Shown piece by piece: positions 1 to 64,000 of a DNA stretch of 64,000 nt. A model generated the notes under the pieces. It was not told where the DNA came from. It worked only from the letters and a program-made list of their open reading frames with translations, and did not search any database. The position numbers and the translations under genes are program-made. The stretch's first letter is position 1; each line of letters opens with the position of its first letter. The stretch is from Eledone cirrhosa (taxonomy: Eukaryota), in assembly GCA_964016885.1 (NCBI GenBank), contig OZ024754.1, positions 39,928,001 to 39,992,000 on the forward strand, written 5' to 3'.

Positions 1-339
1 AAATAGATATTAAATGGTGAAATAGAGTTGTGAAATATATCTAATATAGAAGAAGAGTTTTTAATAAGAATAAAGTTTGAGAATGTATGAGATGTTTCGC
101 TAAATGACTACATATTTTTGTTTAATTTTCTTTTGTTATAATTTTTTTTTTGTTCATGTGTTTCTTTTTCATTCATTTTGTTTGTTTGTTTGGAAGTTTG
201 CGGAGGGAATATGAAGTGTAAGATATTTTCAAGTTAAAGGTTTGAAATACGAAAATAACTGGAAAACTTGTCAAGTTCCAGTTATTTGTCCTCTGTAAAA
301 TTCCATGGAATTTGTATGTATAATATATATATAATATAT

Positions 340-467
<128 letters not shown>

Positions 468-500
468 TATTATTATGTAATAAACAACATAAGGCAATTA

Positions 501-560
501 TTCCATTTACCAGTGGTTTCTTAAAAGCAAAAGGTTTTGCTTTCAATCCTCAGAATGAAA
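501..560 (-). ncRNA. Type-I hammerhead ribozyme (mirror of 635-694)
   Basis: Reverse complement of 635-694 within the palindrome. Confidence 0.85.
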
Positions 561-634
561 AATCCTGGTTTGTTTATTGAATATGGATTCTAAAAACGTT
601 TTTAGAATCCATATTCAATAAACAAACCAGGATT

Positions 635-694
635 TTTCATTCTGAGGATTGAAAGCAAAACCTTTTGCTTTTAAGAAACCACTGGTAAATGGAA
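635..694 (+). ncRNA. Type-I hammerhead ribozyme
   Basis: TTTCATT-CTGAGGA-[TTGAAAGCAAA acct TTTGCTTTTAA]-GAAA-CC act GG-TA^AATGGAA; all three stems pair. Confidence 0.85.
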
Positions 695-797
695 TAATTG
701 CCTTATGTTGTTTATTACATAATAATAATAATTAAGCTCTGTTGCTTACATAGAGCACTCTTTTTTCCTGGACTTTTCCGATGGAATTACTTCATTC

Positions 798-4702
<3,905 letters not shown>

Positions 4703-4897
4703 GGAGAAGATCTAAGAGAAATTTTCAAAGTTTTGTCATTTATTTTTCTCCATGTGGATTATTATTGTTAATTATCATTATAATCATTATAAAGAAAGAA
4801 TTATTATTATTATTATTATTACAACATTTCTGTAAAAAATGAAGGACATTTTGATGATATTAAAAATTTACTACATTATTGAATTTTACCATGAAAG

Positions 4898-5215
4898 ATA
4901 TTAAAATTTGCTATGATATTAATGAAGATTGCTCTATTTAAGTTCACTAAGACATTACTGAATTATACTGTAATATTAAAATATGCTATGATATTAATGA
5001 AGATTGCTCTATTTAAGTTCACTAAGACATTACTGAATTATACTGTAATATTAAAATTTGCTATGATATTAATGAAGATTGCTCTATTTAAGTTCACTAA
5101 GACATTACTGAATTATACTGTAATATTAAAATTTGCTATGATATTAATGAAGATTGCTCTATTTAAGTTCACTAAGACATTACTGAATTATACTGTAATA
5201 TTAAAATTTACTATA
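4898..5215. repeat. 75-bp minisatellite, ~4 copies
   Basis: The ORF repeats a 25-aa unit. Confidence 0.92.
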
Positions 5216-5370
5216 ATATTACTGAAATTTGCTGTGGTTTTCCTGAAGTTTGCTATAATATTTTAAAATATCATTACGATATTATTACATATCATTCTGA
5301 TATTATTAGTCATTACTATGATATTGAATATTATTATGGAGTGATAACATTGCCAAAAATTATGAAAGTC

Positions 5371-5868
5371 ATATCATTAAATAACATTATGATATCATTA
5401 CAATATCATTAAATAACATTATGATATCATTACAATATTATTACATAACATTATGATATCATTACAATATTATTACATAACATTATAAATATCATTACAA
5501 TATTATTAAATAACATTATGATATCATTACAATATTATTAAATAACATTATGATATCATTACAATATTATTAAATAACATTATGATATCATTACAATATT
5601 ATTAAATAACATTATGATATCATTACAATATTATTACATAACATTATGATATCATTACAATATTATTAAATAACATTATGATATCATTACAATATTATTA
5701 AATAACATTATGATATCATTACAATATTATTACATAACATTATGATATCATTACAATATTATTAAATAACATTATGACATCATTACAATATTATTACATA
5801 ATATTATGATATCATTACAATATTATTAAATAACATTATGATATTACAATATTATTAAATATCATTAT
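5371..5868. repeat. 32-bp AT-rich minisatellite, ~15 copies
   Basis: Unit GATATCATTACAATATTATTAMATAACATTAT. Confidence 0.92.
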
Positions 5869-6579
5869 AAAATAAATGACAATATCATAATCAATTATGA
5901 TGATCATTAAGATATTTTATTAAAATTCACTATGATATTAAATTTCTCAGTGAGATCATAAAGTCACCCTGACATCATAAAGATCATTATATTACAAAAA
6001 ATCATTATGATATAGAAATGAGAATTATTAATATATTAAAATTCACTATGATATTACTAAATTTCTCTATGACATCATAAAGGTTATTACATTATGGAAA
6101 ATCACTATGATATCATGGAGATCACAATGATATTATTGATATATTAAAAATAATTGTGGATATTATTAAAGATAACTATATTTCTATAGATCATTGTGAG
6201 ATTATTATACCGAAATTTAGTGACAATTATTATCAAAACTGATAAAGCTCACCAAATAAACATTATTATGATAAGTGGTGGTAGTAATGCCATAAAACAA
6301 AAACTTAAACTTTAATTCAACATTTTATATAAAACTCACATTTTACCTTAAAAATGTATTTGTTTATAAATGTCAGTATACATTAATTCCCATAGATATC
6401 TAATGTTATATCCTCAAATTGTCTTCATTTGAAGTGAATTGAAAAAATAATATGTGCTTGTGTTTGTGTGTGTGTGTATGTATCATATAAATAAAAGTAT
6501 ACACGCATACACACTAACACTGCATTCGATATGGAATCAACCATAAGCCTGAGTAACAAATATTTGATATTCATTCTCG

Positions 6580-6780
6580 CAAAGGTTCAAATTGAACTAA
6601 AGTTAACAAAGTTAAGAATCAAGGTTCAAATTGAACTAAAGTTAACAAAGTTAAGAATCAAGGCTCAAATTGAACTAAAGTTAACAAAGTTAAGAATCAA
6701 GGCTCTAATTGAACTAAAGTTAACAAAGTTAAGAATCAAGGCTCAAATTGAACTAAAGTTAACAAAGTTAAGAATCAAGA
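6580..6780. repeat. 39-bp minisatellite, 5 copies
   Basis: Unit CAAGGYTCAAATTGAACTAAAGTTAACAAAGTTAAGAAT. Confidence 0.92.
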
Positions 6781-7278
6781 TTTAGATGGAATAGAAAGTC
6801 AACAAAATGAAGAATTAAGAAATCAGAAAATATACTTAAAAAATAATAATTTGTATATTTCTTAGAAAATCTTTAAATTAAAATGGCATTTCTCTATAGG
6901 TTACCTAAAGTAAGAAGACAAAGAAGACTTGTGCAAAGGATTAAAGGATTAAAAGATATTAAAAGATTAAGAGCCCTAGGATATTAGGCTGATATTTAAA
7001 AGAGACTATTATTATCATTATTATTAAAGTTGATGTGCACATTAGACTTCCTATGGAAACATTTGAATTCAGATTAATAGGAGAGAGGAAATGGGATTGT
7101 GAGACATTGATACTGTTAATAGGAGAGGAGACAAGGGATTGTGAGACATTCATGTTATTCTGAGACGATTTTGCAATGTATGTGAAGAGAACTGGGAACA
7201 AATAGAAATCAAAACTGACCTGACAAAGAACTTACTGACATTACTGTCATATAATAATTAATAGTGTAAAATTATGTG

Positions 7279-7316
<38 letters not shown>

Positions 7317-7742
7317 TTACTGTTTACTCAGGGTAGGGCCTATGACACTTTCCAAGGTCTCCAAGACAGCAGGATAGGGAGGGTATCCTCAAACTGGAAA
7401 CCTGGTCATATTGCTTCTGTCAAGAGTGGACTTTGTTAAAGGTACCAAAGGGCCAGGAGATTGTGTTAACCCAAGTCAAGGATTAAGTTACCATATACAT
7501 AGAATCTATTCTTTTTATTGTGGTGGTGGGATCAGAAAAAAACAAACAAACCCTAATTCCTTATCTTGTTATTAATTAACATGAAAGTCAATATAAACCC
7601 TCCCCCCACTTATTGCAACCCATCTTTGAAATGTTCCCTAATTGGTAGAATTGGTAGAGCAACAGACGGAATGGTTTGAGATATTTGTTCTGGTTCTCTG
7701 ATTTCAAATACCACCCAAGTCAACTTAGCATTTCTTCCTTCT

Positions 7743-8052
7743 GGGAGGTCAATAGAATAACGTAGCAGCCAGGGACAGCAATTTGAGGGCAGAAGTTGAT
7801 TAGATCTACCCCAGTAAATGACTGGTACTTTATTCTATCCACCTGGGGAGGTCAATAGAATAACGTAGCAGCCAGGGACAGCAATTTGAGGGCAGAAGTT
7901 GATTAGATCTACCCCAGTAAATGACTGGTACTTTATTCTATCCACCCGGGGAGGTCAATAGAATAACGTAGCAGCCAGGGACAGCAATTTGAGAGCAGAA
8001 GTTGATTAGATCTACCCCAGTAAATGACTGGTACTTTATTCTATCCACCCGG
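7743..8052. repeat. 103-bp tandem repeat, 3 copies, built from SINE A pieces
   Basis: GAGGTC recurs at 7745, 7848 and 7951. Confidence 0.85.
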
Positions 8053-8707
8053 GAAGGATGAAAGGCTAACTTGACATCAGCAGGATTTGAACTCGGAACA
8101 TAGAACTTTGCAACTAAATAGTACAAAATATTTTGTCCGGTGCTCTAGTGTCCAATCTACCACCCCAACCCTAACCCCAACCCTAACTACTGTTAATAAT
8201 AATAATTGTTTCTACTTTTGGCACAAAATAATAATAATGGTTCCTGATATAGGCACAGGGCCAGCAATTTGGGTGAAGGGAGGGGAAAGTTGATTAAATC
8301 AACCCCAGTGTGTTACAGGTACTTTATTTTATTGACCCCCCCCCGTCCATAAGGATGAAAGGCAAACCCAACTAACCTCAGTGGGATTTGAACTCAGAAC
8401 GTAAAGGGCCGTAGCTCTATGCAACGAAGCATCTTGTCCAATACTCTACTGATACTGCTAACCCACCACCCTAATAATAATAATAATAATAATGTTTTCT
8501 TTATTAACCACAAGGGTTTACATAAAGTAGACATTAAGGACAATAATAATAATAATAATTGTTTCTACTTTTGGCACAAGGCCAGCAATTACCCAGTGCA
8601 TTACTGGTACTTTATTTTAATAATTCTTTATAATTTTCACAGGTGCAATGAATGGAATGACATTCCATGAAGAGGTAAAGTGATAGTATACACAATATAG
8701 TAATATC

Positions 8708-9118
8708 TTAAGAAGAAGAATACCATATATGGTCAAAATCTTAAGAGAAGGAATACCATATATGGTCAATTAATGTCTCAAGAGAAGAAATACCATAGAT
8801 GGTCAATTAATGTCTCAAAAGATGGGATACCATATATGGTCAATTAATGACATCAAGAGATGGAATACCATATATGGTCAATTAATGTCTCAAGAGATGA
8901 GATACCATATATGGTCAATTAATGTCTCAAGAGATGAGATACCATACATGGTCAATTAATGTCTCAAGAGAAAGACTACCATATATGGTCAATTAATGAC
9001 GTCAAGAGATGGCATACCATATATGGTCAATTAATGACGTCAAGAGATGGCATACCATATATGGTCAATTAATGACGTCAAGAGATGGCATACCATATAT
9101 GGTCAATTAATGAAGTCA
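8708..9118. repeat. 36-38-bp minisatellite, ~11 copies
   Basis: Unit core TACCATATATGGTCAATTAATG. Confidence 0.9.
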
Positions 9119-11528
9119 ACAAGGGTTTGGTTGAAGAAGACAATTTCTGCCTTCCTCTGTCTTTTCAGTTCTATTTAACATATTATATCTTTCATCATAG
9201 CTGCTAGATAAAAAACAAACAAAAATACAGCTGGTTCTTCCTTGACAAAAGTAGGCAGTGGGACACACCATCTAAGCCAGATGTTCTTCCCCTTGCAGAA
9301 CTAATAATGGTTTCTTATATAGGCACAAGGCCAGCAATTTTGGATGAGGGAAAGTCGATTAAATCAACCTCAGTGCGCGACTGGTACTTTATTTTATCAA
9401 CCCTGTGAGGATGAAAGGCAAAGTTAACCTCGGCGGGATTTGAACTCAGATCATTCAGGGCTGTAACTCTATGCTGCAAAGCATAGCGTCCGACTCTCTA
9501 CCGATACTGCCAATCCACCGCCCATTGCACAACTAATAATAATAATTCTTTCAAACATTAGCACAAAGCCAGAAATTGAGAGGAGGTGAATGAATGTTAG
9601 AAGTAATTGTGTGTGTTGTGCATGTGTTATGCATGTGTTATGTATGTGTTGTGTATGTGTTATGCATGTGTTGTGTATGTGTTATGTATGTATGTGTGTC
9701 TTTAAAGCATTCAGGATTGAACATATGGTTTTTTTTTTTATAATAATAAACCTTCCACAATGAACATGATGGATTTACGTGGGAGAATTACTCCGAAGTC
9801 GATGAATTTCAAGTGAACAAATGATTGGTTCCTTTTAAAAAGTAATGTTTCCCAACAGCAGATATCAATGTTATTGGTTATGTAAAAAACAATTTATAAA
9901 TGAAAGTAATATATATATATATATATATATTTGATAAATAAAAATATATATTTAAATAGAAAAACAAAAATAAAAAAAAAAGATAACGCCAAATATACTG
10001 ACATTTTATCATGAAATTTAAGATAGGAAGAAAAAGATTTGACCATAGTGTATAACTGGTACTTAGATTTCCATCTATGGAGGAGTGAAAAGCAAAAACC
10101 AAAGCATTTGATCAGGTTTTCCTATTTCTGGCTAATCTTATTTCTCAATCAAAATAACTCAAAATACACCATTTCCAGGTTATACATTAATAGGAGGGAT
10201 GGTCATCTATGAGTTGTCTTTAGTTGTTTTTCTTTTAAACAGCTGGAAGTTTTCAGTTAGGCAGGTTAAGTTGCGAAGACTTACCTACCTTACCTTACAT
10301 ATCAACAAAGGTTTTGCCACAATGGCCAGATGTAAAATTCGAATTATTTGTCGAAGGTGAGTGGAAAATCCCAACACCCAAACATTACCCCTTATAACAT
10401 TGAAAAATGGTCAATATACTCAACATGATGACAACAAAATTAAATATGGAGGAAGAAATTCAATAAAAGATAAAAATAAAATGAACAAATAACCATCCCA
10501 AAACCATGTCTGGTTTTACAATAAACCGTTTTAAAGCTTTTTATATTTACCTAAAACCCTTTCATCAAAATTTTATGTAAGAACCGTTGTTAAATTATGC
10601 ACCATATGCCAGTTTAATAATGGTGAAGTTAGTTATGTTGCTAAATCTCTCCAAATTTTTGATTATTTTCAAAATTATTTGAAACACACAGGCAGTGTGT
10701 TTCATTAGAAATATGGTAATATATAAAAGTAAATGTATGAATGTATGTTCCAAACTGTAGGCCACAGCTTTGCACTTAGCTGAAATTTTACAATGCGGAA
10801 AATCTTTTGAAGGAGAATGAGAATGCTGTAGGCTATGAGACATGTTCCGATAGTTTCTTTAAAAAGAATAAATGAAAGATTTGTTTGGATGCAATAGTTC
10901 TGAGTGAATCAACTTTGCTGGACTAATTGAAAAGGATCATCATCTTTTTAAAATAATGTATCCAGAACACAACTACATTCAAGTCATTGCATTCATTTTA
11001 GGTATTAATAAACTCCCTTCATGAAAAAGTTTCTGGGCTTATGTCCCCTCCCACTCCATATTCCACCCTTGTCTGGCTGTCCAATTCAGATTTACCAATA
11101 CACATACAGAGTTATTGTTAAGATTTAGTTAAATGTAAAATTGGTTCAAGCTACTAGGCTATGGGCATGCCAGTACAGCAGTAGTTGTATCACTATAATC
11201 TGCACACAACACATTTAATAATAAAACATACATTTCAGATGTGTATATCCAATGTAGAATAGGTGTATCATATTCCTGTGTAGAAAGTGGTACTAAAACA
11301 ACCCCACGGCAAGTATGAAGCCTGTTATAGCAGCCCCCCACAATGCTAACAGACTCAACTTTAGCAGGAAAAATGGCTAACACTTTCAACACCAAATTGC
11401 ATATTTTAAAGGTGTTTATATCTAAGTAACACATTTTCCTTTCCAAACTATATATATATACATATATTAGATATTAGTTTAACAATGATAATAATAACGA
11501 AGGCAAGTTATTTTACATATTCATTTCA

Positions 11529-11647
11529 TTGTTTTACGATCGTTTCGGAGGGCTGATCATATTGATATATTGACTGATCTATAACAGTTAGAGAACTGTA
11601 TACTATCAGATATAATACTGTATAGGTCCGATCTTCTTCGGAAACAA
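11529..11647 (-). ncRNA. Hammerhead-like motif with long stem II region and CCGAAGA core variant
   Basis: TTGTTT-CCGAAGA-(~90 nt insert)-GAAA-CGATCG-TA^AAACAA; 6-bp stem I and palindromic stem III. Confidence 0.6.
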
Positions 11648-11767
11648 AGGTAGACCACATTGTATGTAAGAGATGTCAACATGAGTGGACCTGTTATTTT
11701 TATCTAAAGACATTTTTTTCCAATTCCAACCCGCCTGTCCCCTCAATCTATCTTATTTCTCATTCTT

Positions 11768-11803
11768 TCTTCTGATGAAGGACTAGCGTCCGAAACGTTA
11801 AGA
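11768..11803 (+). ncRNA. Minimal type-I hammerhead (Penelope-type, palindromic stem III)
   Basis: TCTT-CTGATGA-A-[GGAC tagc GTCC]-GAAA-CG-TT^AAGA. Confidence 0.85.
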
Positions 11804-11901
11804 CCCCCTTCCTGCTATATCAAGCGTTAACCTAGTATATCCCTTCCATCTACTGTACCGATTGTGTTGTTATTTCTGTTTACCTTTTACACACACACAC
11901 A

Positions 11902-11973
<72 letters not shown>

Positions 11974-12055
11974 ATATATATATGATATATATATATGATA
12001 TATATATATGATATATATATATATATATGATATATATATATGATATATATATATG

Positions 12056-12087
<32 letters not shown>

Positions 12088-12167
12088 ATATATATATATA
12101 TATAAGATGATATATATATATATACATGATATATATATATAATGTTATATATATATATATATAATGT

Positions 12168-12198
<31 letters not shown>

Positions 12199-12375
12199 TA
12201 ATATATATATATGATATATATACATATATATGATATATATATGATGATATATATATATATATATATATGATGATATATATATATATATGATGATATATAT
12301 ATATATATATAAGATGATATATATATATATATACATGATATATATATATAATGTTATATATATATATATATAATG

Positions 12376-12412
<37 letters not shown>

Positions 12413-12593
12413 GAGGTGTCTGCGGTGCAAAGACCGGGAAGACCAGAAATCACAGTAGTATTCGATGCATGATGAAATATAGATTAGGTATGTTAATGAG
12501 GTTTGAGTGTGAGCCATGGGCAGCTTCTGCTTGTAACCTCTCCTGGTTGACACCACCTGAGCACACAGTCAAACTTGTATCTCAATATATATA

Positions 12594-12647
<54 letters not shown>

Positions 12648-12892
12648 GGAAATATCCATAGATGGGAAAGAGGAAAACAGTGCTCAACTGGGTAGAGAGC
12701 AGAAATATATTATTATCAATGTAAGAACATAAATAATATAATATCATATATATAAACAATGAGTTATTTGTTTTGTTGATTATTCAACAAAGTTAATTTA
12801 TAACAGATTAGAAGCACTCAACAGTATTTTTCAGGAGTATAATTAATATCAATAATATTAATAAATGGAAAATATTTTTATAAAACCATACT

Positions 12893-12953
12893 TATTTTAT
12901 TATACATATTTCAAGGGTACCAATATTTTGGTACGCTTTCGTCAGATAAAATA
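12893..12953 (-). ncRNA. Type-I hammerhead ribozyme
   Basis: TATTTTAT-CTGACGA-[AAGcGTACCAA aata TTGGTACcCTT]-GAAA-TATGTA-TA^ATAAAATA. Confidence 0.8.
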
Positions 12954-13072
12954 CAATATTTTGGTACGCTTTCGTCAGATAAAATACAATATTTGGTTTA
13001 AAGATTATCCACAATTAACTCATAACATTAATTTCATATGAAGATATGTCACTATCTTTAAACCAAATATTG

Positions 13073-13133
13073 TATTTTATCTGATGAAAGCGTACCAAAA
13101 TATTGGTACCCTTGAAATATGTATAATAAAATA
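13073..13133 (+). ncRNA. Type-I hammerhead ribozyme
   Basis: Same as 12893-12953 with a CTGATGA core; 8-bp stem I. Confidence 0.8.
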
Positions 13134-13301
13134 AATATGGTTTTATAAAGATATTTTCCATTTATTAATATTATTGATATTATATATATATAAATAATGA
13201 GCTAAATATCTCTCTGAGTACTAAGTACCCATACGGATATATAGGGTGTCTATAATATAATAGTTGTTCAATGGTACTAATTTGAGATACCAGAACTATA
13301 A

Positions 13302-13837
13302 AAATTGAGATGAGCAGAACAAACAAACATTAAACAATCCTTTAAATAAATTAAAAAATGATTTAAATATCTACCTGTTCATAATGCTATTACCAGCGGT
13401 TTCGCTTTACAAAAGATTAGAGATTCAGAGAATTTCTAACGGAAAAGTAAAGTTCATCAGATAGCTATTTCCACTCTATAGGACCAAGTCCCACAGTCTG
13501 CAAATATATTGCCAACTACCAGCTCGTATGAGTTATGGCCGTTAAAGTGACCCACACGTGAACTGGCCGCTAGTCCAAGCGGGAATATTACAGACGTGTT
13601 GATGGCTTTGCTGCTAAAAAAATAGCAGTAAGCAACAACAAATTTGTTTTCTCTACATAGATTGGAGAATATATAAAATGAGATAAATATCTCTCTGAGT
13701 ACTAAGTACCCATCCATAGTCTCTAATCTTTTGTAAATGGAAACCGCCGGTAATAGCATTATGAACAGGTAGATATTTAAATCATTTTTTAATTTATTTA
13801 AAGGATTGTTTAATGTTTGTTTGTTCTGCTCATCTCA

Positions 13838-13841
<4 letters not shown>
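13302..13841. mobile_element. Penelope-like insert with ~120-bp inverted arms
   Basis: 13302-13422 is reverse-complementary to 13720-13841; the right arm holds only the 3' half of the hammerhead (GAAACCGCCGGTAATAGC). Confidence 0.75.
13386..13465 (-). ncRNA. Type-I hammerhead ribozyme with extended stem II
   Basis: GCTAT-CTGATGA-a[CTTTAC...TTAGAaATTC tct GAATcTCTAA...GTAAAG]c-GAAA-CC gct GG-TA^ATAGC. Confidence 0.8.
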
Positions 13842-13873
<32 letters not shown>

Positions 13874-14990
13874 AAGTAGGCTGCTGTATTGGCAGTGAAA
13901 CTTAGATAATGAATACAGAGTCTGTAGTGACTGAAGCAGAACAAGTGGAGTATATAGTGGGCTTACATCTTATGCAGTCAACTGACCCCCCACCCCTTAC
14001 CATCTTATTAAAAAAACCTATATTTAAAAACTTTATATAAAAGTGCCTATGTATGTCGATGTTTTGGCGAGACATAATGTCAGGTTCCCTGGAGGTGGAG
14101 AAAACTCATGAAAAAAATAAATGATAGTGGTAGAGGGTTAGAGTTATCTCCCTTACATTAGGTGATATGGTTTCATATGGAACAGGATGTTAAGAGTTTT
14201 TAAAGCTTTTCTGAATTTAAAAAAAAAAATTTTTCTCACTGCATAGGACATGGGCCCACTGTATATTAGATGTGTAATGATGTTAAAACTTATGAGAGAA
14301 AGACTGCAGTGGTGGAAGTTGGATGAGAAAGTAAAGCTAATTACCAGCAGAATAAATTGATATGTTGGGTGGGATGAGGGAGACATCTACATTGAACTGG
14401 GTGGTATAAGGGTGGCATAGTGGCATGGTGGCACAGCTACCATTAAAGGTAAATGTAGATGTCGACCAAGGAAGACTCGGGAAGTTGTTGTTAAATCAAG
14501 CCTAAAAAGATTGTCTTCACAGATGAGATAATACAAGATAAAAGATGTAGAGAGATGATTTTTTTGCAAACCCTTCCAACCCAAACTTAACAGGGAGACT
14601 CAGATTTGATATTGATGATGGTGATGATGATGATGATGATGATTATCTACACCAATATGAAAACAAACAAAAAGAAAAATACCAAAACGTTAATAATAAT
14701 GAAATGAGTTGATTTCATTTGAAAAGTTCCGTTAGTTAAAAGGTGAATCGCTGTCGGCCCAATGCCAAGGGGATGGGGTGGGGGTGGGGGCATGGGGTGG
14801 TACTGCCCTCTTACCTTTCAATGGTGCACCCTCAGATTTAGAAAAAATTATGGTGATATGCTTATTTTAAAACTGTGTTTTAGAATTATTGTGAATTATT
14901 GTCTACCTAAATTGTTCTGAAACCCCACCCAGGCAGCAAAACCTGGCAACAGCCCTGAATTAATGATAGTTTATCCCACACATAACATAC

Positions 14991-15032
<42 letters not shown>

Positions 15033-17157
15033 TATCACATATATGACAATATCCTCTACATACATAATAGCATTGTCATGTATATCATATACACGACAAT
15101 ATATTTTACGTACGTGATAACATTATGTAATGAGCATCATACATATGACAATTTATATTGTTTATCACACATGACAAACAATATCATAATTATTATGTGG
15201 GTGATAAACCTATCTAATGTATATCAGACACACATATACATGGCTATATCTCATATACACCACACAATTTGAGAGGTTACATACACACACATATATATAT
15301 ATATATATGGCTATATCTCATACACATCACAAAATATGTGAGAGGTCACACATATATATATATACATGGCAATATATATCATATATACCACAAAATATAA
15401 AAATGAGATGTCAGAGTTCACAATACAAACAGTCTATTATGATACCACTGCAACTTAGTTCATACTTAGTCAGTCATCTAATAATATACTTGATCTAGTT
15501 TAACACTTTTGATACCAACCAGCTCAAACATGGCTCTAGTTCTATGAAACAAAATCACTCATTTTAAAGGGTTTCTGTTTAAAATTTATTAAAACTATAT
15601 ATCAAACATATGTTAAATTATTATCTTAGTAAAGAAATAATTTTTGTAAATCACTCAAAAAATTCTGAATTAATTAACTGAAACAGTCTATGTCATTAGA
15701 AAGAGTAATGAAATGGTTAATTAATTGGACTGAATTTCCTTCAATGAGTGTAGACAGACATTTCTTGAGACAGTGACAGGTAACTGATGTAGAACTTCAT
15801 AGTACAGTAGACAGTAAAAGCTAAAGTGTTAGATAAGGGTTCAATTTCCTGTGTGATCCTTTAACCCTTTAAACAATGTAATTGAAGAAAGAGTCTCATG
15901 ATTGTAAAACAAATTTCTTAATCATTTAGCCATGTCTATATCTAATATATATTATATGGTCATGGCTGTGGTTTAGAAGTTCCCTTCTAAAACATGTAGT
16001 TCTATTATGTATGTGTGTATGTATATATGTATGTATGTAAGGACCTGTAAGCCCTGATGGTCTCCTAGTGACATACATCATAACTTGGGCATTTAAAACT
16101 GGCAGAACCCATGCCATCTCCGGCTCTAAACACAGGCGATTCCTTCCAGAAAGGGATTGACTGAGAGACGAAGTGTGAATGAGATATAGAAGAAGAATTG
16201 GCCCCTGGACTGGACAAGTATTTATTTTTATTGCCCTTGATAGAATGAAGAGCAAAGTTGACTTTGGTGGGATTTGAAATCAGATAACCACAATGAATAC
16301 CACAAAGAATTCTATCCCGCATTTCAACAATTGTCAATATGCCATCTTCTATTGCATTATCATATAGGGGTTCTAATGTCCAAAGACAAAGCACAAGAAC
16401 TGATACAAAGAAATCTACAGAGGAGTTGTTTATGAACTAAATCACCCGATTATCAGAACAAAATTGTAAAAATCTTAATCCTTTTCATACCCAACCACCC
16501 GAAACCACCCCAGGTTCAATGATTCAAGACTGTTTATTTTAAAGAATTTATATTCATATAAAATTTTTCCTCCATAATTTTATGTAAGAAGCTTTAAGTT
16601 ATGTTCCAAACACAAGCTTGTAATGAGAAAGTTATATTATGAAATCTTTTCAAATCCTTGATTATTTTCAAAATTAATTGAATATCATAAACAGTAAGGA
16701 AAGAAAGGGTTAAATAATACTAACTCCTGTTCTATCTAGATTTATCTTGTTAGGGTTATTTATTTATGTTGCTTAAAAGTATGTCTGTATTTATGTATGG
16801 AACCATAACTCCTGGTAGAGTTGTAGGGTCATAGTTGTGTCTTGGTCATTTTAAACCTGGCAGGTTCTATCCCTTTTCCAGGTGTGAACACAGTTAATTT
16901 CTTCCAGAGACAGAAAGAGACAGAGAGAGACAGAGAGAGACAGAGAGAATGAGAAGGAGGAAGTGAAAACAAATATAGAGAGGAAGAATCGACCCCAGTA
17001 CTGGACTGGTACTTTTTTTTAAAATCAACCTCGAAAAGATGAAAGGCAAAGTTGACCTTGGTGGGATTTGAACTCAGAGAGTTCACAGAACCACAATGAA
17101 TACTGCAAAGCAGACCCTGCCAGTTTGCCACCTTGTTTCTTAAAAGTCTAAAGTCTG

Positions 17158-17429
17158 TCTTAAGCCAGAAGGCTCATTTGGCCGGTGCTTATCCCGGTTT
17201 CATGACGTGAAGCGACTGAGAGTACAAGACTCCCCGCCCCTGGACAGGACACCAGTCCATCGTAGGGTTTAAACCCCCAGCTATTGCTGGTACTCATTTT
17301 CAGCTGAGTATACTGGAGCAACGTGAAATGAAGTGTTTTGCTCAAGAACACAACACACAACTCAGGAATCGAACCCACGACATTATGATCGTAAGTCCAA
17401 CACTCTTACCACTAGGCCACATGCCTCCA
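17158..17429 (-). mobile_element. tRNA-derived SINE family C (same head and core type as B, different tail)
   Basis: TGGCCTAGTGG / GGTTCGATTCC boxes, CORE-like TTCTTGAGCAAAACACTT, tail CCCTACGATGGACTGGTGTCCTGTCCAGGGG...GAAACCGGGATAAGC. Confidence 0.85.
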
Positions 17430-18964
17430 CGTTCCTTAAAAGACATGGTCCCAAATATATATAACAATAGATTATAGGAAGTCAATGAATGCAGACATCT
17501 GGTAAATTGGCACAACAACAATTGGCACTTGGCATGTTAACGAGAACTTATCAATTAATTAATCAATGAGTGAATGAAGATAAAACTTACAAACCTTCCT
17601 CTCACCACACACACACACACACACTTTCTCTTACATGATTATAATATGGGAAAGAGGAACGATTTCTCTTGTTTAACCTTCAAATGGTTAAAAAAAATAT
17701 TTCCAGAAAGTATTTTTGGTAGTGGTGGCATCCTGGCAGTGGCAATTTATGAGTAATGAATTTATAGTGGATGACCACTATAGGAAATAGCCAGCCAACA
17801 CAGCATTTAACTACAATCTTAGTCTGATAAAGTAAAAGAGATTTTCTGGCATTTTATAACAATTTCTTTTAATGTAAAATGTATGAGTGATTTAGTAAAT
17901 TAAATACTGAACAAGAATTATGTATATATCTGAAGAAATCATGATCATGGCCTTATGAGAACTAGCCATATTGGTGCCATCATGATTAATAAAAGATTTG
18001 GTCAAGTTTATTCATTAGAGATTTAGTGGAGTTTTCTTTGACACACAGGTCAACTACTTATCATTTGTTTGCAATTCTTGAATTTGAATATGAACAATAA
18101 TTAAATAATTTATTCAGTTATGATTTAAAGGGATGTGTGGAATGTTACAGAATGAATGATGGCACTTATGACTTACATGGCTTATTGCCTGATAGCAACA
18201 CTTCCAAAACTAACATATATGAAGATTAAAAATAAAAATAATAATTGTTTTTACTTCTGGCACAAGGCCAGCAACTACCCAGTACATTACTGGTACTTTA
18301 TTTTATCGACCCCGTAAGAATGAAAGGCAAAGTTAACCTCGGCGGGATTTGAACTCAGAATGGCAAGAGCCGTAACTCTGTGCGTCAAAGCATGGCGTCC
18401 AACCCTCTACCGATACTGCCAATCCACTGTAAATAGTCAATAATAATACTATTTTTGATGTAATTCTTTTTGCTTTTCTGAAATATTTTTTGCCAATAGG
18501 AAATTTTGAAAAAAATTTTCAATATATTTTTATACTATTAAATAAGTTTTTTTTTTTTTCTATAAAAAAAAATGTTTTAAAACTAAAACAATTTCTAATG
18601 AATTGTGACATGAAGACAATATATAAAAAAAAAACAAAGAAAAAATACAGTAGTTCTTGTGTTAGAATATACTAAAAAATAAATGATAGATTCTATAAAA
18701 TCTAGTCTGATGGCATTAGAAAATATAAGTTCAAATCAGCACCTACATTCTTATAAATCTTCATTCATTTTACTTGAATTAAAAAAAAAAAGGAACATTG
18801 GTTTCTTTTTAGAGAAAATCTTACAGAGTATTAAATATGCCACATGCTTTTAATAAGTTATGGTAGACAACACACATACATACGATGAAGAAGATTTAAA
18901 AACATATACATACACACACATATTTGCACACACAATGAGGATCCCAAAACATGCATATGCCCAC

Positions 18965-19473
18965 ACATACACACACACACACGTATATATATATGTATAT
19001 ATATATACACACACAGACAAAATATACATATATTAAGTGTATGTGTATGTACACACACACACATATATATATGTATATATATACACACACACACACAGAC
19101 AAAATATACATATATTAAGTGTATGTGTATGTACACACACACACATATATATATGTATATATATACACACACACACACAGACAAAATATACATATATTAA
19201 GTGTATGTGTATGTACACACACACACACATATATATATATGTATATATATACACACACACACACACATACAAAATATACATATATTAAGTGTATGTGTAT
19301 GTACACACACACACACATATATATATATGTATATATATACACACACACACACAGACAAAATATACATATATTAAGTGTATGTGTATGTACACACACACAC
19401 ACATATATATATATGTATATATATACACACACACACACAGACAAAATATACATATATTAAGTGTATGTGTATG

Positions 19474-19495
<22 letters not shown>
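18965..19495. repeat. ~85-bp compound CA/TA tandem repeat, ~6 copies
   Basis: Recurring CAAAATATACATATATTAAGTGTATGTGTATG anchor. Confidence 0.9.
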
Positions 19496-19525
<30 letters not shown>

Positions 19526-19574
19526 ACTGAGAAATTGTACCTTCAATTCCCTTTATATATATCTGTCTATCTAT

Positions 19575-19604
<30 letters not shown>

Positions 19605-19608
<4 letters not shown>

Positions 19609-19797
19609 GTTATTCCGGGTTGAATCGGAGGTAACCACAGTAAGTAAGGTACTCAATACATAGCAGAGTATAAAAGTTTTAATATAGGTGAGATTCTACA
19701 GGACTAGAACTGTTTCATTCATTAGAAATCATCACGATTCCTGATGATTTCTAATGAATGAAACAGTTCTAGTCCTGTAGAATCTCACCTATATTAA

Positions 19798-19801
<4 letters not shown>
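19605..19801. mobile_element. Fold-back Penelope-like insert (family also at 36486-36662, 58480-58585, 58783-58868)
   Basis: 60-bp inverted arms 19675-19734 and 19742-19801; flanked by (TA)n on both sides. Confidence 0.8.
19736..19784 (+). ncRNA. Type-I hammerhead ribozyme
   Basis: GATTC-CTGATGA-t[TTC taat GAA]t-GAAA-CAG ttctagtc CTG-TA^GAATC. Confidence 0.75.
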
Positions 19802-19849
<48 letters not shown>

Positions 19850-19851
19850 GA

Positions 19852-19935
19852 GGTCTGACAAGCTTTTGATTCCAGAATCGGCCAGATCAATACAGATCAA
19901 ACCTTGAGCTGATCAGTGGTGAAACACGTGTCACC
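19852..19935 (+). ncRNA. Degenerate hammerhead (CTGACAA core, long stem II); 3' half also at 56061-56098 minus
   Basis: GGT-CTGACAA-[GCTTTTGAT...ATCAGTGGT]-GAAA-CACGTG-TC^ACC. Confidence 0.45.
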
Positions 19936-19978
19936 AACCAATAAATGTAATGAAGGAGTAACGAATCGTCCTTTTATT

Positions 19979-20049
<71 letters not shown>

Positions 20050-20153
20050 ATATATAGACAAATGTGTATGCATGTATATAAATTAGATACAAATAAATGG
20101 ACATTTATGGACAAAATACATTTAGGAAGTTACAGGCAGATTTTGTCAAAAGG

Positions 20154-20193
<40 letters not shown>

Positions 20194-20694
20194 CTCATGT
20201 GAGTGTATATAGCAGTGCATAGAGTGTCTAACACTTCTTTGCTAACTCCTTACAAGCTCACATAGATTTATACACACACACATATATATATATACTACAC
20301 ATATATACTTCTCAAATACACACACACACACACACACTAACAGAACTGATTCAAGCTCCCTTCCACCCCACCATCCACTATATTTTACCTGACAGGAGAT
20401 AACCCCCCCCCCCCGCCAAAAAAACAACAACAAAAAACAAACAAACAAACAATTCTCATTTGAAATGTCTGATGGAATATAAGAAAGAATGAAAAGGTAA
20501 ATGGGAGGTGGAGCAGAGCAGTTCTGGTGGTGCTCCAGTATGGCCACAGCCAAAACCAGAATGAATAGAAGCACTCCTCCTACACTATGAAATTAAAAAC
20601 ATGTTAGCCTTTTTTTTTTTTTTTCCTTTCTTTCTTTTTTTTTTTCCTTTCTTTCTCTCTCTGTCTCATCTCTAATATTTGACATGTCTTTAAA

Positions 20695-21186
20695 TTATTT
20701 CATTTTTATATGACCATTCATGCCTTGGTAGCGTGCTGAATCCATATATGGCCCCCAGTATAGATGATGAGTATAGAATATCAGGATTTTTTCTGTAAGG
20801 ATGCCACCAAAGAACCACAAAGGGGCATATTCAAGTGTCACTAAGCCCATAATGTCCCAGTCAAAATTATCATAATCCCAAGGGCAGGCATCAAAACATG
20901 TTAGTATATAACCGGTACTGAATTCCCACAAGTAAGTCCACAACATATAAATAAGTCCTCGGAACAGCAACGGTACTGTGTCCTGTAAGTGGTAATGAAT
21001 CTGTTCAACGACAAGGATGGCAACTCCGTAAATAAGCAAAGACCAGACACTCGTGTTTCCCGGGAACTTCACGTTCATATTGACGACAAACTCCCAGGCT
21101 GCTGTGAACATCACTTCAATAAAATAGCCATGGATTGCATAGATATAAAACCTCATAGGTAACGATAGTGCTATATGTTGATGCAT
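20695..21186 (-). CDS. TMEM229B: Transmembrane protein 229B-like, 163 aa (MHQHIALSLPMRFYIYAIHG...GHIKMK), CDS in one exon
   Basis: Motifs RFYIYAIHGYFIEVMFTAAWEF, FPGNTSVWSLLIYG, YLWEFSTG, CPWDY and GLVTLEYAPLWF are characteristic of TMEM229B. A polypyrimidine-AG acceptor (minus strand ttttaatttctttttcag, AG at 21238-21237) precedes the ATG at 21186, so the longer 21270 ORF start is intronic. Confidence 0.92.
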   Translation of the reverse strand: MHQHIALSLPMRFYIYAIHGYFIEVMFTAAWEFVVNMNVKFPGNTSVWSLLIYGVAILVVEQIHYHLQDTVPLLFRGLIYMLWTYLWEFSTGYILTCFDACPWDYDNFDWDIMGLVTLEYAPLWFFGGILTEKILIFYTHHLYWGPYMDSARYQGMNGHIKMK

Positions 21187-21422
21187 TATTGTATGCCAGT
21201 TATTGCGATGACGAGCGAAGAGACTCTCTGAAGAATCTGAAAAAGAAATTAAAAATGTATATAGACTCAATAAATATATATATATATATATGCAAAAGTT
21301 CTATTTAAAATTGTTGGGATACAACAAGTAAATATTTTTATAACTGATATAAAGCACTCGACAAGTTTTTGGAGTAGATATACGATATTAATAAATGGAA
21401 ACTATATTTATAAAACCATATT

Positions 21423-21487
21423 TATTTCATTATACATATTTCAGGGATACCACATTAAATTATGGTATGCCTTCATCAGACAAAATA
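21423..21487 (-). ncRNA. Type-I hammerhead, intronic and sense to TMEM229B
   Basis: TATTTTGT-CTGATGA-[AGGcATACCA taatttaatg TGGTATcCCT]-GAAA-TATGTA-TA^ATGAAATA; 34-bp inverted arms at 21476-21509 and 21585-21618. Confidence 0.8.
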
Positions 21488-22390
21488 CAATATATAACAG
21501 TTTTACAAATAAGCTTTGACGTACCCTATTAAAATGCAACCATTGTTTTTGGAAGTCATCCGGATAGTGAATTGTTTATATAACTTTGTAAAACTGTTAT
21601 ATATTGTATTTTGTCTGAGTACTTGTTATGAGAGAGAGAGAGAGAGAGAGAGAGGGGGAGAGAGAGAGAGTGAGAGAGAGAGTACTTTATTTACTGACCT
21701 TGAAAGGATGATGAAATGCAAAGTTGAACATTGTCAGGTGCAGAGTTAACACTGCATACACAATGAGGGACACACGCAAAGAATTGACCCTAGTAGTGGA
21801 CTGGTATTTTATTTATTATTCATTGACCTCAAAAGGATGAAAAGCAAAGTTGATTTTGGTGAGAGTTGAACTCAAAAGTTCAGAGGAGTGAGAAGAAGAC
21901 ATTCTCCATCATTCTAACAAACTCTGCCAATTCACTGTCTATGACCAGAACATTTAATGATATCGGCTTTCCACAGCTTTGATGGAATAGACAGCTCTGC
22001 TCAGACATGTTTATGACCAAGAGAGGTATAGTAGAAACATCTACCATAGCAACAAACTGTCACTCACTACACTATTGTTCAACTATAATATATTCTCCTT
22101 AACCCTTTCATTTCCATATTCCTAATGAAATACACTGCCTATCACTTAATGTTGAAAATAACAATAAATTTTGAGGAATTTAATAAAATAACTAAGTTTT
22201 TCATTAGTAAGCTGATATTTAGTAAGTACCAATATCTCTAAAATATCTAGTAAGTAAGAATTTAATAAGATAACTAAGTTTTTGATTAGCAAGCTGATAT
22301 TTAGTAAGTACCAATATCTCTAAAATATCTAGTAAGTAAGAATTTAATAAGATAACTAAGTTTTTGATTAGCAAGCTGATATTTAGTAAG

Positions 22391-22562
22391 TACCATATTT
22401 CCCGGCGCCGAAGATGCTTTGTTCTTGAGGACGCACCCTAATTTTGACAACTAAAAATTTGACAAAAAATAATAAACAACCTTCGGCCTCCAAGACGCAT
22501 GGTAGATTTTTGAGACTTATTTTAGGAAAAAAGTAGTGTCTTCGACGCTGGGAAATATGGTA
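22391..22562. mobile_element. Tc1/mariner-superfamily MITE
   Basis: TA + TIR CCATATTTCCCGGCGCCGAAGA ... TCTTCGACGCTGGGAAATATGG + TA; sits in an 82-bp tandem repeat (22177-22650). Confidence 0.85.
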
Positions 22563-23378
22563 CTTATATTTCTAAAATATTTAGTAAGTAAGAATTTAAT
22601 AAAATAACTAAGTTTTTTATTAGTAAGCTGATGTTTAGTAAGTATTAATATTTCTAAAATTAAATTATGAGGGGAAGATTTTAATATAAAGATAAACATT
22701 TGAAAATGAACTTTGTATCATAAATCTAGAGCAGTTTCATTCAGTTTCATTGGTATTTTCAATAAATTGACGTGATTCAACCAAATAATTAGAAATAAAC
22801 AGCATTCTGTATTTCACTTGGAAATATAGGTCAGGGCTTATACCACCCACCTCTCTACCATCATCACATAACATTCCCCCCCCCCTCTGCCATCATTACA
22901 TGTCTCCCCCACCTCTGTCATCATCATATAACATTCCCATCATCATACAGTTGAGCACACACATCACCCTACCATCACAGTACATTGACCCCTGATTCTT
23001 ACTAGTCAACACATCTCAGCTGCCCCCACACCCGCCATTTGCATCATGACACTATTAAACACCCCCACCTTCTCATTAAATAGCCACAAAACTGGCAGAG
23101 TTGTTAGAGTGCAGGATGGACTATCTGTTCTTATTTGTTTCAGCTCGCCGAACTCAGAGTTCAAATCCCACCAGTGAAAGGTAAAGCTGACCCCATGACA
23201 AAGTTAAAGATGGCAAATTTGAAATCAGAAGATAAAGAGACCCTAGCTAAATATTATAAAACATTTAGTTTGGCTATACTCATTCAGCCATTCCACCACC
23301 CTGCAAAATATGTCACTCCACTAGGTTAGCAGATATGAAAACATCAAATCAGTTTTGCAGAGGAAGAAGTAAATATAT

Positions 23379-23835
23379 GAGCCTAGAAACATGAATGGCA
23401 AAGTTGAGCCTAGAGATATGGATGGTAAAGTTGAGTCTAGGGATATAAACGGCAAAGTTGAGCCTAGAGATATGAATGGTAAAGTTGAGTCTAGAGATAT
23501 AAACGGCAAAGTTGAGCCTAGAGACATGGATGGCAAAGTTGAGCCTAGAGACATGGAGAGCAAAGTTGAGCCTAGAGACATGGAGAGCAAAGTTGAGCCT
23601 AGAGACATGGATGGTAAAGTTGAACCTAGAGACATGGAGAGCAAAGTTGAGCCTAGAAATATGAACGGCAAAGTTGAGCCTAGAGATATGAATGGTAAAG
23701 TTGAGCCTAGAGATATGAACGGCAAAGTTGAGCCTAGAGATATGCACGGCAAAGTTGAACCTTGAGATATGAACGGCAAAGTTGAGCCTAGAGACATGAA
23801 CGGCAAAGTTGAGCCAAAAGATATGAACGGCAAAA
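23379..23835. repeat. 27-bp minisatellite, ~16 copies
   Basis: Unit AAAGTTGAGCCTAGAGAYATGRAYGGC. Confidence 0.93.
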
Positions 23836-24819
23836 TTGGAAAACATGAAAATGATGATCATTATATATGTGTGTATAATTTCCAAAAAGATTTAACTCAT
23901 AACAGAAAATGTAAAAAAAAAAAAAGATTAATTAAATAAAAAGAGAGGCTTGTTATTTTAAATATCTATAAGAAATTAAGAGAAAAGGTGGAGGTTGTTA
24001 ATTCAAATATCTACGAGTTAAAATACATACAAAAACATCTTTACTCTACATCTCTCAGATCCTGGATAGTGTGTAAACTATTATACTAAAGAGCCACAAG
24101 CCACCATTTCCATTTTTTTAGAAGATTTTAATCCTGCAGCTAGAACTGTAAACAAAACAGTTGACTTCAGGAGTATTGGGAACATTTGTGCCCTAGATGA
24201 GATAACTCGTAACAGTTCATAACTTCAAAGCTAGATGGGGTTACTAGTTTATTGATGTGATGTTTGTCAATCATTCAGACATGTGTTCTTAATAAATGTC
24301 TGTTTAAAAAAAATAGTCATTTTACTGTCCAGTGATTCTTTCCTGAGACATTCTAACCACATGTCTGTAAGTATCAGAGCTGTGATCGCTCAATTCGAAG
24401 AAGTAGAGATTAAATATATGTTTATTAAAAATATTGAATATGTCTTCTGTATACATACATATACACACATGCACACACACACAAGTACACATACACAAAC
24501 AGGCTTCCACACTGTTTTGTCTACCAAAATTCACTCATAAAACACTGGCCAGCCTGGTCCGATGCATTTGATATATTTCTATGTCGCTATATACTCATCA
24601 TCATCATCGTTTAATGTCCATTTTCCACGCTAGCATGGGTTAGATGGGTTTGTCCCATTTAGAGGCAAGTTGTGTCCGGGGACCTTGTCTTGCTCATATA
24701 GGACAGCTTCTCGCTGGTTTTCTACGACTGGATGCCCTACCTCAATCGGTAAATTTCTATATCAAACTCCCGACCTTACAATCATGATCTCTACAACCAA
24801 ACCACAAAGCTATGTACCG

Positions 24820-25950
24820 TCACTATTGTTAGTACTGCCACTAGTCACTATGTTAGTACCGCCACTAGTCACTATGTTAGTATCGCCACTAGTCTCTATG
24901 TTAGTACCGACACTAGTCACTATTGTTAGTACCACCACTAGTCTCTATTGTTAGTACCACCACTAGTCACTATGTTAGTACTGCCACTAATCACTATGTT
25001 AGTACTGCCACTAGTCTCTATTGTTAGTACCACCACTAGTCACTATTGTTAGTACTGCCACTAGTCTCTATTGTTAGTACCACCACTAGTCACTATGTTA
25101 GTACTGCCACTAGTCACTATGTTAGTACTGCCACTAGTCACTATGTTAGTACCGCCACTAGTCACTATGTTAGTATCGCCACTAGTCTCTATGTTAGTAC
25201 CGACACTAGTCACTATTGTTAGTACCACCACTAGTCTCTATTGTTAGTACCACCACTAGTCACTATGTTAGTACTGCCACTAGTCACTATGTTAGTACTG
25301 CCACTAGTCTCTATTGTTAGTACCACCACTAGTCACTATTGTTAGTACTGCCACTAATCACTATGTTAGTACCGCCACTAGTCACTATGTTAGTACCACC
25401 ACTAGTCACTATGTTAGTACCGCCACTAATCACTATGTTAGTACTGACACTAGTCTCTATGTTAGTACTGCCACTAGTCACTATGTTAGTACTGACACTA
25501 GTCTCTATGTTAGTACCACCACTAGTCTCTATGTTAGTACTGCCACTAGTCACTATGTTAGTACTGACACTAGTCTCTATGTTAGTACCACCACTAGTCT
25601 CTATGTTAGTACTGCCACTAGTCACTATGTTAGTACTGACACTAGTCTCTATGTTAGTACCGCCACTAGTCTCTATGTTAGTACTGCCACTAGTCACTAT
25701 GTTAGTACTGACACTAGTCTCTATGTTAGTACTGACACTAGTCTCTATGTTAGTACTGACACTAGTCTCTATGTTAGTACCACCACTAGTCTCTATGTTA
25801 GTACTGCCACTAGTCACTATGTTAGTACTGACACTAGTCTCTATGTTAGTACCACCACTAGTCTCTATGTTAGTACTGCCACTAGTCACTATGTTAGTAC
25901 TGACACTAGTCTCTATGTTAGTACCGCCACTAGTCAGTATGTTAGTACCG
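24820..25950. repeat. 24-bp minisatellite, ~46 copies
   Basis: Unit GTTAGTACYRMCACTAGTCWCTAT. Confidence 0.95.
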
Positions 25951-26074
25951 AGAGAGAACCTACATATGATGTTTTACAGCTCTAGATTGTTGTTGTTGTT
26001 GTTAATCTCTTATCTGCCGCCATTATCTCCTTTTTTATCTATTTGGCAATATATATTTATTGGGATTGTTTTAT

Positions 26075-26084
26075 ACCACCTCCA

Positions 26085-26115
<31 letters not shown>

Positions 26116-26865
26116 AACTACTACTACCACTACTACTACTACCACCTCCACTACCACTACTACTACTACTACTACTACCACTACCACTACTACTACTACC
26201 ACAACTACTACTACTACCACCTCCACTACTACTACCACTACTACTACTACTACCACCTCCACTACCACTACTACTACTACCACTACCACTACTACCACTA
26301 CTACTACTACTACCACTACTACAACTACTACTACCACCTCCACTACTACTACCACTACTACTACTACCACCTCCACTACTACTACCACCTCCACTACTAC
26401 TACCACTACTACCACCTCCACTACTACCACTACTACTACTACCACCTCCACTACTACTACCACTACTACCACCTCCACTACTACTACCACTACTACTACT
26501 ACCACTACTACTACTACCACCTCCACTACTACTACCACTACTACTTCTACCACCTCCACTACTACTACCACTACTACTTCTACCACCTCCACTACTACTA
26601 CCACTACTACTTCTACCACCTCCACTACTACTACCACCTCCACCACTAATATTACCACCACTACTGCCATAACCAGCATCAGTACAATTATTACCACCAC
26701 CACCACTTACTATCACCACCACCAACACTTACTATCACCACTATCACCACCGCCACCGCCACTTACTATCACCACCACCACCACCACTTACTATCACCAC
26801 CACCACCACCACCACCACCACCACCACTTACTATCACCACCACCACTTACTATCACCACCACCAC
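26075..26865. repeat. (CTA)/(CCA) trinucleotide field
   Basis: Direct reading. Confidence 0.95.
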
Positions 26866-26930
26866 CCGTATGTGAAAGGGTTGAGGGTGAGTCACAGATA
26901 TGGAGAGTGTGTGTATGTAATATAAATATG

Positions 26931-26968
<38 letters not shown>

Positions 26969-28131
26969 AGTGTATGTATATGTCTGTGTATGTGCAAGAA
27001 AGTAGCCAGTCTATTAAGTTTAAACTGTACTAAACATATCATTAGCGAAGTCCTCATTCGGCCACAGTGGCCAACATAAAAATCATTATTATCCTTATTA
27101 TCTGTTGTTGTTTTATAGTAATTCTATAACAGTTATTATTATAGTCTATTTCTGGCTATACTGATTGGTAATTTAATAATTGTCAGATACCGACAACTGC
27201 AGAATACAGGAAATAACTAATTAGTTAGTAGCTTATACTAAAAACACTAATACATGACCCTATTTCTGAACCCTCTAGTTATCAACCTGACCACAACTGG
27301 CTCTGGTTCTATGAAATAAAACCACACATTTTAACCCTTTAGTTACCAACTCGGCCAAAACCAGCTTTGGTTCTATGAAATAAAATTATACATTTTAACC
27401 CTTTAGTTACCAACCCACCCAAAACCAGGTCTGCTTCTATGAAATAAAACCACCCATTCTAAAGGTTTCCAATTTAAATAAAAAATCTTCCAACATAAAA
27501 TTTTATATAAGTATTATTACATTAAGTTACTATCTTAGTAAGGAAATAATTAATAATTTTATTAAAACCAGCTCTGGTTCTATGAAATATAACTACCCAG
27601 TTTAAAAGTCTCCATCATAATTTTATATAAGAACCTTACATTAAGTTACTATCTTAGTAATGAAATAATAATTTTGTAAAACCAGCTCTGGTTCTATGAA
27701 ATAAAACCACCAATTTTAAAGGTTTTCAATTTAAATTAAAATTTTCCAACATAATTTTATATAAAAACCTTACATTAAGTTATCTTAGTTATGAAATAAT
27801 TAATAAATTTAGTAAATTCTTTTAAATTCTTCGTTAATTAATTAAAATAGAGCGTATTATTTTAGAAATGCAATCATGAAAGTTTTAACCAACAGTATAA
27901 GTACCATTCATTTGTTTTTTTGTCAAACTTTAACTTCTAACAACTTGTACCACATAGAACGACATTGGCAAGACATTCTTGAAAAGTACCAAACATCACA
28001 TTAAATATTGATGTCTTTACTTTAATACAGCAACATTTCACAATCTGTCCACTAATACAGACACTGTAGACATTTAAATTAATAAACCTATTTTGAACAA
28101 AACTTGTTTATGTTATGTTTCAAAGATGAAC

Positions 28132-28556
28132 TTAACCCTTTAGCATTTAAACCGGCCATATCCGATCAGAATTCTCTCATTTCTTTCTGTTCAAACCAGC
28201 TGTAATTGGCTGCTTATACTGACGGTAAGGTATTGTTCTCAAAATAAATAATATCAAAATCTCATAGCTTTGATATTATGTGGGATAATTATGTGAGGTA
28301 AAGCCTTTACTGTGAAAATACAATAGTATATATACAGAATAATTGTTTCTACTTTTTGGCACAAGGCCAGCAATTACCCAGTGCATTACTGGTACTTTAT
28401 TTTATCGACCCCGTAAGGATGAAAGGCAAAGTTAACCTCGGCGGGATTTGAACTCAGAATGGCAAGGGCTGTAACTCTGTGCGTCAAAGCATGGCGTCCA
28501 ACCCTCTACCGATACTGCCAATCCACTATAGAATAATGTAAATGCTAAAGGGTTAA
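28132..28556. mobile_element. piggyBac-type MITE with nested SINE A; other copies 31949-32148 and 46197-46452
   Basis: TTAA-CCCTTTAGCATTTA...TAAATGCTAAAGGG-TTAA; the nested SINE is flanked by an AGAATAAT duplication. Confidence 0.88.
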
Positions 28557-28856
28557 TAATGAGAAAATTAGTTATATTACAAAATCTCTCTAAAGTCTTG
28601 ATTATTTTCAAAATTATTTCAACACAGGTATTGTCATCATTTCATTTTACATCCGCTGTTTCTCTTCTTGCAAGGGTGTCATTCTTTAGAAATATGGTAA
28701 CAAAAGGGTTCAAGCACTAGGGTACAATTTTAGGGAGTTTTGGCTGCTATTTTTAACAAAGAACAGCTATATAAAGGGCTTCTTTTGTTGACATATTGAT
28801 AGCTGTATAGACAGTAAATGTGGCAAACACTAGTGCAGAGTATGTAAAACTAATTG

Positions 28857-29833
28857 GCAATGGTGGTGGTGGTAGTGGTGGTGGTGATAGTAATGTTGTT
28901 ATTGTTGGTGGTGGCAATGGTGGTAGAGATGGTAGTGATGGTGGTGTTATTGTTGAAGGTGGTGTTGTTGTTGGTGGTGATAGAGTTGTTGTTGATGGTG
29001 GTGGTGTTAGAGGTGGTGGTGGTGATAGAGTTGTTGTTGTTGTTGATGGTGGTGGTGGTGGTGGTGGTGATAGAGTTGTTGATGGTGGTGGTGGTGTTAG
29101 AGGTGATAGAGTTGTTGTTGTTGTTGATGGTGGTGGTGTTAGGGGTGGTGGTGGTGATAGAGGTATTGTTGTTGTTGATGGTGGTGGTGTTGGTGATAGA
29201 GTTGTTGATGGTGGTGGTGGTGTTAGAGGTGGTGGTGGTGGTGATAGAGGTATTGTTGTTGTTGGTGGTGGTGGTGGTGGTGGTGATAGAGTTGTTGATG
29301 GTGGTGGTGGTGTTAGAGGTGATAGAGTTGTTGTTGTTGTTGATGGTGGTGGTGTTAGGGGTGGTGGTGGTGATAGAGGTATTGTTGTTGTTGATGGTGG
29401 TGGTGTTGGTGATAGAGTTGTTGATGGTGGTGGTGGTGTTAGAGGTGGTGGTGGTGGTGATAGAGGTATTGTTGTTGTTGGTGGTGGTGGTGTTAGAGGT
29501 GGTGATAGAGGTATTGTTGTTGTTGATGGTGGTGGTGGTGATAGAGTTGTTGTTGTTGATGGTGGTGGTGTTAGGGGTGGTGGTGGTGATAGAGGTATTG
29601 TTGTTGTTGATGGTGGTGGTGTTGGTGATAGAGTTGTTGATGGTGGTGGTGGTGTTAGAGGTGGTGGTGGTGATAGAGGTATTGTTGTTGTTGTTGATGG
29701 TGGTGGTGGTGTTAGAGGTGGTGGTGGTGATAGAGTTGTTGTTGTTGTTGGTGGTGGTGGTGGTGTTAGAGGTGGTGGTGGTGGTGATAGAGGTATTTTT
29801 GTTGTTGTTGATGGTGGTGGTGGTGTTGTTATT
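28857..29833. repeat. (GGT)/(GTT) cryptic trinucleotide minisatellite
   Basis: GGT and GTT runs punctuated by GATAGAG and GTTAGA. Confidence 0.93.
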
Positions 29834-30689
29834 GATGGACCTGCCTTCATTGATCTCAATGACGAACATTCAATTAGTTGAACAAATAAACAAACAAAAA
29901 AATATATTACTCTGGTTCATTAATCATATTTGTATATTAACAAAATTATGAACAACCTGTTTTTCAAGACATTCAATCATTAATATGAATTTTCCAAGGC
30001 CAGAGATAATACTTGTAAAAACTCATGGCACCCTATGTACTATGTATGGTGTGTCTATGCACAGAAGCAGAAGAGACAAAATAAGTAGACCTCTGTCAGC
30101 CTTGACGAGTTGTTAGATCGTCAGATAGAATGTTTTGCAGTGTTTGGTATTCGTCTTGGCTCTCTGTGCAGTCTGGGTTCAAATCCTGCCACGGTCAACT
30201 GAGACAGAGAGAGGGGACGGTAGATATAAGAGCTAAACTGCCCTCTTCAAATTTGATAATGTAATCTTTAATAAACAAAACAGTAATGGCGATTTACACT
30301 TTTATTTTTCATATTTCAGGGGTTGGATGCCATTTTCAAAAGGAATATAAAGTCTAGTGCTGCAGTTCACTCATCTGGCAAAAATGAGCTGTATTTGTAA
30401 TTTGAAGGATTAGCCTTATCACATCCTGCATAATGCTGAATCTACCTGAGAACTATATTAAGGATAGGTGTCTGTGGAATTGCTCAGTTGATCGTATCAA
30501 CTGGAACACTCATTGTAAAATGTGCGTGTGTGGGTGTGTGTGTGTGTGTATGTGTGTCAGTGTGTGGGAGAGAGTGTGTGTGTTTGTGTATGTGTGTCAG
30601 TGTGGGAGAGAGTGAGTGTGTGTGTGTGTATGTGTGCCAGTGTGGGAGAGAGTGAGTGTGTGTATGTGTGTGTCAGTGTGTGTGTGTTT

Positions 30690-30952
30690 ATGTAATCCAA
30701 GATGGTGTGCAGGAGAGAAGATTGAGTTGATACAGATATTGTAACGAGAATGGATGATAATCGCTGGGTGAAGAAGTGGTAGGAAATCCCAGTGGAATGA
30801 AGCTGCAGTGAAGGTAGACCAAAGAAGACCTGGGCAGCAGTTGTGAAAGCTGACCTCAAATCGCTGAGACTCACAGAAGAGATGACAGAAGAACACAGCG
30901 AGTGGAAAGATGCAAGCGTGAAAAAACTGGATATAAAAACGATGATGATGAT
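30690..30952 (+). mobile_element. Degenerate RTE 3' fragment
   Basis: GRPKKTWAAVVKADLKSLRLTEEMT plus (GAT)n tail. Similar decayed copies at ~14240-14643 (+) and ~31455-31745 (-). Confidence 0.75.
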
Positions 30953-32586
30953 GTCTTGTAATTTAGTGCTTCGACAAAATGAAATCAATATAAGTATCAT
31001 ACTTGTAAAAAATAAAACAAAGAATGTGATTGATATGATTGACTAAATCCCCTTTAAGCCAGTGCCCCAGCATAGCCACAGTCTAATGAGTAAAACTAGT
31101 AAAAGAATAAAAGATTGCAGTTATGTATATATGTGTAATATGAGAGAGAAATGCACTATTTCACACCACTGTACTAACTGCCCTCTAAGTGGTACCCTAT
31201 GTATGTTATACCAATTAAATTCTAATGGGTTATCTGGTTATCTGTTTGTTTGTCAGTCGATAATCTAGATTCATTACTTCAGTTGGCTTGAAAGGTTAAA
31301 AACTACATAAATTAAAGAAAATAGAGCAGATAGATAACAAAATCAGTTTATCATGCTTGAGAATTTTGATCAACATAATTTTATACAATAGTTTTTTTTA
31401 ATCCAGATCAACTTTAACCCTTTCGTAACCATTTCTCTAATGAAATAAACTCGTCATTATCATTTTATATCTGATCTTCCATTCTAGCATGGGTTGAATT
31501 GATTCTTTTCAGCACAGCCTCTTTCCACTTGCAGTGCTCTTTTATCATCTCCTCTGTGAGGTTCAGCATTCTGAGATCAGTTCTAACAACCTCAGCTCAG
31601 ACCTTTCTCAGTTTTTCTTCTTCTGCAGCCTTCTTTCACTAGCATCACTTAGCAATTCTTTGCCCAGTAACAATCATCCATATGCATCACATGTTCATAC
31701 CACTGCAGTCATCTCCTTTGCACTCTACATCTGATTCCTCTCCTCTCAGTTCATGCACACCAATTAATTAATAAAGAATTTGGAAAGATTTTCTAAAATT
31801 ATTAATTATTTCATTATTAAGATGGTATTTGTAACATAACAAAAAGTTCTATTGGGAGATTTGAATTTAAATAAGAATACTTAAATATGAATGACTGTCT
31901 ATTTTGACTCTTAACATGCTGCCAGTCTGAGAGATAGAATAATTTACTTTAACCCTTTAGCATTTACATTACTCTATATTTACTATTGTATTTTCAGAGT
32001 AAAGGATTTATCTCACATAATATTGAATCTATGAGATTTTGATGTTATTTATTTTGAGAACAGTACCTTAATGTAGGTATGAGTTACCAGTTACAGCAGG
32101 TTTGAGAATTCTGGCCGGATACAGCTGGTTTAAATGCTAAAGGGTTAATAGCCTCTCTTAAGATTTGATTTTTTTTTTTATGCTTCATTTTGGATGGAGG
32201 GATGACTCAAGAAGATTTCTCTTAATAAGATTCCCCACATCCTCCTCTACTTTAGTTATTGTTGTAGTAGTTGTTATTGTCATACCACTAATACTATAGT
32301 TGTTGTCAGTATAACATAGACCCCTCTTGTTGAACTGACCAATCAAAACTTCACTAGATGGGAGGGAAGACAGCTATCAAATGATGTTGCTGCTGATGAT
32401 GATGAAGTGTGTGTGCGTTTATGAACAGATTAACAACTTACATTTTCATATAAACAATAAATACTTTTTTTTACAATCAGAGTCATAACACTTATTACCT
32501 GTAAAGACGACTATATAGAAACAGAAGAGTACTTAAGTTTAAGTTATGGTTCTCTCACTCTCAAGTAGAAACATTAACAATTGCCA

Positions 32587-32625
<39 letters not shown>

Positions 32626-33400
32626 ATATATCTAATAAATATGGAGGCACAATCGAAAGGTTGTGAGTTCAATTCTCAGACCGGGTGATGTATTGTTTCT
32701 TTGAGCAAGACACTTTATTTCACATTGCTCCAGTTTACTCAGCTGTAGAAATGAGATGATAGGGACTGGGGTCCCTATCATTCCACTGCAAAATGGTCGT
32801 GGAGGCGCCATGGTAAAAAAGCATCCAGCCCACACTGCAAAGTGGTCGTGGAGGTGCCACGGTAAAAAAGCACCCAGCACTCACTGTAAATGAGGTTGGT
32901 GTTAGGAAGGGCATCCAGCTGTAGAAATCAAGCCAGAATCAGTTCCCATCCCACCCTTGCAAGCAGGGAAAAGCGGACGTAAATTGATGATGATTATATA
33001 TATGAAAAGATTCAGGACCCTGATGGCTGAGCTCTGGAGGTTTCAATAGCTAGATTCGAACTAGTTACCCACTCTACTACCCCGAGTATTGAGTACTTTA
33101 GTGGGTTATGGTCTACCTGGTTTTTAGCACACCCGATCTGATATATATATCGTGTAGGTGTCACAACAAAAAAACACCCAGTCCTCGCTGTAATGTAGTT
33201 GTGTAGGTAACATGCTAAAAAGCTGCCAGTCCACACTGTAAATATGGTTGCTGTTAGGAAGGGCGTCCAACCGTAGAAAACCTGCCAGATAGTCCTATAT
33301 AAGCGAGACACGGTAACCCGACCAATCTTGCCTCAAGTGGGACAACTTCCGTCTAACCCATGCTAGCGTGGATGATGATGATGATATATATATATTTATT

Positions 33401-33538
33401 TATTAAAATGACAGATTAAAGTTTAAGTAAAGAATTGTTGCTTTCACCCTTAACGGGATCTTCTGAAAATCTTCAGAAGATCCCATTAAGGATGAAAGCA
33501 GCGATTCTTTGCTTAAACTTTAATCTGTTATTTTAATA
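33401..33538. mobile_element. Fold-back insert with degenerate hammerhead-like core
   Basis: 67-bp inverted arms with a 4-nt spacer; CAGAAGA-TCCCATTAAGGAT-GAAA resembles 43933-43969 but the core is broken. Confidence 0.65.
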
Positions 33539-33622
33539 TTTGCTCTAGGGTTCTTATATATTTGATATATATTTATCCTTATCGAGCCCTCTTTGGATTT
33601 TAGTCTTCAATTTTATTATTAT

Positions 33623-33684
<62 letters not shown>

Positions 33685-33778
33685 CTCTGATTTATCTAAA
33701 TTATGGAGCACTCTGCCGCTCATATCGAATTTTGTTTATCGTGAACTCGTGCGCCGATTTTTCGATACTCGATTATTC

Positions 33779-33840
<62 letters not shown>

Positions 33841-33841
<1 letters not shown>

Positions 33842-34034
33842 AAAATGTATGACCCCCCCAACAGCAGAACTCAAGCCGTTTCGATGGCTATTTCTGGAGT
33901 CCAGAAATAGCCATCGAAACGGCTTGAGCTCTGCCATCGGGGTCATACATTTTCTTATTACCCACTCTACTACCCTAAGTATTGAGAGTACTCTGGTGCG
34001 TTATGGTCCATCTGATTCCTTACCACGACTCCTC

Positions 34035-34036
<2 letters not shown>
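33841..34036. mobile_element. Fold-back insert (arms 33841-33954) with a tail shared with 33065-33120
   Basis: Centre CTGGA-g-TCCAG at 33899; shared TTACCCACTCTACTACCC..AGTATTGAG tail; flanked by (TA)n. Confidence 0.7.
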
Positions 34037-34077
<41 letters not shown>

Positions 34078-34257
34078 GAAGAAGAAGCTTCTATTTTTTT
34101 CAAATCCATTTTATTTCCCATTAAGCTGCACTTCAGAGGCGATGGATAGCTTAAGAGTTTCTTGTTCATCGCGTCACTCGTCAGATGAGAGATTCTATTT
34201 TGGAAGATCATGTTTTGTATGGTATACTTCCATGTAGTATATAGTTTTTTAGAGTTC

Positions 34258-35300
34258 ATCATCATCATCATCATCGTTTAACGTCCATTTTCCACACTAG
34301 CATGGGTCTGGACGAGAATTGTCCCACTTGAGGCAAGATTGGTCGTCTTGCTCAGGACTGTCTGGCGGGTTTTCTACGGCTGGATGCCCTTCCTAACACC
34401 AACCACGTTTACAGTGTGGACTGGGAGGTTTTTACCGTGTTACCTACACGGCCACATTACAGCGTGGACTGTGTGTTTTATTGTCGTGACACCTACACAT
34501 CTGGCGGGTTTTCTACGGCTGGGTGCCCTTCCCAACACCAACCGCGTTTACAGTGTGGACTGGGAGGTTTTTACCGTGTTACCTACACGGCCACATTACA
34601 GCGTGGACTGTGTGTTTTATTGTCGTGACACCTACACATCTGGCGGGTTTTCTACGGCTGGGTGCCCTTCCCAACACCAACCACGTTTACAGTGTGGACT
34701 GGGAGGTTTTTACCGTGTTACCTACACGGCCACATTACAGCGTGGACTGTGTGTTTTATTGTCGTGACACCTACACGTCTGGCGGGTTTTCTACGGCTGG
34801 GTGCCCTTCCCAACACCAACCACGTTTACAGTGTGGACTGGGAGGTTTTTACCGTGTTACCTACACGGCCACATTACAGCGTGGACTGTGTGTTTTATTG
34901 TCGTGACACCTACACATCTGGCGGGTTTTCTACGGCTGGGTGCCCTTCCCAACACCAACCACGTTTACAGTGTGTACTGGGAGGTTTTTACCGTGTTACC
35001 TACACGGCCACATTACAGCGTAGACTGTGTGTTTTATTGTCGTGACACCTACACGTCTGGCGGGTTTTCTACGGCTGGATGCCCTTCCCAACACCAACCA
35101 CGTTTACAGTGTGGACTGGGAGGTTTTTACCGTGTTACCTACACGGCCACATTACAGCGTGGACTGTGTGGTTTTTTGTCATGACACCTACACGACCTCA
35201 TTTGTTTCGGACTGGATGTTGTGGTACCAACATAACTTCACATTTAAGGGGGTGGTGTGGATGGGGTTGAGGTAGTGGGACGGAGGTGTATTTTGTTAGA
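34258..35300 (-). mobile_element. RTE 3' UTR fragment containing six tandem 139-bp units (34361-35194)
   Basis: Homologous to 37233-37580. Related fragments at 33140-33385 (+), 45968-46137 (+), 47891-48034 (+), 56111-56410 (-) and 62776-63280 (-, three 112-bp units). Confidence 0.88.
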
Positions 35301-36064
35301 GTTATATATATATAAACAAGTAAACTGACATGATAGAAGTTGACTTTTCCATCAATAAACTTGTTTATATTTGCTCTGCATTTATGCCAACACCTTCAAA
35401 ACTTTTCACACTAATAACTCCCTTCTCTTCAAACCTATATATAATATAAACATATCGAGCTAATCTTTAAAAGATGTGGCAATTACATACTACCATATAG
35501 AATTCTCTACTTTCCTAACAAGACAAACACAAAGATACAATAACAGAGAGGCTTGTTGGAAAATAAAATAAATCAATGAATAAATGTTGAAAAGTATCCA
35601 GTTTGTTGTTGATCAGGAAAGATCAGTTTGGAGAAAGAGGAAGTTAAACATTTGAAAAAAAGAGAAAAAAAAACAAAAAATCAAACCTAAACAAAACAAA
35701 GCAGGCTTTTTTAGGATATGGGGTGGGGTGTATATTTGTGTGTGTATATATATATAAACAGAATATTAATAATTGTTTCTACTTTTGGCATAAGGCCAGC
35801 AATTACCCAGTACATTACTGGTACTTTATTTTATCGACCCCGTAAGGATGAAAGGCAAAGTTAACCTCGGCGGGATTTGAACTCAGTTCGTAAAGGGCTG
35901 TAACTGCGCTGCAAAGCATGGTGTCCGACCCTCTACCGATACTGTTGTTTTCATATTAGTCATTCATAAATATATATATATATATATATATATGTGTGTA
36001 TATATATTATATATGTCTAACCCATGCTAGCGTGGAAAGTGGACGTTAAATGATGACAACGACA

Positions 36065-36108
<44 letters not shown>

Positions 36109-36453
36109 GTGTGTGTATATATATATATATATATAAAATGGTCCTGTTGGTGAGAAAAATCAGCTGGTCCACCATGTAAGGTGGCTATGCTGGTGACACA
36201 ATGATAAAATTCCCAGTCCACCGTGTCAGTTGGTCGTTTCAGTACCCTGATAAAAAAAGCGCTAAGTCCATGCTGTAAATGTGGTTGGAGTTAAGAGGGC
36301 ATCCTATAAAAGAAACCGAGCCTAAAACAGTTCTGTATGAGCAAGACACTGTCACCTGATCTGACATGTATCACAATGGGACAACTCATCTAACCCATGC
36401 TAGAGTGGGAAAATGGACGCTAAACAGTGATGAGGATGATATTATATATATAC

Positions 36454-36485
<32 letters not shown>

Positions 36486-36492
<7 letters not shown>

Positions 36493-36662
36493 TGAGATTC
36501 TACAGGACTAGAACTGTTTCATTCTTTAGATTCCTGATGATTTCTAAAGAATGAAACAGTTCTAGCCCTGTAGAATCTCATCTATATTAAAACTTTTATA
36601 CTCTGCTATGTATTGAGTACCTTACTTACTGTGGTTACCTCCGATTCAACTTGGAATAACGT
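36486..36662. mobile_element. Fold-back Penelope-like insert in (TA)n
   Basis: Arms 36486-36530 and 36543-36587; homologous to 19605-19801. Confidence 0.8.
36529..36577 (+). ncRNA. Type-I hammerhead ribozyme
   Basis: GATTC-CTGATGA-t[TTC taaa GAA]t-GAAA-CAG ttctagcc CTG-TA^GAATC. Confidence 0.75.
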
Positions 36663-36663
36663 A

Positions 36664-36743
<80 letters not shown>

Positions 36744-37191
36744 TATAAATATATATATAAGGTAAAAGACTAATTGTCAACAATATCTTTTGCATTTGCA
36801 TTCTTTATTCTATGTCCATACCTGCATTGTTTTGGCTTTATTATACATATACAAACGTTTATACCTCATTACACAATGCTTCAAGTGAACTATAATATAT
36901 ATATATATAGACACACCAGACTAATGAAACATTTGTTAATACTTTGAATAGACCCTATTGTACAGCTGATACATGTTATTCTTCACTCATTTACTATATA
37001 TATATATATATATACACACATATATATATATATATGTATATATATAAATCAAGGAAACAAGAAACCAACAAACAAGATGATGGAACAACATGAAATTGTA
37101 TCAGTTTCATGCTTGGAGGAAGAAGAAAGAGTTGCATAGTCAACATTTTGGGCACACACACACACACATATATATATATACACAATTGTAT

Positions 37192-37226
<35 letters not shown>

Positions 37227-37232
37227 CACACA

Positions 37233-38505
37233 CATCATCATCATCAACGTTTAACGTCCGTGTTCCACGCTTGCATGGGTTTGGACGGGGGTAGTCCCAC
37301 TTGAGGCAAGAGTGATTGTCTTGCTCGCATAGGACTGTCTGGCAGGTTTTCTACAGTTGGATGCCCTTCCTAACACCAACCACATTTACAGTGTGGGTCT
37401 GGGAGGTTTTTACCGTGTTGCCTACACGGCCACATTACAGCGCGGACTGTGTGTTTTTTTGTCGTGACACCTACACGATCTCATTTGTTTCGGCCTGGAT
37501 GGCGCGGCACCAACATAACTTTACATAGAACGGGGTGGTGTGGATGGGGTGGGGGTGGTGGCGGGACGGGGTGTATTTTGTTAGAGATGCCTACTGGCAA
37601 GGCGGGTCTTCTCTGTTACTGAGTACCGCCAAAGGTCTCGGTCCAGTGACATTGTCTTGGAGAGGTGTAAGTGTGTGAGGTCGGAGTTTATCAGCTCGTC
37701 CCAGGTTTTTCTAGGTCTGCCTATTCCGTGGCTACCGTCTATCTTTATTGCCCTGCACTTTGTTATACAGCTATCGACTTTCATGCGCATCACGTGTCCA
37801 TACCAACGTAGCCTTCTCTCGAGTAAACAACATCTGATCCCTCTTATCTGTAATTTTTTCCTTAGTTCGTTTATGCTTTGCCGTTCACGTATATTACTGT
37901 TACACATCCAGCGGAGCATGCAAGCTTCGTTCCTCTCTAGTCTGCGTATATCCTCTGCACACAATGCCCAGGTCTCACTGCCATGCAACATTGCTGTTCG
38001 TATGCAGGCATCGTACAACCTGCCTTTCATTTTTAGGGAGAACCCTTTAGCAGCTAATAGTGGTATAAGCTCTCTGAACTTTTTCCAACCAGTTCTGACT
38101 CTAGCTACAGTACTTTCAGAGCACCCTCCCCCACTGCTGATTTTATCGCCCAGGTAACGGAAGCTGTCCACTATTTCTATAGAACCCTCTGCGCAATTGA
38201 AAGAGCTAGTATTTTGTGGGCACTTGCTGCTACTTATTGCACCAGTACACCGGCCACATGTAAAATCTATGTTCTTAGTTAGCTTACCTGTGATCCCACT
38301 ACATCTTTTATGAACCCATACTTTGCATTTAGGACATAAAATGGAGTTTCTACCTACGCCTTTCCTACACACCGAGCACGACCATTTCCCAGAAGGGACC
38401 GCCGCCTTGTTTTCTTTCCTACAAACTAGAACTTTGGTCTTAGCCAGGTTAATTTTAAGTCCTTTTGACTCTAGGCCGTGCTTCCATGTTTGGAATTTCT
38501 TCTCT
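37233..38505 (-). mobile_element. 5'-truncated RTE-clade LINE: C-terminal ORF part (37581-38505), 3' UTR and (TGA)n tail
   Basis: Uninterrupted ORF with GLKINLAKTK, FRYLG, RVRTGWKKF, MLHGSETW, RRLRWYGHVMR and GRPRKTW, plus an inserted Cys/His (PHD-like) cluster. Confidence 0.92.
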
Positions 38506-38649
38506 GATATATTTCTGCTCATATATGAAGAAATTAACAGGTTACATTATTATATATAAAATATTTGACTGATCTAAACAGTGTTTATAGAAGCAGAGTC
38601 AGATACTTATTCACAAATATTTTACAAACATAAAATAGAAATACAATAC

Positions 38650-38812
38650 CTGAACATGCAGAAGTAATCTGTGCTAAGTAGCTGATGAAAAATTACTTTT
38701 GAAGGAGAGAATGTGCTGTTAATAAAGGAGATAATTTATATATCTAATTTGAAAAAGGATGTGACGCAAAAGCCAGCTCTAGTCCTGGCTGCTTGGCAAG
38801 TGATAGACGTGA
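38650..38812 (-). promoter_or_regulatory. Candidate TATA/Inr promoter and first non-coding exon, possibly of TMEM229B
   Basis: On the minus strand: TATATAAA at 38742-38735, Inr-like CATTCT with the A at 38712 (30 nt downstream), CAG|GTATTG donor at 38650/38649, and upstream TTGCGTCA and TCACGTC bZIP-type motifs in non-repetitive, CpG-containing DNA. Motif-level evidence only. Confidence 0.3.
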
Positions 38813-39401
38813 TTCAAGTTTACGCGGGGGAGTCGGGTTTGTTGTTCGGGTTTTCATTTCAAATTACTCTCTGGTCCCAAATAATAGAAGGGGAATGGGA
38901 TAAGCAAGAGTGTGTGTGTGTGGGGTGGGTAGTTGGAGTTCATCATCATCATCGGTTTTACGTCTGGGTTTACCATGCTTGAATGGGTTGTTGAATGGTT
39001 GTTGTTTCAGTTTTCATTTCAAATTATTATTAGATAGGTGTGTATATATATATCATCATCATCATCATCATTTTACGTCCGCTTTTTCCCTGCTTGCAAG
39101 GGTGGGACGGGAACTGATTCTTGCTTGATTTCTACAGCTGGATGCCCTTCCTAACACCAACCTCATTTACAGTGAGTGCTGGGTGCTTTTTTGCCGTGGC
39201 ACCTCCACGACCACTTTGCAGTGGAATGACAGGGACCCCAGTCCCTATCATCTCATTTCTACAGCTGAGTAAACTGGAGCAATGTGAAATAAAGTGTCTT
39301 GCTCAAGGAAACAACACATCACCCGGTCTGAGAATTGAACTCACAACCTTTCGATTGCAAGGCCAATGCTCTAACCACTAAGCCATGTGCCTCCATATAT
39401 A

Positions 39402-39760
39402 AATATAAATTACAGAATAATCAAAACTATGTCCAAAACATTTTATTGCTGACAATCGTTTCTTCCAAACTTTTGTTTGGAATCATCGGAGCATTAGCAA
39501 AGTTTAGACATATTAATTAACCTCCTATTCCACAGAACAATTGTAAAGACACGTAGATATTACTGTTGTCACTAACTATGACACCGTTAGTGACAACAGT
39601 AATATCTACGTGTCTTTAAAATTGTTCTGTGGAATAGGAGGTTAATTAATATGTCTAAACTTTTCTAATACTCCGATGATTCCAAACAAAAGTTTGGAAG
39701 AAACGATTGTCAGCAATAAAATGTTTTGGACATAGTTTTGATTATTCTGTAATTTATATT
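39402..39760. mobile_element. Long fold-back (175-bp arms, 9-nt spacer) with a hammerhead variant in each arm
   Basis: 39402-39576 is reverse-complementary to 39586-39760 with only a few mismatches. Confidence 0.85.
39447..39493 (-). ncRNA. Hammerhead with CCGATGA core variant (mirror at 39669-39715 +)
   Basis: TGCT-CCGATGA-[TTCCAAAC aaaa GTTTGGAA]-GAAA-CGATTG-TC^AGCA. Confidence 0.7.
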
Positions 39761-39910
39761 CCTGCTCTGTAAAACATCTGATGTATTTACTTTGAGCTAT
39801 TTTTCTTACTGGTAATAAGGTAGTAATGAATTACTGACCTTTCCTGTTTATAATTATATATAGCGTATATATAAGTATAAATAATATTATTATTATATAT
39901 AGAAATATAT

Positions 39911-40305
39911 CATCATCGTCATCATTTTACGTCTGCTTTTCCCTGCTTGCAAGGGTGGGACAGGTCCTATTCAACACAGTATCTTTCCACTTGTCACAGT
40001 CCTTCGTCATCTCCTCCGTGTGCTTCAGTGATCTGAGTTCTGCTCTCACCACCTCCCCCCCATCTTTGTCCCGGTTTCCCTCTACTGCATCTTCCTTCTA
40101 CTAGGATTTCTTGGCACTTCTTTACTCAGCAGCCATTCTCCATGGGCATTACATGTCCATACCATCTCAGTCTTCTCTCCCGCACACCACAACTTATCCC
40201 TCTTATACACAGTTTCTCTCTTAACTCATCTATGCTTGGTCGTTCAGGCACATTGACATTGCACATCCAGCGGAGCATGCTTGCTTTATTTCACTCCAGC
40301 CGCGT
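39911..40305 (-). mobile_element. RTE LINE 3' fragment (second family)
   Basis: Minus translation SMLRWMCNV...RERRLRWYGHVM with stop codons; ends CCCACCCTTGCAAGCAGGGAAA..GACGTAAAATGATGA. The same 3' tip is at 55970-56040. Confidence 0.88.
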
Positions 40306-40799
40306 CACATATATATATATACATATGTGTACCTCAGAGGCAAGTGTCTATATCATAGAGTTGAGTCAATCCAAGCCTTGTGAGTGAAATTTTGTAGACA
40401 GAAACTGTATAGAAGCCTCTCAGATGATATTTGTCAACTGAGGTTACAGTATTAAGACTGGCCAAGGTGAAGTGCAGTGGAATCAGGTGGTGGCCATGAA
40501 GCCAAGTTCTTATCTATACAGCCATGTAGTACATAATATACGGTACATGTCAAATTCAGTCATATAATTGTTTCTACTATTGGCACAAGGCCAGCAATTA
40601 CCCAGTACATTACTGGTACTTTATTTTATCGACCCCGTAAGGATGAAAGGCAAAGTTAATCTCGGCGGGATTTGAACTAAGACCATAAAGGGCCGTAACT
40701 CTTTGCTGCAAAGCATGGCGTCCGACCCTGTACCGATACTGCCAATCCAGTCATATAATACCTAATATACATATCAAACAGAGCCATAATATAGATACT

Positions 40800-41031
40800 A
40801 TAAAGTAAAAGAGACCCCTTTTTGGTCACGAATGACTATGGGATTTGTACTTAGAAAGTCTGAGGCAGAAGTCCAGGCAAGATTTGTTTGTGGAAGACCA
40901 ACAGTCTCCCTTCTCCATGCCACGTCCCCGATGTTGTACAAGGGACAGGCAAAGGCCAATACAGCTTGGCACCAGTGATATTGCAACTCACTTCTACAGC
41001 AGAGTAAACTGGAGCAACATGAAAATGTGTC
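40800..41031 (-). mobile_element. 5'-truncated SINE, CORE-like body with a third tail type
   Basis: Shares GTTGCTCCAGTTTACTC..CTGTAGAA with family B, then diverges; (TTTAC)-like end. Confidence 0.6.
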
Positions 41032-41929
41032 TATCAAATATAAATCCACTCATACAAACCACACACACAGAGACTGTCATAAACAACACACACAGACACA
41101 GACACACACACACACACACAGACAGATAGACAGTCACAAACAACACACACATAGACAGACAGAGAGTAAGGTACACACAGAAGGTAAGTTTTATGGTGAA
41201 AGAAAAGCATTTCGTAAGAGTCCAAGATGTTTCTAGCTTAATATACTCAGCTAATTCAATTAGATTATATAATTAGTAAAGACATCCATTAGGAAAGTCT
41301 ATTGAAGCTCATAGAATTGGCAAACATGTGTAAAGAATTATAGCATTTCTTTAGGATTAATCTCTGATGACCTTGTTGACTATCACCATTATCACTCTCA
41401 ACTCTTAACATCTTGTAATGATTTAGAAGAAAATATCTTTAAAAAAATGTTTGTTAATTCAAATGTTTGTAGTATCTTTGCTAGTAGAAAGATTGTTGTG
41501 AAAATGTGTAGTATTAGAGTAAAGACTTTAATGTTTAATGTGATGCAGCTATAGATGCGGCTGTTTTATACTTCTCAAGAATATCTTACTAATGTGGCTT
41601 GTAGTATATTTTCTAGTAGAGAGATTGTTGTGAAATTTTGCACTACTAGAGTTGAAAGGAATTTAGGGTTGTTTTGTACTTTTCATGAATGTATAGCTGT
41701 GTCAATAGTACTCATGAATAATACTGTTGTAATCTTTGTCACATTTTCTATAAAATTAAATATGTGTGTACATTCATTATGATTTCACACACAGCTTTGC
41801 GTTATCAACCAAAAGAAATAATTAAAATCTAAACACCTGCTACCTTTACATTAACTCTTTCTTTACAATATTTTAAATGAAAGACAATGTCTATGATTTT
41901 GAAAATAATCAAGTATTTCAAAGGATTTA

Positions 41930-42475
41930 GTAATACTTTCTCATTATTATGCTAGTGTTTGGAACATAACTTAACCCTTTTTTTTATAATATACTTTATA
42001 GTAATACTTTCTCATTATTAAGCTGGTGTTTGGAACATAACTTAACCCTTTTTTAAAAATATACTTTATAGTAATACTTTCTCATTATTAAGCTGGTGTT
42101 TGGAACATAACTTAACCCTTTTTTTATAATATACTTTATAGTAATACTTTCTCATTATTAAGCTGGTGTTTGGAACATAACTTAACCCTTTTTTTATAAT
42201 ATACTTTATAGTAATACTTTCTCATTATTAAGCTGGTGTTTGGAACATAACTTAACCCTTTTTTTATAATATACTTTATAGTAATACTTTCTCATTATTA
42301 AGCTGGTGTTTGGAACATAACTTAACCCTTTTTTTATAATATACTTTATAGTAATACTTTCTCATTATTAAGCTGGTGTTTGGAACATAACTTAACCCTT
42401 TTTTTATAATATACTTTATAGTAATACTTTCTCATTATTACGCTGCTGTTTGGAACATAGCTTAACACTTTTATA
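41930..42475. repeat. 70-bp tandem repeat, ~7.5 copies
   Basis: GTAATACTTT recurs at 42001, 42071, 42141 and onward; the unit contains a TTAACCCTT terminus-like motif. Confidence 0.93.
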
Positions 42476-42541
42476 AAAATATTTCTAATAAAAGACATTT
42501 ATTGTTCTGGCCTTCTAACTCCAAACGTTTATATATATAAT

Positions 42542-42592
<51 letters not shown>

Positions 42593-42602
42593 TATATATA
42601 TA

Positions 42603-42633
<31 letters not shown>

Positions 42634-42755
42634 GTATCTGTGTGTATATCATGACTCATAGACTGTTCACTTTCCTGACATTTGTACATTATTCTATGTA
42701 CTATACATGCACCTTTGATGAGTTGTAGTGCACCTGAGCACTGTACACAATAATT

Positions 42756-42792
<37 letters not shown>

Positions 42793-43212
42793 TACTCACC
42801 AACACTGTTCTGGCCCCGCATGAGTTGTATACTCCTTGTCTTTTTATACCACTGCTGTAATCTTCTCTTGTCCTTTTAATTTGCTAACTGTATACCGCCA
42901 TTACCTAGGTTTAAAATAAACAGATAATAAATAAATAACTGATGAATAAAGAAATAAAATGTGAAACGTAAGAAATAATTCTCTGAACAACAAATATATG
43001 TCTCACCTCCCCCATCACCTCACCTCACACACCACCTCCACCTCCCACACCACCCCCACCTCACCACCACCACCACACCACCCTTATCTCGTCTTCCATC
43101 CTCACCCCACCCCGCCCTCATCTCACCTTTTCCCCCACCCTCACTATGTACCTGAAAAAAATCCATGCAAGCATGGAAAAGTAGCCGTGTGATAATATGT
43201 GTATGCATGTGA

Positions 43213-43257
<45 letters not shown>

Positions 43258-43394
43258 CATAGATATATATGTAGGAGGTGAGTTTTATTGTAGCACAATA
43301 AAGCAATGCAAATATCGGATAAGTAGCACTCAACAGTTTATAGGACTGGAGTATAAATAATATAAAATCAAAAGATGGTTAAAAGAGTTCTATG

Positions 43395-43465
43395 TATTTT
43401 ATTATGCGCATTTCAAAAACAAATATCATCATGGGATGATATTTGCGTTCTCATCAGATAAAATA
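43395..43465 (-). ncRNA. Type-I hammerhead ribozyme
   Basis: TATTTTAT-CTGATGA-GAAc[GCAAATATCATC ccat GATGATATTTGT]TTTT-GAAA-TGCGCA-TA^ATAAAATA. Confidence 0.8.
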
Positions 43466-43539
43466 GGGAGACATGATATGAAGCTTAAAAAACAGTTGCG
43501 AGCAGTGAAGTGTTTTTTAAGCTTCATATCATGTCTCCC

Positions 43540-43610
43540 TATTTTATCTGATGAGAACGCAAATATCATCCCATGATGATATTTGTTTCTGAAATGTGCA
43601 TAATAAAATA
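43540..43610 (+). ncRNA. Type-I hammerhead ribozyme
   Basis: Mirror of 43395-43465; stem III ATGTGCAT. Confidence 0.8.
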
Positions 43611-43640
43611 CATAGAACTCTTTTAACCATCTTTTGATTT

Positions 43641-43689
<49 letters not shown>

Positions 43690-43932
43690 TATATATATGT
43701 AAAAGGTAAATAGAAATAACAACACAATCGGTACAGTATATGGAAGGTATGTGTGTGTCTATATATATATTTATATATATGTTTGTGTGTATGTATATAT
43801 ATATCCAAACCTATGCTAGCGTGGAAGATGGACGTTAAACGATGATGATGATGATATATATATATATATATGTGTGTGTGTGTATGTGTGTGTGTGTGTG
43901 TTTTTCCTTTTCCTTACAACTCCACTCAGACC

Positions 43933-43969
43933 GAGCTGAAGATCTGCTTAAGGTGAAACATTTGTTCTC
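43933..43969 (+). ncRNA. Minimal hammerhead ribozyme
   Basis: GAG-CTGAAGA-[TCT gctta AGG]t-GAAA-CA tt TG-TT^CTC. Confidence 0.65.
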
Positions 43970-44020
43970 AGTATGGTGAACTAACTGTTGTGGAACTACT
44001 TCTATGTGTGTGTGTGCGTG

Positions 44021-44052
<32 letters not shown>

Positions 44053-44069
44053 CGTGTATATATATATAT

Positions 44070-44201
44070 GCAGAAGACAGAATATAAATATATATATATA
44101 CATACGACAGAATATATATATATATATACATACGACAGAATATATATATATATATACATACACAGAAGACAGAATAGATATATATATATACACAGAAGAC
44201 A

Positions 44202-44281
<80 letters not shown>

Positions 44282-44287
44282 GACAGA

Positions 44288-44321
<34 letters not shown>

Positions 44322-44336
44322 ACACACAGAAGACAG

Positions 44337-44368
<32 letters not shown>

Positions 44369-44683
44369 TATATATACAGAAGACAAAATATATATATATA
44401 TATATATACAGAAGACAGAATATATATATATATACACAGAAGACAGAATAGATATATATATATACAGAAGACAAAACATATATATATATATATAGAAGAC
44501 AGAATATATATATATACACAGAAGACAGAATAGATATATATATATATATATACAGAAGACAAAACATATATATATATATATATATACAGAAGACAAAACA
44601 TATATATATATACAGAAGACAGAATATATATATATATACACAGAAGACAGAATAGATATATATATATATATATACAGAAGACA

Positions 44684-44719
<36 letters not shown>

Positions 44720-44755
44720 GACAAAACATATATATATATATATATACAGAAGACA

Positions 44756-44791
<36 letters not shown>

Positions 44792-44911
44792 GACAGAATA
44801 TATATATATATATACACAGAAGACAGAATAGATATATATATTTACAGAAGACAAAACATATATATATATATGCAGAAGACAGAATATATATATATATATA
44901 TACAGAAGACA

Positions 44912-44949
<38 letters not shown>

Positions 44950-45077
44950 GACAAAACATATATATATATATACACAGAAGACAGAATATATATATATATA
45001 TATACACAGAAGACAGAATATATATATATATATATACACAGAAGACAGAATAGATATATATATATACACAGAAGACA

Positions 45078-45127
<50 letters not shown>

Positions 45128-45170
45128 GACAAAATATATATATATTTATATGCAGAAGACAGAGTATATA
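44070..45170. repeat. CAGAAGACAGAA + variable (TA)n compound repeat
   Basis: Constant 12-bp anchor separated by variable TA runs. Confidence 0.93.
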
Positions 45171-45452
45171 TATTTAACTAGTAGTAGTACTAACACAGCA
45201 TAATACAAAACAATGGAAACATAAAAATATGGTTACGTATAATAAACATGAATTATGTCTCACTAAGAACTTGGTAGATTGCAGAAACCAATGTTAGCCA
45301 GATACAGCAGCCACCTTCCACCCCCACCTGTACATCTGAGAAGTTAGTAGCTCCACTTGAGTATTGTCTCAGTCGGTGACAACCTGTCCAAGCCTTGCTA
45401 GCAGAGAAAACAGACATTAGATGATGGTGATGGTGGTGGTGATGATGTATAA

Positions 45453-45497
<45 letters not shown>

Positions 45498-47343
45498 AAT
45501 GAATGTCACTTTGACTGCAAAGTTTTCCTCTCAATGAAACCCAACATTCTTCACCCCCCTCCTCCACCTATCAATTCAAGTTGTCCACTGTTAAGACAAC
45601 AATCTCTCTCATTGAGAACTTAAAAAGAAAAAAAAACAAACATTACTCATTTAAGGGGAACTCATAAACTTCCTTCAGATGACTGATAGCTCTCGAAAAT
45701 ATGTGAAAAATAAATCAACATTTAACTTTTAGCAATGATGAATTACCAGAGGGTCAAACATGCAGCAAACATACACACACTCCCTCACTCAGGGTTGGAT
45801 TAAGACCTTGCACCCACCCCCAGGGCACTTTCGCTTGGTGGGGTTCTCATACGCAAAAAATTAGATTACACAGCAACCCCCACAATTTTACATATCAAAG
45901 TTGGCTTGGTGCAAATAATAGGGAATTGAAAAGTTATACTTGCAGGTATTAAATTAAAAAATTCTAACCATCCACACTGTAAACGTGGTTGGTGTTAGGA
46001 AGGGCATCCAGCTGTAGAAAACCTGCCAGACAGTCCTATACTAGCAAGACAACCAATCTTGCCTCAAGTGGGACAATTCCCGTCTAAACCCATGCTAGCG
46101 TGGAAGATAGACGTTAAACGATGATGATGATGATGATCCTAAATCTAAAAAGCCCAGCTGAGGGCCCAAATAAATTGCTACTGCCATCTCCAGTACTTAA
46201 CCCTTTAGCATTTAAACTGGCCATATCCGGCCAGAATTCTCTCACCTGTTTCTGTTCCAACTGGCTGTAACCTGGCCACTCATACTAACGTTAAGGTATT
46301 GTTCTCAAAATAAATAATATCAAAATCTCATAGATACAATATTATGTGAGATAATTATGTGAGATAATTATGTAAGATAATTATGTGAGATAAAGCCTTT
46401 ACCATGAAAATATAATAGTAAATATAGAGTAATGTAAATGCTAAAGGGTTAAATTGGTACACTTTTTATCAATATCTATTCCTTCGATGGCTGTGTTTAC
46501 TTTGTGTTATGTCCCATTTTAGCGAGTTGACTCCTCTGAGGAAGTAGCTACAAGGAATTTAGACCAGAATATATAAACAGATATGAACACATACACAGAC
46601 ACACACAATGGACTTCTGGACAGTTACCTTCTACCAAAATCCACTCACAGGACATTGGTAAACTTGAGTGTTAACTAGAAGACGATTGTTTAACTATGGA
46701 ATAATGTAAATAATTATATTTAGAAGAAAATTGTTGATATTCATATTAATCTTTAGCATGCTCTAGGCAGCATAAGGTGCCGACAGAATAATCTCCCCTT
46801 AAATACATAATGTAGTGTCAAGGGAAGCAATTCATAAACATTTCTAGAGTGCTAAAGATTAACAAGGTATCAACTTACTACGTCTGTTTAAATATACAGC
46901 TACACTTATACATGACTTGTGTATAGTATACATACTATGACTATTAAGGGTGGTGCTTTGGCAGTATTGGTAGAGTATCAGACAACATGCTTTGTATTCT
47001 GAGTTCAAATCCCACCAATGTTAGCTTTGCCTTTTGTCCTTATGGGATTTTTCGTGTACCCTGCTGAGTATTCAAGCTGTTCCAAGCAATGCTGTTTTTT
47101 TTTGTAACTGTTCTATCTGTATTGCAATCCTTATTTGTTTAACGTACTATTATTATTATTATTATTATTATTATTAGCAGCATAGAGTTATGGCCCTTTA
47201 CGTTATGATTTCAAATACTGCCGAGGTTAACTTTGCCTTTCATCCTCACGAGGTTGATAAAATAAAGTACCACCAGTAATGCACTGGGGTAATTGCTGGC
47301 CTTGTACCAAAAGTAGAAACATTATTATTATTATTATTATTAA

Positions 47344-47572
47344 GGGCAGTGGATTGGCAGTATCGGTAGAGTGTCAGACACCATGCTTTGCACCATAGAG
47401 TTATGGCCCTTTACGTTCAGAGTTCAAATCCCACCGAGTTTAGTTTCGCCTTTCAAAACTTACAGGGTCGATGAAAAAAAGGCACCAGTAATGCACTGAG
47501 GTCGATTTAATCGACTTCTCCCTCCCCTAAAATTGCTGGCCCCTGTGCCAATAGCAGAAACAATTATTATTA
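47344..47572 (+). mobile_element. tRNA-derived SINE family A (MetaSINE-like core); other copies include 8195-8470, 9301-9522, 16980-17131, 18241-18430, 28340-28528, 35768-35945, 40565-40748, 61029-61244, 61930-62380 (all -) and 46966-47330 (+)
   Basis: TGGCAGTATCGGTAGA A box, GAGTTCAAATCC B box, GCCTTTCATCCTTACGGGGTCGATAAAATAAAGTACCAG core and (ATT)n tail. Confidence 0.88.
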
Positions 47573-47700
47573 TCAGCATTGTATACATACTTCCGGTGTA
47601 TAAAGACAGATTCTTCTACATCAAATTTCTGGGGAAAAGGTGTATTCTATACAAAAAGAGATGTTATACCTGAGAAAATGCAGTAAACAAAACTTTAGAG

Positions 47701-48285
47701 CAGGGGCGTGCAACAGGCAGCCCGTGGGCCACAATACAGCCTGCCAGACCAGTCAGAGTGGTCCCTAATGACTGTTTTTAATTTCTATCTTGTAGGCTTA
47801 TTTAGAATTTTTTCGTAACCATACATTGTGCAAAAACACCAAATACCAATCTCACTAAATTATATTTTATTTGTCTTTATTATAAACGTCGCTGGTGTTA
47901 GGATGGGCATCCAGCCGTAGAAAACCTGCCAGACAGTCATATACGAGCGAGACAACCAATCTTGCCTCAAGTGGGACAATTCCCGTCTAAACCCATGCTA
48001 GCGTGGAAGGTAGACGTTAAACGATGATGATGATGTTAAAAAATATATTCACAATGCATTTATGACTCAATTCACTGGTTTTCATTAGATTACATATTTT
48101 TGACAGTGACTGGCCCTAATAGTTGTTCCAATGAAGGGTTATGTGTGTTATAATTTCCCAGTTCCATGTTACGAGAAGAAGTTGTGGTGAATCTTTGGAA
48201 TAGTGCTTACTAAATATTTAATGGCCTTAATAGTTGTTCCAATGTTCAAAAGTGGCCCACCAATGGAATATATTGCACACCACTG
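47701..48285. mobile_element. Non-autonomous hAT (Charlie-like) element with a nested RTE 3' fragment
   Basis: TIRs CAGGGGCGTGCAA / TTGCACACCACTG; 8-bp flanks CTTTAGAG / CTTCAGAA (6 of 8 identical). Confidence 0.7.
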
Positions 48286-48599
48286 CTTCAGAACATATGT
48301 TTCTAGTAAACACACATAATTCAATGACACAGTGAAATATAGATACTCCATTTAAACCTCGCTTTTCACAATAAGGCTATAAATGAGTGTTTGCTAAAAG
48401 CACATGTACCTAAATTTAACTAACAACTGTTTATCCTAACACCATCTACTCTGCACCCATTAATTATTCATGTGACAAACATTTGCACTGTTAACAAAAT
48501 TAGGGCTGGCCACCATACTTTATCAGAATTTGTTGGTGTATACTATAAATAGCTATCAGTTATTATAGTGCTTATATTAATTAATACATACACACATAC

Positions 48600-49210
48600 A
48601 TGGTGGCTGCCAACTCGTTTTCGAGTACAGCCACTACTTTATATCCATGTAGGAGAACTCCTACCGATGCGCTGAACGAGTGTGCCATTTTAGTCCAGCC
48701 AGCGACTTGTAAACTCTGGTACAAACACTACACTTGCGACAATTATTGTCACATAGTGCTGGGCCCATGGTACCATGTAACAACAAGAGCAGAGAGATCT
48801 CCAGATATAAAGCAATGCCTGTGCCGTGAAGCTTTTATAGTGAGCAAAGGCACTGCACAAAGCCAGTCCCACTCTCTTAACCAAGATGATATTTACCAAA
48901 AAGAAGAACAAGTCAACATCATTGGATACCATCAGGGTTGCAGGTGTTATATCAGAGTTTTCCTTCTAGAATTCTGCCCTGACAAAGGCTAAGGGGTCAT
49001 CTCTCCCGATGATTTTGGATGGCCATTGACTCTTAAGAGCTCCTTTGCCCTTTGACAGGTTTTGTTTTTAGTCCTGCAGGATGTCCAAAGTCACCCTCCT
49101 CACCAAGAAACCTTGGTGGGGTTGCCAGTTTAGTCGCCAACGACCCGACCATGAGACAGGTTGTACTGGGATACATGTTACCAGTAGCACCAACTGGTGA
49201 CCTGACATAA
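48600..49210 (-). mobile_element. Probable decayed 5' region of a non-LTR retrotransposon
   Basis: GC-richer island starting at a (CATA)n tract, with a structured leader (GTGCTACTGGTAACATGTATCCCAGTACAACC...GGCGACTAAACTGGCAACCCC). No intact ORF; family assignment is from recall only. Confidence 0.4.
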
Positions 49211-49277
49211 GCATGCATACATACATACATACATACATACATACATACATACATACATACATACATACATACATACA

Positions 49278-49311
<34 letters not shown>

Positions 49312-49325
49312 CATACATACATACA

Positions 49326-49371
<46 letters not shown>

Positions 49372-49703
49372 CACACATGTGCAAATACAAAATAGACGGC
49401 TGCACATGAACCTTGGCAACGCAATCATTGGTAATTTAAGTAAGATATTTAATTATTGAGAGGGCACAATAACTTAGTAAGGTGCAGGGGCTATGATTTT
49501 ATGACTGAGTGAACTGAACTAAATGGAAAAGAGGGTACTTCGAATAACTCATATGAACAAAATGGAATATTGACCACAACACACATCGGAGGACATCTGG
49601 GGGGAGGAATATTGACCATAAGACATCTTGGGGACATCTGGAGGGAATATTGACCACAATACATCTCCAGGGACATCTGGAGGGAATATTGACCACAAGA
49701 TAC

Positions 49704-50878
49704 CTGGTGCCATGAAAAAAATACACCCAACACGCTCTGTAAAGTGGTAGTGCTGGTGCCATGATAAAATACACCCTGTACGCTCTGTAAAGTGGTAGTG
49801 CTGGTGCCATGATAAAATACACCCTGTACGCTCTGTAAAGTGGTAGTGCTGGTGCCATGATAAAATACACCCTGTACGCTCTGTAAAGTGGTAGTGCTGG
49901 TGCCATGATAAAATACACCCAACACGCTCTGTAAAGTGGTAGTGCTGGTGCCATGATAAAATACACCCTGTACGCTCTGTAAAGTGGTAGTGCTGGTGCC
50001 ATGATAAAATACACCCTGTACGCTCTGTAAAGTGGTAGTGCTGGTGCCATGATAAAATACACCCAACACGCTCTGTAAAGTGGTAGTGCTGGTGCCATGA
50101 TAAAATACACCCTGTACGCTCTGTAAAGTGGTAGTGCTGGTGCCATGATAAAATACACCCTGTACGCTCTGTAAAGTGGTAGTGCTGGTGCCATGATAAA
50201 ATACACCCAACACGCTCTGTAAAGTGGTAGTGCTGGTGCCATGATAAAATACACCCTGTACGCTCTGTAAAGTGGTAGTGCTGGTGCCATGATAAAATAC
50301 ACCCTGTACGCTCTGTAAAGTGGTAGTGCTGGTGCCATGATAAAATACACCCAACACGCTCTGTAAAGTGGTAGTGCTGGTGCCATGATAAAATACACCC
50401 TGTACGCTCTGTAAAGTGGTAGTGCTGGTGCCATGATAAAATACACCCAACACGCTCTGTAAAGTGGTAGTGCTGGTGCCATGATAAAATACACCCTGTA
50501 CGCTCTGTAAAGTGGTAGTGCTGGTGCCATGATAAAATACACCCAGCACACTCTGTAAAGTGGTAGTGTTGGTGCCATGATAAAATACACCCAGTACACT
50601 CTGTAAAGTGGTAGTGTTGGTGCCTTGATATAATACACCCAGCGTGCTTTGTAAAGTGGTAGTGCTGGTGCCATGATGAAATACACCCAGTACGCCCTGT
50701 AAAGTGGTAGTGCTGGTGCCATGATAAAATACACCCAGCATGCTCTGTAAAGTGGTAGTGTTGGTGCCATGATAAAATACACCCAGCACACTCTGTAAAG
50801 TGGTGGTGCCATGATAAAATACACCTAGTACGCTCTGTAAAGTGGTTAGTGCTGGTGCGATGCTAAAATACACTCAGT
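49704..50878. repeat. 48-bp minisatellite, ~24 copies
   Basis: Unit CTGGTGCCATGATAAAATACACCC(TGT/AAC)ACGCTCTGTAAAGTGGTAGTG. Confidence 0.95.
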
Positions 50879-51777
50879 ACATGTAACATGGTCAGCTTAA
50901 AAACAACATCTAGACACATCATCATCATTTCATTTTATGTCCGCTTTTCCCTGCTTGCAAGGGTGGGACGGGAACTGATTCTGGCTTGATTTCTACAGCT
51001 GGATGCCCTTCCTAACACCAACCTCATTTACAGTGAGTGCTGGGTGCTTTTTTGCCGTGGCACCTCCACGTCCACTTTGCAGTGGAATGATAGGGACCCC
51101 AGTCCCTATCATCTCATTTCTACAGCTGAGTAAACTGGAGCAATGTGAAATAAAGTGTCTTGCTCAAGGAAACAACACATCACCCAGTCTGAGAATTGAA
51201 CTCACAACCTTTCAATTGCAAGGCCAATGCTCTAACCACTAAGCCATGTGCCTCCACACAGAAACTCAAGATTTAACACATGAGCATGGCATGGCCATCT
51301 GACCTATTCTCAGAATGTTACAACATGTCTGACCCATTCCGGCATCGAAAAAGAAATTAAAATGGTGGTGATGATGATGATGATGATATATGTATACCAG
51401 CATCATCATCATCGTTTTAATTTCTGATTTCCCAGCTAGCAAGGGTTGGACATGTCTCCATTGACCAAGTCAGTACTGAAGTGGAGCTACTGACCTCCCA
51501 GACAGACTAGGGGTCCGTTACCTCGCTTACTTCACATTTCAGATAGAATGAAAGAGATGTTTGGGAGAAAGAAGGAAAGGACAGATGAAGGAAAGAGAAG
51601 AAAAAGAAAAAAAGGTAGGAAGGAGAGAAAGTATTTGTTGTAAGACACCTTGAATATGATTACATATTTATATATATATATACATATATACATATATATA
51701 CACACACACATACATACATACACATACATATATATACACACACACACACACACATACATACACATACATATATATAT

Positions 51778-51813
<36 letters not shown>

Positions 51814-51861
51814 TAAGAGAGTAAAACAAAGAATCCTTTAATACATCAAAAGTTTTTATTA

Positions 51862-51899
51862 GCCGACAATGTTTCGTCCTATTAAGGACTCATCAGGGC
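51862..51899 (-). ncRNA. Canonical minimal type-I hammerhead ribozyme
   Basis: GCC-CTGATGA-[GTCCT taat AGGAC]-GAAA-C att G-TC^GGC; G-C closing pair of stem II and GUC cleavage triplet. Confidence 0.9.
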
Positions 51900-52024
51900 A
51901 ATCAAAACAACAAGAGGTAATATCGGCAGATACAAGCTGTTTAACTGCATTGAGCTATACTTTTTACTGTCATTTCTATAATACGAAGAGGGTGTTTGAC
52001 TCAAACACGCTCCAGTATTCTAAT

Positions 52025-52061
<37 letters not shown>

Positions 52062-52429
52062 CATATACACATATATATATACACACACACACACATACAT
52101 ACACATACATATATATATACACACACACACATATATATATATATATACATATACCCACACACACACACACACATATATACACACATACACCCACACAAAT
52201 ACATATATATAGATACAGACACATATATATATAGATACATACATACATACACCCACACATATACATACACACACATATATATATATATACCCATACACAT
52301 ATATACATACACCCTCACAGACATACATACATATACCCACATACATACATACATATACCCACACACACATATATATACATACATAAATTCACAGACATAC
52401 ATACATATACCCACACACATACTTATATA

Positions 52430-53570
52430 CATAAATTCACACACATACATATATACATAAATTCACACACATACATATATACATAAATTCACACACATAC
52501 ATATATACATAAATTCACACACATACATATATACATATATTCACACACATACATATATACATAAATTCACACACATACATATATACATATATCCACACAC
52601 ATACATATATACATATATCCACACACATACATATATACATATATCCACACACATACATATATACATAAATTCACACACATACATATATACATAAATTCAC
52701 ACACATACATATATACATAAATTCACACACATACATATATACATATATTCACACACATACATATATACATAAATTCACACACATACATATATACATAAAT
52801 TCACACACATACATATATACATATATTCACACACATACATATATACATAAATTCACACACATACATATATACATAAATTCACACACATACATATATACAT
52901 AAATTCACACACATACATATATACATATATTCACACACATACATATATACATATATTCACACACATACATATATACATAAATTCACACACATACATATAT
53001 ACATATACCCACACACATACTTATATACATAAATTCACACGCATACATATATACATAAATTCACACACATACATATATAGATATATTCACACACATATAT
53101 ATATACATAAATTCACACACATACATATATACATAAATTCACACACATACATATATAGATATATTCACACACATACATATATATATAAATTCACACACAT
53201 ACATATATACATATATTCACACACATACATATATACATATATCCACACACACATATATACATAAATTCACACGCATACATATATACATAAATTCACACAC
53301 ATACATATATACATAAATTCACACACATACATATATACATAAATTCACACACATACATATATACATATATCCACACACATACATATATACATAAATTCAC
53401 ACACATACATATATACATAAATTCACACACATACATATATACATATATCCACACACATACATATATACATATATCCACACACATACATATATATATACCC
53501 ACACACATACTTATATACATAAATTCACACACATACATATATACATAAATTCACACACATACATATATAT
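52430..53570. repeat. 26-bp CA/TA-rich minisatellite
   Basis: Unit ATATATACATAAATTCACACACATAC. Confidence 0.92.
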
Positions 53571-53964
53571 ATATACCCACACACACATATATATACATAC
53601 ATGCATACATATATTCACACTCATATATATATATCTATATATATGTACTCAACTCCTCATATATATATATCTATATATATGTACTCAACTCCTACATATA
53701 TACATATATATCTATATATATGTACTCAACTCCTACATATATATCTATATATATGTACTCAACACATGAATGTACCATTGAAACTAACAAAACAGTCTAT
53801 GGCTGACAACCAAAGAAAACAAGAAATTCCAGTGAATTCTTGTGTTATAAATATTCAGTTTATGGATCATCTATACTTCTGGATACTACAGATCTCACTC
53901 TGGCTACTCAACTATAATGACAACAACAACAACACTGCAGAGAAAACACCTCCAACGCCACCAC

Positions 53965-55330
53965 CACCTCGACCGACCAACAACACCTCCAACACCACCA
54001 TCACCTCGACTAACAGCACCTCCAACACCACCATCACCTCGACTAACAACACCTCCAACACCACCATCACCTCGACTAACAGCACCTCCAACACCACCAT
54101 CACCTCGACTAACAACACCTCCAACACCACCATCACCTCGACTAACAGCACCTCCAACACCACCATCACCTCGACTAACAACACCTCCAACACCACCATC
54201 ACCTCGACTAACAGCACCTCCAACACCACCATCACCTCGACTAACAACACCTCCAACACCACCATCACCTCGACTAACAGCACCTCCAACACCACCATCA
54301 CCTCGACTAACAACACCTCCAACACCACCATCACCTCGACTAACAGCACCTCCAACACCACCATCACCTCGACTAACAACACCTCCAACACCACCATCAC
54401 CTCGACTAACAGCACCTCCAACACCACCATCACCTCGACCAACAACACCACCATCACCTCGACTAACAACACCACCATCACCTCGACTAACAACACCTCC
54501 AACACCACTATCACCTCGACTAACAACACCACCATCACCTCGACTAACAGCACCTCCAACACCACCATCACCTCGACTAACAACACCACCATCACCTCGA
54601 CTAACAGCACCTCCAACACCACCATCACCTCGACTAACAACACCACCATCACCTCGACTAACAGCACCTCCAACACCACCATCACCTCGACTAACAACAC
54701 CACCATCACCTCGACTAACAACACCTCCAACACCACCATCACCTCGACTAACAGCACCTCCAACACCACCATCACCTCGACTAACAACACCTCCAACACC
54801 ACCATCACCTCGACTAACAGCACCTCCAACACCACCATCACCTCGACCAACAACACCACCATCACCTCGACTAACAACACCACCATCACCTCGACTAACA
54901 ACACCTCCAACACCACTATCACCTCGACTAACAACACCACCATCACCTCGACTAACAACACCACCATCACCTCGACTAACAGCACCTCCAACACCACCAT
55001 CACCTCGAACAACAACACCACCATCACCTCGACTAACTACACCACCATCACCTCGACTAACAACACCACCATCACCTCGACTAACAACACCACCATCACC
55101 TCAACTAACAACACCACCATCACCTCGACTAACAACACCTCCAACACCACCATCACCTCGACTAACAACACCACCATCACCTCGACCAACAACACCACCA
55201 TCACCTTGACCAACAACACCACCATCACCTCGAACAACAACACTGCAGAGAAAAACAACTCCAACACCACCATCACCTCGTCTAACAACACCACTAACAC
55301 CTCAACTAACAACACTACCATCACCACCAA
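53965..55330. repeat. 33/24-bp minisatellite
   Basis: Unit CACCTCGACTAACARCACC(TCCAACACC)ACCAT. Confidence 0.93.
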
Positions 55331-55655
55331 CACCACAACCATTATTGCTGAGAAAAACGCACCAGTATCACTACTAACACTTTAACCAACACCACCACCA
55401 TTAACAACAATAATAACACCACCAACCATACCACCACTACCAACAGCAGCAGCAACAACACCTAAAAAGACAGCATGGTGTGTTAGCCAAGTTTGTCAGG
55501 GATCAATGTCATATATTGAGAACTGGAGTAGACTGGAAGTATTAAGGAAGATTCTGGAGAGGAGAAATTTATAGAAATGTCTAATACAACCAGCTCAACA
55601 GTGATAACTACTCTCTCTTCTCTAACACACACACACACACACATACATATGTATA

Positions 55656-55693
55656 TGAGTTGAAGAATCCTTCAGGTGAAACACGTGTTCTCA
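55656..55693 (+). ncRNA. Hammerhead with TTGAAGA (C3U) core, probably inactive
   Basis: TGAG-TTGAAGA-[ATC cttca GGT]-GAAA-CACGTG-TT^CTCA; related to 43933-43969. Confidence 0.55.
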
Positions 55694-57123
55694 ACTATGG
55701 TTTTCTAATTTGTTGTGGAACTATATACCAAACTCATCCTTTGAACTGAGTGCTCTACCAACTTTTGATATAACCTCCCGTTTTTTTACCACTATATATA
55801 TATTATATATATATATCGGCCTGCACGCCCAGCCAGTTGGATGGCGTTACCTTATGGCTAAAACAGCACAACGTGCTGTGACCAGCGGCGCCGATTGGCG
55901 CCCGACAGACTGGTCGGTCAAGGTGATCAAGGTGATATATATATAAATATATATATATAAATATATGTATCATCATCATCATCATTTTACGTCTGCTTCT
56001 CCCTGCTTGCAAGGGTGGGACGGGTCCTATTCAGCACAACATCGCTTCATTACGTTTATTGGTTGGTGACGCCCGTTTCGCCACTGATCAGCTCAAGGTG
56101 TGTGTGTATATCATCATCATCATCATCATCATCGTTTAACGTCCATCTTCCACGCTTGCATGGGTTTGGACAGGAGTTTTCCCACTTGAGGCAAGAGTGG
56201 TTGTCTTGCTCGTATAGGACTGTCTGGCGGGTTTTCTACGGCTGGATGCCCTTCCTAACCCCAACCACGTTTACAGTATGGAACTGGGAGGTTTTTACCG
56301 TGTTACCTACACGGCCACATTACAGCGTGGACTGTGTGATTTTTTGTCGTGACACCTACACAACCTCATTTGTTTCGGACTGGATGTTGTGGTACCAACA
56401 TAACTTTACATATATATATATATATATATACACACACATATGTATCTGCCTGTAAATTGTTAGTGCTGAGAATTGGTAAACACCACAAGTAAACACCATG
56501 AAGAGGTTTGTGTTAGGAAGAGTAACTAGCAGTAGAAGCCATGTGAGAATAGAATATATGAGCAAGACAAACATCTGACCTGTCTAGCCTCAGAACATGA
56601 CAACTTGTCTATCTCATGCCAGCATGGAAAATAGATGTTAATGCTTCTACTGTTGTGGCTGTATGTGTATATATATCATCATCATCATTTCATGTTTACG
56701 TCCGCTTTTTCCTGCTTGCAAGGGTGGGACGGGAACTGATTCTGGCTTGATTTCTACAGCTGGATGCCCTTCCTAACACCAACCTCATTTACAGTGAGTG
56801 CTGGGTGCCTTTTTTGCCGTGGCACCTCCACGACCACTTTGCAGTGGAATGATAGGGACTGCGGTCCCTATCATCTCATTTCTACAGCTGAGTAAACTGG
56901 AGCAATGTGAAATAAAGTGTCTTGCTCAAGGAAACAACACATCACCCGGTCTGGGAATTGAACTCACAACCTTTCGATTGCAAGGCCAATGCTCTAACCA
57001 CTAAGCCATGTGCCTCCATATATATATATATGTGTGTGTGTGTATATATATACATATATATAAATGAATGTATATATACACACGCACAGATATATATATG
57101 GACTTTTCCGACGGAATTACTTC

Positions 57124-57170
<47 letters not shown>

Positions 57171-57344
57171 TATATATATACACACACACATATATATATA
57201 TACACACACACACATATATATACACTATATGTCTCACAAACCTCTCTTTCCACGTTGCTTACCTCAACAATCTTAAATGCTGGAGTTATTCCAAACGGTT
57301 GTCGGAGATAACTCCACCACTCACATAATCAGATGTGAGTGAGA

Positions 57345-57730
57345 GTGGGTGGAGAGAGAAGGGGGGGGGGGGTGAGAGGAACATAGAGAGAAGGAGAGAG
57401 AGAGGGGGGAGGGACAGATGGAGAGGAACACAGAGAAAAGGAGAGAGAGACAAATGGAGAGGAATACAAAGGAGAGAGAGGGAGAGAGAGACAAATGGAG
57501 AGGAACACAAAGGAAAGAGAGAGGGTGGAGAGACAGATGGAGAGGAACACAGAGAGAAGGAGAGAAAGAGACAGATGGAGAGGAACACAGAGAGAAGGAG
57601 AGAGAGAGGGGGAGAGAGAGAGGGTGGAGACAGATGGAGAGGAACACAGAGAAGAAGGAGAGAGGGAGAGAGAGAGAGGGTGGAGACAGATGGAGAGGAA
57701 CACAGAGAAGAAGGAGAGAGAAAGAGAGAA
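57345..57730. repeat. Purine-rich GA minisatellite
   Basis: Recurring GACAGATGGAGAGGAACACA. Confidence 0.85.
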
Positions 57731-58366
57731 TGTGAAAAGTAGACAGAGCAAAGAAAAAGAAAAGAAAAACACTGCTTAAACCATCCAAGAGTAAATAATG
57801 CTATTTCCATTAATCAAAAGATCGTTTCCACAGATTTATTTAAATAAAAAATTGGAACAAACCTAAAGAAAATATTAGAAATACACAATACATACATATA
57901 TATATCATCATTATCATTTCATTTTACGTCCGCTTTTCCCTGCTTGCAAGGCTGGGACGGGAACTGATTCTGGCTTGATTTCTACAGCTGGATGCCCTTC
58001 CTAACACCAACCTCATTTACAGTGAGTGCTGGGTGCTTTTTTTGCCGGGGCACCTCCACGACCACTTTGCAGTGGAATGATAGGACCCCAGTCCCTAAAG
58101 TCCCTATCATCTCATTTCTACGGCTGAGTAAACTGGAGCAATGTGAAATAAAGTGTCTTGCTCAAGGAAACAACACATCACCCGGTCTGAGAATTGAACA
58201 CACAACCTATATATATATATATATATATATAAATATTTTATATATATATATAATATATATATATATTATATATATATATATATAATATATATATAATATA
58301 TATATATATATAATATATATAATATATATATATAATATATATATATATTATATATATATTATATAT

Positions 58367-58398
<32 letters not shown>

Positions 58399-58493
58399 AA
58401 ATATTTATATATATATATATATACAAAATATATATTTATATATACATATATATATATATTTATATATATATAATATATATTTAATATAGAAAT

Positions 58494-58545
58494 GGTTTCT
58501 ACAGGACTAGAACTGTTTCAATCGAAAGACATCATCAGGAAAGCC
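58494..58545 (-). ncRNA. Type-I hammerhead ribozyme
   Basis: GGcTTTC-CTGATGA-t[GTC tttc GAT]t-GAAA-CAG ttctagtc CTG-TA^GAAACC. Confidence 0.75.
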
Positions 58546-58794
58546 TTTACTTACTATGGTTACCCCGATTGAACCTGGGATACACACAGATATATATATA
58601 TATATATATATATATATGGGGAGGGTCATATTTGTGTAATATTGCCAGAATTAATAACAGAACACACTCCTCACTGTTTGGTTGGTTTTCGCTTCTGTGT
58701 CCTTTATATCGGTAATCTAATTTATTCGGTCCTCAATGTCTTTTATATCGCAAAACTATATATATATATATATATATATATTTAATATACAAAT

Positions 58795-58846
58795 GGTTTC
58801 TACAAGACTAGAACTGTTTCATTCAAAGGAAATCATCAGGAAAGCC
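58795..58846 (-). ncRNA. Type-I hammerhead ribozyme
   Basis: GGcTTTC-CTGATGA-t[TTC cttt GAA]t-GAAA-CAG ttctagtc TTG-TA^GAAACC. Confidence 0.7.
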
Positions 58847-59418
58847 CTTCCCGATTGAACCCGGTATACACACACATATATATATATATATATATGTAGG
58901 AGGTGAGTTTTATTGTAGTACAATAAAGCAATGCAGATATCGGATAAGAAGCACTCTACAGTTTGTAGGACTGGAGTATACATAATTTCATCTAACTCAT
59001 TATTCTCAATACATATTAACTCTTTCTTTTTCTTCGCACATATCAAACCCCTCAATATACAAACCTTAACTTTACATTATTTTTCTCTTCGTTAATTTTC
59101 AAATTCTTTTAATTTATACATTATCTTCCAACGGTTTTCAACCTCTCTATGTAAAACAATATATCTTTCTCAGTTATAAAAGCTATCTCTCTCTCTCTCT
59201 ATCACCCATCTCTCCTCCTATCTCATCCTTCCTCATTATACTCCTCCCTCTCCACCTTCACTCTCATCTCCTCCTTTTTTTCATCCTTTCCACCCCCCCC
59301 CCCTCTAAATAAAATATTTTTCCCAATATCACACATCAATCTAAAACTACTTCTCATATGTTGATTTAAAACTGAACTATCCACACAAGTGTATTTTAAC
59401 CTTCATATCATGTCCTCC

Positions 59419-59488
59419 TGTTTTATCTGATGAAACACAAATATTATTGCATGATGATGTTTGTTTTTGAAATGCGCATAATAAAATA
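59419..59488 (+). ncRNA. Type-I hammerhead ribozyme
   Basis: TGTTTTAT-CTGATGA-AAc[ACAAATATTATT gcat GATGATGTTTGT]TTTT-GAAA-TGCGCA-TA^ATAAAATA. Confidence 0.75.
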
Positions 59489-59518
59489 CATGGAACTCTT
59501 TTAACCATCTTTTGTTCT

Positions 59519-59569
<51 letters not shown>

Positions 59570-59708
59570 CACTGCCTTGAAGGGCCTTAGTGAATCAAGG
59601 ACATAATGCAGATGGTGTAATGTTTAAAACATATCAATTTGAAAGAATGATTCGCATGGCTAAGATCTTATAAAATTAATTTTTTAAAATGGTGGACAGT
59701 CCCTTCTC

Positions 59709-59761
<53 letters not shown>

Positions 59762-59765
<4 letters not shown>

Positions 59766-60103
59766 CACATGGCTTAGTGGTTAAAGCATTGGCCTTGCAA
59801 TCGAAAGGTTGTGAGTTCTATTCTCAGACCGGGTGGTGTGTTGTTTCCTTGAGCAAGAGACTTTATTTCACATTGCTCCAGTTTACTCAGCTGTAGAAAT
59901 GAGATGATAGGGACTGGGGTCCCTATCATTCCACTGCAAAGTGGTCGTGGAGGTGCCACGGCAAAAAAGCACCCAGCACTCACTGTTAATGAGGTTGGTG
60001 TTAGGAAGGGCATCCAGCTGTAGAAATCAAGCCAGAATCAGTTCCCATACCACCCTTGCAAGCAGGGAAAAGCGGACGCAAAAATGATGATGATGATGAT
60101 GAT
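59762..60103 (+). mobile_element. tRNA-derived SINE family B (CORE-like body, RTE-type tail); other copies 32643-32994 +, 39052-39394 -, 50917-51255 -, 56675-57017 -, 57904-58208 -
   Basis: A box TGGCTTAGTGG, B-box-like GAGTTCWATTC, CCTTGAGCAAGACACTT core and (TGA)n tail; six near-identical copies. Confidence 0.9.
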
Positions 60104-60786
60104 ATACATATTCATTAGTTAAGTAAAACAAGACCACAAAATTCACAAGGAAGACGTTAGTTAAAGAGTGTCAACATAGTTGCAGTTTAATGTAAGGAAT
60201 AAGGAGTGTAATTGTAGTTTAATGTAAGGAATAATAATGTCTGTTTACAATTGTTTCGCTACTCCATATAATGTTTCTGGATCAATTGATTATAGATCAT
60301 TATAACACCTTCATCAATCTCTCTTCTCCTCTCCTATCTCCATCTCTCTCTTTAAGATTGGTTTACTCCCGAACTGTGTATATATATATATATATAATTA
60401 AATTAAAAGTAGGATGACGTTATATATAAAATAAACACAAACAATTACAGGGGATAATTTGTAAAGAGTGTAAACACACATAGTTAAGGAGGTAACATTA
60501 AAATTAACAAGAACTTTGAATATAGATACCTTAATCTAATTTTGGTATTATATATATATATATCTGTGTTTCCCGCTTCTATCAGTATGTTTTCTTACCT
60601 TTTTTTTTCTTTCTCTCTCTTCGCTATCGCTTCTTTATCTCATAGCTTTTTGATAGATAAAAAGCTATGGGCGTGATATGGATAGATGTATTGTCTATAA
60701 TGCACTGAATCATTTGTGACCCGTAGTAGACAACTGATGAAGGGAAAATGTCGATCTCTTGTTTGTGTCCCTTTACTTTCTAACAC

Positions 60787-60854
<68 letters not shown>

Positions 60855-60859
60855 GTAGA

Positions 60860-60936
60860 GATTAGGAAGCTGCTACAGTGTAGATGAGGTTGTAAATATT
60901 TACAACCCCCATCTACTCTGTAGCCACTTCCTAATC
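60860..60936. repeat. Imperfect 77-bp palindrome next to (TA)n
   Basis: GATTAGGAAG...GTTGTAAAT|ATTTACAAC...CTTCCTAATC; no hammerhead core seen. Confidence 0.75.
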
Positions 60937-62437
60937 AACATATCCAATTCTCATATCCCACAATGCTTCAAGCAAACTACAACTCATATAAAAGTGAAAA
61001 CCATCAGATTTAACCCGACAATGTATACTTGTTTCTACTTTAGGCACAAGGCCAGTAATTTGGGGGAGGGGAAAGTCGATTGTACCGACCCCAGTACATT
61101 ACTGGTGCTTTATTTTATCGACCTCCGTAAGGATGAAAGGCAAAGTTAACCTCGACGGGATTTGAACTCTGACCATAAAGGACCGTAACTCTATGCTGCA
61201 AAGCATGGTGTCCGACCCTCTACCGATACTGCCAATCCACCGTCCTAACCTGACAATGTATACTACGACATAAAACTGGACACACTGGAAAATGAAATCC
61301 AGTCAAATATTGAAATACATACCATGTATAAGAGTTGATCCAATGTGAAAATTAACTCTATAGTTTAAGCCTCAAAATTTGGATTTTTCCCTGTATCTCA
61401 TGTAAAATTCAACCGTAGTTCTTCATAGACAATAATTCAACATTATCAATCAAAGTATTAATTATCCTGAACATAACTGTTACAATGAGAAAATGAATTT
61501 TTCCATGCTATTATGTATGTCCTAGTATACTTAAGTGGAAACATGAGAGTTATGCAACCATATTTATGTGTTCTGGAAGTAGAAAGTATTTTGATGTATG
61601 AAACAATGGTAGTATCACTGTAGTAATTTAGGCTTCTACTTACTGATGAATTATTTTAGTTTGTAGTGTGGGAGTCAGCCCTTCACAAGTAGTATCCATG
61701 TGATAGCTGACCCCGTAGTTTTAACCTCAATAAATAGTCTCAAACAATCGACTTTCACATAAGTATCATCATTGTCATTGTTTAACATAGGCTTTAGTTG
61801 CTAGCAAGCATTGGATGGGTTGTCAGCAGACCCAGGCTTGCACTCAAAACAGATGTACTGCAGTAGTGATGCATGTGTATAAGTGCATTCTGTGGTATTG
61901 GTGTATATATATGTAGGTATGTATGTGTAATAATTGTTTATACTTTAGGCACAAGGCCAGCAATTACCCAGTGCATTACTGGTACTTTATTTTATCGACC
62001 CCGTAAGGATGAAAGGCAAAGTCGACCTCGGCGGGATTTGAACTCAGATCGTAAAGGGACGTGTATGTGTAATAATGTTTTCTACTAAAGACACAAGGCC
62101 AGCAATTTTGAAGGGGAGGGGAAAGTCAATTAAATCAACCCCAGTGCATTACTGGTACTTTATTTTATTTACCCTGTAAGGATGAAAGGCAAAGTTAACC
62201 TCGGCGGGATTTGAACTCAGATCATGAAGGGCCATAACTCTATGCTGCAAAGCATGGTGTCTGACGCCCTACCGATACTGTCAATCCACCACCCTATGTA
62301 TGTGTAATAATTGTTTCTACTATTGGCACAAGGCCAGAAATTACCCAGTGTATTACTGGTACTTTATTTTATCGACCCTGTAATAATGGGAGGATGTGGG
62401 AACTTGTGAGTGAGCGTATGTATAGTTGTGTGTGTCT

Positions 62438-62511
<74 letters not shown>

Positions 62512-63489
62512 CATTAGTGTATGGTAGAGTGTGAGTGATTTTGTCATGTGGATGTATATACTTTGGGGTCTCAAATAATTGTCCTCATACACCCCATTTA
62601 TTAATTCTTCAGATTTTTTCCAACCCTCGTGCTGATGAAATTGTGCTAATCTACCTCTGGCAAAATTTTATTTTAAGATGTAGCATTCCTGCAACAATTT
62701 TCTTTAGACATTTAAAAAAAAACATTACACATGACAAAAAAAAAAAAGAAGAAAAAGAACATTACAAGAATTCCCATCATCATCAGGTTTAGCGTCCGTG
62801 TTCCACGCTTGCATGGGTTTGGACGGGGGTTTTCCCACTTGAGGCAAGAGTGGTTGTCTTGCTCGCATAGGACTGTCTGGCAGGTTTTCTACAGCTGGAT
62901 GCCCTTCCTAACACCAACCACATTTACAGTGTGGGGCTGGGAGGTTTTTACCGTGTTGCCTACACGGCCACATTACAGCGTGGACTGTCTGGCGGGTTTT
63001 CTACAGCTGGATGCCCTTCCTAACACCAACCACATTTACAGTGTGGGGCTGGGAGGTTTTTACCGTGTTGCCTACACGGCCACATTACAGCGTGGACTGT
63101 CTGGCGGGTTTTCTACAGCTGGATGCCCTTCCTAACACCAACCACATTTACAGTGTGGGGCTGGGAGGTTTTTACCGTGTTGCCTACACGGCCACATTTA
63201 CAGCGTGGACTGTGTGTTTTTTTGTCGTGACACCTACACGATCTCATTTGTTTCGGCCTGGATGTTGTGGGACCAACATATGTTACAAAATAAACAGGAT
63301 GGGTTGGGATCTCAATATGTAAACTAAACGACTAATTCTGGTTTTTATAAAATAAATCAATGGAGACAACCTAAAAAAATTACTGATTTCCCAGCATGTG
63401 TGGTTTGAATTTATTTTCAGTGTGTGCTTTATATATAGTTGCTAATGGAAAAGCAGACATTTTATATATATATATATATGTATATATAC

Positions 63490-63526
<37 letters not shown>

Positions 63527-64000
63527 GCTGCTTTTCCATTGGCAACTATATATAAAGCACACACATCTGTGTATGTATACATTTATGTGTGTGTATGTGT
63601 ATGTGTGTGCATGGTCACGATTTAACACCTGTTTTTTTCCTTGCTAGCAAATTGTGTGTATGTGTGTATATATATATGCGTGTGTATATGTGTGTGTGTG
63701 TATATATATATGTATGTGTGTGTATATATATATGCGTGTGTATATATGTGTGTGTATATATATATATATGTGTGTGTGTGTGTTTATATATATATGTGTG
63801 TATATATTTGTGTGTGTGTGTATATATATATATATATGTGTGTGTGTATATATATATATGTGTGTGTGTGTATATATATATATATATGTGTGTGTGTGTA
63901 TCCAACTGTATTTACGTTAGTGATTGTGTTCCCTAATTTAGCAGTTTACAGAATGAGGTCAATAAAATAAGCAATAGACTGAAAAAAAAAATAGAGGGGT

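Follow-up and report, generated by a model that had tools for sequence, protein, structure and literature searches.

Type I hammerhead motifs in three abundant Penelope-like families of Eledone cirrhosa: stems diverging among subfamilies chiefly by G-U wobbles

Covarying hammerheads of Penelope-like elements (PLEs) were already described in 2014 (Cervera 2014), and what they do is discussed in PMC4209133, PMC11167929 and PMC8557442. The minimal hammerhead of that description lies in the terminal repeats (pLTRs) beside an ORF for a reverse transcriptase (RT) and a GIY-YIG endonuclease, has a palindromic helix III region and typically a G10.1-C11.1 pair, and reaches 2,000-9,000 copies per genome. 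For the Hydra clade, which belongs to the C-terminal EN+ PLEs, Craig et al. 2021 (PMC8557442) gives DKT, a CxCX5C linker, CxxC and CxH motifs around the endonuclease end, a C-terminal GIY-YIG domain, (TA)n targets, hammerheads, an RWK motif and a typical length of <3 kb, and lists one cephalopod family, Hydra-1_Obim. An Anolis Poseidon PLE studied in vitro (Frangieh et al. 2024, PMC11167929) has two alternative 3' ends that differ by a tail, A-T-rich targets and uncleaved RNA as its main template, traits in which the E. cirrhosa elements appear to resemble it. Type I hammerheads are also carried by non-LTR retrozymes, for which published work (PMC7229834; bioRxiv 10.64898/2026.07.22.740005) propose a PLE origin and which form tandem 150-450 bp arrays, in contrast to the dispersed, PLE-linked motifs of E. 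cirrhosa.

In the window, the whole 64-kb stretch of E. cirrhosa DNA analysed here, a hammerhead descriptor matched 13 times, against no match in 19 of 20 shuffles and one in the other, while 1.0 Mb sampled at even spacing gave 76 matches and its three shuffles 2, 2 and 0. The core in type I order (CUGANGA, GAAA and an NUH triplet) is intact in 99 of 112 copies of the family termed A1 and in all 10 window motifs checked. Judged by sequence, the window motifs are thus real type I hammerheads with predicted catalysis; a scan of the window against the Rfam hammerhead models at gathering thresholds gave no match. They are carried in the pLTRs of three abundant PLE families, A1, A2 and B, with 35,399, 18,823 and 31,535 exact anchors genome-wide, that is, about 19,000-35,000 per family, more than the numbers per genome reported in 2014. 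Repeat finding across the whole window was dominated by microsatellites, and no fragment of a PLE ORF was found in the window itself.

By their primary structure, the three families are variants of the PLE minimal hammerhead, distinguished from it by the absence in all of them of the G10.1-C11.1 pair, a trait outside the descriptor. At this pair, A1 has A-U in 94/109 copies, A2 has G-U or A-U in 85/85 and B has U-U in 151/157. They also differ from the 2014 motif in showing no clear extra unpaired base after A9; an alternative register is possible where pair 1 is A-C (6 A1 copies) and was not seen elsewhere. In A1 and A2, stem I is A-U-rich and 8 bp long and stem II carries a conserved C-pyrimidine mismatch, and B has a stem II of 3 bp and a stem III of 4 bp. 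Loop III is self-complementary, with at most wobbles, in 104/109 A1 and 76/84 A2 copies, and in B it contains a CTAG palindrome; the predicted minimum-energy dimer is the domain-swapped form for A2 and not for two A1 sequences. B monomers fold no better than shuffles (z 0.06 to 1.27).

The A1 hammerheads of the window comprise the long arm of an inverted pair at 12893..12953 (-), in which a 33-nt internal duplication creates a second core at 12978; the short inverted arm at 13073..13133 (+), with 8 bp in stem I, 3 bp + C-C + 6 bp in stem II, a self-complementary loop III, an AUA site and a fold z of -3.47; and a copy of another subfamily at 21423..21487 (-), weaker in fold score (z -1.66), with G-C at stem II pair 2, A-U at pair 5 and two stem I wobbles. 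The A1 3' flank, at approximately 12740..12892 (-) and ending near (TA)n, is homologous to that of A2 (score 86 against <=55 in 500 shuffles). A2 is represented by a long arm at 43395..43465 (-), with 3 bp + C-U + 12 bp in stem II and a perfectly palindromic loop III, by the inverted short arm at 43540..43610 (+), which has two private changes, and by a second subfamily of wobble variants at 59419..59488 (+, z -1.15), where one A lost after insertion shortens the base of stem II (35 against 36 nt in its own subfamily) and which follows an A2 3' untranslated region at 59104..59418 (+) with 75% identity to the region after the GIY-YIG ORF at another A2 locus (L093). B minimal hammerheads lie at 19736..19784 (+), with 3-bp stem II, 4-bp stem III and a GUA site, where the hammerhead is the short arm in a fold-back pair, the long arm being at about 19608-19735 (-); at 36529..36577 (+), starting at the predicted +1 (36528), with a tail to ~36665 and then (TA)n; and at 58494..58545 (-) and 58795..58846 (-), two short copies of the GGCTTTC/GAAACC subfamily that end at +1, the latter with an extra G before it.

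The source elements were recognized elsewhere in the genome. A B hammerhead lies directly 5' of a single 712-aa RT and GIY-YIG ORF with YRDD and TYIG motifs in 7 of 12 intact-ORF loci, and a second, direct one 2.2-3.7 kb past the ORF in 8 of 12. An arrangement with the B hammerhead at the 5' end alone, suggested by 0/20 loci with one <=1.5 kb after the ORF, had to be given up once loci of 10 kb revealed this downstream copy. The A2 hammerhead follows the end of the GIY-YIG domain by 0.8-1.4 kb in 16/20 loci, and an A1 hammerhead lies within 955-nt inverted ends flanking a related ORF at one locus. Pfam placed GIY-YIG below cutoff in these ORFs (E 0.0013-0.016) and did not detect RT in the 12 translations scanned, relatives of the ORFs carry PF26215, PF00078 and PF01541, and a PDB sequence search gave nothing meaningful. 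Direct pLTRs, an inverted 5'-truncated copy and an optional tail give the layout of EN+ PLEs. The assignment to the Hydra clade comes from protein motifs: DKT, CxCX5C linker, CxxC and CxH all occur in B and, across copies, in A2, and linker, CxxC and CxH occur in A1. The insertion targets are (TA)n, as in that clade. By eye, CCHH may be absent from the endonucleases. Where the clade is described with RWK (PMC8557442), B reads RWR. B is also longer than is typical of the clade, with 4.5-6.0 kb between hammerheads, because of a region of 2.3-2.9 kb, 70-74% of it microsatellite. Tandem non-coding hammerhead units, the form of a non-LTR retrozyme, were not found; the copies are solo or inverted, and ORF-linked.

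Between the A1 copies at 13073-13133 (+) and 21423-21487 (-), the earlier note had described changes of AAG/CTT to AGG/CCT and of GTACCA/TGGTAC to ATACCA/TGGTAT with a retained C-C mismatch; these hold exactly, base by base, and the two stem I G-U wobbles of 21423 come in addition. Selection could not have been demonstrated from this pair of copies alone. The genome-wide sets comprised 109 A1 copies (112 less 3 with a deleted stem II, 9 truncated contexts also being dropped) and an A2 set from which 8 contexts of other length and 1 misregistered row were removed. In a stem II re-pairing test that preserves the tree and the column rates, the 109 A1 copies gave p ~5e-5, with 0/20000 after removal of bulged lineages and 9e-4 after removal of query-biased copies. 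In a tree-aware pair test, an approximation of the R-scape analysis that had been proposed, pair 6 alone of 20 A1 pairs passes all six runs (E 0.0004-0.03, partly dependent on the alignment of one bulge, 0.03 without it), whereas the two pairs named in the original observation do not pass on their own: pair 2 has E 0.07-0.12 in five runs and 0.009 in one, and pair 5 has 0.11-0.48. Parsimony places the changes of pairs 2 and 5 on separate branches. Proposed pairs ranked 1, 3, 4 and 7 among 1485 column pairs, and in an unfitted MAFFT alignment of 92 of the 109 copies, 93.8% of cells were paired against 90.6% after shuffling (0/500), a control that ignores relatedness. Stems I and II are paired with covariation, as a whole-structure signal in which one pair is significant alone. 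It has little probability that this covariation merely reflects the shared ancestry of a few subfamilies: independent events per pair are few, only one pair is significant alone, and flank column pairs reach stem-pair scores once flanks are included, but with tree and column rates preserved the re-pairing signal persists in three subsets (p <=9e-4), and the contrast of G-U with A-C and the behaviour of N7, given below, are independent of paired correlation.

Comparison of A2 with A1 changes the picture first drawn of stem II replacement. The stem I TATTTTAT/ATAAAATA with an AUA site is present at 43540, but 59419, to which it had also been ascribed, reads TGTTTTAT, with a G-U wobble. Stem II of A2 is not entirely different from that of A1, as had been stated: three basal pairs and the C-pyrimidine mismatch at position 4 are retained (C-U in 85/85 A2 copies, C-C in 103/109 A1 copies), and only the distal hairpin is replaced. 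Moreover, A2 is a sister PLE family of A1, so this is a between-family difference and not a replacement within one family. In B, stem II is nearly invariant and its loop does vary freely (20 loop II sequences among 157 copies). The stem I forms GATTC/GAATC (19736, 36529) and TTTC/GAAA (58494, 58795) are present as reported but belong to an insertion series rather than a pair swap: AGATTC/GAATCT, AGCTTC/GAAGCT, GGCTTC/GAAGCC, GGCTTTC/GAAGCC and GGCTTTC/GAAACC. The series contains two true double changes, A-U to C-G and A-U to G-C, and the TTTC/GAAA pair arose from one inserted base and a U-G to U-A change.

Between subfamilies, the stems differ chiefly by G-U wobbles, and the probable reason is that the RNA fold of the active parent elements was maintained by selection. 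Among states common to >=4 copies, G-U occurs 15 times and A-C 3 times (p 0.004), in contrast to 17 and 19 among rare states (Fisher p 0.011). All 7 shared variable pairs of A2 are Watson-Crick to G-U changes, and no double change was found in A2 copies. A pattern that ignored the counted sites matched 12,492 times; hand counts over the first 100 matches, among which inverted pairs are not independent, gave 51 A-U, 31 G-C, 18 G-U and 0 A-C at pair 2, and 10 G-U and 0 A-C at pair 5; at pair 6, C-A (4) was seen and U-G (0) was not. Common A1 mismatches are A-C at pair 1 (6 copies), G-A, C-A or A-A at pair 8 (21), U-U at pair 10 (5) and A-C at pair 5 (6), a CpG site. Paired changes could also arise from DNA-level hairpin repair, by template switching in quasi-palindromes, with no RNA selection, given that stem II is a strong hairpin, that the elements readily form fold-back inversions and that both sides of pair 6 changed on single internal branches about twice. 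Such repair predicts one-step perfect pairs, equal strands and an erased mismatch, but G-U lineages are common and A-C ones few, two families retain the C-pyrimidine mismatch, and N7 is the one position of the single-stranded core that is not fixed; this explanation is largely refuted and very improbable. A-to-I editing reads as A-to-G, and its fixation by reverse transcription would likewise yield a G-U excess in stems without selection. A/G differences underlie most of the 15 common G-U states, but there are also C/U wobbles (A2 pairs 13 and 16, A1 pairs 5 and 9, B stem III), second steps (U to C, G to A) that are not editing, 3 A-to-G against 4 U-to-C private A1 changes, and a fixed core that editing leaves unexplained, so that this source of the excess is scarcely more credible than hairpin repair.

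In the case of the core, N7 has four states (57/34/10/8) in 109 A1 copies, while the other six core positions differ in <=3/109. Private changes in A1 occur at 0.9% in the core and 1.3% in both stems and flank, so inserted copies decay at a roughly neutral rate. Re-pairing, the excess of G-U over A-C among common variants, a free N7 within a fixed core, and roughly neutral decay are four tests on genome-wide copies that together support, for the whole structure, the selection on RNA structure in source elements that the earlier note had put forward. The stems of these pLTR hammerheads were probably kept paired by RNA selection in successive active parents, changing step by step via G-U intermediates, with roughly neutral decay of the inserted copies. 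The RNA would fold as a hammerhead, two copies would pair through loop III, and either cleavage or protein binding would matter to the element; the fixed core argues that the hammerheads do. It is unlikely, though less so than the alternatives above, that what selection maintains is a fold which no longer cleaves and serves as a protein-binding or promoter-proximal RNA element. The missing G10.1-C11.1 pair and the few 5' ends <=3 nt from the cleavage site (0/23 in B, 1/28 in A2 and 2/52 arms in A1) are in its favour, as is the finding, for an Anolis PLE (PMC11167929), that hammerhead mutants left in vitro insertion unaffected; yet the same report has that hammerhead cleaving once its protein is added, and catalytic core and cleavage triplet are kept here while N7 drifts, as expected of catalysis.

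Short copies break off abruptly at a single 5' site, and few of them at the cleavage site. In B the 5' site lies ~30 nt past a TATA box, which 18 distinct long copies show 29-33 nt upstream of the boundary. An extra G is frequent there but unclear in A2 (5/16 arms), where the predicted start is 69 nt before the core. The part of the Anolis Poseidon report covered here (PMC11167929) describes neither a constant 5' run-off nor an added G for genomic copies. In that element the hammerhead and the ORF start overlap; the E. cirrhosa hammerheads are placed in the 5' untranslated part, that of B starting at the predicted first transcribed base. The B boundary is disfavoured as a 3' splice site, where the corresponding boundary of Drosophila Penelope lies, by the AG kept in the copies and the TATA box upstream. 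Contigs from four runs of unknown kind cover mainly the segment from +1 to the tail, their starts and levels not being readable from contigs. The sharp stops suggest that the RNA copied was capped and uncleaved. Copies that start at the cleavage site are lacking, which argues against cleavage ahead of copying; nor would cleavage be a required step before it, since inserted copies nearly always cross that site. Solo hammerheads are probably for the most part short cDNAs, primed within the RNA at (TA)n targets and run off its 5' end, which often folded into head-to-head pairs. A more tentative proposal, at somewhat less than even chances, is that reverse transcription starts inside a capped, uncleaved sense RNA and that the cDNA runs off the RNA 5' end, gains a base opposite the cap and folds back, cleavage in B being a possible off-switch. 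Long read-through or tandem transcripts are the likeliest substrate of the hammerhead, which would trim them now and then, probably with the help of a protein.

The wobble-step evolution of these hammerheads confirms a known PLE pattern, and the ~86,000 exact anchor matches preserve the G-U intermediates as whole amplified lineages, so that the A1, A2 and B copies amount to mutational scanning done by nature on minimal hammerheads, with a neutral control built in. The 5' run-off site, with its TATA box and extra G, provides a direct handle on the template used by PLEs. If the proposed route is true, tens of thousands of solo hammerheads would be strong-stop-like by-products, and head-to-head inversions would need no antisense template, contrary to an earlier proposal (PMC3846280). 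Cleavage of the B hammerhead, which would begin with the first transcribed base, would take the cap off the RNA and might thereby be an off-switch that divides translation from copying.

A type I hammerhead descriptor matched 13 times in the window, against 0-1 in 20 shuffles, and an Rfam scan of the window returned no matches; in evenly spaced stretches totalling 1.0 Mb of this microsatellite-rich 3.0-Gb genome there were 76 matches (15 of those listed forming a single tandem array), against 0-2 in shuffles. The ten motifs of the earlier note fall into three families of Penelope-like (PLE) retrotransposons, namely A1 (12893, 13073 and 21423), A2 (43395, 43540 and 59419) and B (19736, 36529, 58494 and 58795). 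Exact anchors of 23-31 nt, whose reversed forms gave no matches, occur genome-wide 35,399 times for A1, 18,823 for A2 and 31,535 for B, each inverted pair being counted twice. A further family with a CCACTGG/CCGCTGG loop III has cores at 553(-), 642(+) and 13460(-); it includes an inverted pair spanning 490-700, its relative at 13460(-) has a long stem II, and further relatives lie in two other stretches of the genome (L116 and L130). Two short canonical-looking cores with a 4-bp GGAC/GUCC-type stem II, at 11772(+) and 51896(-), also lie outside A1, A2 and B. A third A-type family (L071, L089, L130, L029, L225 and L292) has the basal stem II pairs GGA/UCY and differs from A1 by three double changes, its stem I and C-C mismatch being identical. 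A tandem array at L172:279-9567, made of ~420-bp units of which at least 15 carry a type I hammerhead, resembles a non-LTR retrozyme.

B is a complete Penelope-like element, with its hammerhead directly 5' of a 712-aa ORF in 7/12 intact-ORF loci, a second direct hammerhead copy 2.2-3.7 kb beyond the ORF in 8/12, and between ORF and second copy a region that is 70-74% microsatellite. In L218:3647-5952 and four other B elements this 3' region, 2.3-2.9 kb long and equally rich in microsatellite (70-74%), starts with a GTGAGT donor-like motif and travels as part of the element. The A2 hammerhead lies downstream of the end of a GIY-YIG ORF in 16 of 20 loci, with homology continuous across loci; an A1 element in L102 has a related ORF flanked by 955-nt inverted ends, and the A1 3' flank is homologous to that of A2. 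Within the window, a single-exon ORF at 20698-21207(-) matches Pfam PF06541 and presumably resembles TMEM229B, with the 21423 hammerhead ~200 nt upstream of it in the same orientation, and a 321-aa open frame at 37581-38546(-) looks like the C-terminal end of a LINE of RTE type. Identity between the B and A2 proteins is 32%, and the relatives of the element proteins carry RT, HTH_animal and GIY-YIG domains. The element proteins show YRDD, DKT, CxCX5C, CxxC and CxH, the set described for the Hydra clade (PMC8557442), to which these motifs putatively assign them.

The earlier note had claimed compensatory stem changes, stem II replacement and selection on RNA structure in the source elements. 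Its base changes between the A1 motifs at 13073 and 21423 are exact on base-by-base check. A1 copies were chosen genome-wide by their 3' flank and near-intact core, pairing being disregarded, and 109 of 112 events were kept. Two Watson-Crick states occur at each of stem II pairs 2, 5, 6 and 9, which rank 4, 7, 1 and 3 of 1485 column pairs in an approximation of R-scape. Taken singly, no pair but 6 reaches significance in all runs, at E 0.0004-0.03 for the proposed set. Of the two pairs named originally, pair 2 has E 0.07-0.12 in five of the runs and 0.009 in the sixth, and pair 5 has 0.11-0.48. When the same stem II columns were randomly re-paired, with tree and rates kept, p was 5e-5 (0/20000 without bulged lineages, 9e-4 without query-biased copies). 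When 92 of the 109 copies are aligned without fitting, 93.8% of cells are paired; shuffles reach 90.6%, and sliding the register gives no more than 54%. Judged by the note's own criterion, covariation holds for the structure as a whole and is weak for single pairs. In A2, the stem I said to be common to 43540 and 59419 has a wobble in 59419, which also carries a private deletion, and the "entirely different" stem II keeps three pairs and a C-pyrimidine mismatch at its base. The stem I change reported for B is present as the end point of a five-step subfamily series, which holds two true double changes that had been missed.

Several observations point to RNA rather than DNA as the level of constraint. 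Parsimony places changes on the two sides of pair 2, and likewise of pair 5, on separate branches, and the intermediates persist as lineages. A pattern blind at the scored sites has 12,492 matches, and in a hand count of the first 100 pair 2 is A-U in 51, G-C in 31, G-U in 18 and A-C in none, and pair 5 is G-U in 10 and A-C in none; pair 6 has the contrary sign (C-A 4, U-G 0). For the three families together, states present in at least four copies comprise 15 G-U and 3 A-C, and those seen once or twice 17 G-U and 19 A-C. Each of the seven shared variable pairs in A2 varies by wobble, and none shows a double change. N7, the free position of the core (CUGANGA), takes four states, the other six core positions varying in at most 3/109 A1 copies. 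Private changes amount to 0.9% in the core, a figure that the copy-selection pattern partly fixes, and to 1.3% in stems and flank alike, and this near-equality implies that constraint acted in the parents and not in the inserted copies. Loop III remains self-complementary as its centre alternates between UG, UA and CG, which is what a dimer would need, and prediction puts the minimum at a domain-swapped dimer in A2 but not in two A1 sequences. Against selection on RNA stand the mismatches tolerated in A1 lineages at pairs 1, 8 and 10, the absence of the G10.1-C11.1 pair, and the B monomers, which fold no better than shuffles. The pattern first described is real and its reading right in the main, with the detail overstated.

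Copies starting at the cleavage site are rare among arms (hammerhead copies, often in inverted fold-back pairs) picked by a downstream anchor, with 0/23 in B, 1/28 in A2 and 2/52 in A1, and the 5' ends have a fixed stopping point. Among 76 B arms picked blind to the 5'-end region, 44 stop in the last 7 nt ahead of the core, 8 stop within the core and only 4 at 9-40 nt, and 20 extend further. Eleven B arms have the opening base of stem I as their exact end point, and 10 of them are preceded by G where long copies have C, a count of ~9 events, in 3 of which the inverted arm could be the source of the G. An extra G is a mark of the cap in LINE and retroviral work. In 18 distinct long B copies, which span four subfamilies with differing spacers, stem I opens 29-33 nt after a TATAAATA-type box. 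The GGCTTTC subfamily of B has the G in 18/25 locus counts, from a query-biased set without a long reference; no copies with an upstream pLTR (terminal repeat) were found in L249-L277, also query-biased, and the subfamily may exist mostly as short copies. A2 has a cliff 69 nt before the core (25/93 arms end at 68-71, one at 72-83), with an extra G in only 5/16, and B has two 3' ends. Upstream flanks in L368-L427 diverge strongly between A1 subfamilies 60-130 nt before the hammerhead, a zone with many short hairpins and fold-back junctions.

From these ends we infer priming internal to an uncleaved and probably capped sense RNA, on which reverse transcription would run off the 5' end and then fold back. 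Such a route is in line with in vitro results for an Anolis PLE (PMC11167929) and departs from an antisense-template proposal for PLEs (PMC3846280); the comparison also covered PMC4209133, PMC7229834 and bioRxiv 10.64898/2026.07.22.740005. Hammerheads have been reported in Hydra-clade elements, one cephalopod family being listed (2021, PMC8557442), and a literature search that covered main texts and few subscription papers found no paper that formally tests PLE hammerheads for covariation or describes a cap-like G at the 5' junctions of PLEs. The putative role of the hammerhead is most likely the occasional trimming of long read-through transcripts, in which it would act as a dimer or with the assistance of proteins.
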